Source: Botryllus schlosseri (Eukaryota). From it: a DNA stretch of 64,000 nucleotides. Below the pieces are notes generated by a model that saw only the letters and a program-made list of their open reading frames with translations, searched no databases and was not told the origin of the DNA. The translations under genes were made by a program, and so were the position numbers. This document shows positions 1 through 64,000 of the stretch, piece after piece. Within the stretch, counting starts at the first letter, position 1. Every line of letters begins with the position of its first letter. The stretch spans positions 18,724,001 to 18,788,000 of the forward strand of contig CM119385.1 in assembly GCA_051294905.1 (NCBI GenBank), read 5' to 3'.

Positions 1-512
1 GTAGGCTACCGTATTTTTCAAAAACTGATCATGCGCTATTTATATTAGGAAGCCATAGCAGTGTGCTTGGAAATACTTGAATTTCATGCTCGCCAGAACA
101 AAGGCATCGCACTCCGGCTTAACCATGAAATGTAGTTTGAGGATGTTGACTTTTGTTGAAGTCACTAGGCTGATAAGCCTTTATCCGCAGCTGCTATCAG
201 AAGTAGGATTCAATACTATATTTGTTTTAAATTGCTATTTGACCTGGATGTTAGGTCCGTCGCCGTTCTGTGATGGGGTCGAGACCAGTGTAGTTATGGT
301 GCATTATTATAGATCGTCTTTTAAATCAAGGAATTTGTCGTTTTAGCAATATTAAATATGATATTCGGTGATCCTTACGGCAAATAATCCGTGTGCTGTA
401 AATCATCTGCCAAGAAATGTGAGATCGATACTCTCTGCAGCAAACGAATCAATGATATATATTGATATCATTGGAACGAATAGACCGCAGATCGTCCAGT
501 GAAATCGAAAAT

Positions 513-545
513 CAGGGATATCTAGAACTATCAGGGATATCCCTG
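513..545. mobile_element. 33-bp hAT-type micro-insertion (CAGGGATATC... family)
   Basis: CAGGGATATCTAGAACTATCAGGGATATCCCTG, ends CAGGG/CCCTG, flanked by perfect 8-bp direct repeat TCGAAAAT (505-512, 546-553). Confidence 0.8.
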
Positions 546-580
546 TCGAAAATACCATTAACGCTACCGAACAATCAAGG

Positions 581-1141
581 ATGCTAGCTGTTTTGATATA
601 TATTTTTAAATTTTCAATCGTATTAGACCTGTTAGTTAGGATTGTAAGCAGTTACAAGCTGCCGAGTGGAATCGACGAGAAGACTCTCAGTTCTAATGAA
701 CTGGATCAACAAACAATCCGTCTATCTCCACCGCAGAAATGTTTTATCAAATTGCGATCGCCGGGTGACAAAAGAAAATATCTGACGCCATATCGAGGTT
801 TGATTATGGCAACCAGCAGTCAAAAAGTCGCTTGGAACTGCCACTACATGCTCGAATACTATTCGGCAGAAAGTTCTGGAATCACATACATGCTTACCTG
901 GGGTGACAAAGTTGTCTCTGTATCAAGTTCGTCGAAATCATCCAGGCTTATCTTGCGCCGTCGCAATAGCAAGAGCCTGGATCCCAATGATATATTTACG
1001 CACGTATACGATCCCCGGAGTGGTGATACTGTATTGAGAACATTTGCACAGTCCTATTATATTAGTAGCAACTTTTTTCTCGTGGCACTTACAGCTTCAG
1101 GAAGGTATGCGGCTACCATTGAAGTTCTTGGTGGTCCATAA
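581..1141 (+). CDS. Secreted beta-trefoil-like (IL-1/FGF-fold-like) protein, family member A, 186 aa
   Basis: Uninterrupted ORF, hydrophobic N-terminus (KFSIVLDLL). Shares C-x-I-K (KCFIKL), W-x-C (WNCHY) and IFxHxxDxRxG (IFTHVYDPRSG) with ORFs at 3645 and 24018. The fold is inferred from strand pattern only. Confidence 0.7.
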   Translation: MLAVLIYIFKFSIVLDLLVRIVSSYKLPSGIDEKTLSSNELDQQTIRLSPPQKCFIKLRSPGDKRKYLTPYRGLIMATSSQKVAWNCHYMLEYYSAESSGITYMLTWGDKVVSVSSSSKSSRLILRRRNSKSLDPNDIFTHVYDPRSGDTVLRTFAQSYYISSNFFLVALTASGRYAATIEVLGGP

Positions 1142-1541
1142 CTGACGAAAGCCCGTATGTATATTTATTGGGCACCACTGTATCAACGCTGAACATTTCA
1201 GTGCTCGAATATATATCGAGATGGGTGCTCACTGCTCGTACATATCGAGATGTAAGCTTTTGGCCTGCATGCGCCGGTGTTTCTCGGCAAAAGTCTTATC
1301 GCCGCCGGTAAGCACGTAGGTATCTGTAGTATGCGTAGGCCGTGCACTTTGCCGAGTCACTTGTTAAGCGATGCTTGATGTCTTGTTATCAGATCAGTAT
1401 CAGTATATCCGATTGCCAAATAATCTCAAACTTTATTGAGTGCAGCGCCAATGCCACTTATAAAGATCTGTGGAATACACACCTAAAATATGGAAAATTT
1501 TGAAATTTGTGAAGTATGAATTTATTCCACTGGGATCATCA

Positions 1542-2099
1542 TTGGGCTGGGCAAAATCGAGTAGGAATACTACACTGCTTCGGTTCTGAATCGAGTACCA
1601 CTCATTATGACGTCATATGAGTATGCATTATGTGGAAAGTTCAAAGGCTACCTTTCATGCGACCACAAAGACAGCATTGCCAATTCTACGATAGATTACT
1701 AACCTCCATAGGTTATTAATCTATATCTCTACTCCACACAAAGATGTTTTGGTATTTTTTTTCGGCCATAGCCTACCTAATTCATTACGCTTTATGACAA
1801 CGTTGTGGGTTGTTAAGAATGTTTACCGCAGAAATCTCATTCCTACTATAACGTGAGTAGCTTCGTAGGCTAACGTGCTTTGGATGCTGTGATACAACCA
1901 ATCGAGATTTCAACGCTTCCATGTTAGGAAAGAAGTACCGAAACTATTTAATTTTCGTTGATAATGTAAATATGAATGCATGTAATTTCAGTACTCGAAA
2001 GAATCGTCTCTCGCTACTCGACTCGAATTATAATTATAATAATTATAATAAATTCTAATTCTAATTAATACTCGATTCGGATTCGAGTGCTCAGCCCTA
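1542..2099. mobile_element. Old MITE-like element with TAGGGCTG-type termini
   Basis: TTGGGCTGGGC...ATCGAG at left, CTCGA...CTCAGCCCTA at right; no TSD recognisable. Confidence 0.4.
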
Positions 2100-3129
2100 A
2101 TTATAATTCATTACATAAATCCGTTCCACGATTTATATTTTTGTGTCTCTATAATGAGATATAAATTGATTTGTACACCAGCATTTTTACATCGCTGTAG
2201 CATCTCCAAAATATCCCAGTTCGATATTTTTCAGTTATAAGTCAAAATAAATTGAATTTCATGAACAATTTGCATTGCGATTGTCAAATACTGTAGTACT
2301 TTTTGACGCAGCGCAGCTTAATGACTTAGGCGTAGATATGACAGAGCTTGACAAAGATCAGAATTTTGAGCCGATACCTGTATAAGACAAATTTTCCTAT
2401 AAAGTTGATAACATAAATCGATTGTTTTAGTTCGATTTATACAGTTTTATAGAGTTGCGTCTCAGTTGCCGGGCTTGGGTTATGAATATCAGAGAGCCTG
2501 TGATCGTTTCGCGTCATTAACATAATAATGTAGGCTCTTTGGGCATTAAGTTGTGAGTTTGTGGATAAATGGGATTGTGGACAAATAAACTCCTACGATA
2601 CTCACACCACATGAAACCGTGACCTTAACCGCCAGCGCATCAGAATCAACAGAACAAATTCTTGACAGCTAGCTCCGGTAATACATATCAATATCATATA
2701 TACTTAATAATTTAAATTTATATTTTACACGTGTAAAATAAATTAAATAAAGTCAAACTACCACAGGTATTGGTATGAATAGAAATGCAATCAAAAATTT
2801 AGGGAAATAACGTTTACATAAAACAACTTCGTCGACAGAATCGTTTCAAAAACTTCGTATCAGCCAGACATACGATGTCTAATCTCTCCGGGCGGTGCTT
2901 TCTCACAGTAATAAAGTGCATATATTGCTATCAAAATACATAATAAAGGTAAATTTTAGGTGAAAATATATTCAGGTAGACACTCTCAAAAGTACCATGA
3001 TAGTGCCCAATAACATTTAGTCAGCGGATGGCGGATAGGGTTGCATTTAAAACAAGAATCAATTTGAAGAGCTTCTTGGAGGTACAGAACTTCAATATAC
3101 AATTAAATAGTATATTCATATTGAAATGA

Positions 3130-3163
3130 ACCCGAATATTTTCGGCTGACACTCGTCAGGGGT
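3130..3163 (-). ncRNA. Minimal type I hammerhead ribozyme (mirror copy)
   Basis: Exact reverse complement of 3186-3219 in the left arm of the palindrome. Confidence 0.75.
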
Positions 3164-3185
3164 AATCGACTAGTTGCTGACGATT

Positions 3186-3219
3186 ACCCCTGACGAGTGT
3201 CAGCCGAAAATATTCGGGT
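3186..3219 (+). ncRNA. Minimal type I hammerhead ribozyme
   Basis: ACCC-CUGACGA-G(UGUCAGC)C-GAAA-AUAU-UC-GGGU: stem I ACCC/GGGU, intact CUGANGA and GAAA core, 1-bp stem II, palindromic stem III AAUAUU, cleavage predicted after C3215. Confidence 0.75.
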
Positions 3220-3644
3220 TCATTTCAATATGAATATACTATTTAAGAATCAATTTAAAACAAACATGTTACAGACGTGACGTCACAGTGGACTGACATT
3301 GACAATTGCAAACATAGGATCTATATGTCTCCTTTGACGACAAAGGCTTCCGACCCCTACGGTTCAAAAATTATCTTTAACCAGGACTACATCGTAATGT
3401 AGCATCTTTGCGGTCGGCGGTAATCATCATCAAACAGCCATTCCGTACCAGTGATCTATTTATCTATACGTGCTATAACTGTTGAAACGTCGACAACTTC
3501 GAGGTATCCAACCACTCCATATCGTATACGTCGACTATATCGGGTGCAAATCGTCCGTGTTAGGCTCATACTACATGTTTGTTTACATTTTTCAATGGCA
3601 TTATTCTGAAAACACTGTTTAAAGCATGTTTCAAACAAAGTGCT

Positions 3645-4223
3645 TTAAAACACCCCAATGACGGAAGTATTTGTACACTGCCGACATGAACTGCTGCAGT
3701 TTACACCCACTTCTGCTGGATTTCCATTTCCTTCCCATTTCATCAGGGTGCATTCATCGTCTGTTTTCAGCAGCCCTCCGTTCAACTTCTTGTCGAAAGT
3801 GTGGCGGAAGAGTATTTCTTTTGCATTGTGATCTTCATTACGCAACGGCGCCTCTTTCCAACCTTTTGTCAATCTATATCCTTTCCGTGCGTTTCTGTCA
3901 ACCGTTAGGAATTTGCGCTGTCTCCCCCGTTGCAATGAAAATGCGTACCTATGTACGTGAGGCTCGTCTGCTTGGACGTATGAGTGACAAGTCCAGTGAA
4001 TTGCAGGTCTCATCCACCCATATTGTATCGCTAATATTTCTTCGTTCGATTTGACGTGACAAGGGTATTCTCCATAGTAGATCCATTTACTTGGGCGTGC
4101 ACCCGTTCGCTCGCCTGATCGGAGCACCGGCGAAGAGGTAACAAACATATTGTTTCTGTAACAGGTCATATCCAATATGAAAATCAACCACATTTTCCCC
4201 ACGCTCAATTTGAAGTTGTACAT
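3645..4223 (-). CDS. Secreted beta-trefoil-like protein, family member B, about 192 aa (start MYNFKLSVGK)
   Basis: ATG at 4223 follows an acceptor-like CGCAG|AA. Motifs PCHVKS, HWTCHS, LFRHTFDKKLN match members A and D. Signal peptide weaker than in A and D. Confidence 0.7.
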   Translation of the reverse strand: MYNFKLSVGKMWLIFILDMTCYRNNMFVTSSPVLRSGERTGARPSKWIYYGEYPCHVKSNEEILAIQYGWMRPAIHWTCHSYVQADEPHVHRYAFSLQRGRQRKFLTVDRNARKGYRLTKGWKEAPLRNEDHNAKEILFRHTFDKKLNGGLLKTDDECTLMKWEGNGNPAEVGVNCSSSCRQCTNTSVIGVF

Positions 4224-4786
4224 TTCTGCGAGTAGTCTATATTTCTTCAATCAACAGGTATCAATGAGATGGCAACCACCCATCAATGTCCGCCTTTATA
4301 TGTATTTTGATTTTTGCCGTAAAAGGGTATATATTTGCACATTATTTTTAACGATCAGATGTTTTTTTGCCCCTATGGGAACTATAACCAGAATCGATAA
4401 GATTTGGTGTGGGAGTCCGGTCGCCTGATAGGCCGTCTGTATGACGAATATCGCTTGTTTGTTTAAACATCGCTCGTGAGTTGAAGGGGCTACTGATATA
4501 GCACCATTACTAAAAATAATCCTTTCCGTCAGAATTCTCAAGACGCACGCGACAGTGCATGACGCATTACATTGCAGATTCAAGTGGCGGAAATATAGGC
4601 TGGCGTATCTATTGCCGTGTCATCCAATTATCGTCTGTACCGTACACAAAGCATATATATTACGCAATCTATACTTGCGTATAGCGCATAGTAAGTTAGA
4701 ATTACTGCAACCATATGAAGGAATCTTCTTTCATTCTAACTTCGGACACACTCTTTGTCATTCTAGATCACACAAATGCACACATG

Positions 4787-5304
4787 TGTAACGTACTTTT
4801 GATCGTAGCCTAGTTACGATAGTACGTTATATTTGGCTCGATTAGAGACTTGGCTGTATCAACTTAGACTGATCGAGTAGCTTGCTAACTCTATTCCAAC
4901 CACTACCTAGTTTCTATGCGTCCTATTATCCGAGCCTACCCCTGAGACACAGTCAAAGTAATTCAAGCAATTACAGAAATAGGAACACAAATTTATCAAA
5001 TGAAAGTCCACGTCTACTTCAAGGCAGCGGTTACAAATCGGTTAACAACAGTTAACTCTCTAGCTAGGCTAAACTGATAATCTAAATGAATAACGACAAT
5101 TAACTCAATGATGCACCAAACGTCCAAACAATACAATAATCGAATCCCTTATACCCCTAATTTTGACTAATTTGAATCACTGACAAAAAACTTATCACCA
5201 GCACCAAGCCTCAAACTGATTAACAAATCACGCGGGTACGGATGACCGCTAAAGTCACTATTGAGCTCCAAGGCTCATGGACACTCAACATTTCTCGTGT
5301 TACA
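4787..5304 (-). repeat. 3' LTR of BEL element (518 bp)
   Basis: TGTAAC...GTTACA terminal inverted repeat, directly abutting the polypurine tract. Confidence 0.95.
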
Positions 5305-5402
5305 TACCCCCCCACAGATGTAGGAATCACATTGAGTACATCGAAATTCAACATCAAACAACGAGAAATAACAAATTCACAAAGAAACAACTTCATCGAA
5401 AG

Positions 5403-6038
5403 CTATTCAGCCTTACATATCAAACACAACTTTGTCACTGGCCTACGCAATAGACCTTGAGAAGACATAACCCAAACTTGGCGAACGCAGCCGAGTTTGT
5501 CTTTGATAGTTTCAGTTACCCTTCCTGTGAGCCACTTCCCTCTTGGCTGTGTATTATCAACTATGAGGACAATATCATTCTGTTGAAGGTTCTCTTTGGA
5601 AGAAACCCATTTCTGTCGCACTTGCAAAGTTTGCAAGTACTCTCGCTTCCACCGCATCCAAAATTGTTCGGTCAAGAATTGGACCTGACGCCAACGACGC
5701 CTTGTATAGCAATCTTTGCGATTAAACAACCCCGGAACAAATTCATCACCAGATCTTGCGAACAGTAGATGATTTGGTGTCAATGGTGTATCGCTTTGTG
5801 CGTCCATAATCACGGGAGTAAGAGGACGTGAGTTGAGTACCCCTTCAACTTCACAAAATATAGTAGACATTACTTCGTCAGTAACTATTTGATTACTCAG
5901 CAAAGAAGAAAGTATCTGCTTGGCTGATCGGATCAGTCTCTCGAAAATCCCTCCAAAGTGTGACGCAGTCGGTGGATTGAATTTAAATTCAATGCCTTCC
6001 TGTCGATAGAACTCTCCCATCTTACTCGAGTTACCCAC
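5403..6038 (-). CDS. BEL/Pao integrase C-terminal part (after second frameshift)
   Basis: FNPPTASHFGGIFERLIRSAK, LNSRPL, FWMRWKREYL are BEL integrase and C-terminal motifs. Confidence 0.93.
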   Translation of the reverse strand: MGNSSKMGEFYRQEGIEFKFNPPTASHFGGIFERLIRSAKQILSSLLSNQIVTDEVMSTIFCEVEGVLNSRPLTPVIMDAQSDTPLTPNHLLFARSGDEFVPGLFNRKDCYTRRRWRQVQFLTEQFWMRWKREYLQTLQVRQKWVSSKENLQQNDIVLIVDNTQPRGKWLTGRVTETIKDKLGCVRQVWVMSSQGLLRRPVTKLCLICKAE

Positions 6039-9000
6039 ACTTTCATTTCCTCACGTAGTATTCTGTTGGTCGCGATAAAATTACCGCCATTGTCACAGGT
6101 AAGAGACTTGAATCGACCACGACGAGTCATGCAACGTCTCAACGCATTTATACATGAATCTGCATCCATTGAATGGACAATCTCCAAATGAACTGCTCGA
6201 GAAGCCATGCAGGTCACAATTAAACCCCAACGTTTTGGAGTGCTTCGTCCTTGTTTAATGATATAGGGTCCAAAGTTGTCTATTCCGACGTGTGAGAAGG
6301 GAGCATCATCGGACATCAACCTTTCCTTAGGTAAATCAGCCATAAATTGAGTCAATGTAGGTGCAGATCGCTTTTTGCAAATCACACATTGACCGAGAAC
6401 CCGTTTCACAGCTGTTATTCCACCAACAAGCCAATATTTCTGACGAAGCAACGTCCAAGTGTGACTAGGCCCACAGTGGTGAGAAGTTTCATGATAATAC
6501 CTGATGAGTAGGTCAGCCAAATGTCCCTTGGGAATGATGATCGGACACCTTGTTTCAAATTTCAGAGTGGAGTTTCGCAGACGGCCAATCACTCTTAGTA
6601 CGTTATCGACAAGGCCAGGATTTAACTTCAATAAAGAAGTAGCAATTTTGTGCTTCCGTATAACTCTTTTCCCTGGTTGGTCGGATAACGACGAAAGGGC
6701 AGCGATTACAGAGTTGTATTGCTTACCCTGGACATATCGTATCAGCGACATCGCTGCTGCTTCCATTTCACTGGGTGACAGATTGCCGTTTAGAGACGTT
6801 TGACCTTTGTCTTTCAACCATTTTTTGAAGCGTATCATCCAAGCAGTGGCCTTCAAGAGTTTATACCACGATGAGAATCTGCCCAAGAACCGATCTAGTG
6901 GCTCTTGTGTTGCCTGTACTGCACTGGCAACGATAGTTTTTGTTGAAACCAATTCATCTGGTAACTGAGGTAAGTTGATTGGCATGACAGGCCACTCACT
7001 CTGTTCTTCATATAGAAATTCAGGTCCATCGAGCCATACCTTGGATGTAACCAAATCTTGAGCATCCATGCCTCGTGACGCATAATCAGCTGGATTCAAT
7101 TTTGTCGGCACATAGCGCCATTGCTGCGGTTTCGAACCTTCCTCAATTTTAGACAATCGATTCGCTACGAATGTTGGGAATCTTGTGGATGTATTGTGAA
7201 TACTCTGTAAAACACATGTGGAGTCGGACCAAAAATAGGATTCCAAGCCTTCCATATCCAATTCCTTCCTTAGACATTGGTCCATTTTCTCCGCCAGTGC
7301 TGCTGCCGTTAACTCCAGACGTGGAAGGGTGCATGCTGCTTTCAGAGGGCAAATTCTGGCTCTGGCCAATAAAAGAGTGCAGCGCACTTTTCCAGCACCG
7401 TCCTTTACTCTGAGATAAGATGCTGTGCCATACGCTGACTTTGATGCGTCGCCGAAATGATGCAACTGCTTTGATTTAATCCCACCCGCGGTATCTCTTA
7501 GCATGTAACGATGTACTCGCAATTCAGATAATCTTGACAGGGAATCCGTCCACTTGCTCCACTTGACTGCAATGTCATCTGGAATCTGTTCATCCCAGGA
7601 GATATCAATCCGACATAAGTTCTGAAAAAGTAATCTTGCCGTCAGTATGACAGGACTCACCAATCCCATTGGATCATAAATTGAGCATAAAATGCTTAAT
7701 ACGCCACGTTTGGTTTTTGGCTTCGATTTCAACTCTATGCGATACAAAAAACAATCTTCTTGCACTGACCACTGCACACCCAGAACACGTTCTGGTTTAT
7801 CCTCATCCAAATCAATGTTAGATTGCAACGGAGCTCTGTCTTCCATTGGTATATCCTCAAGAATATCGCTGTGATTGCTTATCCACTTGGATAAGTGGAA
7901 ACCCCCTTGGGCTACCAATTCTTGAGTCTGTCTTGCCATTCTTCTACCCTCCTCTACCGTGTCAGCCGTTAAGAGAAAGTCATCAACATAGACGCGCCTT
8001 TCCACATTCCTTGCAATTTCCGGTGGGTAGTTTCGACCATAGTCAATAGCTGTTTGCCTTAAGCAATAGTTTGCACAAAATGGGCTGCAACTGTTTCCAA
8101 AGTTCATCACCATCATATTATATTCAACTGGTGCCTTTGCAAGGTCACCTCCAGGCCAAAACAGAAACCGAAGTGTGTTCCAATCTTTTTTACTGACTTT
8201 AACCATGAGAAACATCGCAGTGATGTCTGCCAAGATGGCATACTTCCCTTGACGGAATCTCAGAAGAACACCAAGTAGGCTGTTTGCCAAATCTGCGCCC
8301 TGGAGTAGTTGTTGATTCAAAGATGTATTCCGAAATTGAGAAGCTGCGTCAAAAACTAGTCTCACTTTCCCCGGCTTTCTATCAGAAAGCACAGGTTGAT
8401 GTGGCAGATACCAGGTCTTGTCTTTCGGTGCATCAATTTCATTTTCCGGCACAATACGGGCGAAACCTTTATCGATGAATTTCTTCATTTCCTCGCAGCA
8501 TTTTTCTTTCAAGACGGAGTCTTTGGACAGTCTTTTGTGCAAGCAAGACAGACGTTTCTCTGCAACTGGTCGGTTGTTTGGAAGCTTGGGACATCCTGGT
8601 CGCCACAGTAGTGGGACCTCATAATGCCCATCCACTCTTCTTATACCGTCTTTTACACAATTGAGTGCATAACGATCTTCTCTAGACAAGACGGGTTGGG
8701 GTGTCAAGGCCACATCTTTGAAGTCTGTATTCCACAAATCTTCAATTTGTTCTGTCAGTACGTCTTGAATTTGAATAAAGTTGATAACATCGACTTCAGA
8801 ATCACTTGTGGTTTCCGGCTTTGGTCCGACTAAACTCCAACCCCATGGAGATTTCTGTGCAACAGGTTCCCCCGAACGACCTTCCCTTGATTCTTCAATC
8901 CACAATGATTCACTTACATTAGAACCAATTAATAAATGAACTTCATCACATGGAAGACTGGGAAATTCAATCCCACTCAAATGAGGGTAGCGTTCAATAT

Positions 9001-9604
9001 CCGGATTTTCCTTATACTTGTTGGCTGAAGCAGGGATTTTGTCAATTGACAGCACGTGCTTGAGATTGACTCGACTGTTGCCTTCCAGTGCTTCAATACT
9101 TAAATCAACAAACTCACCAGATTGAGTCTTTGTTCCGTGTATTGTCATTGAAGAGTAGGACAGTTTCCGCGTCTTGGCAGACAACATTTCTGTCAAAGCT
9201 TTGCTGCAAAAGCACACACTACTGCCCGGGTCCAAAAAGGCCCAAACTTCGAGAAGTATACCGCTCTGAGAATGAACTCTCACCGGAACAACATTCAAAT
9301 ATACTCCCCGTCCAAGGATCGTTGAGGCGAAGGATCGCGGACCAACAACAGAGTTTTGAGCCCCTTCTTCATCGGCGGCATTGTTCTCACTTCGATGCAA
9401 AAGGGTATGATGCTTTCCAGCTTTGCAAGACTGCACAGTACAAGCGTTTGGCCATCTACATGTTTTCGCGATATGTCCTGGTATAAAGCAATTCGCGCAA
9501 ATATTACTGACTCTGATCAGTTTATATTTATCCTCCGGGCTTTTCTTTGAGAATGAAGAGCAGGTTTTAAGCGAATGACTGCCATTACAGTCGGGGCATA
9601 CCAT
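5933..9604 (-). CDS. BEL/Pao Zn-knuckles + protease + RT + RNase H + integrase N/core
   Basis: CPDCNGSHSLKTC, CANCFIPGHIAKTC, AFLDPGS, YVDDFL, FGDAS, LPRLEL, WSDST, NPADYASRG, GIDNFGP, RAVHLE, CDNGGNF. Confidence 0.96.
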   Translation of the reverse strand: MVCPDCNGSHSLKTCSSFSKKSPEDKYKLIRVSNICANCFIPGHIAKTCRWPNACTVQSCKAGKHHTLLHRSENNAADEEGAQNSVVGPRSFASTILGRGVYLNVVPVRVHSQSGILLEVWAFLDPGSSVCFCSKALTEMLSAKTRKLSYSSMTIHGTKTQSGEFVDLSIEALEGNSRVNLKHVLSIDKIPASANKYKENPDIERYPHLSGIEFPSLPCDEVHLLIGSNVSESLWIEESREGRSGEPVAQKSPWGWSLVGPKPETTSDSEVDVINFIQIQDVLTEQIEDLWNTDFKDVALTPQPVLSREDRYALNCVKDGIRRVDGHYEVPLLWRPGCPKLPNNRPVAEKRLSCLHKRLSKDSVLKEKCCEEMKKFIDKGFARIVPENEIDAPKDKTWYLPHQPVLSDRKPGKVRLVFDAASQFRNTSLNQQLLQGADLANSLLGVLLRFRQGKYAILADITAMFLMVKVSKKDWNTLRFLFWPGGDLAKAPVEYNMMVMNFGNSCSPFCANYCLRQTAIDYGRNYPPEIARNVERRVYVDDFLLTADTVEEGRRMARQTQELVAQGGFHLSKWISNHSDILEDIPMEDRAPLQSNIDLDEDKPERVLGVQWSVQEDCFLYRIELKSKPKTKRGVLSILCSIYDPMGLVSPVILTARLLFQNLCRIDISWDEQIPDDIAVKWSKWTDSLSRLSELRVHRYMLRDTAGGIKSKQLHHFGDASKSAYGTASYLRVKDGAGKVRCTLLLARARICPLKAACTLPRLELTAAALAEKMDQCLRKELDMEGLESYFWSDSTCVLQSIHNTSTRFPTFVANRLSKIEEGSKPQQWRYVPTKLNPADYASRGMDAQDLVTSKVWLDGPEFLYEEQSEWPVMPINLPQLPDELVSTKTIVASAVQATQEPLDRFLGRFSSWYKLLKATAWMIRFKKWLKDKGQTSLNGNLSPSEMEAAAMSLIRYVQGKQYNSVIAALSSLSDQPGKRVIRKHKIATSLLKLNPGLVDNVLRVIGRLRNSTLKFETRCPIIIPKGHLADLLIRYYHETSHHCGPSHTWTLLRQKYWLVGGITAVKRVLGQCVICKKRSAPTLTQFMADLPKERLMSDDAPFSHVGIDNFGPYIIKQGRSTPKRWGLIVTCMASRAVHLEIVHSMDADSCINALRRCMTRRGRFKSLTCDNGGNFIATNRILREEMKVWVTRVRWESSIDRKALNLNSIHRLRHTLEGFSRD

Positions 9605-11139
9605 ATTAATTTCTTTAGGAGCGATACAACCCCCTTGTTATCTGTCGCCTCAAATTCTGCAGTTGTAGCATTGGCGTAATATTTGTTCCTTGTACCGGAT
9701 GCTCTTTGAGTGGATTGCTCCTTATTAATAGAATTATTCACCTTAGCCATGCTCGAATTTGAGCATTCCACTGCATTGGACACCATGACAACCAGATCAT
9801 GGAAGGACGGTGCAACATTTTGCTTTTCTTTTGTGGCTGATAATTTGATCCAGTCATTAAACAGGTTTGGTGGTAACTTAGATGCAATTTTTGCCAAATT
9901 GTCGAAATTTTCCAATTCTGAGTATTGATCCAAATTCTTCAGTGTTATATAACATTGCTGTAATTTCCTTGAAAACGCTATTAATCCTTCATTATCCCCT
10001 CGTTTCAGGTTAGGGTTGGCATTCAATTCTTCCATAAATTGACGGCCAATAGTAAAGGTCCGACCGTACGCGGTTTGCAGTATATGTTTTGCTGTTTTAT
10101 AGCCCTCATTTCCATCTATAAAGGATGCACAATGCAGAATTGATTCCTTGGCCTCTCGTTTACAGTATTGTAACAGATACGTCAATCGGGTATAACCATC
10201 TGAAACCCTGCTTTCGATATTTTTCTCAAAGTTTCGAATGAATCTTGTATATTCCTTTGGTGAACCATCAAACGTCAATAGTTCTAATTTTGGCAAATCT
10301 GAAGCGTTTCGCAGAGCCGTGGCAATCTCCATCAAATCACCACGATCTTCAATTTTTTGGGTGTGCCTTTCATTGGGCCTGGTTATTTCAGGCTGCGACA
10401 ACGTTTTCTGAAATTCTTGGCCTTCTCTTTGAGTCATGTTGCATCCCGGGTATTCGAAACCCTGCCCTTGTAACAATGAACCTTTCTCGTGCCTTCGTGA
10501 TGCTACCAGACTCGGTCTGGTTTCAACGACATCCTGTTCTTTGGGATTTGGATAAGATGGCGTTTCAAGAATGTCAATTCTGTCATCACCCAATTCCCAA
10601 GCCTCAACTTCAGCGCAGGCTAATTCATATTGGTGCGCATTTTTTTGGCGAGCCAATTTGCGTTCTACCTGTATACGCTCATCCTCCAGAGACTCTCTTT
10701 CTACTTGCTGTTTCAATTTCAAACGAGCCTTTTCTCTCAAAGCTATAGCTTTAATACGTCTCGAACTTTCACTGTCAATACTCTTGAAGGAGTATGAGGT
10801 ACCTGATCGAATAGATGAGCGACCGATTGACGGTGCTAAAGAGGGCTTGATACACTTGTTACAGCATTCTTGAAGTTTGTATCGAAATTCTTGATAATAC
10901 CGAAGCTCCCTTTCATAATCCTTGATGTGTGTTGTCTTTACAATATCATCCTCTATTCCCATAGTATACAGTCGTTGGACTGTAACATATTTCTCAAATG
11001 CACGTTCCAACTCCTTGCGGTACATTTGCAGGGTCTCATCCGGATTTAACATTTTTTCTTCAATAAATTTATATTGTTCTCCCAAACAAGCGAGCGCCTC
11101 GTCCAATTCATCCTTTGCAACAGGTTCCTTCATCGCCAT
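9517..11139 (-). CDS. BEL/Pao Gag (frameshifted just before the zinc knuckles)
   Basis: LPKLELLTFDGSPKEYTRFIRNFE...YLLQYC typical of BEL Gag; frame leaves the polyprotein at the G5 run 9630-9634. Confidence 0.9.
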   Translation of the reverse strand: MAMKEPVAKDELDEALACLGEQYKFIEEKMLNPDETLQMYRKELERAFEKYVTVQRLYTMGIEDDIVKTTHIKDYERELRYYQEFRYKLQECCNKCIKPSLAPSIGRSSIRSGTSYSFKSIDSESSRRIKAIALREKARLKLKQQVERESLEDERIQVERKLARQKNAHQYELACAEVEAWELGDDRIDILETPSYPNPKEQDVVETRPSLVASRRHEKGSLLQGQGFEYPGCNMTQREGQEFQKTLSQPEITRPNERHTQKIEDRGDLMEIATALRNASDLPKLELLTFDGSPKEYTRFIRNFEKNIESRVSDGYTRLTYLLQYCKREAKESILHCASFIDGNEGYKTAKHILQTAYGRTFTIGRQFMEELNANPNLKRGDNEGLIAFSRKLQQCYITLKNLDQYSELENFDNLAKIASKLPPNLFNDWIKLSATKEKQNVAPSFHDLVVMVSNAVECSNSSMAKVNNSINKEQSTQRASGTRNKYYANATTAEFEATDNKGVVSLLKKLIWYAPTVMAVIRLKPALHSQRKARRININ

Positions 11140-11376
11140 GACTATTTAACTATAGTCCAACCCTTCGAGTGCCGCTGAAACCTCAGTTGTAAACAATGCC
11201 TTTCAGTCGACGTGAACACTACAATAATTAGGTAGGAATGAATGGAATACCGGTACTCAATTTGAAGACTCACAAGTATTGGGGCAATCAGTTTTGCAAA
11301 CACTATATAACTGCAAAATACGGTATAAAGCTAATAAGAAGCTTTTAACCACAAACGAGTAGTGTTGTTAACTTAA

Positions 11377-11872
11377 TGTAACGTACTTTTGATCGTAGCC
11401 TAGTTACGATAGTACGTTATATTTGGCTCGATTAGAGACTTGGCTGTATCAACTTAGACTGATCGAGTAGCTTGCTAACTCGATTCCAACCACTACCTAG
11501 TTTCTATGCGTCCTATTATCCGAGCCTACCCCTGAGACACGGTCAAAGTAATTCAAGCAATTACAGAAATAGGAACACAAATTTATCAAATATATGAAAG
11601 TCCACGTCTACTTCAAGGCAGCGGTTACAAATCGGTTAACAACAGTTAACTCTCTAGGCTAAACTGATAATCTAAATGAATAACGACAATTAACTCAATG
11701 ATGCACCAAACGTCCAAACAATACAATAATCGAATCCCTTATACCCCTAATTTTGACTAATTTGAATCACTGACAAAAAATTTATCACCAGCACCAAGCC
11801 TCAAACTGATTAACAAATCACGCGGGTACGGATGACCGCTAAAGTCACTATTGAGCTCCAAGGCTCATGGAC
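11377..11872 (-). repeat. 5' LTR of BEL element, lacking the outer 22 bp
   Basis: Differs from the 3' LTR by 3 substitutions and two 4-bp indels by manual comparison; missing ACTCAACATTTCTCGTGTTACA. Confidence 0.95.
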
Positions 11873-14094
11873 ACATGTACATACGCAGTTCATTCAGCGG
11901 GATCGATATAGTCTCTCTACGTTCGGTGTTGCAGGATCTCAACATTATCTGTGCGACCATAGTGTCCTATATGGTGGCGCGGACACAAGCAAATCTCACG
12001 AGTCAGTGAAATTGGTCTACGTCACACTTTCCATTTGGTTAAAGGCGGTAACTTTTTGACCGGCTTGCCGAGCATCAAATTGATAAAACGGGTATCAATC
12101 GAGAGCTACCGCGGTACTGATTGCGAAAATATAAATTTTATTCTGCTCGTGGCTCTGGAACCCCCCAAAATCAGCCTCGAATGTTTCATTGTAACGGAGT
12201 TTGGTGTTGTCACGCTATGGTGCGACGTCAGCCATACATGCATTTTAGAGTTGGATATATAAGTGGGTTACTTTGGGAATAAGAACTCTACAGTCTACAT
12301 ATATCAACATTTTAGGTAGCTATATACATGCACCTGACGTAATATGATGATTTGACTCGGATTTTGATGATTAGTACTATGCTCTTCAATTTTATGAATA
12401 GTATATATGAAGTTTATCATGCTGGTGGCACTTCGAGATCATATTTGCGGATTATATTAAATTTTAATTCTAATTCTAATTCTATTATCCTTCCGTCGGG
12501 TCATTAATTCAACAACAGCATTTTGTGTAAATTTTTGCATCGTAATGCACGCAACCTTCCGATCTGCGCCGTCATTTTCTAGCCGTTGAATCATATACAA
12601 CTAATAAGCCGCTACGGGTCAAAAAATAATATAAACAGACAGTGACTTGTCACATTATTCTATAAATGCCCAAATTTAGAAGTCGTATCGTACTAAGCAA
12701 CTGTTACAAATTATGAGGCACCTGGCGCTGTAAGTCGTGCAGCTCGACTTCAACAAACGTTTGAAAGGTTACCACGCGTATAATCCTGAGCAGCCAAGGT
12801 GAACGTATAGCGTTATTTTCAGCCATCGATATCAGTGACTGGCCGAAAATGAGTTGCGAGAGTCGTGACAATGTAGTTACTTCATTACTCAGGCAGATAT
12901 ATTGGGAAGGAACTACTAACGAGGCTATGGAGCGTATCGCAACCCCAACAATGCAAACGGTCTATTAATAAATTGACGAATCTCTTCAGCCAAGTTCAAG
13001 TAAAGGCTGTAGTCGCGTGATTCTCGTGGTTGGATATAGCCCGCATACTTCTTTGTCGATACATAAATATAGAGTACGTTGAACCACTGCGATGCGGGAT
13101 TTTCTCTTCTCAACACAGAACAGGAATCATGGATTCGTAGTCAAGTTTGCGTCACTTTCGCGGGCTTTGAGAGAAGAGACAAGAAAGACAGACAATAAAC
13201 AAAAATATTGCTATCGTGACAATGAGCTTCGCAAATAAGCACAAGGTCGAACATGCCACTCTCATATCAACACAAATAAATATATACATTTGAACCTAAA
13301 AGTTTCTCGGACGAAAGCATATGTTGCTTTTGTAGAGCTCTCTTGTCAATACTAGTATCAAATTGAATAGGCAAACGGTGATTAATTTGATGCATGCACA
13401 ATTGCACATGTAGCAGTCACCCTAAAAGAATTGAAAGGTGATATTAATAATATGCCTAAATATGTAATTATGTTTCACGGGGCAATGTCTGAGTAAACCG
13501 ATTTATTGCGAGATTTTTTATAAATCTGATTTATGTATAAGCGTTGTTTCATGCCAGGGGATGCCGCTTCAAGTAGTGGAGCTCGCCATAATTTACAATT
13601 TACAAGTATATAGGTGCATGTGTTGTATGATATCGTGCTATAGTTTTGCTTTGCAAGCATACGCAAACACGGTACACATGGTGCATCCCGAAGCTCAGCA
13701 AAGCTACAGATCAAGATATTCATTGGATTTTAGGAACAAATATTATTTCATGATGTTTGAGTAGGAGTTAAATCATTGTAATGTTACGTACAACACGTCA
13801 CAGGAATGTAATGTTGTGATGGATATTCAAATGCGCCGAGATCTCTCCGCCCATATTGCTTACGTCGACACTATAGGAATAGCAAATGCAACACGAAATA
13901 ACGAATATTAAATTGACGATGTTTTCCATATAGTGACGTAAATGGAAATATTTGGAATATACCAAAGCATCTGCTCACAATTTTAAAGTTAATAAAAACA
14001 TGCATGTAGCCCGTATACAATATATAAATAAATCTTTAATTGAGTATATTATTCAATTGTAAATTGAAGTTCTATTACCTCCAACAGTCTTCAA

Positions 14095-14525
14095 ATAAAT
14101 ATTCATATTATGATTGATTGATGACGATATGGCGATAGATGAAAACCATATATTTGTGAAACACCAATGGTCGCAATAAACAATCAATGAATGAATATGA
14201 CTGGGTTGAAAATGGTAATAGAATTTGTACTATACGCAGTAAATTTGGAAAATTCTCAATAAAATCCATGCGTTATAGTGACCGTGTCGTGGTGGAATTT
14301 TATTTTCGCGTTAGAGATGCGCGTCATTTCTACTACCTGGCTTATCATAGGGAATGTAAACAGATACACTTATGCAACGTAGCCATTTTTATACAAGATC
14401 GGTTAATGGGAACACGACTAGGAAGTTCTCACGCGACTCAAGTAAAATATTCGAGAGATTTACCCGCATTTCCCTCCTGTGATTTTGATGGCGGCGGTAA
14501 ACTACACAAATTGTCGCTAAAGTGA
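14095..14525 (+). pseudogene. Probable pseudogene of the secreted beta-trefoil-like family (member C)
   Basis: WVENGNRICTIRS aligns with member B WIYYGEYPCHVKS; EFYFRVRDARHFYYLAY aligns with RYAFSLQRGRQRKFLTV. Upstream frame IFIL*LIDDDMAIDENHIFV resembles B's leader but has stops and a frameshift. Confidence 0.45.
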
Positions 14526-17500
14526 GTGAGAAAAATAACTCGGGCATTCGCTACGTCTTGATCTCTATCACTCCTCGTTACATATACAAGATACAATCAT
14601 AAGTATTTATGTAAGGACACCAGTTTTTATCAAATCTTCAATTTTCCGTGGTTTGATTATGACGTCGAAAGCAGTATTACGAGAGTCAAACTTCACTATG
14701 ATGGAAATAATCGTAGACGTATATATTTACATCTGCTCAGGACACACAATGTACAATGTGATACGCAAGACACAATGCGATGTAATGAACAGATAGGAGG
14801 ATGACGAAACGACCAAATACGGTCTTTCAATCTGGCATTCCCCTCTGCCTTGTGCAACAGTGTTCGGCTTTTGGCTGTCTTTCTTTGGGCGCTCTTTCGT
14901 GATCGCTTTTGTTCGATTATAATGTCCTTCATTGGATCTATGAACTCAGAAGACTATAACTGGCAACTTAAATTTATAGCAAAGACGTACAGAGATTAGT
15001 TTTGACCTGGTGGATCCCGTCAGTGGAAAGTATTCAGCTCGATCCAAAAGCTGTTTGTTATTTAACTGATGTGAAGAATTAGAGAGTGGTGCAGTGAACT
15101 CGGCTACATCCAAATCAAACGAACTAGTTAGTGACATAGGTATAGGGACAACCGTCATCACCGGTCTTATGGTAAAATTGTATACCGACGTAATTACTCA
15201 AAGTCAACCGTTAAATTATCACACTGTATGTAATGTCTGTGTTAAAGTTTATGCATGGTCTGAACGATACGCGCAGTGTTCGCAGTGTCGCCAAAGTGCA
15301 GGGAATCGAATTTCACAATATCGTGTCTGCTAGTGGTCGCTAAAACACAATGTCACGAGCGAGAAATAGCAGACGGTGGGTGCTTTGGAGTATGGGTTCT
15401 GGTAATTCTAAGCACGCAATACCCCGAAGGCGCACTTTCAGAGTGTTATTACATAATATATCATAAGTTCAGTTTATTGATAATTTCATCAGTTCAAAAC
15501 ATTACAAGATTGTGATACAGCGAAAAGACATGAAGGAGTCGAAACGAACCAAAATAGAAGTCTTTTAATCAAACACCCACCTCAGCCAAATGACGTAGCC
15601 ATTTTTTGTGTGTTGGTGTCCAAGTCTGGGTATTGATCAACAGAATTTCAGGGGTGCGAATTCTCCCAAATCCAACATATTTGTACGGGCAATTTCATCA
15701 CTACCATTTATAGTTTATACATACAATTCCCGCATACACATACATACTCACACATACATACACACTCACCTTGGCGAACGAAGTCGGGCTCGGATATTAC
15801 GCTATTCATGAAATAACTGGATTAAGTTAAGGCGAACGCATGTCTGTCCAAGTGTCCATATCTATCAGCTTACGATCGCTACTTAGATAATAACAATAGT
15901 AATAATCGGTAGTATTATTGTGATGAAAAATCACCGTGTATTTAATTTTGCGAAACGTCAAAATTTTTCCAGGTTAATGAATGAATTTAGTCAATAATGT
16001 TGGTACTTGCATATATTGCACAGCACATACGTGATCAAATTTACCTGTAGAGCTGATGGAAGTGGTGTCTTCACAAATATAGGGCAGGTAATCACACATT
16101 TTAAGTTAAGCCATGTCCAATTGGTCATGCTACACCGTTAAGACTATTCAATAGTTTCTCGCGAGTTAGCTTCTGGTGGGACCACGGACCATTGTTATTT
16201 ACTACTATGTTGAAGCATGTTATTTTGTAACTTCCGGTAAAGATTGCCGCTACTAGAAAAATATTGGAATCGTTCACGGCTCACGCATATCAGGCGAAGC
16301 TAAAAGAAAAATCCTTTCGTGATGGAAGGAGACGCACGCGGTTTCATATTAGCATTTATTCGCTAGGTGTAACACTTTCCTGTTCCGGGTCGCATTTGTA
16401 CCGCGGGGCGCAGATTGCAAGAACAGGACCATCCGGCTCCGGCTTGACTTAGCACGAGCCAAAATGTACAGTGACATGACTTGTGATTCGAAGAGATCCC
16501 AACCATCATATGAGATAGCATATAAACAATACATGCACGTTCACGGCAAGGACATTTATGTGCAGAAGCTATATAGTAGTGACCGACCTGCAGTGCTGTC
16601 TCAAATCACAATGACCTATTATTGTCAGCAAACTTCAAATAATTCATATAAATAATGGTAACTGACATCATTTACTTCATGGTCGCATGGAGCGAGCATG
16701 CGCGAGCAATCGAAATAACTGGTACTTTTTGCTTTTGTTTTCTGTGGCATGGAGAGAGAATCATGGGTTCCAAAATACGTCACCGATGGGGGGGGGACTA
16801 AAAGAGCGCTGCAGTGTTTACACCGAAGTTTTCGCAAGGTAAATGAGGCTAGTTTACAAGCGTAGTCTGAAGCTGCTCTTGAAATTTTTGTACAAAATGG
16901 TACATTCCCACGCCAGAGATTTCACGAAAACCTGTACATGCCATTCTTGTATACTCTCTGTTAGCCGAACAAAATAACCCGGTGGTCTGCCTATTGCCGC
17001 AACATAACCACGCCAGGGTCATGTCAACCAGCAACCAGCATGTCAATATATCTAGCCTAAGCGGTTTATCGTTAGCCGATCCGTCCATCGCATATTCTTG
17101 TAAATAAATAATACATAATAAATTGAACGATATTGATGTTTAGAGAAGTAGCTGGTCAGTGGTCATGAACGGTCGCAAGAGATTTCCATTCAGTATAATA
17201 GGTCGGCGATCATAAAAGGTTAAGGCTGACACAGCCGAAATTGCAATTGCTAGATGCTGTGCGGAAATCATATTGCCAAATCTCATTATTATTATTATTA
17301 TGACAACAACTACAAGATGATATATTAATTGTTATCAGTATGATAGCATACGTTTCGAAAATTGTAAAATATATATTAGGCTATTTTGATGTTAAACTCG
17401 TTGTCACGAGTCTACTTACGTGCCAAGGTATTTATTTCCGTACGTCTTATTTTTAATAATGAATACACGACACGCTTCCAACTATACTGGCATGTCAGCA

Positions 17501-19280
17501 TGTATTATAGGCATATATTTTAGTCACATTTACAAATGTACTTTGAAGCGATGACAAGACCAATTACAATGGCGTGGTTGAGTGTGTATCCTAATTCTCG
17601 GTTTATTCCTATTCTAGCTTTGATTTCACTGCTTCGGATTCTGCCGCAGCTTTAATGAGTGCTATTTTCCTATCATTAGGTTATTCGATATGACGTAGGT
17701 CTGGTGCACATATCAATTAAATACCAATTTACAACTTGGAGGGCTGGTGTCGCCACCTGGTTAAGAAAGCAATGTAATCGAAGATTGGCCGTATTTTATT
17801 GCCTTAATGTGGATTCAAGTATCTAAACTTATGATGATTTGTATTTGCATTATATGTCTGTAGAAGATTATCTATATCCGTTTCCACACTTGTTATGACG
17901 TACTTTTAACCTCGAAAACAGATGTCACATTAGCACTACTCCGGTAACAATAAATGCACAATTGCATATATCGTATATGGATAGGATGAGTAACGACATG
18001 CATTGCGTATGGCTGAATTCCCAAAGCTCCGGTTGTAACCTGCAGTGCCTGCAATACGCATTTGCATTCCTTGATATATTGAATACTGCAATTTGGGCAG
18101 CCCGTAGTCGAATGGTGCCGAACAGCAGTGTCTGACATGTAGCTGCGACCCAGGTTTAGACCGCTGAAAGGTTTGGTGGGATTCGCGACCATCGACTTTG
18201 TTGGGTTACCATGCGGGATTTAGGCCCAACGCCCAACGCCCAACGGTTATTGGCTATTCTTTGCGAGTTTCGATGACAACGGATTGGTCATTTTAACTAT
18301 ACCTATGTGATTCCCTGTCCATATATAGTGACTTGCTTCGGATCGTGATATATATACTGTATAAATATGACTTGTGGTAGTATACGTCGTCTTGACTCGG
18401 GGCGCAAAAATCCATGCTCAAGAAGCACTAAGTTATGGGAAAGTGATCTTCAATAATAGGCTCTTTTGACGACAATTTATAATACTAATATCAACGTTCG
18501 TGCCTCTGGCATCTTACATACTGCTCATATGGTGACAATAAATGAAGGCTTTGACATCGACGCATATATGTATATAATTTCGAGTTGTGTAATGTGTATA
18601 CTGTATATGCGCACACCCCCAGAGTTGCATTAAACAGAAGCTTCACTTGGATAAGCGACAATGCCACCTATATGCAATCCAGCAATCCTTATCATAAAAC
18701 GCAGTGCGCAAGAAATACCGCACACCACACAGCAAATAAGTGTCGTTCGTTTATGCAACAGATGAAGCGATAAGAATTCATCCGCTAGGCTGCTTTACAG
18801 TAGATATTACGAAAGCAGATATAAATAGAACATAATTCAAATCACACACACATATATATATATATAAATAATACAAATAAATAAATATATCAGTTGAAAA
18901 TATGCATATTATTCTCCAAAGCAAGGGATAAGCGGCCGTATGTTTGTTGACGATGACATATCTTCAAATGCAATATAAGCGAAATTGAATGAAATAGGGC
19001 TCTCATACGATTCGCCTCAAAGACTTTTATCGATTTCATATTCACGATTTATTTGGTAAACATAGTGTCTTGTGTGAATCAGAAATATGTTGTAGCAGTA
19101 TATTATTCGGCCACACAATTTTTACAACTGATCATGTATAGTTTTTTCGCTAATATTTAAACAAAATGATGATTCTTGGCCGATATAAATATTAGATGTA
19201 GTTTTCGTGCGTATATACTCCGAGACCCGACCTCTAAAATTGCAAGCATATACGCACTTACGCAGCCACATGGTCTACCG

Positions 19281-19556
19281 TTGTTTGTGGTATTCATGGT
19301 ATTTGTCGACTACTATGGTTATTTACACCAGGCCAAATCTCATCATTTTTATTCGTAGATGCCGACTTGTATGTAGCACGGTCCACGTCTAGGTTTTTAT
19401 TAGACACCGCTTACACGGATGAGATAGCGAGGAGGAGCCTATAGATAAACCTCCAACACTTGGGTATAGGAATTTTGAAGTCGACCTCGTACGGACTCGA
19501 ACCCGCAAACCATTGGTGTCACGGCTGTGAATTATACCACTATACGCTTTCTCGCC
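19281..19556 (-). mobile_element. tRNA-derived SINE
   Basis: Head with A-box-like TAGTGGTATAA and B box GGTTCGAGTCC; 3' end CCATGAATACCACAAAC(AAC); related copies elsewhere in the window. Confidence 0.85.
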
Positions 19557-21002
19557 ATTCTACACATATTATGATTGTTATCATTATGAACCTTATACGC
19601 TATACACAGTGGTACTCACCCGGCGATCAATGCGCCACGGGGTCCATTTTGCGGTACCTGAAGGTCCTTGAGGACACTGGTGGTAATTAAAAAAAATATT
19701 TAATTGTTTTAGCGAAGATGCAGAACTTCTGGACAGGTCCAACAGCTCAAAACCTCAAATTGTGGTATAGCAATCAAAAAGGTGTCTCAAAGATTATATC
19801 ATTAATGATCATAGAACAAATATTTCGGGCCAAATTTCTGGAACTTCAAAATTTGTTCTGCTGTCGAATCAAGGACATTGGTTTTTAAGACAATATTGTT
19901 ATCTGCCACTCTGTCAGCGATAGGAAAAAGAGCCGTGCATCCTCTTTCGACAACATAATCTTATAACATAGACAATTACGGATCGATACAAATGCCATGC
20001 CACAAAATGTAGTAATTTTGTCTCGCTTGTTTGACAAATCCGTAACTGCAATAGCAAACAATTGGATGAATGATCTCAAATCATATCGTAATGTTAACGG
20101 TTTCTCGAATTGAATTATTGCGACGCCCCTCGCCAATCTCATCATATTCGAGTGTCACTTAGCTAAATCACGAGACAGTGTAAAATAAACGATACTATGT
20201 AAAATGCCGGAAGTGTAAGATACGTAATTGTTGTATTTTGCACCAATATCGAAGTAGGAAATCGGGAATAATCTAATCTGATTTGTGAAATCTCTGAAAT
20301 TGCCATCTCGCTGATAGATCACGCGGACACATGCAATTACAGTGTCATCGAAGATACAGATTTGTCTACGCGCAACTTTCAAACATTGATCAGTCTGTGT
20401 CAAGCTCACGGGGATTGCTGAAACTTCAAGTTATCGCCCTATAACTCCGGAACATCACGATCAAAAGAAGATCCCTTTATATTAACTTATTTATCACGAC
20501 TCGCCAAAAAAGTCGCTGAGTCAAAGCTAATTGTTGGTAAAAGAATTCGCATGATATTCAGTCCTCTGCGAAAACGGAGTTCAATCGTACACGATCGGCG
20601 CTTACACAATGCACATCCTCGATTTAGATATACCGTGCAATGTTCGCGCAGCGTTTGGTGCGATCGAACTGCTTAGCGTATTTGTGAATTGTTGTAATAT
20701 ATAATTAATAATAGTCGCAACTATAGAAAAATACGGTAATGCCAAATTGACATAATAGCTTGAAGAATTTTTCGAATCCCTATTCTCTCTATGGTATGCA
20801 ATGTTTCTCCTCTGTTATTTGTGGTTACGAGATAGCAGAACCTCGACTATTGTGAATTTTGGGATATACAATTTCTGGTGGCTACGACCAATTAGGTTTG
20901 ACAAAACATCTCTCTGATGTAGACAATTTTTCATTTACATTGTTAAATGGACAAGTTTGTGATTTGTGATACGATTGTTGAAATACAATGTTATTTCCCC
21001 TG

Positions 21003-21080
21003 CTAGTTATTGACGATTACCCCTGACGAGTGTAAGCCAAAAATATTCCGGTTTATTTCAATATGAATATATCATTAAAT
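21003..21080 (+). repeat. Degenerate copy of the hammerhead-bearing PLE-like repeat
   Basis: CTAGTTATTGACGATTACCCCTGACGAG...; GAAA core mutated to AAAA (21039) and stem I broken (21049). Confidence 0.8.
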
Positions 21081-21232
21081 TGGACAATTTTCAATGGTTC
21101 ACATTTGAGATTTCTAGTCCAAATCGAGCGCTGCACCTTGTTACTCTGAAGTCACTTCCGTACATACATCGCACTGAAGTATAGGAATACTATTCGTTTA
21201 ACTACTCATTCGTGGCACGAATGTATCACACC

Positions 21233-21660
21233 TAGGGTTGCATTTAAGACAAACGATGTTTTAAAACACTTTGTTTAAAACATGTTTTGAACAGTGTTTT
21301 AAACAAAAGCCTTCAAAAAAAAGTTGCGTTTTTTTCAAGTTGTAAAATTATGCCATAATTGTGTAAAGACTTTCCAGAAAACATGTTGTATGAGCCTACG
21401 GACAATAACCACCCGATTTAGCCGACGTATATCGATATGGGATGTTTGGAACCCTCAAATAGACGGTTCAACAGTTATAGTACAGATATTTCGTCAGGGG
21501 AGCTATATTTACTCTATATTTTCAAGTGTCAATGTCAATCCATTATGACGTCACAATTGAATGTTCGTGACGTCATAGCTTTAAAAAAACTTGTTTTAAA
21601 CTAGGGCCATGTTTTAAACATGCTTGTTTTTAATTGGTTTTTGTTTTAAATGCAACCCTA
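21233..21660. mobile_element. hAT MITE family A, complete (428 bp)
   Basis: TIR TAGGGTTGCATTTAA at both ends; perfect 8-bp TSD ATCACACC. Confidence 0.92.
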
Positions 21661-24017
21661 ATCACACCGGGTGTTCTGTCCGCCTTCGACCACACTCATT
21701 GATTTCCAGCTGTAGACTGCGGTTAGCGCGTTTCTGAAGGACATAGATTATTAAGTTTACTCAATTGAATCTGTGAACGTGAAAATCATTTACAAGCAAC
21801 CGTGTCTCTGATTCGGCAACGTTCGATATCACAGTGCATAACGCGGCAACACGTGACGATGCATAAACACACTTTCAGCATAATGTTAACAAATTCATAA
21901 AATAATCGACCTTATATAAGCCGGCAAATGCTACATTTTGAGAAGATATTTCGACTAAAATTGTCGAAGGTGAAATCACTCCTGATCACCATCAATTATC
22001 AAAATCCACAGCAATCAGGCCCTGCTGCTTAATTTGTTGCTTCAAAGGATACAATGACGACGTGATGATTCATTTCGACGCATAAAATCGTTATGTGATC
22101 TACCTCACATTTTTACACTACCTGTCGATATCAGTGACGTTGTCGAGAATAATTAACCTTCCTCGAAAGGAGGCTGTATGATCTTGAACTTTATGGAAAA
22201 CATTATATGATACCACCAAGTAATTGGTATTGCCGTGGAATTTTCTCACTAAATTGCTTTTCGAACATATTGCCACAGACGCGAATTCGTACGTGATCCA
22301 TAGCTCAATTCGTGTGTCCGTTACGCATTCTGACGCCAACGCGCATTAATATTGAAACATTTTTACAAGTCGGGATAATATCCACATGATCGTCCGCTTG
22401 CAGCTAAGCACGACAAACAGATAACTTAATCCATTGTGACTGAACAACTAAAAGACTGCTTCTGTGCCATTTACGCAACCGAAGCACGGGAAAGCTTTGC
22501 TGGCGTTATGTATAGTGCGTGCCTGTCACATTCCTCGAACATTAATCGTGTATCGATAAGATTAATCTAAATATCCGGACAGGACTACAGCGAAAGGGTT
22601 TCCGCACTTGCAATCCAACCAATCACGATGAGCAGTGGTCAACGCTCTACGTCGCCCCATCGAACACCGTGAAGACTGAAGCGCCACTTTAATCTTGTCA
22701 GCTATGGCGAATAGGCGCACACAGCAAGTCCCTTACGCAATATCCCTGAACTCTTTCAAATCAGCCCTGTATAACTTCAAATCATTGCAACGGTGATAGT
22801 ATTATATACTGCATTCGTTCACTAAGACAAAGGCTTTAGCTCCATTTAAATGTGCAATAAGGAAATTAAATGCATAGTATAAGCAAGGATCCATGGAAAA
22901 TAAATAAATAATATACGAAGGACAACTTATAAATTAAAATACGCATAATTTTGAGCTTAGTATGCTATAAATATGGCAGCAAGTACACTGGCGAACATAA
23001 TATAAAGTTGATCTATAATGCTTGGCAATATATTTTCATCAAACTAGACATCAATGGTATACGGAATTCCGTCATAATCAGCTTCAAGCTCAATTGCGGA
23101 TACATGGCCTGCGACCTATGAGAAAGGTCAACTTGACCAACAAAAGATGTCATGCGATTTAGTATAATCCCAATTCCGCTAAAATCGAGTTATAGCAGCA
23201 GGGTGACGGATTAATGAATATTAATCGCCTTATCATCTCACGGTTACACGGACATACAAAACAATATTAGCAGTTCTCGATTTTTAAGGTATTTGTTTAG
23301 GCGGTAAGTGTTTAAAATTATAACATTGCTTCAGAGTTCGTGAGAGTACTGTCGTTTCTTTGGTATTATTCTTGCATACGAATGGTTCTCCGAAAAGAGC
23401 TTGGAATGTTGAGGCATATTTGTTATAACAGCAAGTTCTTTGATCAGCTACACGACACTGTGAGAACGCAAATGCTGCTCAATATGGAATCCACGAGGAC
23501 ACTCTGTTTACGCTCCCGCACTATTAATAGACCATGGATTTCCGTACCTGTAGTGCTTATTCTTCATAAAGGATTTCAGGTAAATTCCTAATTTTACCAT
23601 GTACCCTTCTGTAATCCGATGGAAGACGTGAAGGTGGCAATAGTGATCTATTGATGATTCTAATTCGTGACAAGTAAATCGCTGTGAGTGATCAGCATAT
23701 CACAGTGCGCATTATCTTTAACATGTGTCATGGCGACTTGCATCGAGAACTTTGATGGAGAAAATCCTGAGAAATAAAAGCTCCGTATTCGTAGAATTTT
23801 CGAGTTCTGGTAGGCCACCAATTGGTCCTACATCCTTTGGGGTTGTACAAATGATTTTGGTAATTACCGACGTTGATGGCCGATGATTTCATATGCCAAT
23901 AGCGTAGTAAAATTTGGTGGATGGTGGGGGCCAATTTCTTTCATTTCTTTCGGCGCTATTTGCAATCTGTTTTCTAGTGGAACTTCTACAGTGTACTAGT
24001 GATTGTTTGCAACACAG

Positions 24018-24614
24018 CTATATGCATTTTGATTGACCCTGGCGGCATATTTTGAAATGCGAATGTCGGTTAGGTGGAAGCCGGCATCTCTTAACTAATG
24101 CCATTCCAAATAATCCCGGACGCATGTGTAGATAGCATTTTTTTTCTCCGGGAATAGATAGTTTCATCTGGTTTTCTCCCAGCTTTTCGTCATGGCCGTA
24201 CAGGAATATTGATCCAGGCACGGGGTTTTCAACTTGCATAGTCGCATTTGAAAACACTATCGCGTTTGTGGTGTTGGATACCTTTAGAAAATACTCTTTA
24301 TCTAGACCGTGAGTGGCGAAAACGTAGCCAGTCCGACCAAGTCTGCTGTACTCGTAGCAGTGCCACTCTGAGCTTCCCTTGTGTCCTCCCCACGGAATTG
24401 GATATTTCAACCAATATCTCAGAAAGCTTTTCTCGGCATACTTTATATGGCATCTCACTGGAACATCTGTGTTCAATACCCAACCGGTATTTTGAATGGC
24501 AATTTTACTACTATTGCGAGTCACCACGTATTCACCCCTTGCGCTTTGTATCGTAAGTGCTAATAGGCATAGTACAGTCGAGAATTTTCCACAGTTAGGG
24601 AATGAATTCGTCAT
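24018..24614 (-). CDS. Secreted beta-trefoil-like protein, family member D, 198 aa (start MTNSF)
   Basis: Clear signal peptide KFSTVLCLLALTIQSARG; ATG preceded by acceptor CTTCAG|AAATTCGCA; motifs RCHIKY, EWHCYE, IFLYGHDEKLG; N-glycosylation sequons NSS, NTT, NAT. Confidence 0.78.
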   Translation of the reverse strand: MTNSFPNCGKFSTVLCLLALTIQSARGEYVVTRNSSKIAIQNTGWVLNTDVPVRCHIKYAEKSFLRYWLKYPIPWGGHKGSSEWHCYEYSRLGRTGYVFATHGLDKEYFLKVSNTTNAIVFSNATMQVENPVPGSIFLYGHDEKLGENQMKLSIPGEKKCYLHMRPGLFGMALVKRCRLPPNRHSHFKICRQGQSKCI

Positions 24615-25879
24615 TGCGAATTTCTGAAGTCTTGTATCGTAATGATGTATGAGAATAGTACGATTCTTGGTTCTTTGGAGGCGTTCTGTACCGGTAGTAG
24701 TTTCCGTAGATATCTTGTGATTGTTTGCTATGATGGATTTGTAGTGCTGGCCTGAGTGGGATGAGTACATTGACTCCCCTTGTTACTCCCATGCTGTTGG
24801 ATCCAGGTTACTTCTTCAAGTGTGGTTTTACTCAGGAAATAAATAATCTGAAATAATTTACCATTCTGTTGGAATGTAAAACATTGTCATACATAATATA
24901 ATCGTTGTCATTCGAAAATTGCTTCTTGAAAAATCGATAATGGGTAAAACTCACGAATTGAAAACATAAGCAGAACGGCAAATTTTTCGCAATAGCGCAC
25001 AGTGGTTGCATGTTTCTCATCTCGCGTAGACCACATTTCTACTTCGGCCTATCATATACACACACAAAATTTCTGTGCGCTTATCTGGATCACTCATAGA
25101 TGAGTATACTCGTGATACGATCAATCTATACGTTAAATCGAAATTATTTGCTATCTAATCGTTCCCGTTCTCGCCTAAATTCGCAACCATATACTCGATA
25201 CAGTTTTTGCTGTGAATTCGATTAGTTATGACTTTCGGACTGAAACATTCCTTTATATACCCAACAGCTAATTAAATGGCTTCAAGTTTTCAACGTCGAT
25301 ATGCCTTTAGCGCTAGACCTTTCTCCAGACAGGTGGTCGTTTTTCATATAACCCTTACCAGCATTAATAGAAGCTCATAATCAGGTACGAGCCCGATACC
25401 GACACAACGAACTTTCAATTGCGGTTAGCAGTCGACTTTGCCCCGCCACATTGCTAAAATGAGACGATTTCACTTGTTTTATAGCTGGGTTGAGACCGGG
25501 GAACAGTCGCAACCCGAAACAAAAACAAAATTACCCGGAACACGTCAACAATTGATCTGCCGTTTGTTGGTAAGACTTACGAATTCTTCGGTGCCTCGTA
25601 ATAATCATCGTAATAATCGGAGTCGAAAATAGTGAAGATTATTGTCGTCATCAAAACTGATAAACGTTAACCGCAACGATACGTATTATATTCGGATCGG
25701 TGGAATAATACTTCATAAATGTAATTATGTACTCGAAGATATCTATATATATATAATTAATATATAGTCGATCATATACCTAATATCTGATTTGATCTGA
25801 ACGTCAACTAAACTTTATACTCCATTATAACGGATGGAAATGTTTTGGAAATGATCGCAAGACTAGATTGAGGAATTGT

Positions 25880-26154
25880 TGTTGTTGTTTGTGGTATTCA
25901 TGGTGTTTGTCGACTACTATGGTCATTTACACCAGGCCAATTTTCTTCATTTTTATTCCGAAGCTGCCGACTTGTAGCACGACCCACTTCTAGGCTTTTG
26001 TAAGACACCGCTTACACGGATGAGATGGCGAAGAGGAGCTCGGATATGCCTCCAAAACGTAGGTAGTAATTTTGGAGTCGACCTCGGTCGGACTCGAACC
26101 CAAAAACCATTGGTGTTGCAGCTGTGAATTATACCACTACACTATCTCGCCATA
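25880..26154 (-). mobile_element. tRNA-derived SINE, full length with TSD
   Basis: A/B-box head, (AAC)n tail, 13-bp TSD ATTGAGGAATTGT (25867-25879, 26155-26167). Confidence 0.9.
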
Positions 26155-26738
26155 ATTGAGGAATTGTACTAGACATTATCATGAAAATAATAAACTTAAT
26201 TACAATGAACTAAGCTGAAACTAACGAGCAACAAACGGAAACTTTTGAATTGTTACGGAAAAGATAGAGAATCATCGTCATTTGGTAACAGAGCGAAACC
26301 ATTTACACATCGAGGGTTTCGTCGTTTTGCAGTGATTACGTGGAGCACACCGAACGGAACAAACCGCCCCCGGTTTCGCGCCAACCTTATACGTGTTTTA
26401 TGTAATTAGTGACTGGCCAAGGAAATGGGTCACTCCGAAATCCTTGCAGTTGCGGACACCTTCTGGTTAGCTTGCGGAAACTCTGGGGAATAGCAGAATA
26501 AAAAGGCATACGTGCGTATTAGAGCCTTATTAGCAAAAGTCCAAGGAAATGAGTCAGAGAAAAATACTAATGTGTATAGCCGACCTATGGTTGCGATACA
26601 GCCAATCACCGGTTGGTTCTCACAATGACTCTGCCATTCCAAAGTTTTTATGTGTTCAGCACCTACCGGTACCTTTCCAGGCACTTCAAATATCAGTCTC
26701 CGGAGAGGGTCACTCAGTGGATATCAATTGCAGAAATA

Positions 26739-26873
26739 ATGAAAAGGATTGTTTGTGATGGAAAGTTTTCGACAGTGTTATGTCCCCGAATAATTTTCAT
26801 AGTTTCTAGTCGACATAATCCAACGCTAAAACCGAATGATGAAGGTATATTAGGTAGTGAGTGTTGTTTGTGA
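26739..26873 (+). pseudogene. Truncated paralog (member E) of the secreted family, signal-peptide region only
   Basis: GCAG|AAATA-ATG then MKRIVCDGKFSTVLCPRIIFIVSS; GKFSTVLC identical to member D with synonymous codon differences; stop after 44 codons. Confidence 0.5.
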
Positions 26874-27839
26874 GATTGCTCTTTTGTGGCGGTTGTATCG
26901 TACAGAAAAATTAGAGGGCTGTTAGGTAGCGTATAGTCGGCACTGTTAACGATCAATTTTCCCAGCTTGTCATATCTCAGAAAGAACCTTTTCAGCTAAA
27001 ATCTATTCAGCGTATAAATTGTTTTCTGATAAGGTGATCATTCTGATCAATGATGATATTTTGACTGACAAACGGTGTACTGTACACTATGATTCAAACT
27101 CTAATGAAAGTTATTGAGAAATATAAAATTTTACTCATATAATCCAACGTTCTAATGGAGGCATTCGAACGCCATATATCCTTACGATTATATCCAAATG
27201 GATTTGTTAATCAAGTTGGTAAGCACACAATTCAGGCCTAAATTATCAAATACACGCATATAGCCACTGCTGCGCATTTCATCACGCACTGCGCGGTGCA
27301 CATGTAGAGTCATGCCATTAAATACATTCCTGATGAATCCTAATGACTCTATACTAAGTAGTCTACATGTGAAAAGATATATTGTGTCATTCAAAAAGTA
27401 GTGATGATCTAAATATAGACATTAAAACGATTATAACCTTCGCAAAGTCGAAATTGCGTGAGAAAGGTGAATGGTAATGATGAAGGTCTAAATTAACAAT
27501 TAGCAAAAGTTTCGTAAAACACAGGGTTGAAGCGACAAATTGCCTAATATCCGTCCCGAGTTTTTCAGCAGATCACACACCCTTCTAACCGACTGGTATA
27601 GTCCTGAGTAAAGATCTAATTATGCAAAGAAACAGTATTGAATGGGTGAAGCATTAATGTAAGCGAGAATATACCTTACATGGAACAAGTTCGTGTTTGT
27701 AAATATGTAAAGCATGCTTTTTACAGACACTCTGCTAAATAGTTTACTCCTATAGTTTATGATGAAACAATGAGATTTTTACCTAGATGTATCGTACTGC
27801 GACGACTGTCTTTACAGAGTCATTTTAGTTTAACTATAC

Positions 27840-28699
27840 CAGGGGTTCTTAACCTTGCCTCCAGCGCCCCCCAAGTGGCGCTAGCGATTCTGAATGGGGC
27901 GGAAACGCCCAGGGGGCGATATGGGGGGCGCTGAAGAAAAATGGCTTCGCAGTAGATGATGGGGTAGTAGGACATATCCTTAATGAGTATTCAGAGCAAA
28001 TTAACATTCCACAAAACATGTCAAATCCCGAAATGTTTGGTCGCGCTACGCAGTGATGTTTGCTACATATGTTTTCATGAATGTAGTTGGTTATTATAAT
28101 TCATGTAAAACGAATTGCGCGTACTTTTACATCGCCAATTTCCCGTTAAAACACTGCTGTCACGCTTGCTAGGGTTATTTTCAACATCATTTGACTATAT
28201 AGCGGACAGGAGGAAACAAAATAACAACATGTAACGAATTATAGTTGTACCAACGGGCACGCCCGAATATGTTCAATTATTAATTACGTGCCTTCATTTT
28301 TCAATACAACAGCTCACTCAGCGCTGCCGGTAAATCTAATTACGTGGGCTGATATAGGACAAAAAGTTTATAGCGACATATATATGAAGTTACAGTACGT
28401 ACCACCTATTCATTCATGCGTTATAAAAAAATATGGCGCCAAGGGCGACCAGGTCACACAAATTTTGCTGACCATCGAAATCACGCGACGGGCTTCTAGG
28501 GGAGAAGCTCTGAGAAGTTTGATTTATCACGCTATGTGTGCGCAAGAAATTCGTTTTTAGGGATACTGATGAAGTGCTGTTACGGCGCTCCCTCTTACCC
28601 AATGTCTTTATTACAGTCCTTACAATATGAGGTGGGGGGCGCTGGAGCACGATACTTTTTGAAAAGGGGCGCTGGAGGAAAAAAGGTTAAGAACCACTG
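27840..28699. mobile_element. hAT MITE family B (860 bp)
   Basis: TIR CAG(G/T)GGTTCTTAACCTT; flanks AACTATAC/GCCTATAC (6/8 match); near-identical inverted copy at 46984-47862. Confidence 0.9.
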
Positions 28700-29689
28700 G
28701 CCTATACTGCCCAACGGAAATGTCGCAACTAACATATTTGTCTTGTTGTCTTCGAAATCAAACTTAATACGAACAATTTTAGTGTCACTGTGTATTGTCA
28801 ATATATTATTTGTACGGGGGACCAAACTCCCCAACACGTAATTTAGCATTATAGCTATCATGCCAGAACATTTTATTTATCACACCAAGATAGGTTTAAC
28901 ATATCCGCATCCTATACTAAAATCGTCACGAATTCTAAACATACAGACTTGATAATTTTATCATGGAATTATGACAACACTCTACTGTCAATTTTAATTT
29001 GCTTTAAGCCTACGCATAGGTAAATCCGTTCCTTCTCGCGAATGGCAATATGTCAACAATAGTGAAACTACTTTTTTCCATTTTATTCATAGGTAAATCA
29101 CAATGTATCAATGAGATGTTGATCTTCGAAAACTCCCACAGCTTATTCGCCACTCTCGGGAATCGTAGCAATAATCGTGACACGATGAATTAGAAAACTT
29201 GTAATAGGGGCTTGATTGCATACCATAACTGGGGTTTTACAAAGTAAACTGATCATTTAGCAACATTAACCACTAATGAATTCACCTTTAAATCACTTTC
29301 GCTTTGATTTTTCAGCAAACTTGAATAGATAAGATGCAATTTAGCGATTAGTATGCAAATCCGTCCATAATCAAGCTAACAGTATTATACAGTATTAGAG
29401 ATGTTGGAAACCCCTTTGACCCGCTATAATAACAATTACCATTTTACGTCACACAGACAATGCGGGAAGCTATAACATAGAATGTTAAATGCGTTACCAC
29501 TGTGAGCACGCTCCCATTATAATTACGCGCTAATTAGATATATTTTCTGATGAATCTTATGCGGTATTGAGTTCCCACGGAGTGGATATAAAATTGTACT
29601 GTAACCCAGGACAGAGGAGCCTTACGAGCACTGCGGGTCATCATAAATCGCTAAAAACTTAGGCGGCCACATAATGTTTTCATTATGAA

Positions 29690-29820
29690 GGTGGGTGTCT
29701 GATTTCAAAGACTTACTCCAAGTCGTTTCGACACCATCATATCTTTCATTGTATCGCAGTCTTGTGATGTATTGAAATGATGAAATTTTTAGCAATCAAT
29801 TGAATTGAATTGAATTATTA
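29690..29820 (+). repeat. Dispersed repeat, probable non-LTR retroelement 3' end (also about 43225-43345 minus, 48195-48290 plus)
   Basis: Shared TGTCTGATTTCAAA...ACTCCAAGTCGTTT...GTATCGCAGTCTTGTG; two copies end in short tandem tails (ATTGA)n or (ACTGAT)n. Confidence 0.55.
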
Positions 29821-31559
29821 AACTCCACGTAAAAAAATAAAGCACATGAGTGATGTTATATGGAACGAGAAGAGCTCTCACGGGGGTAAGTGAACGAAAT
29901 TTTCCATATGGGTCGAATCTTACGATGTTGGCTCAAACTGAACATGAACAGTTCATGTCGCTAATTGCCATTTCGTTTCAACGTTTTCATCGGTTAAATA
30001 TCTATGGCGGAGCCTAACCTGCGGTAGAGATAGCATTAAGACGTGTACCTGTATACAGTACACGGTCCATTGGCCCCTAATCCAAAAGTTCATTGCAGAA
30101 TATTTTGAGTTCAATTTATACTGTAAAATCAGCACACATTTTAGATTGCTGATTGTGTGGCGGATGATATTTCCCAAAAACTGAAAAGCCCGGGTCGACT
30201 TCCATTCCTGCTCGGCCTCGGGTCGACTTAACAATTGCATATTGCGCTTATGCCATTCCGATCACATTGAAACTAACATCATGTACGGGGTAAGTGATTG
30301 TTTTAGTGCACGGAAAGGTAATCAAGAGTGGCTGTACCACCTAAGAACAGCATAAAGTGGTCCACTGTGCGGCAATTTGTACGAAAGTTTGACTGCGTCA
30401 AGTTATTGGGGAGAAATTGATTTTTATAGATCACAAATAAGTTTATTGATTTCGTGGCAAAATTCACACGAACATTTCATGCTATACAGTATGTTGAATT
30501 CTTTGGATAGCTAGGCGCAGGCTCTCCACCCCTGCTGCAACGTGTATCATTGACAGTTCATCAGTTTGACTCGTTAACTAATACGATGAACGCGAACAAT
30601 GCCAACGGCTTAAGTGCTTAACACAAAGTTTTATTTGACGTCGTGTTTATAGCTTTATGAAGTTGTTTGCGGCCAGATATTCTCACCTAATGTTGTATTC
30701 GCGCGGCTAGACTTGCGCCTTGACGATTAGGGTGAAATTTTGTTATTATGCTCTTGCCTCTTACCCGGCTTCAGCAAATGCAAGTCATTGCATAAATAGT
30801 GATAGTAGCAGCATTCCTTTCATGCATAACCGATCACTGCCTAAACTGTTTATCAATCGCGTCTAGACGAAAGGCCAATAGGTGAGGGTACTTGAAATAC
30901 TAAATATTTATTTCTGCAATCATGGTCAACAATTAAAGCGACTAATTCCGCGATTTCTTGCGTCTGTACTTGAGTGCAATTACGCGACTGTGTTTTCAGC
31001 ACGTATGATAATCAGATTGATGTCAGTCTATAGCAGGGATAGTGAACCTGCGAACCCCAGGCATCAACGTGACACGAAGTCGGCGATTTCCCATATTGAT
31101 CACGTAATACACCCAACCAGTTGCCTGTCCAGTGCATGCATTCAAGCATTATTTTCCATGCGCATGATCTTAGTTTCAGGATCATCATGAATGTATTAGC
31201 GCAATGTAGCCTGTTAGATCGTTCCCTGTGTTTATATCTGCTATATATATTCATTGTATAGCGATATGGACATTAGAAAGGTATGTAGGCGAGGAAAGAA
31301 GGTCTTCGAATACTAATCGGAGATGGAAGTCAGGTCTTTGAAATCGGGTCGACTGGCACCTCGATCAATCAAAGTTAGAATATCTGTACTGGTTTTCGGA
31401 GTCAAATTGAACTCAAATGAAGCTGCAATAAACCTTGGGGTTTGGCTAGGCTAGTATACACGTTTGGATTGTACCTCTGCGATAGGCTCCGCTAGAACTA
31501 ACAGACACGTTAAAATGAAAATTGCAACATCGCAATTGGTTCAGTTTGAGTGAGCAGAC

Positions 31560-31573
31560 CAGGGATATCCCTG
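31560..31573. mobile_element. 14-bp hAT-type micro-insertion CAGGGATATCCCTG
   Basis: Perfect palindrome flanked by perfect 8-bp direct repeat GAGCAGAC (31552-31559, 31574-31581). Confidence 0.8.
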
Positions 31574-32413
31574 GAGCAGACATTGTACATGTACATGATT
31601 CGCGTCACGGAAATACTCATTCGAGCTCGATATACTAGGGTTACTATATTTGGAAATCTGAAAAGAGCACACTTTTTCAAAATTTTGAAAGTTGCAAATC
31701 CGGAGGAAAATCCTGAAGAAATGGTAAATTTTTCCCGGTTGACATAATTTGGCCCATCGAAAATTTTATAGCAACTCGAGTGGTCCGCAGCACTCAAAGG
31801 TCCCACTCTTGTTCTACGCTGCCAGTCTATAAATTTTTATCCTCTCCAAATATCCTTTGTGATTTATATTTTCTTGAATTGTATTGAAAAAACTTGATTA
31901 TAATCTCCCATATTAAATCAGTATGCCATATCCGAAACTTTGAACTGTTATTCAGGCCACTGATCTCTTACCATTACCAATCTAATATAATGTATCCGTG
32001 TAAAAAATGATCATACCAACGTGAATATTACTTAGGTATGACAATGCTGCGGTATTGTCCACAGCTACAATCCTCTACGAGTGATTCCATCATTGAACCT
32101 ACATCGGGTGTAGAGTAGGGGTTCAAGTTTTCATTTCTTGCATATTATACATGTTGCATATGTGCACGCCACTAATAACATGTATCATACGACTTGCAGT
32201 ACTTTTTTTCCATATCTCTTTCTCCATTGTCGGTTGTTTACATATACTCAGCATTAAATTAATTCCCACACAAAACAGTAGTCATATCAGTGGGAGGAGA
32301 AATATAGTCGTGACGGTTATTGCTCAAAATGGAAGATAGGGTGCGTTTGTTTGCGTGATCAAAGGTTTGTAGCTTTATCATTGTATTTAGCTAAATTCCT
32401 CGTAAGGGCTTAA

Positions 32414-32589
32414 CACTTTAATTCACACCACTGCGGTTAATTAAACACGATTAGAATCCGTGGTGTTGGCGTTAGAAACATTTATTTTACAGCATACAAG
32501 AAGATTATATATGGGCCTACTCGAGAGTCTACTGCTGCGGTTAATTAAACATTATAGGCTCCCAAATATAGCGCAGATAGCGTCAAGTG
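32414..32589. mobile_element. Possible TTAA-targeting (piggyBac-like) MITE
   Basis: TTAA|CACTT...AAGTG|TTAA, with an internal 17-bp direct repeat CTGCGGTTAATTAAACA; TIR very short. Confidence 0.3.
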
Positions 32590-35343
32590 TTAAGTAAATG
32601 GCTGTACGGGTCGGAAACGTGAATGTCTAATTGACTATTCTCCTACAACCTCCACATTGCAGATATATATTTACTTAGTGCTTTGTTTATTTTGTCTAAC
32701 AGTCATTTGCATTCAAATTATCCCTATTAGTCGTTCTCTGAAACACGATAAATGAATCTTTTTAGAAACATCCTCTTTGATAATATCTGTATATATCCGT
32801 GTACTTTAACATTCTTGCCGTTTGAAATTACCAAAAATTAAATAGAGATGTTGTTGTTATTGTTGGTATGATTTGATTATCCTTGTTTCAGCCACCACGA
32901 GGATTATTTCTCACCTGAGAACTTTTTGATTCTAAGTGCTTATACCATCCTTTCAGTGCCTGGTGTTGTGTCCGTTCTACCAACGTTCTATAACAATGGA
33001 AAATTACACTACACTGACGAAAACAACGCGACAACCTGACCCATGGCATATACCACACCTCAAAACATTAGAACCTTACAACCTTACAAAACAAACTTTA
33101 AAGCAGCTAAATCAAATTTATCAACTTAGGTTAACATACTTTCATTTTCGAAACCCCTCTCTATACGGTGCATCCTATGCATATAGTCCAAAAGACACGA
33201 CGGATTACCATAGTATAGGGGTATAAGGTGAGATTCAACTGTCCAAATGTAAAATCTAAATGGTAGGTAGGCCTATAGAACATTTAGATTTTTTACTTGT
33301 CTCCCGCGAAGATTTCATAAATCAGATTTTACTAGTGCGAAATGGGAAGGCAAACTGTAATTACTATCTAAATAACCGAATTAACGAGCCATCTTTATAT
33401 AAATGCCTTAACACTTACGCTATACACCTCACACTATATTGCTTCACTACGCACTATAGCATACAATGGGAGCAATAAATTTCTTGGTAAATGCCACCAT
33501 TACAACTCCTGTCACCTCATGTAAACGATGCAAATTATAATATTCGCCATATGTTCCAAGTTCCCTGATGGGTCTGAACTTTGATAATCGCAATAATGGG
33601 CTATCCTTACATTTGCAAGCATTTGGATTGCAACTATCACACAGTTTTCATGTAGTTTCGAGATCTACGATCAGTGGTCACTGGATACACCGGCTGACTC
33701 TCTTATTATCATTCCTGAGCTGCTGACTTACAAGAACACACGGCACAATGTCGTTTTATAGTCATTTGTAAGTCACAGATTGTATGGATCAGATGGCATT
33801 GAGTAGCCAAGGTAAACCCACAACAGTCAGGACTGGACTCGGCCTTGGTCAGACTCGGCCGTGCAACCCGTTGACGGTGCAGTGCACCATTATACGTTTC
33901 TCACCACCACTATTGCACTACGAAGAGATCTAAAAATTATAAAGTTATCTGACGCTTGCCTAAAATATAATTGTCGACTATTTCACCGAATGTTCATAAT
34001 AAAATCCTAAGAATACTCAGAAACAATCGTTATAAGTGGTACTTTACAATAGTTCTCCATTGCAAGAAAGGTATGTAAAATAAATGGGTCGCAATTCTGA
34101 TATGTCCCAAGAGGTAACGTGAGATCGATCGAGTTCAAAGCATACTTATTGCCACATGCCGTGTCATATACCTCGTAACTGCGGGACAGTTTAATTATCA
34201 ATATGCTAAGGAAATAAGTCGCAAGCTTCGTATAGACATCTGTTGACTCTTGGATGCAACGTGAATGTAGGCCAAAGCAATCGTGAGTATATTTATGTTG
34301 CTTGCACTCCGTAGTGCTCGACGTCTATGATCATTAGAAAATTCAATGGACATGGTCAATGGTCATGGTCATTTACATTCTATTGGACTGATTAGCCTAC
34401 CAGTAGGCTACTCAGTTTCCTACTTTATGTGAATGGGTGAGGCTCACACTACCGCACACTATATATACCATATTTTGCGGCTAATGGATAATTTGGCAAT
34501 TTTTTCACGACTAACACCACATAGTAAATTTGACTAAGCGCGTAAGTACTAGGCATATGAGGTACCGCAGATGCCAAGCGCCGTGAAGGCAATCGACTTG
34601 CTATTTATATTGAATGATACCGTAGTGGTGAGCGTCATTGAGCGAGCATTTACTGTAGTTCAGCTTTTCAGAATACTTTACGAATACGTATTTAGTAATT
34701 ACGAGTGGTCAGAAAGCGGTATAGAGCATTCGACCAACTCAACAGCTGTATGTAAATTTACATGTGACATGAATAGAGCTCGAGATCTCTGAGAGGCAAT
34801 CTGCCACTCGTACACACACTTTCTGCAAACGAAAATACCTTTCGGCCGATATCACCCTAGCAAATTACACAGCAATAAAGTAATAGACAATAAGTGCTCC
34901 AATTTACGGAGTATGACAAATATGCATGACTGAGCCAAGACTGGAACCATTGATTAAATTCCGTCAACTGGTCTATGATGACGCATAAAATAGTGGTAAT
35001 CGGTTTGTCTGTTAGTGTTAAGTATTCACGAGACTAAATCTCGATTTTATGGTAACAATCAGAAGTAAACTCAAACCGAATAAAATTTAGTGCAATTCAG
35101 AGATAACGTATGGGGGTACGATACGCACAAAAGCCCATTGAACAAACATTTTGATTGGGTTTAAATCCGTTCAATTTTTGATGGTCTAATATACTTCTAT
35201 ATGTCAAGTTAGTCTTTAGGAATATTCGACATCTCCAGCACAATTTATATCATTGAAACACCAGTGGTTTGGAATCCCATGTACAATCAATCCCCATGAG
35301 ACAGTTAACTTCACCTTTAAGACGAGAGTTATTAATGATCCTA

Positions 35344-36926
35344 GAGGGATGGTGTGAACCTCTGAAAGGTTCAGGTTCGTGTGAACGCGAACCTTTTTGA
35401 AAGGTTCTGTGTGAACACGAACGTGAACTTCATGACGTCACGTGACGTCATATTGCTAATTCCAACCCTATCTTTCAATGAAGTGATACCCTACTAATGT
35501 ACACGATACCTAGTGACGACTCGGGCTACATAATGCCACAATGCCGAAGTACATATTGGTGTTTTAAACGTCGCTGAGTGCGGAGATAATGAAGTTAGCT
35601 CATTCGGGAGAATGCTAATCGTGTGATCAAACACTGCTAATCGCGACGCATGAAGGTGAGGGTTACGCGCGATGGTTAGTCGCGGTGTCCCGAGTTTTCA
35701 ATCAAGTGGCGTTATCTGCTGCATCATAATGCGAAAATGCGTTATAGATTGGCTGCTAGTTGGTGAATAAAACTAGAGATCCCACAATCTCCATACTGAA
35801 ACAGCAGGCTGCTAACGACGATACTGCCACTGTAATAGGTAGAATTATCATCATCGCGAAATGAAAGTCGTGTCCAATTAGTACGGTACAGCTAAGAAAC
35901 GGATATCGCTTTGCAATGGCGGGTAGTCCTACATAATTCGTTGATTGTTTAGTGAAGCCATAACCTAGGAGACAATCGGCACGGTCATTATCGGGAATAA
36001 TTAGACGTAGGAATGGTACGCAGTTTCTATAGATAACTAGAAATCTATAGTTGTTCCAGTTTGTTAAATCATGAGATTAACACTAACTTTATGCGCCGCG
36101 ATCAACCGGTTTCCTTAATCCTGGGTTGATAAATCCTGACGAACGCGCTAATCGACTTTATTGCTAATCCAACTTTATTATCTTTGCCCTAAATGTATCA
36201 ACTGAGGCAATTAAAGGATATAATACTCCCATAAAATCAATATTTTCCGTCGCTTTGCCAACAATTTCGACGAGTACTTACCAGTGAACATAAACTTACG
36301 CCTTAACGGTCGAGACCAGACCGGACAATGTATTCGGCGTCAGAGTATCGCTACATTGATATTGAGCTGAATGTAAAACAGGTTTCTATACTTGCTACAA
36401 AAGTTATACACTATACAGTAGTGGCCAACACCTCAATCGCACGGATTTGGTTTTAATGATGCAGTAAAGATACGAAGTCAAGATTGACCCCGTACGCCTG
36501 CTAGATTTTTTTCATCAGAAAACGATATCAATTTCATTGATTGGTTGAATAAGCATCATTCGCTTACTGCGTATTTTGCTCGTGATGTTTATGATGGCGG
36601 GTAAAACTCACAACAGAGAGTCACAAACGGAAACCTGGATGTTTCGAGCAAACTTTTGTAACAAAGCAAGTAAAACATTTGAGATTGTCAAGGTGCATGC
36701 TCGTTTAGTGTTGATTTTTAATGCTGCCAGCGCCATGCATGGAGTGCCCCGCAGTTGAAATGCAATAAATATGAACCAAAGATGTTGTAACGAAGTGAAA
36801 ATTGTAATATATGATAAAGGTTCACAGTGTAGAACCTACCAAGGTTCTGTTGTGAACGCGAACCTCTAAATTTCCGAGGTTCACACACAGAACGCGAACG
36901 TGAACCTCGCGTTCACACCATCCCTA
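35344..36926. mobile_element. Non-autonomous TIR element (about 1.6 kb), AGGGATGGTGTGAAC termini
   Basis: Inverted termini with subterminal GTGAAC/GAACC repeats; flanks share GATCCTA. Confidence 0.7.
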
Positions 36927-38840
36927 TAGATCCTACTATAACTCCGTCGCTTCACCGGCATTGTATTTTTGGTAAGAAATTATTGCAAGTGTCGTACGCT
37001 TCCACTATGCATTGTAAAAGATCTAGATAGGCGCAGCGGCGTAATTATCTCGTACTTAAATTTAATGAATACCTGCCGAGGTCAAATATAAAAGCCTGGC
37101 ACGCGACGGGACTAAAGAAACGGAAGTTAAGTCAGCTGATTTCTGGCGACACTGAAGATCAAGAAAGACTTCATTTATTTGAGAATTTTTAGCATATTGG
37201 TGCCGTCACTCTCATTGTGATTATCATTATAATAGTTCAAGGAGCACTCTGGAAATGGCTGCTGCCAAATAAAGCCACCCCGCTCTGTACTTAATCTCGA
37301 ATTTCGTTGCAACCGATATTTTGCAGTTTCACGATGACATGTTCTCTTCTCAAATACCATCCCTTTAAATTCTAAGGACAGTGGTGAGAAATTTATTAGC
37401 TGTCTTTAGCCGACACGAGGATAGGATGTAATGGCATAGGTAATTAACCACTGGAATAATGTGATTGCCTTACAGCAAGGCTAGTGCAAAGAAATAGCCT
37501 GCCGACGGAAAATACTCGAATTAATCATCAGTTATCTGAAAAGCTGTCTCAAATCGTAGCGTATAACGCCTAATTTATAGATTACATAGTAGAGCATAAT
37601 CGCGTGTCTAATTTTCCAAAATAATTCAGATGTAGACCGTGAGAATGGTGAACTCGTGAAGACCTCTCATTCTCACACATTCAACCATCTTGATAGACGA
37701 AGAATCTATTTCATTATCATTATTCACATTCGTGAGCTTGTTTTATCGCAGTGCACCCAACTGACATCAAGGAATGTAAGTACAGATTGTACAATACACA
37801 TTGCACACTCACAACATCGAGGAGATAATTTGCAATCATCGTACACGCATTGCACTCGGATTATTAAAACTATTGCGATGTACAGTATAATGGTATATAT
37901 ACTTTATTGCGTGAATTCCGCAGTGAATTTTTCGAACGATATACCGCTATGTGTTCGACTTGCAGCCTCAATATCAATTAGCACAGCCTTAACATTTATA
38001 ATTGTTCAACAATGCTACCTTCAAAGTAGGCTATACAATATACATATACAGTTATTCTCAAAGACAAAAAAGAGGTCATAAACTTGCGATTATAGTCTCA
38101 TTTGATACGCATACTCCAACACTTATTGGCGGCAATTCAGATGCAATTATTCATCGATTCGCTTCTGAATGTATACTGTAGGCTTCCCGCAGGTGGATAC
38201 AAACTTTATATCGCATGTCGTCGGAAACTATAACAACTTTACAGTTTCCACTTTACTTATATTTGGTTACTTAGCACGGAAGCTAATATATTCAAATTCC
38301 CCTACGCGAAGGAACTACGTTTCACGTCATTTTGTTGCTAAAATAACCTGGGATCAGTTTTCCGGACAGCGGATATCCAGTTTGTGGGTTAGGGTTAACC
38401 TGCCGTTTTTATCATCCGCTATATCCGACTGTTGTACCGGATAAGCGAATATTAAAGTCACAATTTGATTCCATCCCTTTTAACCAGATTTAGATGTACA
38501 CTGTACATTGTACAATAGGAGAATATATTGGTATCCGGATGAGCCCGTATCAGGAACCGGTATAGCCTGAACCTGCCAAGTATAGCGTGCAATTAAATGA
38601 CATGTGATGAAGGCAGGTATAAGCTTAACCTGATCATTTTCCGGCTATCACCAAGAAGGGAGTCAAAAGTTCACGGTGGAATTTCCCTTTATTATTTTTC
38701 ACGGTAAATCTGTTTTTATAATTGTACAGAACTTCAAGCGCTTAATTGTATAAAAGGGCACATTAAGATTAATACGATATACATCATTTGCCTATACCCA
38801 AAGCCACAACAACATATGTGGCGATGACCAATATATACGC

Positions 38841-39290
38841 GGGGGTTGCATTTAAAACAAGGGTGTTTTAAACAAATGTCATTTCAAAAAAGTGTTGATA
38901 TTTTTAAGTTATATAAGTTTGTCGTAATTGTTTGAATACTTTCGAAAAACATGTAGTATGAAAATTGCGCGAGAAATAGTCGATGTGTATGAAGGTTTAA
39001 AACCCTTGACAACATCGTCGGTTCAGCAGTCATATCCAGTAATAGATTACTTGAACCGAATGGATGTTCTGATGATAATAACCGCCCGCTGCAAAACTGC
39101 TGCATGACGATGTAGTCGTGGTCAAGGAAATTCTTTGGTCAATTAAGAACGTGTTTCGTCTATAGAGTCATATTGGAACTGTATCCTTTAATTGTGATTC
39201 TCAAGGAGCCGTAAAACAATGCCAATCAACTGTGACATCACAATTGAATATACGTGACGTCACGGTGACGTCACAATCTTAGTTCACCAC
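38841..39290. mobile_element. Diverged partial hAT MITE family A copy
   Basis: GGGGTTGCATTTAAAACAAG start and GTGACGTCAC block shared with 21233-21660. Confidence 0.55.
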
Positions 39291-39761
39291 ACGGAATTTG
39301 TCGTATGAGATTGTTGGTCACGGTCTTGACAATAGTTGCTGTATGCGCTCGAAGAGACTAGCACTCAGATATCGCAAGACTTACTAATAAAATTGAATCG
39401 GAGTATTGCTGAGACGGGCAGAGAGAATCTGGTGAAATTTGTGATGTAATCGGCGAACCCGAAGACGTACCAAAGTGAATCAATTTTATCGAATACGAAT
39501 ACGTAGCGACTCTTGACTCGTCTTGAGTTGTGTGGATAGTATCTTCAATCGCCTAATGCAATGGTCGGGACCCATTTTTGACCGAAGAGTCATATTGACC
39601 CAATATTTCCAATTGTAACTTCCAAAGAGCCATACATGTAAATCAATTTTTACGTCACAATTGAAAATTCCTGACGTATTGGTAGCACTAATATATGGGA
39701 TTCGTAGTGTGCGCCATATTTTTCTGTCCATGTGCGTTAGTGGAGACAAACAGGGTCACTA

Positions 39762-39882
39762 TAGGGATGGTGTGATGGTGCAATATGACGTCACGAGGTT
39801 CACGGTCGCGTTCACACAGAACTTTTCAAAAAGGTTCGCGTTCACACGAACCTGAACCTTTCACAGGCTCACACCATCCCTA
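39762..39882. mobile_element. 121-bp deletion derivative of the 35344 element family
   Basis: TAGGGATGGTGTGA TIRs; body is the reverse complement of 35344-35455; flanks AGGGTCACTA/ATGGTCACTA. Confidence 0.8.
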
Positions 39883-40949
39883 ATGGTCACTAGAGCGGTA
39901 CATACCCAATGCAGGGTGTGTTACGTCAGTGACGTGGGGTCATGGGAGGCAAGCGAGGCAGTGTCTCACATGTCGTCAGGGATGAGCGAGGGTAAATTGA
40001 GAAACCTTCAATGATTATAGGTATTCTTTGTCGATGTTTATGAATGCTTCGATTATAAACATTTCTATTCCCAAAATTACGGAATTTTCATACTCATTGT
40101 TCGAAAATAAAACGCGAAGGGAGAGTTAAGGCTCAGATTAGGCACAGACGGGCCAAGCCTCGCCCGTGATAGCGCAACTGATTGTAAATACCTTAGAATT
40201 TATCATCACTGATATTATTCAATTGAAATTATCGCGCTGATTCCGAAATTCTAAATATTGATCGACTTCTAAAGTATTCGGCATCACATAACGCTACATA
40301 CCTGCATTTTACGGCGGTTCTAGAAAGCTACTTACGTTACCAATCAAGAACTTGGATCGCTATCGCGTTGTTTTTAGTTTGATTTGTAATTGTTAATGTC
40401 ACTTCCAAGGAAGTTTGTTTATCGGCGTGGATCAGAAAGTCAATGTGTATTTGAAAACTGCATTGTCCTACAAGCGTCGCCACGTCAAAGTACCAATCAA
40501 GGAATCGTGCAATCTAAGATTTCGAGGCGCGAGAGCGGGTATAGATCGAATTCGCCAGTGGTGTTTGTCGCCGGCGCGACAGCAACTTCAGTTTGAGGAT
40601 TTCCAAATAGGGGGGGGGGGGATACTAAAACCCAACCTTGGTTACCCCACTGTCTTGACCTCTCAAAGACATGTTTATGTTGTCACGAGAATAATTATTA
40701 GGGCCGTCATGAGAATTTACCAACTAGTTGATGCAATATTGTTAAATTACTCAATAAACCGCAATCAGAAGAGCAAGTGCTTCATCAAAACCTTCAACCT
40801 TTTTGAAGATGATGAGTCCATCCAAGTTCAGGCTCCATAGGGATTCTTATACCGCGGCTGGATACGGAGATATGGAAACCGGATAGATATAATAGCACAT
40901 TATAAATATATATTATATGAACTTATCACACATTATCAAATAAAAATCA

Positions 40950-41030
40950 AAATAAAATGAATATCGGCCTGGTGTAAATGACCATAGTAGTCGACAAACA
41001 CCATGAATACCACAAACCAACCAACACATT
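40950..41030 (+). mobile_element. 3' fragment of the tRNA-derived SINE
   Basis: GGCCTGGTGTAAATGACCATAGTAGTCGACAAACACCATGAATACCACAAAC matches the family tail. Confidence 0.8.
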
Positions 41031-41559
41031 ATCACTTCGACAAAACTTTATTACATCGGACAACAAAACAAACGAATATATTGATGTATTGAAACAGGTA
41101 CTGAACAATTTATCGTGAAAAAAATAGAAAACGTAACTATGCGTCACAAAGAAGTATTACTGCTCATTTGCTTTTCACTCTTAATAACTTATAATCGGAG
41201 GCGATGTGGAATGAAGTACCTATGCATATGAACGCATTTCGCTAATTGCAATCAGTGGTCGCAATGTCGTTCTACGTTCATTTATTGAATTGTTGTGTTA
41301 CAATCAAAAAACTATGTATTCTCCCTCTTCTCAGGTAAAATTAGCCGCAACTTTTATACTTCGAATTCGACGATTCGCCACAAAACGCTGTGTCATCTGA
41401 GAAATGTCCAATTGAACTTTATGATAGAAAGTGCGCCCTTGGGACGCACTGATGTCACGAGTCAATTAACTACAGGACGATCGGCTTTCGTCACGTTAGA
41501 GTTACGTTGCCTCAGCTGGGATCCATGCATGGACGGCTGGACGTAGCCTACAGACTTGC

Positions 41560-41990
41560 CAGGACAACTAGAAAATGCCCAGCTTTTCCAAATTAGATTA
41601 GAATTGGAATTACAACGACATATAGAATAAGAATTATGGCTAGTACACACTAATAGCTATTTCAAATTAGATTAAAATTATAATTATAGCAACCCAGTTT
41701 TGTTTTCAATTAGATTACAATTAGAATTACTGAATTCACGAATCTTGGACATTGACTCAAGGTCCGTTAATATCAAATCTTAGTACTTTCTTATGAGCAT
41801 GAGAATAGCAAACGTCTGTGCATCAAGCTTAGCTTGTTTCGCACTGTACGGTTATCCTGCAGTATTTACACGAAAACCAGGAATTAGATTAAAAGTAGAA
41901 TTAGAGCGAAGAAAGATTTCACAAATTAGATTAGAATGATATTACCGGCAGTTCGCTCTAATTAGTCTAATTGGACAACTAGAATTATCT
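41560..41990. repeat. AATTAG-rich low-complexity repeat
   Basis: Many AATTAGA(A/T)TA units bounded by GGACAACTAGAA direct repeats. Confidence 0.4.
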
Positions 41991-42241
41991 GGTTGTCCGA
42001 GTCTCATACAGGATCCAAAGTTTTTGACAATTAAAATATGGTCATACACGACTAGAACTTGTGGTAAGCCGACGTTCTTGCCAAAAAGAAGACTAATGTT
42101 CATTTGCTCGTGAATGGACTATGTGAGAAGAGGTCAATATTTTGATATTTATGGTAAAATCTTGGTTGGCCCGCAATTGAAAATATATAAAGTCATTTTC
42201 ATAGGGATCGTAACTTCTTTTTTCATGACCGGGAAAGTATA

Positions 42242-42423
42242 CCGTAATTTTCCATGTATAATACGCAAAATTTTACCGATTTTTTGCCCTAAAATAGGGG
42301 GGAGCGTATTATATATGGGTACAGCAAGCCTTGAAAAAAATCCCTCGATCAAAAACTTGAAATCACACCTATTATAGCGTATTATAGCCTACATGGGGGC
42401 GCACTACATTCGGAAAATTACGG
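42242..42423. mobile_element. Tc1/mariner-type MITE (182 bp)
   Basis: TA|CCGTAATTTTCC...GGAAAATTACGG|TA: 12-bp TIR and TA duplication. Confidence 0.85.
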
Positions 42424-44477
42424 TACTTAAAGTAGCCTATGCTGTGAACAAAGAAGCCGCATTGATATCCCTGCATTTATCTTACCTCGCACGATATGAA
42501 TATCCTAAACAGGCGACAGCTAATCAGATGTGAATGTGTGTACTATACTCTTTGAATGTGTCGTTTCGAATGTTCAAATGACCTCATCGGTATCAATCCA
42601 GAGCAGAAACTGGAAGTTCAAAAGCATATACTATATTCGAGAATCAATCGTCAATATCCTTTCTCATTCGTGTTTAATTTTCATTTCGTAAGCACGTGAG
42701 ATTGAAACCTATCGGGGCATGAGACAGCATTTTCTTCGTCGGAGTTTTTCTCTTGGCTTGAATGATAAATGTCTTCAACATCTCAAGCTTGTAACAAAAT
42801 TAGCAGAATATTGCATCACCAAACGCCGGATGCAATGTTGTATGGCTCTATCACTAGGAAAATTATGTTCCTTATTCTGATCAACCTGTTAGTACTTACA
42901 ATGACGTGTCAGGAAAGGAGAAGCCCGGACGATTGCTTACACCTTCGAGCGTATTTGATCATGATGGAACATTTGATTGACTTCGTAAATCCGTTACTTA
43001 GTCAAAATGACTCGCTTAAGATCAATGTACTATTTTTAGATCATTTAAAAATACATGATTCTAGTATTCTACTTCAAGTAGTTTTGGCACTTCTTGGAAA
43101 TCGCAACTTCTACTAATAATTAAATAAACAGTTACGGCGTTAATTTCTACTCTGACTACTTTGACGACACTGGAACGCGACACTACATACTACATCACCT
43201 CGTCACGGAACAGTGAGCACGGGTATCAGTATCAGTTTATTAATCATTTCCATGATTTCAAAACACCACAAGACTGCGATACATGAAACGATTAGAGGGT
43301 GTCAAAACGACTTGGAGTTGTATTTGAAATCAGACAGCCGGGCATAGTCCATCTAACGATGCAGCATGCACGCTTGATGGAAAGAAATGAGGGATAACAT
43401 AAAACGACTGGAGATGAAAATGAATGACGCATGTGTCGATAGGAGAGGTTGAGATGTCAGAGCGACGTCCGGTAATTTTGAGAGCTGACTATTCATTCGT
43501 GTACTATGCTGTACTACCTATCAATTATGTTATCAGCATTTGCGCATCTCAACATACATATCCCAATTACAACTAGTTGACAACAACGTTCATGCCTTTC
43601 TCGAATCCAAATAAACACAGTGTATTCATTGACACTGGACGAACTGTAGTTTCTCCCGGCTCACTTGTACAGTGTAGTACATGTACTTGTACAATATGCA
43701 GAGTAGGACTACCCTACACTGTAGGCTATACTGTACGTGTACGACGTGGTCATGTAGAAAATCTATAGATCGCTCTTCTGGTTTCGGCAAGAATTGATGT
43801 CGATTTACGAACGGTGAATTGTATTTGCTATAATATAGGGAACTTTTTGGATTGCGTCTTCTAGCTCGCCTGCTCGGCAGTCGGTACTCGGTAGTGTGTC
43901 TTCGGACCGCTCGCGGATCGAAACGTGACCAATCGGGACTCGTCAGCATAGGCTGTTATGTAGCGTCACTAGTCAGTGCTGCGTGTCAGTCACTTCCATG
44001 AAAAAGTGTGTGTGTTACTGTGTCAGAGGAGAATCGACGTTTCATCGTTCCCTTGATGTTTATGAAAGTGATTAAAGAAGCAAAACTTCTTTTAGTTGCC
44101 ATTTCGTTATACTTGAGACAATAAATAAATCTACTTTCCCAATTTGACTCGAATTATTACAATCAATATTCGACTCGCTCCATGGTTATTCATTTATGCT
44201 ACATGGAAAGACAGACGTTATATATTGTTGTCCTTGATGTTTTTGGGGCATGTACACCGACTCATGATAAACATACACACGATCTGTGCATACGCATATC
44301 ATGAGTGCTCGATATGCATATGCCGCTGGATAAGGAAGGTGCAAGAATAGCCTTGTAAGACTTGTCTTGTAAGTCTTGCATCACTTTTCAACCAAATTTC
44401 ATTGTGCGACCCACCATGAGATATGACAAAACGATTGAAATCGTGATTCAGCGCACAATAAGTCGTTGTTAAGAGTT

Positions 44478-44756
44478 TTGTGGTTTGTTTGTTTTTGTGG
44501 TATTCATGGCGTTTGTCGACTACTATGGTCGTTTACACCAGGCCGATATTCTTCATTTTTGGTTCCGTAACTGCCGACCTATAGCACGGTCGACTTCCAG
44601 GCTTTTTGTATGACACAGCATACGCAAATGGTGAGATGGAGTCTAGATAGACCTCCAACACTTCGGTATACGAATTCTGAAGTCGACCTCGGACGGACTC
44701 GAACCAGCAACCCATTGGTGTTGCAGCCGCGGATTATACCGCAGCGCTACCTCGCC
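44478..44756 (-). mobile_element. tRNA-derived SINE
   Basis: Full head and tail, similar to 19281 and 25880 copies. Confidence 0.85.
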
Positions 44757-44764
44757 ACTGGATT

Positions 44765-45605
44765 ATGTGGTATTCATTGTGTTTTTTTACTACGATGGTT
44801 ATTTCCATCAGACCGGTATTGCATAGTATGATTACGTAACTGCCGACTTGTAGCACGGGCTAGGTTACTTCTTGGATTTTTACGACAGCGCTTACGCGGA
44901 TGAGATGAAGAGTCGGAAGCAATGTATAGATATACCTCCAACACTTGTAATGGGATTATGGAGTCGACCTCAGTCGGACTCGAACCTGCAACCGCCAGGG
45001 TTGTAATGACTCGAGTATTGACTCGAGTCACGATTTTTTGATAACTCGACTTGACTCGAGTCATATTTTCAAATGTGTAAAATGACTCGAGTCAATTTCT
45101 GTATTGACTCAACTTGTACTCGAGTCATTGTGCATGACTCGAAACAAGTCATATGACTCGAGATTGGGACGCCCAAGACAGACATTTCATTGTAACTTCG
45201 AAGAATAGTAAAGTCACCACATTATTGGTATTTTGTCTGTCAGTCCTGATATTGGAAATTAAGGCCAGAAACTGTTAGGACTATGGACAATTACGATATT
45301 ATGAATGCGAGCCATTCTATATCACTCGAGCAGAGTTGAAAGAAGTGGCTTGAACCGGATTGAATTCAAAACTGAACTGTGAACACAATGACTTGGACTC
45401 GTACTCGAGTCTTAACACTATGACTCGGACTCGGCCTTTTGCTTCGTGACTCGAACGTGACTCGGTGGTGAATTGAAAATGACTCGACTTGACTCAAACC
45501 TAAAGAAGGAAGATTGACTTGTGACTCGGAACCTTGTGACTTGGTTACAACCCTGAATCGCAACGTATTGGTGTTGCAGCTGTGAATCACAACGGTGTCT
45601 CGCCA
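44765..45605 (-). mobile_element. tRNA-derived SINE split by a MITE
   Basis: Body and B box at 44765-44995; remainder of head at about 45556-45605. Confidence 0.75.
44996..45555. mobile_element. hAT-like MITE with GACTCG(A/G) subterminal repeats (560 bp)
   Basis: TIR CAGGGTTGTAA / TTACAACCCTG; many GACTCG units near both ends; TSD imperfect. Confidence 0.8.
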
Positions 45606-45623
45606 CGCACAATGCATCGTATG

Positions 45624-46044
45624 TAGGGTTACATTTGAAACAAAAATCAATTCAAAACAAACATGTTTAAAACAAGGCCCTTGTTTAAAACATGTTTTTA
45701 TTTTTTTCAAGCCATGACGTCACGGATATTCAATTGTGACGTCATGATGGATTGATATTGATAATTGAAAATATAGGGTAAATAAAACTTTTTTGACGAA
45801 ATATCTACGTACCATAGCGGTTGAACCGACTATTTTGAGGGTCCCAACCATCCCATATCGTATACGTCGGCTATGTCGGGTAGTAATTGTCCGCAGGCTC
45901 ATACAACATGTTTATTTGGAAAGTAATTGCACAATTATAGCAAAATTTTGCAACTTAAAAAAAAAAACATTTTTTTAAAGGCCTTTGTTTAAAACACTGT
46001 TTAAAACGTGTTTTAAACAACCATTTGTGTTAAATGCAACCCTA
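45624..46044. mobile_element. hAT MITE family A copy
   Basis: TAGGGTTACATTT...AAATGCAACCCTA, inverted relative to 21233-21660; TSD eroded. Confidence 0.85.
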
Positions 46045-46506
46045 ATGAGTAACGAGTTGAACTGGATGCCAACAAGTTGCGCGATAATTCAGGAATGCGG
46101 GTGTATATGCTACAAAGCAGACATGAATTAATACAGATGATTACAAACGAGAAAGCGCGTATCTTTTACGTTGAATATCATGGGGTTCTGAGTAGCTTGC
46201 GTCGCTACAATTTACTCATTATAACACCTGATCGGACTGGATTGCTGCATTTCCCGATCAACGTAAACAAAGCCATTAGGGGAAGGAATTCTCAGGCATA
46301 CGCAATCACACAGTGGCGCTTACGGGCGCACAATCAACCTATATTTTAGAGGATGTGAACGTGTATTTGATCGTCTAATCGTGTGAAGATAAGGTAGCCT
46401 ACTTGTCATATTGAATAGGAAAAACTGTAGCATTTATAAATCCTTTGTGACCCACATGAAGTAGTTTCGCGACCCACCAGTGGGTCGTGATGATCGAAGC
46501 TATTCC

Positions 46507-46537
46507 CAGGGATATCTAAAACTCCTAGATATCCCTG
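46507..46537. mobile_element. 31-bp hAT-type micro-insertion (CAGGGATATC family)
   Basis: CAGGGATATCTAAAACTCCTAGATATCCCTG; flanks GCTATTCC/GCTATGCC (7/8 match). Confidence 0.75.
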
Positions 46538-46854
46538 GCTATGCCATGTGGGTCGCCAAGAATTCCGAAATGTTACAGTTGTCTATTCATTTTGCCGAAC
46601 TTATCGAACACTTCTATCTTCTCACGACGATAAGAGGCAAATACCGGTTCTCTTCCTCCCAATTAAATTGTTTTTGTGCCGTAAGTCAAGCTCCCGTGCT
46701 CACAATCATTCTTTAACCCGATTTTCGTGATAGCGAAATTTGACAGTGCACTCTTTTCAAATAGGGTGTGTATTCACACCCAAAAGGTAGTAGCCCTCGA
46801 CTGAGCCTAACTAAGAATTTTATCGCGGTTATATGTCATCGGTGCTTCGTGCAT

Positions 46855-46905
46855 ACCTTCCTACTTCACTTCGTGCATACCTTCCTACGTCACTACGTGC
46901 AAGCA
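46855..46905. repeat. 24-bp tandem repeat, about 2.3 units
   Basis: CTTCGTGCATACCTTCCTAC(T/G)TCA repeated. Confidence 0.7.
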
Positions 46906-46932
46906 TTCATCCGGTCTTTATATCGCATAGGC

Positions 46933-48181
46933 CAGTGATTCCCAAGATTTTTCGACTCATTGCCCCCGTTTCAAGCTCTACACCAGTGGTTCTTAACCTT
47001 TTTTCCTCCAGCGCCCCTTTTCAAAAAGTATCGTGCTCCAGCGCCCCCCACCTCATATTGTAAGGACTGTAATAAAGACATTGGGTAAGAGGGAGCGCCG
47101 TAACAGCACTTCATCAGTACCCCTAAAAACGAATTTCTTGCGCACACATAGCGTGATAAATCAAACTTCTCAGAGCTTCTCCCCAAGAAGCCCGTCGCGT
47201 GATTTCGATGGTCAGCAAAATTTGTGTGACCTGGGCGCCATATTTTTTTATAACGCATGAATGAATAGGTGGTACGTACTGTAACTTCATATATATGTCG
47301 CTATAAACTTTTTGTCCTATCAGCCCACGTAATTAGATTTACCGGCAGCGCTGAGTGAGCTGTTGTATTGAAAAATGAAGGCCACGTAATTAATAATTGA
47401 ACATATTCGGGCGTGCCCGTTGGTACAACTATAATTCGTTACATGTTATTATTTTGTTACCTCCTGTCCGCTATATAGTCAAATGATGTTGAAAATAACC
47501 CTAGCAAGCGTGACAGCAGTGTTTTAACGGGAAATTGGCGATGTAAAAGTCCGCGCAATTCATTTTACATGAATTATAATAACCCACTACATTTATGAAA
47601 ACATATGTAGCAAACATCACTGCGTAGCGCGACCAAACATTTCGGGATTTGACATGTTTTGTGGAATGTTAATTTGCTCTGAATACTCATTAAGGATATG
47701 TCCTACTACCCCATCATCTACTGCGAAGCCATTTTTCTTCAGCGCCCCCCATATCGCCCCCCTGAGCCCAGCGCCCCCCATATCGCCCCCTGGGCGTTTC
47801 CGCCCCCTTCAGAATCGCTAGCGCCCCTTGGGGGGCGCTGGAGGCAAGGTTAAGAACCACTGCTCTACACCGATCATCGCCCCTCAAATATTGGGAACCG
47901 AAAAATGGGCACACAAACTGTAATCACCGGCGAGTTGACTAAAAATATATCAACTTTTCGGCTCGACCTCGAAATTACAATTTTACAGCTAAATTCTCGT
48001 GAGTTGAATAAAAAAATAGTCATTTCTCCAGCTTGACTCCAATATAGCCGTTTTAACGCGCCATCGCCCCATTCGGTATTTTCTTCCCCTATCGCCCTCT
48101 TCGTCCGTTTTCGCCCCCCTATCGCCCACTTCGTTATTTTCGCCCTCTAGACCGCCAAATCGCCCACGTTGGGAACCGCTG
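46933..48181. mobile_element. hAT MITE family C hosting a nested family B copy
   Basis: CAGTGATTCCCAA / TTGGGAACCGCTG termini; perfect TSD GCATAGGC. Confidence 0.88.
46984..47862. mobile_element. hAT MITE family B, nested
   Basis: 17-bp TIR CAGTGGTTCTTAACCTT; perfect TSD CTCTACAC. Confidence 0.93.
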
Positions 48182-48484
48182 GCATAGGCCCAGGTTGGTG
48201 TCTGATTTCAAAGTCTACTCCAAATCGTTTCGACGTGATCCGTTCCTTTCTTTTAATTGCATCGCAATCTTGTGGTGTGATGATCGCATATAATTGTTAC
48301 AGACAGACTGTGTTTGTACATTGTACACTGTAATTTGTACATGTGCAATGTGCATGTGCAGACTGCATAGTCAATGTACCTGATGCGGGTGTGATCAGAC
48401 TATAGTTGACCTCCAAGGTCGTCTCGATCATTCCTATCCGATGCCGGATACTGTGCATGCGTATTTTTCTGCATCAGTTGCCGT

Positions 48485-49466
48485 TAGACAGACATGCCAC
48501 TCTTGGATTTTTCCAACCAGATCTGTATTTTTTTAGCATCACCTGGGTTTCTGGGTTTTTGTCCTTGAAATCTGTTTTTTTTAACATCATATTCGTCAGG
48601 TCAGTTTTGCGCTCGAAAATTAATTTATTAAGATCATGATATTGTAAAATGCGCGCATTTTAGTTCGTCATTGTTGACGGATTTCTCTGTTACTTTACCG
48701 ACATATTCTTGAGAGACTGTTTCACTACTATGAGAGGCCTCGGCGTGATTTGACGGAGCTTCATTACATAGTAACTTCCGGGTCGAAGAAAGCCATGTTC
48801 ATAGGGAAACTCATTGGAAACGTTGTGTTACAATTTAAAACAATTCATGACTCTCACTCCAACAAATTCGTCGTGTATCGATAAATAACATGTATCTTTA
48901 TGGTTCATGTAAACATGTCATAACATGTAGCATGTAACTTTATCTGATTCCATTTAGTTCACACAGGAGCACCCCCAGCAATCTATTCAGTGGCTACGTT
49001 GGTTATTATCAGCACATTTGTATACATCCTGAATTTTATGATTTTGCAGTTATGGCAGTTATTTTTTCTACTAAAAGTGATTGTCCCAGGAGCAATCAAT
49101 TGAAAGCTACTTTAAGTCTGGTCAGGTCATTGAAAATATAAGAAAATCACCCTCAGAAATAGGGAATGGGGGGGCATTCTTACGAACTTTCTGAGCGCAA
49201 TGATATAGGCCTAATTAAGTAAATACGTATTGAAGCCGCGCACCAGTCGAGAGGAGAACAACATATTTTGTGGGATTTTCAGTGCTAACCGAGCAAAATG
49301 TATAGTATGAACTGTTGGAAATTCAATATCAAAGGCTCCTATGACTGTAGGAGGACTGTCAGGTTTCAGTTTCACAGCTATTTTATGCAAATTTGAGTGA
49401 TATAGGATCTGGGTTTATTTGGCCTCAACATCTGGGTTTTTCCGAAATATCCCAGTGGCATCCCTG
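48485..49466. mobile_element. Probable hAT MITE (about 980 bp)
   Basis: Right end AGTGGCATCCCTG, left end degenerate ...CATGCCACT; GTTGCCGT on both flanks. Confidence 0.55.
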
Positions 49467-50844
49467 GTTGCCGTCCGATGATCTGGATTGCGGTTAGTTG
49501 AAAATAAAGACTCCCTCTCTCTCTTTCTCTCTCTCTAATAATGAACTGAACTGAACTGAGGTTATTGTTCTGTTGTCATCATTGTCAAGTAAACAGTCAC
49601 TGGGTGACGCTAACCACCTGAATGTCAACATGAATGTTTCTGGTTAGCGCTAGCGCGCAGTAATCTGTAGTTTCATTCGTTATAGAGATCACAAGATCTC
49701 CATTGTTTCATGTTACCTCTCGCGTACATGAAATGTTGCTTTAGCCAAGTTAGTTAGTGAAGTACGGTAAGGTTACATGAATTGGGAGGTAGACTCCTTT
49801 GGAGTCAGTTTCACAAATAACCTTGAATCGTTTTCAGTTACAGTTAGCAGAGCTCTTGGTTTTTGTCACAGTAGTTTAGTGTTGCCCACTGCGACACTCG
49901 AGTTCCGTTCGAAAGAGAGAAAACAAAAAATTTTTGTCACTAGATAAGGTTTTACTCTAAGGGAGTTTGTTTACGCCCCGTTTCTTGTCGCCGTCCAAGA
50001 GCAATTGTCATTAATAAACCGTCATGGCTCTATTTGCAAACAGATAACTACCAAACAACTCTGCGCTTGTCCATCAGCCCATGGCTATTTAATTGATATA
50101 TCTGTGTATAATTTGCTACTGCTAGTTTCGTTTTCACTATGCTGGCTTTGCTATGCTGGCTAAGCAGTACCGTATAATGTCCCTTTACAGGCCTATAGAG
50201 TCATTAGACCTAGATAATGGAAACTTTATTCTACCAAAATATAGTTGTACAGTTCAGATCAGTGGCTGCTATAGAAATCACTAGGTGATTACTCTGTAAT
50301 GTAATCCCATAGCCACTGGATGTGATTTTCGCTAGCAAGGATCGATCATATTGACTGCAAGTGTAGGAATGGCGATATGGGTACGGTACCATTTGCGAAG
50401 ATGGCATACGCCATACAGTATGCTAAAAGAACAAAAATGAATGTGATAGAGAATATCCGACAAGAGATTTGGAATCAGCTAGCCAAACTTACTTGAAAAC
50501 AGTACCTAAAGTTATTGCAAGATATTTTTGTTGACCAGTGAATTAAATCATAGATGTAGAATTTCATCAGTTCGGAACAAGACTGCGTGGGACAATGGGA
50601 ATGATGACTCTATTATAACTTAACCGTATCCTAGTTATTTTATTTCTATGAATTATTTCTACCAATACTGTACTGTGTACAATAGCACATTGTACTTCAA
50701 AAATGTGCTGTTACATGAGTGCCCGTCATCATTTACTGGTCAGATATATTTAAACAGAGCATCTCTACAGCTTTTGCAGATGTATTTCTCAGTGTCATAT
50801 TTGGTGATGCGATTGTTGATATACAATGTTCTTTCCGATTCTCT

Positions 50845-50875
50845 ACTAGTTGCTGACGATTACCACTGACGAGTG
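50845..50875 (+). repeat. Short remnant of the hammerhead-bearing repeat
   Basis: ACTAGTTGCTGACGATTACCACTGACGAGTG matches 3169-3199 with one substitution; GAAA half absent. Confidence 0.7.
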
Positions 50876-51073
50876 ACATAGCCAATTTAACTCTGTACTG
50901 TCTTCGATATTTCTGTTGATTCAAATTATAAGCTGCCTGCCTCCGTGCAGGCTACTGTGTGGCGCCCTAGCATAAGGATTATGCATTGCTATTCATGGCT
51001 TGCTAGAATTTTCTAATAATATCATTGTGCTTTTCATGTAGAGAATTCAAAAGGTAAAATACTTAGAAATAAC

Positions 51074-51334
51074 ATGACTGTGGCTGTGAAAGTGATTTAC
51101 TGCGGTGGATGAGGGTACGGGAGATATTACCACAACCTGAAGGCGGAAATTGGCAGTGAATTTGGAAATTCTGTAAAGGTCGATGGCGAGTCGACACCCG
51201 GAATTTCCGGATACCTGGAGGTTTCCGTCAACGGAAAGCTGGTTCATTCAAAAAAGAATGGCGACGGCTACATTGACAGCGACAAAAAGTTACAGAAAAT
51301 TTTTGACGCTATCGACAAAGCTCTCAATGCATAG
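51074..51334 (+). CDS. SELENOW: Selenoprotein W (Rdx family), 86 aa, Sec at UGA 51110-51112
   Basis: MTVAVKVIYCGGUGYG...LEVSVNGKLVHSKKNGDGYIDSDKKLQKIFDAIDKALNA: CxxU motif, tight match to SelW; SECIS downstream; single coding exon preceded by acceptor at 51040-51041. Confidence 0.96.
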
Positions 51335-51715
51335 ACAGTGAATATCCCACAGATCATAGATATGGACAGCACAAGGACGCCAAATTTTTGTTGGGAATAT
51401 GTCAAGAGTTGAAATTTTTTGGAGAACACTCGTTATCATCACATCCTATCATGATGTCCTATGGAATAATAATGATGAATCCAGTAAGGAAATAGTTGCA
51501 CAATATTGAAGATCTACATTAAAAATTTATTTTTTGTTACAATTTTGAAGTTCATTATGTCAAATGACTTATTTAACCGTCTACCTATTCAGTTTTGCTA
51601 CCTTAAGTTCAACGACGAAAATATTGAATCTGAATGCTGCCTTTATCTCTGTGATGTGGTGATATGTTCTTGCCTTGCCAAGCGATTTTATGAATTTTTG
51701 AAAGCACCAAGTGTT

Positions 51716-51783
51716 AACTTTCTGATGATGACTAGCATGTAAACATGTACAACATGGTATGTTGGTTTGATGGTAACAAAGTT
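51716..51783 (+). promoter_or_regulatory. Type II SECIS element
   Basis: Helix I AACTTT/AAAGTT; core AUGAU...UGAU (51725-29, 51768-71); 11-bp helix II; unpaired AAA; minihelix CAUGU/ACAUG; ATTAAA at 51807. Confidence 0.93.
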
Positions 51784-54280
51784 CTCATTTGTGCTTGACA
51801 TATTTCATTAAATGCTTTTTATTTATTTGATTTTTTAGACTAGGCTATCTGTAAACGGCATATTTTTCAGACAAGTGTTTTATTATAGAAATGGTGAAGA
51901 ATTAGTGGTGGTAAAGCGTGCACTTTGATATAGTTATTTCTGTGGGTATTTCTTGAGTTCGAGTGCGTAATACAGCGGAAAATTTCATATGCAACATTTT
52001 TGTGACTTTTATTCGAAACGGGTTATTCGGTGTTCCGATTTCTTTAGAAGTTGAAAACATACAGGCAGTCTGTCGACATAACCAACTGAGCTAGCAAAAT
52101 CTTTTTTTGGCATGTCAGAAGGCCTTCAATGCATGGTATTGAGAAAATGTCACTAGTATGTCGAAACACGGTGGTGTACAACTGTACATTGGCCGGGAAG
52201 AGACTTCGCCGCTGAGTTTAATATGCAGCCACTATGAGCAACTGCAAATGTGTTTGGCCTGTTCAAACTCGACTCCACGCGATAGGACACCTCAATTGCG
52301 ATTAACGTCTGATCGTGAAGGCGTTGGCATACTGTCAGGTACGGGACTACTCAGTCGACACTGTATTAACGCAAACAAAATTAGGCTAAGCCTCACTTTG
52401 TCATATCAAAGTGTGATGTGACGCGAGTTCAATGTCAGCCGAACGCGAACGCCTTGAAGAGGTCGAAAATCATGCGTCAATGTCATTAATATCACTAGAA
52501 GGTGATTCATGGAGCGCATATGGTCGTTTCGACATCCTCTATGTGTTCTTTACAGGATGAAAATAGTCATACAATCTCTGATCGATCATGTATCATAGCG
52601 TCAGAGCAGGGTCAATGCCCTCCGTGTGGGTTACGTTATGAGATTGACTGAGGCGGTTCGAGGACCAACGTATGCGACGAATCGATCGATTCTACAGATA
52701 ATTCGGTATATTGAACATATATAAAAACAGGACGGACGTAGAAACTACCAATTTAACGTATCAGTTGGATTGTGGTCGGTGTCTAATGAAATTTACCATA
52801 TTTCTTTCCTCATCATCACCCGCAATAGGTACAACACGTCTTGTGGCAGAATAGCGCACGCCTACCGCGGTCATCTCAAAGGAGAACGCAACGCTCCATT
52901 GCTTCGCTGATCTTCTGTAAGAAGGTACTTCGCGGCTATTAGGGCATGTCCGCATTCAAGACAAAATTGGTAATGTGGAGACGTGAAGAAACACTAGCTT
53001 ACATGGATCGTGTCGAGAAATGATCTGGTTTCCTTTTTCAACATAACCTATTTTAAATTTTGGTCCTTAGCCTTTACCAAGGTGTTTCAATTCTCATTAA
53101 TATATTTTGATTGAAATCTTTTGGTGTTTTGAGCTGAAAACGCATCAAAATGAAGAACGTATTGCTAACCAAAGCCTTGGCTTACCAACTGCAGGCGACG
53201 CTTACTTTAGGCACAGATAGTTTGCAATCAGATCGCCCCTGCTATAAGATCACCGAGTATTGCCTATCATTGATCGGCTGTTGGACGCCCATCATATCAT
53301 TGGACATGATGGTCATTGGTCGATCACTGTTATAACGAACATTACATAGCTAGTATAGTGGTAAGATGTATTTCATGACCTGGCTTATCGATCACTGTAA
53401 TCTATAACCGACTGCGTGTATGGTCACTGCTTCGTGTATAGACTCAATAGATGCGCTTCAGTATCGAAAAACGAGCCTATGTATAATCTGGATGTTGAGG
53501 GATCCGGGTTATCCATTGATAAGCATGTTGTGTTATTTGTTTTTCCGGATGAAGTAGCTTCGCTAATGATTTCCCAAGCGTCGAGTGGACCGTCATCCAC
53601 TGTACAATGTACAGTAGTAGGCTACACACTGCACGCAGCTACCCAGCAATTTCGAGTATCTTGGATTAACAAAATGAAAAAAGCTGACTTTGTAACGCGT
53701 TTGGGGCGATTTTTCCATATTGCGAGCGAACGTCTCGACACTATGCCTCCTGACGACGAATTCATAAGTGTTGCTCTTGTTAATCTTTTAATGAACGCTA
53801 TGATTTACAAATACAAAGTAACAAAGTACCGAAGGTTAAAGTATAACACTACCAGTAGTTAATGAAGACCAAAGAAAGATATGGCTTGCGGGCCTTAGGC
53901 AATTCAAACTTAACAAGGATAGCAGCTATTGAAGATCGTGATGAAAGAACTCAAAAACTGGCAAACCAATACCTACTTTCATTCGCGGTATTGCCGCGCT
54001 GCTCAGGGGCGCAGCCAGTGGAGCGAACGTAGCCTTGTGACGCCAACAGTTTTTTCTGCGTCACAATGAACCCGTGGCGTTACAGCGTCGTTACAAAATT
54101 GTCGCTCTCAAAATTTACACACTGGCTAGTCACTACCCTTCTAGTGGAGCTTTTCATTTTCATGCATAACAAAGACCCAATACTACCAATCAACCTAATG
54201 GGCAGCACATGAGAGCCAACAGATGCAAAATGCTCAAAACGACGAGAAGAATGTTCACATAACAAGAAATCAGTTGAATG

Positions 54281-55694
54281 TTAGTGAAATACAGGTTTCG
54301 GTGGCAAAGGAGGTCTAGAAATTGGGGTGCGTTTTGCGCCCGTAACGCCTTTAACAAATCCCGTAGGAGACACCAAATTTCCGTAGGAAAAATATGACAC
54401 TCTAACCGCGTTACCACTCGTTTTCGCCGCGGAAGAGCTGTTAAACTCGGTTTCAAGACCTGTTTTCAAGTCGCTGGTATTGCTGTCAGTCCTTGCGTTT
54501 TTGTCGCTTGTTGAAGCGACATGACCTTCAAATCTTGTTGGTAATTCTGCGATGACCGCCTTGCGGGGAATGTTCTGTCGCTTCTCAAACACTTTATAAC
54601 CGCTCTCCGTTTCTCGTGCTGTACTTCCTTCCGTCGACGCGTAGCCTTTCAATATAACATCATCGCCGGTTGGCGCGTTTTTCCCGTCGTCTGACTCATC
54701 GGATACAGTGACGTCATAGGAGCCCTGTCGATCATCATCGTCTGTGACGTCAGAGTCGACGCTAGAACCTTCCTGGTCTTCAGGCTCGCCAAGCGTCAGT
54801 CGCGAGTTGTCGGCTATCATCTCGCTGCGTAGGATGTCAAAAAGTGCCTGCTGCTCCGCAGTAGATGTGGATTTGTCAGGTGAGTCATCCATTCTTTTAA
54901 CTTTCATCGCGTGAGCTTTTACTCCAGGCATAGAATAACTGTCGTCGTATAGCAGCGACTTCTCGTTTTGTGAATCGCTCGATTCTAGAGCGTTGTCATC
55001 TGGTAACTGTGGAATACACGAGGCTTCACGTTCGCTGTTAGAATTGAGATACGAGAAGATTTCTGTTACGAGAGACACGGAATCGTCACTTTTCGGGTCA
55101 GAAAAGTGACTGTCATCTTCAAGGCCGTTTTGTAAACCCTCTGATAGCTCATCTTCAGCCGGCTCTGCACTATCGACAGTAGTTGTAGCTAACTGTGCAT
55201 GTGTGATTTGTGCATCTTCGACAGTATCAGTAATAAGCTCGGTGTCATCGACAGTATCATTTTCCTGATTGACTGTAGCTACTGTAATGTCATCTGAGAC
55301 TTGAGAGGGTCTAGTTATTTGAGATGGGGGAGCTGGTGGAGCCGGGGCTGGACGTTTGGCGGATGGCCTCTTTTTTATTTGTATGACCGGATTCCGCGAG
55401 ATCATCAAGTGTTCGGGAACATTATCAACGATCAGTTCGGTAGAAGTTTCTGAAGCGGTCGAATTCCGGAGGGAGATAGCTTGTCTCGGCGGTTTTACAA
55501 TGCGCAGCCCTGGCTCGCGGGCGACTGGAATGAGTTCGTGGATTGCTTCAGTGGACTCGGTTTGAGACAATTCACACGGGCTGAGGTGTTCTGTACTGGC
55601 AGAACGAACTCTGGTGCCGTTGGTCAGGGAATCGTCTGCCGATTCCGCGTCGGATTGTTGAAATGTGAAGAAACTGACAGGCCGCTTCTTCGCC
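54281..55694 (-). CDS. FRMPD4: FRMPD-like probable last coding exon
   Basis: 1414 bp open frame ending RPPLPPKPVFH*; acidic and Ser-rich, disordered. Confidence 0.82.
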
Positions 55695-58600
55695 CTGATA
55701 AATACAACTAGTTTTAATCAGTAATTCAAATTTCGAAGAGGCCGCGGGCGCATGAATTCAATATCGAAAAAATATAGGCCACACAGTTTAATAACCACGT
55801 TTTTAAAACTTCACGTCAGTACAGCGCCGAGCTCTATAGCATGGGTGACGGGCGTAGTTACCACAAAAGAAATAACATTTTATTAAACTTTAAAGAAATT
55901 CCAATACAAGAAACAATATCATGATCATCACTTATCATTCTATTTTGAACTATTATGAGCTGCGCACGATGCCTGACTACACTTTTAGCGACCAAAGCAT
56001 CGATATCGGGGATAGCTGGACACGGTACTTGCTGGAAAACTGTCTCCTTGTAAAGCTCGGTCTTGTGGGCAAGCCCCAAGTCGTTTTCCAAGCGTCTCGG
56101 CCTTGGCAGTGTCTGGGCCATTGCGCGTCAAGGCAATATGCCCAGCCCATTCATATCAACAAATTCTTCCTCCATGGAATGCTATTACCATCGCAGATGC
56201 ACTATCAGGTAGTGATGCTGGACACAGGAGAATAGCTTATATTAAACAACAACAACAATATTTGTTAAACTGAAATCTCTCCGAAATCTCAAATCAGGTC
56301 GCGGGCCGCAAAATATGACCCCACGGGTCGCGTGTTGGCGACCTCTGCATGTCAGCTTGTAACCAAAACGTGCGTGATAGAAAACAATTGATTTCGCGTC
56401 ACTAAGCCTAATGTCAATATACATTCGGATAATTACCTCAGCGATCCATCCGTAGAGCGCATCCTCACTTTAGAAGTCGACTCCGACGGGCGGGTGGCCT
56501 CGGAAAGGCCAACCTCCGTCAGATTTTCGATCGAATTCTCTTTGGAATGCAGAGTGATCACCTCCGGATCCCGGGAGTCGCCGTTAAACATGGATCCCGC
56601 CACGGTGTACCTGCCGCTTGGCAGCAGGTCGACTCCGCGTACATCGTCGCACGGCTCGGATATAACGAGCATGCCGTGTGACTTCCGTTTACTGGAACTG
56701 AAAAGTCGAAACCGGGATGTAGCGACTGGCTCGTCGCTGCTTGTGTCGGGAAGGACCGATTGCCGGTTGGATTTTCGCGAGGGCTTCAGAGAGAAGGCCT
56801 TTTTTAGGTGCAGACGCGGCATGCGAAATCTGCGTTTTCGGCGTCCGTAGGCCGACCCCCTCGAATCGTACATTGATACAGGCCTTTTCCGACGGTTCCC
56901 AAAGAATTTCCTACACGCGTTAAGAAATATAATTTGAATTACAAAAGGAACGGGAACTCATGAGTTAGCCTCGGTTCTGCAGTATACAGAAGATACGAAA
57001 ACGCAAATTGTAAGATAATGATGAACTAAGCTGCATAGCGATAAGATGAACGGACGATCTAATCAGACACAGCTCGATTGGAGTAAGGTAGCCTATAGGG
57101 GGGGGGGGGGGGCTTAGAAGAGGACACAATGCTTTGTAATAATTGAGAGAAGTCGCAATGAAACAGTTCTCAAGGATTTGGCAGCATTAATCATCTTTCC
57201 AGTGAGCTATGATTTTATCAATTCTTATCAAATACAACGCTCAAGTCAAAATCAGTGTTTTCACAGCTGATTCTTTTAATCCCTAGTTACAATATTTCTT
57301 ATGTTTATGTATAGCTGAAACATCAATATTCATGTTTCCATTGTTATTATTATATTATTATCAATATTCATATTTACTAAGATTATGGACAAGAACGATT
57401 GTCTATAGAAAGCATTGTAACCACAAGCTATATGAACGTAGAACCTAGTAGAATAAATTTTTTCACACTTGTTTTTCTCAATACATTACTTGTACTGATT
57501 TGAGCTTAATGGAAGTGTGAATAGTGCATCCTATCGTCACTAAGCTTCAAGTAAATATACGCGTGTTCGATACAGCTGATTATTCGTACCAGAAAAATCC
57601 GCGCTCGCGTTTCTTTTGCCCGGGCACGGAAGAGAGATCCGGATTCGAAACCGACATCAAAACCGGATCTTCCGCCATCGGCAGATTGTCGGTCCCGGCC
57701 CACGATTTTCTGTTCTTGATCGCCGCCTTCTCCGCTCTCCGCAATCTCTTGTTTCCCGCCGCCAAGTCCGAGACACCATCTGCGCCACTGCTGGCGCTGG
57801 AGACTTCTCGATTTCGTTGACGGAAATACTCCATCAGATCAGCGGCTTCGCGGAGCTTTTTTATGGTCTCGGGGTCTTTCACGTCTTCAAAATCTTCCAG
57901 AGGCTCCAGTTCTGGATTGCGAAGCGTATGATTAGCCTCTTGTACCGACACGTTCGTAAAAGACGGTTCAGTTTCGACTGCAGACTCGCCGTTAGCAGTC
58001 TCTACAGGGCGTACTGGATCTGTTTCGGCGAAGCCATTCTTTGTGGAATTGAGACGAGAAGACTGCTTTACTGCAATATCCTTCCTTCTCGGCGTAGGAT
58101 AATCTGGCGGTGATGGTGCCTCCAAAATGTGCGTAGAGGGCACACTCTCCGAATTAACGTCAGCACGCACTGTGATAGCATTGGCCGTGGATTGCGTTTG
58201 TTCGTCAAAGCCACCGGTACTCTCCGATGTTGTTGTTACGTCACAAAAATCGCATGTGAGAGAATTTCCCACATGATCACCACCACGTGTTTCGGGTGAT
58301 GGAAGATGCGAAACGTCTCTTTCTTTAGAAAGCGAGGTTGTGATCGTTTCGTGAACTAGTCTTCCGCTAGATTTGGCCATAAGCGTAGAGTCATTATTGT
58401 TTGTGTCGGCATCTTCCACGCGGTTGCTCATGAATACTTGATCTTCATCGTCTTCGTCCGGTAAAGGGGAGCTTGGCGGAGGAGTGGGAGGCCGGTGGTT
58501 AACGCTTTTGAGACCAAAATTCGTAAGTGCCGGTGTATTATGGGACAGTAAGCGCGGGGTGACAGGTTCGGAAAAATCACAGTGGAAAAATGGTGGCGGT

Positions 58601-61600
58601 GGCGACAGGTCTTCAGTGCCAGTGTCTAAATCGGTCGGTCTTGGATAGTTCCAGTTGGAAGGCTTGACGGTGTGTGGTCCGAAATATGTCGGGGCTGCAA
58701 TGAGTGCAAACGGTGAGTGTGATATAAACGCCCGCACTATCCACAAGCAATAATCAGTACGTCGTGAGTTCTGATAATTATATTATTCGTATGGTGACGA
58801 TGGCGGTGGTAAAGAGGTGGTCTACATTTAGTAGAATTGTATCAGAGATATCTAGAACTAGATATCTAGTTCTAGATATCCCTGAATTGTATACACGAGT
58901 AAGTTTGACTCGGACCACTTAATCAAGTGGAGACAGTGGAGTGCTTGTTCGTTTGCTTGCATTCAATAATGTTTCATTCATTTCGTATCATGTTCAAATC
59001 TAGGTCGAGTTGTCCAGTGACTCAAGTTATTCAAACACTATGAAAAGTTAAAATTATAATGTCGAAATATAAATCCAGCTTCGCAAAAATCGAAAATCCG
59101 AATCCGGCTAACATCTTCAAGTCCGTTTTTAAAATCCAAATCCATACTCAAGCTAATATCTGCTGTTAATGTGGGATCATCATCAATCCCAGTTCGAGAG
59201 AATAATGCATAATATCGAAGGGTCGGTGATAATAGTTTCAACAAAACCAAGCCACAAGGTTCACTTGATATCCCCTTGTAATCAGATCTTTATTGGGATT
59301 ATTGGTGCCTGCATCAAGCCATCTCTTGGTTGGATGACTTTCTAAAGACAGACAATGTGATCTATCTCTATCTGTTCTTTCCAAAAGGCAGTATATTATA
59401 TCGACTTGGCGTTACGAAACTACCCCGAATCGCAACCTCGTAGCTGTAACACCTCCAGTCGGTAGGTTCGAAACACTAGAGAGCCATGTTCACAATGAAG
59501 CAAATTTACGGTATATTTACCATAAGAGAGCTAAATGTGAATAAAAGTAATTCGAAAACCGCGTTCACTATGAACATAATCGTTTTCGTAAATATTTCGG
59601 TGCTATACACATCCGGTGAACATAATAGAAACACATATATATATCTGCTTGTACAGTACACTCACCAATTGTGGCTTCCACTAAAGGCAAAGTCAAGACC
59701 ATATTTGTATTGCCGTAAACGCGACAATATCCAGCAACCATTAACGCGAACTTATGTGCGTCTTGACGTCCCATTGTAAAATGAATGTCCTGCAACAGAA
59801 ATGTTACCACTCGATTTTTTCATTGACATACAACAGAATATATTCGAAGGGAAATTCGAATGAACCAGCACAGCATGGGCTACACTGACATCGAAAATAA
59901 TTCTGGTCGATGTAATATACGAGATTAACGGAAGACGCCACCATAATATAGGCCAGGGGCGGGCAACTTCTCCAGTCGGCGGGCCGGATATGGGAAAATG
60001 AAGTACTTGGAGAGCCGGATTCCTGAATCGATACAATAAACGCGTATTGATACACCTGCAAAAGGATTATACTTGTATTTAATGTTGACTTTAAGTTTGA
60101 AGCATAGAGACCAAAACAGTATTCAATGAATTTATTAACGTAATGTAGCCTACTTCAATCGCTGCTGAAGTCATGAGACATCTGTGGTCGATGAAAGTTG
60201 TGAACAGGTTCTTTAAAATCTGGCTACATGCCGAACACAAAGAAAACAAATAACTAAAGGATAACTAACAATCACTACTATTTGTGTCCGGAAAAAGGAA
60301 AGAATACCTACAGCCACAATAATCTTACGTAGTAAGCAAGTATAGTGGAGAATTGTGACAGACTGTGGCCGCGCGCAACATTATCATGTACGACCGAAAA
60401 CAGTCTGAGGGCCGCACAAAATCACGTCGCGGGCCGGATCCGGCCCGCATGCCGCATGTTGCCCGCCCCTGATATAGGCCTATGAAGAACAAATGTTTCA
60501 AACACTAAATAGCGATAGGTATGTTTACGCAGGCCATAACTCACAAAGCAAAAACATACACACCATTCAAGGGGTCCCAACGTAGACTTAACGATAAACA
60601 TACGCTATTCAGATTTAGTTGGCGCAAGAGATAACCGAAAATGGGATAAGAAACCAATTCTGAAACCAACCTATTGGAAACTCCTGATGAGGAGTATATT
60701 TTACGAATGCGTTGGTGACCACAAAAATATTTGCCGTCATGATATATATTACAATCGGAAATACGTGGAATCACGTCTCCTATATCTCCAATCCACTATG
60801 CATCTATCGGGAATATAAAATCCGCAACCGAGACCAGGAAGGGGGCAAAGGCTTGAAAGTCAGCGCTTAATACCATAACCAAATATATTTTCCAGTCTGG
60901 TAGGTTGTATAAACACCAGCGCATCGTGGGCTAAAGCACGTCCATGAACCATAATAAAGCAGAAAATCGGGGTCTACATTTTCAGTTTTAAACGGCCGAC
61001 AATTTCGGTGATAGACGGACTTCAATATATACGGTGCAACTTAACCTTCTAGACAGGGAGCGGGAAAATAGGCCAACGGGTCGGGCCATATCCGTTTGCC
61101 CCTATACTGCTAATTAAGTTGTACGGTTCACTCCTGATCTACATTGAAAATCTGTTACAGCGCTATGCTGTCTCGTCGCTCATCCCTATTCAAATTATAG
61201 TTCCACTCTCGTTCACCTTCTTTCTGGTGAATTGAATCTTCACATTTGTTGTACTGGAATCTGGTCGGCAAGATGACACTTCTAGTTCTTTCACATGTTG
61301 AAACTCAGCGAGCACAGACACCATCCTTGTTTTAGCGTTGATCAATTGGCTAATACCGTAATGACGCCCAACGAGTATGGCGATATCGGATTCCATCAGA
61401 GCCTTCAACAAACGATTATTAATCCGGATTTATAACGATACATTTTCGCATAATACACATAAACCATGGATTAAATGCGATAATAATGCTTGGCAAGCGA
61501 AAGAGATGCATACAGTACAGATACAACATACAACGCAAGCTTCATAGTCGATTCATTAAATTGACTAACACCGACACTCACCAGCATGGATACTGAAAAA

Positions 61601-63660
61601 AATCTGCCTCCAAATAAGTGCTGAGGTGAGAGTATTTTTAGATACCGAAGCCGAGCTTGGTACAGTCCGGTTTCCGGATTCATGCCAATCAATAGGTTTG
61701 GGGATGACGGCGACATCGGACTAGTCGGGTGTTCGTTGAAGAACGAGGAATAGGTCATCTACCAAAAGTGTAACGCAATAAATAATAGTTCGCGCAAGCG
61801 CTCTCGCATAATGCAATAGTGTCGTCAAATGGGAGAAATTGCGTATCGCATTATTATGAGCATCAAAGATGAGGAGTAAATGGGAACGAAGTCAACAGTG
61901 ATTATGGCCTTCAAAACTTATAATAGGGTGGAAAGCGCCGTTGGCTTGCAGCATGTACCACATATGATCTTGATATAATGCAAAAATTATCGTTAATAAT
62001 ATTATTATTAAATTGTAATATGGATCGATGAAACGGATTACGGAAGTAATATGTAATAGCATAATCGATTACATCTAAAATAAATAGCGATTAATTGTAA
62101 TCAATTAAAACCATATTGTCTTTCATACCGTAAATATGGATATGAGACAATCGCTCCTTTCGACATATCGTATTTTGTCAATTACAGAAATTATCGTTTT
62201 TCCTATATATAGTTGTTCGAGTGTTGTGCTAAATATACAATAAATATCTGAAATTATCTTGGTCGAATATACTATATTATCATTGATCGCTATACTCCGA
62301 TTAATCACATATGCAGCCAATTTTCGCAATAAAATTGTGAATTCTATTTCGCTGGCTATGCAATTAAATGTAGTCAGCTTACTACTTCGATTGACCCTGT
62401 GGTTCAAAAGCCAGGCTAGGAGGAAGCATGATGTTTGTAGATTGCGGAAAAAGATGCCCCGAGTGAGGATCAAACTCACGACCTTGAGATTATGAGACTC
62501 ACGCGCTGCCTACTGCGCCATCGAGGCCGCGACATTCTATAGATAACTAAGGTAAACCGCTTTACCTTAGTTATCTATAGACATTCACGCGCGCAGCACG
62601 GGGAACATTTCAGTAGATATGTTAAGCGCATATCCAACAGACAAAGTTGCCTCATCAATATTACTCGAAGTTGTCATTTTTATTATTTGCATGGTAATGG
62701 ATGTAGGCTACTCGTTCTATAAAGAAAGTGATGATAGCATTGACAGGTATTATTTGTTGATGACTTCTACACGGAATTACGTTCTTGCATTATCCAATAC
62801 TCCGTACACACCGCACCTTCATATGTTGTTGTATTGACTTCTTGATCAATTTGGCAGCGGTGCTGTCTTTTTTCATTGCATCAAGAATGGAAGGCGGCAG
62901 GAACTTTTTGATACCATATTCTTTTCTGCGACACAGCAATCAGAAGAGTAAGTTAAATCTTGCCGAATACTAGAGTAAACTGCCATCAGGAAGTGGCGAG
63001 ATATATCGTAGTGGTATGATGGGTATAATGGGTTGTGGGTTCGAGTCCGACCGATGTCGACTACAGAATTCCTACCTAAGTGTTGGATGTTTACCTAGGC
63101 TCCTCCATGTAAGCGGTGTCTTATAAGAGCCTATAGAAATGGGCCGTTCTACAAGTCGGCAGCTACGGAAAATAAAAAATGAACAAAATTAGCCTGGTGT
63201 AAATGACTATTAGTTGACGACAAACACTATGAATACCTTAAAACAAAGAAAATAAATAGATATGGCGAAAAATACGAAGTTATCTTCAATGTAGTGTAAC
63301 TAGCATTATTAAAATTTGTGGTCGCACATAAATCTGAAGTTTCCAAGTCAATCTTTCTGTTATAACGTTATAAGGAGTGGTATTCGGAGTCAAATACTCA
63401 ATATGGAATCGCTCAGGTAGTCGATTTTTGCCAGCCGTAACTGTCAGGACGTAGGCCTTACTCGAAATATTTCAGTGTCAGCTTGTTGGAAGGTACTTGA
63501 AAGCGGAATGAGTTTCTCTGAAACGGGCTTTCCGCAGTGGCTGAAGACATTCTCATATCGGGAGGTGTGTCAGGCGCTGTGCAAAAGAAGAGCTCCAGCA
63601 TCTGCAGAGCAGCCAATTTGATGTAGTCTTCTCGGGATAGGTCGCTTTTATACCGCTCTC
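54281..63660 (-). CDS. FRMPD4: FERM and PDZ domain-containing protein, FRMPD1/3/4 (Preso1)-like; 3' portion, gene continues past window
   Basis: Exons 63660-63462, 62925-62817, 61758-61582, 61402-61217, 59789-59666, 58694-57590, 56910-56437, 55694-54281: all GT-AG with matching phases. FERM B/C motifs IKLAALQM, KLTLKYFEKEYGIKKFLP, YLKIL...FGGRFF, ILVGRHYGISQLIN, MVAGYCR recalled from FRMPD4. Symbol means closest homolog; one-to-one orthology not shown. Confidence 0.88.
56437..56910 (-). CDS. FRMPD4: FRMPD-like exon (symmetric phase 2/2)
   Basis: 474 bp; W codon split TG|G restores the frame. Confidence 0.82.
57590..58694 (-). CDS. FRMPD4: FRMPD-like large disordered exon
   Basis: 1105 bp open frame, phases 1/2, contains the PPxxF motif PPPPFF. 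Confidence 0.85.
58843..58884. mobile_element. 42-bp hAT-type micro-insertion (CAGGGATATC family), intronic
   Basis: Near-perfect palindrome (one mismatch) with perfect TSD AATTGTAT. Confidence 0.82.
59666..59789 (-). CDS. FRMPD4: FRMPD-like exon (FERM C end)
   Basis: DIHFTMGRQDAHKFALMVAGYCRVY; TTGCAG acceptor, GTGAGT donor; phases 0/1. Confidence 0.9.
59954..60471. mobile_element. hAT (Charlie-like) MITE, intronic (518 bp)
   Basis: TIR CAGGGGCGGGCAAC; GGGCCG subterminal motifs; perfect TSD ATATAGGC. Confidence 0.93.
61217..61402 (-). CDS. FRMPD4: FRMPD-like exon (FERM C lobe)
   Basis: AILVGRHYGISQLINAKTRMVSVLAEFQHV; phases 0/0. Confidence 0.9.
61582..61758 (-). CDS. FRMPD4: FRMPD-like exon (FERM B/C junction)
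   Basis: LYQARLRYLKILSPQHLFGGRFF; GTGAGT donor; phases 0/0. Confidence 0.88.
62537..62580. mobile_element. 44-bp perfect hairpin insertion, intronic
   Basis: 20-bp arms CTATAGATAACTAAGGTAAA, CCGC loop, flanked by direct repeat (G)ACATT(C). Confidence 0.65.
62817..62925 (-). CDS. FRMPD4: FRMPD-like exon (FERM B lobe)
   Basis: KEYGIKKFLPPSILDAMKK; phases 2/0. Confidence 0.88.
62994..63250 (+). mobile_element. tRNA-derived SINE, diverged, intronic
   Basis: TGGCGAG...GTAGTGGTA...GGTTCGAGTCC head; family body and tail. Confidence 0.82.
63462..63660 (-). CDS. FRMPD4: FRMPD-like exon (FERM B lobe)
   Basis: ERYKSDLSREDYIKLAALQM...KLTLKYFE; TTACAG acceptor, GTAAGG donor; phases 1/2. Confidence 0.88.
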
Positions 63661-63939
63661 CTGTAAAACGTAAACGCCGGTGTGCATATTTGAGTTTATA
63701 ACACTGTCTGAAGTGACGGCATTTGTTGCCATGATTTTTCAGGGGCGCGACTAATCGAAGAATTGGGATATTTCTTACGACAGCATGACGTTACATAAAC
63801 AGTAGTATCAAGTTGGTTCCGAGCTTTGACATAACGCACGCCAGACTCGATTGCATAATTGTATTTACGATTATTGACCGCGCCACTATGCGTATTGAAG
63901 CGCATCAACAATTTTCAACATTTCAGAAGATTTGCGTAC

Positions 63940-64000
63940 CGCCCATTATTCCCGAGGGTGCACAACGGACATGAATGTTGTAAAGCGTAGCTTGAAATGT
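63940..64000 (-). CDS. Possible partial upstream FRMPD-like exon at window edge
   Basis: Open frame TFQATLYNIHVRCAPSGIMG ending phase 1 at a GTACGC donor, compatible with the next exon; homology weak. Confidence 0.35.

Follow-up and report, generated by a model that had tools for sequence, protein, structure and literature searches.

A fast-diverging, previously undescribed family of intronless genes for predicted secreted beta-trefoil proteins in Botryllus schlosseri

Three intact genes, two rejected remnants and gene turnover

The window, a stretch of 64,000 nucleotides of the Botryllus schlosseri genome, carries three intact single-exon ORFs, which the ORF list places exactly where the original prediction had them. 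Gene A (581 to 1141, plus strand) is an intronless ORF encoding 186 amino acids, with a leader at residues 1-24 and a predicted trefoil domain from approximately residue 50, and its only cysteines are the family-wide pair (C54 and C87). Gene B (3645 to 4223, minus strand), also intronless, encodes 192 amino acids from the ATG at 4223; its open frame extends upstream to a TTG at 4250 (3645 to 4250, minus strand), which would give 201 amino acids, and its C-terminal part contains additional cysteines. Gene D (24018 to 24614, minus strand), again without introns, encodes 198 amino acids, of which residues 1-27 form a leader ending in QSARG, and the mature part has six cysteines and three N-x-[ST] N-glycosylation sequons. 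An in-frame ATG lies further upstream at 24770 and is unlikely to be the start of gene D. Each family gene, here as well as in other assemblies, is a single uninterrupted ORF.

Gene A is weakly transcribed, up to a poly(A) signal. RNA-seq coverage was continuous from 641 to 2257 at 1-5x and then stopped (13% of run X30), first mates in the region were mainly on the minus strand, and an AATAAA signal is located at 2246-2251 on the plus strand. According to the RNA-seq reads and the poly(A) signal, the probable transcript is unspliced and spans 641 to 2270 on the plus strand, with approximate ends, and its 3' UTR is probably about 1.1 kb long. RNA support for gene A is thin, and for gene B zero RNA reads were found in four runs. 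Run X21 gave no aligned reads anywhere, hence it carries no weight on expression.

Two further copies had been proposed as decayed family members, and neither withstood scrutiny. The first, remnant C at about 14100 on the plus strand, corresponds to an unrelated 112-aa ORF (14187 to 14525, plus strand), which was indistinguishable from noise when the six-frame pieces of the window were compared with every family profile (E 16-32). The second, remnant E, predicted at 26739 on the plus strand, is an 18-residue stretch (26760 to 26813, plus strand) resembling the leader of gene D. Only eight residues are identical between the two (GKFSTVLC; tblastn E 0.06-0.23), corresponding to 19 of 24 identical bases (shuffle p approximately 0.01), and the stretch has neither a wider DNA duplication around it nor a profile match. 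At most it is a tiny relic, and the resemblance may be due to chance. As for the KFSIVL/KFSTVL leader said to be common to A, D and E, the similarity between A and D is present, and what E contributes is those eight residues of an otherwise unsupported remnant.

A and D each occur once in the whole genome; B has a single paralogue on another chromosome (contig C1), which is 65-72% identical to B and broken by an insertion. The dN/dS ratio between B and this broken copy was 0.64, a relaxed value. With remnants C and E discarded, the suggested birth-and-death evolution now rests on this single broken paralogue. The space between A, B and D is filled by transposons. A transposon origin of the three genes was excluded because they occur in one or two copies and their ORFs lie outside repeats.

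Homology within the family and a conserved locus

The three proteins are only about 20% identical to each other, yet they are homologous. Shuffle tests on the mature parts gave p values of 0.006, 0.001 and 0.0003, with reversed-sequence controls not significant. Pairwise BLASTP of A, B and D and two-sequence hhalign profiles yielded a weak signal, and deeper profiles were used instead. Profile-profile alignment with hhalign then gave significant support for mutual homology, both between the D group and the B group (E 7.9e-10, probability 96.5%) and between the A group and the remaining family (E 1.1e-8, probability 95.6%). Furthermore, a profile built without A-type sequences was run against the window in six frames (2832 pieces), and its top non-member was ORF A (E 2e-4).

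Word-indexed homologue searches returned nothing for B or D and one match for A, exact matching of A and D against public assemblies gave no record, and a profile search of 1.84 billion representatives identified eight relatives in other assemblies (P0001-P0008, E 1.6e-65 to 5e-5). P0001, an intact orthologue of gene A with 81-83% identity, comes from the closest relative, whose contigs derive from SRR25569784. One family member is metagenomic and, by its accession, of marine-biofilm origin. An alignment of 12 family sequences contains the conserved columns C-x-[IV], W-x-C-[HY] and Y-x-F and the further block [IL]F-x-H-x-x-[DN]-x-x-x-G-x-x-[VL]-L-[KR]-T, and the hydrophobic core and the cysteine pair are kept across the family. 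The ordered motifs that had been noticed in the window (C-x-[IV]-[KR], W-x-C and [IL]FxHxxDx[KR]xG) are real columns of this alignment.

Among the relatives, P0007 and P0010 constitute a two-gene cluster in a distantly related species that is syntenic with the A-B/D locus. The two genes beside them have their sole genome matches 10 and 21 kb upstream of A, and the order common to both loci is MIF4G, methyltransferase, an A-type gene (plus strand) and a B/D-type gene (minus strand), an assignment with which the gene tree agrees. Over three runs, the polymorphism found in P0007 and P0010 amounted to one synonymous SNP. The A-type and B/D-type pair has been kept at this locus since a divergence that left the housekeeping neighbours only 40-46% identical between the species and the trefoil genes about 20%. 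The locus is clearly one that persists even though the trefoil genes in it have diverged roughly twice as far as the genes next to them. This disparity, and the mere eight relatives recovered by the profile search, bear out the view of the family as lineage-restricted and fast-diverging; it is apparently confined to the host's lineage, the ascidian tunicates. We conclude that the three paralogues A, B and D belong to an old and small family of intronless genes, previously undescribed and diverging very fast.

Predicted fold, export and function

A confident AlphaFold model was obtained for D alone (residues 28-198; pLDDT 81.7, pTM 0.79, 11-12 strands), and the model of gene A, based on 5 sequences, was all-beta with low confidence (pLDDT 40). 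The D model resembles beta-trefoils exclusively, and IL-18 ranked first in four libraries: the best 12 Foldseek matches in the PDB were all IL-18 (TM 0.63-0.73, E 2e-4), as were the best ten in AlphaFold DB Swiss-Prot (E 4e-5), and IL-18 was also at the top in the AlphaFold DB clusters and in ESM Atlas (TM 0.69), with a lead over other trefoils of about 1.3 Z. Language-model features of A, B and D pointed to trefoil families only. The beta-trefoil fold proposed from the strand pattern is thereby supported, and the D model suggests that the family domain, of approximately 130-170 residues, is a twelve-strand trefoil closest in shape to IL-18 and the IL-1 family. The sequence VALTASGR in gene A had been described as FGF-like, and on its account the proteins might be regarded as divergent fibroblast growth factors. 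We give this very little chance of being correct, given that the motif is limited to the A subgroup and lacking elsewhere in the alignment, that Pfam FGF (PF00167) had no match even at E 10, and that FGFs come behind IL-1-family proteins, lectins and fascin in the ranking.

According to a hydropathy check, all full-length members begin with a hydrophobic leader, which is classical in D, imperfect in A (with charged residues K10, D16 and R20) and weak in B (7 apolar residues). These leaders, along with the sequons of D, speak for classical secretion, as had been anticipated. In P0003, P0005, P0006 and P0010, an RX[KR]R motif lies 5-10 residues ahead of the first conserved cysteine, and it is a putative furin-type propeptide site in these members; A, B and D themselves are devoid of it. 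The family-wide cysteine pair may form a disulfide.

We favor, with a probability of roughly 60%, the reading that this is a secreted trefoil family, some members of which have a propeptide, acting as a soluble cytokine-like ligand. An N-terminal signal peptide would direct the protein out of the cell, a propeptide ending at the furin-type RX[KR]R would be removed in some members, and the trefoil would then engage a cell-surface receptor as a soluble extracellular ligand. Such a function would be cytokine-like; immune ligands typically diverge rapidly. At the cluster, no receptor gene was found to be linked, and no TIR-domain genes were found near it, the matches among the best candidates scored being on contig C13.

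Within this reading, D and A appear functional, and B may be silent or decaying. It is quite improbable that the family was once functional and that A, B and D survive only as ORFs that are decaying or no longer translated, since three intact frames of 186-198 codons stand against about 0.05 expected by chance per 64-kb window (our own estimate at 40% GC), A has an intact orthologue and is transcribed to its poly(A) site, the locus has kept both gene types, and the hydrophobic core and cysteine pair are conserved. Such decay would nevertheless fit the lack of reads and weak leader of B, its insertion-broken paralogue and dN/dS ratio, the charged residues in the A leader and the transposons between the genes.

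A possible but clearly less probable explanation retains the same family and fold and has the secreted proteins bind glycans as lectins or inhibit proteases, serving a sessile filter-feeder as defensive effectors. The matches of the D model just below IL-18 are mostly lectins, toxin-associated haemagglutinins and inhibitors, and the language-model neighbours are RicinB_lectin_2, Inhibitor_I66, clitocypin, CCL2-like and CDtoxinA; effectors of this kind, moreover, are usually secreted classically, which is unusual for pro-inflammatory IL-1s (PMC13736523). On the other hand, IL-18 tops every structure library, a furin-type propeptide directly preceding the domain is a feature found more typically in ligands that undergo processing, none of the members has a QxW motif, and the Pfam lectin and inhibitor searches were empty except for one weak Fascin match (E 0.007). 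Should the proteins be lectins or inhibitors instead of cytokine-like ligands, they would still add to the trefoil fold a family that is new in sequence.

Comparison with IL-1, FGF and lectin systems

The closest structural neighbours of the family are IL-1 family members, namely IL-18. At the sequence level, Pfam IL1 (PF00340) had no match at E <= 10 in any of the 12 members, the same model found nothing in the whole genome, and family profiles searched against the PDB retrieved no IL-1 chain, with best matches at noise level (e.g., Ig constant domains, E 0.035). The IL-1 superfamily trefoil has a conserved (F/L)ES motif, and its coding sequence is split into 3-5 exons whose intron phases are conserved (PMC13736523). 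In the 12-sequence alignment the conserved [FL]ES motif is absent, LES occurring in one member at a non-homologous site, and L-[KR]-T may take the equivalent position. In contrast to the 3-5-exon trefoils, the genes of the A/B/D family have no introns; membership of the IL-1 superfamily, lacking also a Pfam IL1 match, is therefore not demonstrated. Processing differs as well, being of caspase type in the IL-1 superfamily, whereas the present family has a predicted furin-type site and a classical leader. The invertebrate IL-1anc proteins (Fontenla-Iglesias et al. 2026, PMC13736523) carry a PDZ domain at the N-terminus and lack a signal peptide. Our family is the opposite on both counts: no Pfam PDZ match was found in its members, and they have hydrophobic leaders.

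FGFs are likewise secreted trefoil ligands with signal peptides. R-type lectins and the botulinum haemagglutinin HA33 are characterized by (QxW)3, whereas the family has no QxW, no Pfam Ricin_B_lectin match and no evident threefold repeat.

No living group is closer to the vertebrates than the tunicates. A 2026 survey recovered IL-1 homologues across animals and none in three tunicate genomes (PMC13736523). We consider it unlikely, though not negligibly so, that the present family is a tunicate IL-1 branch that became adapted to classical secretion and activation by furin and lost its introns via retroposition. If true, this would account for searches for leaderless PDZ-trefoil IL-1s finding none in tunicates, and would supply the molecules behind the 'tunicate IL-1-like' activities of Beck, Raftos and others (1989-1996), which are described as uncloned and never tied to a gene (PMC9020223, PMC13736523). 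Those activities were also secreted immune-type tunicate factors, although they were never sequenced and have no molecular link to the family. Their sizes were reportedly similar to those of the mature family proteins. With named, syntenic and intact genes for predicted exported, IL-18-shaped proteins at hand, the question of a tunicate IL-1 becomes directly testable.

Open reading frames A, B and D and the surrounding mobile elements

The window (40% GC, eukaryotic, C15:18,724,001-18,788,000 of an assembly of 495 Mb) contains three intact intronless ORFs exactly where the original prediction had placed them, namely gene A on the plus strand (581-1141, 186 aa), gene B on the minus strand (3645-4250, encoding 201 aa if translation begins at a TTG and 192 aa if it begins at the ATG at 4223), and gene D on the minus strand (24018-24614, 198 aa, with an additional in-frame ATG at 24770). 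As frames of at least 186 codons are estimated to arise by chance about 0.05 times per 64 kb at the base composition of the window, these ORFs are not noise. Two proposed remnants were discarded: C (ORF at 14187-14525) scored at noise level against the family profiles, and the likeness of E (26760-26813) to D was limited to an 8-residue leader-like string.

Derivation of the ORFs from a known transposon, a possibility raised with the original prediction, was ruled out, because A and D are single-copy, B has just one paralogue (on contig C1), and the known mobile elements fall between the genes without overlapping them. One such intergenic element is a Penelope-like hammerhead pair (approximately 3054-3256). 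Its palindrome (2993-3286) had RNA cover of 70-100x on both strands, against 0-5x for the neighbouring genes in the same runs, and its reads extend into many differing flanks, as expected for a transcribed repeat family. A short dispersed repeat (3365-3652) lies directly against the gene B stop codon, with three more copies elsewhere in the window (21257-21483, 39041-39137, and 45806-46020; 76-91% identity). Further, a BEL/Pao-type retrotransposon occupies 5403-11139 on the minus strand, with a gag-like ORF (540 aa), a pol ORF (1223 aa), and a separate integrase-tail ORF (211 aa, 5403-6038) that is read in a different frame and overlaps the end of pol. A GC-richer part of the window (54281-58746, minus strand) holds large open exons (429 and 388 aa) for a Ser/Pro/Asp-rich, apparently disordered protein.

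Homology and predicted fold

Pairwise BLASTP was marginal (B-D, E 0.002; A-B, E 0.11; A-D, E 3.1), and the relatedness of A, B, and D was established by shuffle tests, profile search, and profile-profile comparison. For the mature parts, local alignments scored above shuffles with p = 0.006 (A-B), 0.001 (A-D), and 0.0003 (B-D), and reversed-sequence controls did not. An exhaustive search of 1.84 billion representatives with a profile combining A and its orthologue, B and its paralogue, and D retrieved eight proteins and nothing else: the A orthologue P0001 (E 1.6e-65) and P0002-P0008 (E 2e-12 to 5e-5). They sort into A-like, B-like, and D-like groups, and one family member came from a marine-biofilm metagenome. 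The mutual homology proposed originally was significant in profile-profile alignment, both for the D group against the B group (E 7.9e-10, probability 96.5%) and for the A group against all others (E 1.1e-8, probability 95.6%, 124 columns). In addition, an A-free profile ranked ORF A as the top non-member among 2832 six-frame pieces of the window (E 2e-4). The predicted ordered motifs proved to be true alignment columns, namely C-x-[IV], W-x-C-[HY], Y-x-F, and F-x-H-x-x-[DN]-x-x-x-G-x-x-[VL]-L-[KR]-T. Pfam, PDB sequences, and the literature searched yielded no account of this family.

The beta-trefoil fold, also part of the original prediction, is well supported by structural modelling, since the mature D model (12-sequence alignment, pLDDT 81.7, pTM 0.79, 11-12 strands) matched IL-18 first in every library. 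By Foldseek, the top 12 PDB matches were all human IL-18 (E 2e-4; TM 0.63-0.67 by query and 0.70-0.73 by target), and the top ten Swiss-Prot models in AlphaFold DB were all IL-18 (E 4e-5), followed by FRG1 and IL-1 alpha. IL-18 likewise ranked first in AlphaFold DB clusters and in ESM Atlas (TM 0.69). The AlphaFold model of A (five-sequence alignment) was of low confidence (pLDDT 40), and all its predicted elements after the leader were strands. In language-model feature space, A, B, and D had trefoil families only as neighbours (scores 0.89-0.93), which we treat as leads only. The preference of the D model for the IL-1 family among trefoils is consistent but narrow.

Locus history, transcription and predicted export

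Logan runs SRR10746996-8 represent another species, in which P0007 and a further member, P0010, lie on opposite strands 2.8 kb apart, with genes for a MIF4G protein and a methyltransferase-16-like protein beside them. The sole matches to these neighbours in the B. schlosseri genome (40-46% identity) are on the contig of the window, 10 kb (methyltransferase, C15:18,713,469-18,714,422) and 21 kb (MIF4G, C15:18,702,305-18,702,736) upstream of gene A. Both species share the order MIF4G, methyltransferase, A-type gene on the same strand, and B/D-type gene on the opposite strand; in the tree, P0007 groups with B and D, and P0010 is adjacent to the A clade. The conserved neighbours and order, together with the tree, indicate that the cluster is old and retained. 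Identity between its trefoil genes has fallen to approximately 20%, about half the value for the neighbouring genes. In a second species (SRR25569784), all three types (A-like, B-like, and D-like) are represented, and a further A-like gene there lies next to an oppositely oriented gene of 209 aa. The B paralogue (L005:1692-2530, minus strand; G000 C1, approximately 28,525,300-28,526,100), with dN/dS of 0.64 against B, is split by an insert of approximately 2.2 kb whose ORFs resemble BED-zinc-finger/hAT transposase. A diverged stretch of approximately 20 residues is common to both halves of the paralogue, which overlap there.

In 6-13% samples of four RNA runs, gene A had thin continuous cover (641-2257, one library) with first mates mostly on the minus strand, ending just past an AATAAA at 2246. 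The pattern is consistent with an unspliced mRNA from the plus strand, approximately 1.7 kb long. Gene B had zero reads in these samples.

Every full-length member has a hydrophobic N-terminal leader. Those of D and P0007 are classical; that of A is interrupted by K10, D16, and R20 and that of its orthologue is uninterrupted, while that of B has seven apolar residues only. D carries three N-x-[ST] sequons. P0003, P0005, P0006, and P0010 have an RNRR, RQKR, or RHKR site 5-10 residues ahead of the first conserved Cys, a placement that is the pattern of a putative furin-cleaved propeptide; no furin-type site was present in A, B, or D. Two cysteines are family-wide, with extra ones in the B and D groups. 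We infer export from these sequence features.

Elsewhere in the assembly, exons with the hallmark motifs of the glycoside-hydrolase-6 family occur at two loci approximately 43 kb apart (L018 and L019, C9:15,025,585-15,068,854), and their pairing suggests two putative cellulose-synthase-type genes in B. schlosseri. To our knowledge, tunicates are the only animals with a glycoside-hydrolase-6 gene, as part of cellulose synthase, so that these exons point to an ascidian host. Three TIR-domain exons on one strand within 18 kb (C13:3,075,887-3,093,673), two of them with in-frame stops, may form a tandem array of TIR genes.

Assignment and comparison with known trefoil families

We regard A, B, and D as members of a real, undescribed, lineage-restricted family of trefoil proteins that are putatively exported, resemble IL-18 in predicted shape, and are encoded at a conserved locus. 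Family and fold by themselves are highly probable, and the full statement, with an extracellular ligand as the most likely role, has a probability of about 0.6. The main alternative, a lectin or inhibitor effector, appears a good deal less probable; neither ricin-lectin nor FGF signatures were present in the members.

Molecular characterisation of tunicate IL-1-like activities has never been achieved (Boraschi 2022, PMC9020223). The invertebrate IL-1 proteins termed IL-1anc are defined by a PDZ domain with an IL-1 trefoil, lack a signal peptide, carry an (F/L)ES motif, encode the trefoil in 3-5 exons with conserved intron phases, and were reported absent from Ciona, Botryllus, and Styela (Fontenla-Iglesias et al. 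2026, PMC13736523). The family described here differs from IL-1 and IL-1anc in sequence, motif, exon structure, and leader, and true homology to IL-1 seems unlikely. Its likeness to the IL-1 family lies solely in predicted structure, and thus we do not class it as a member of that family.
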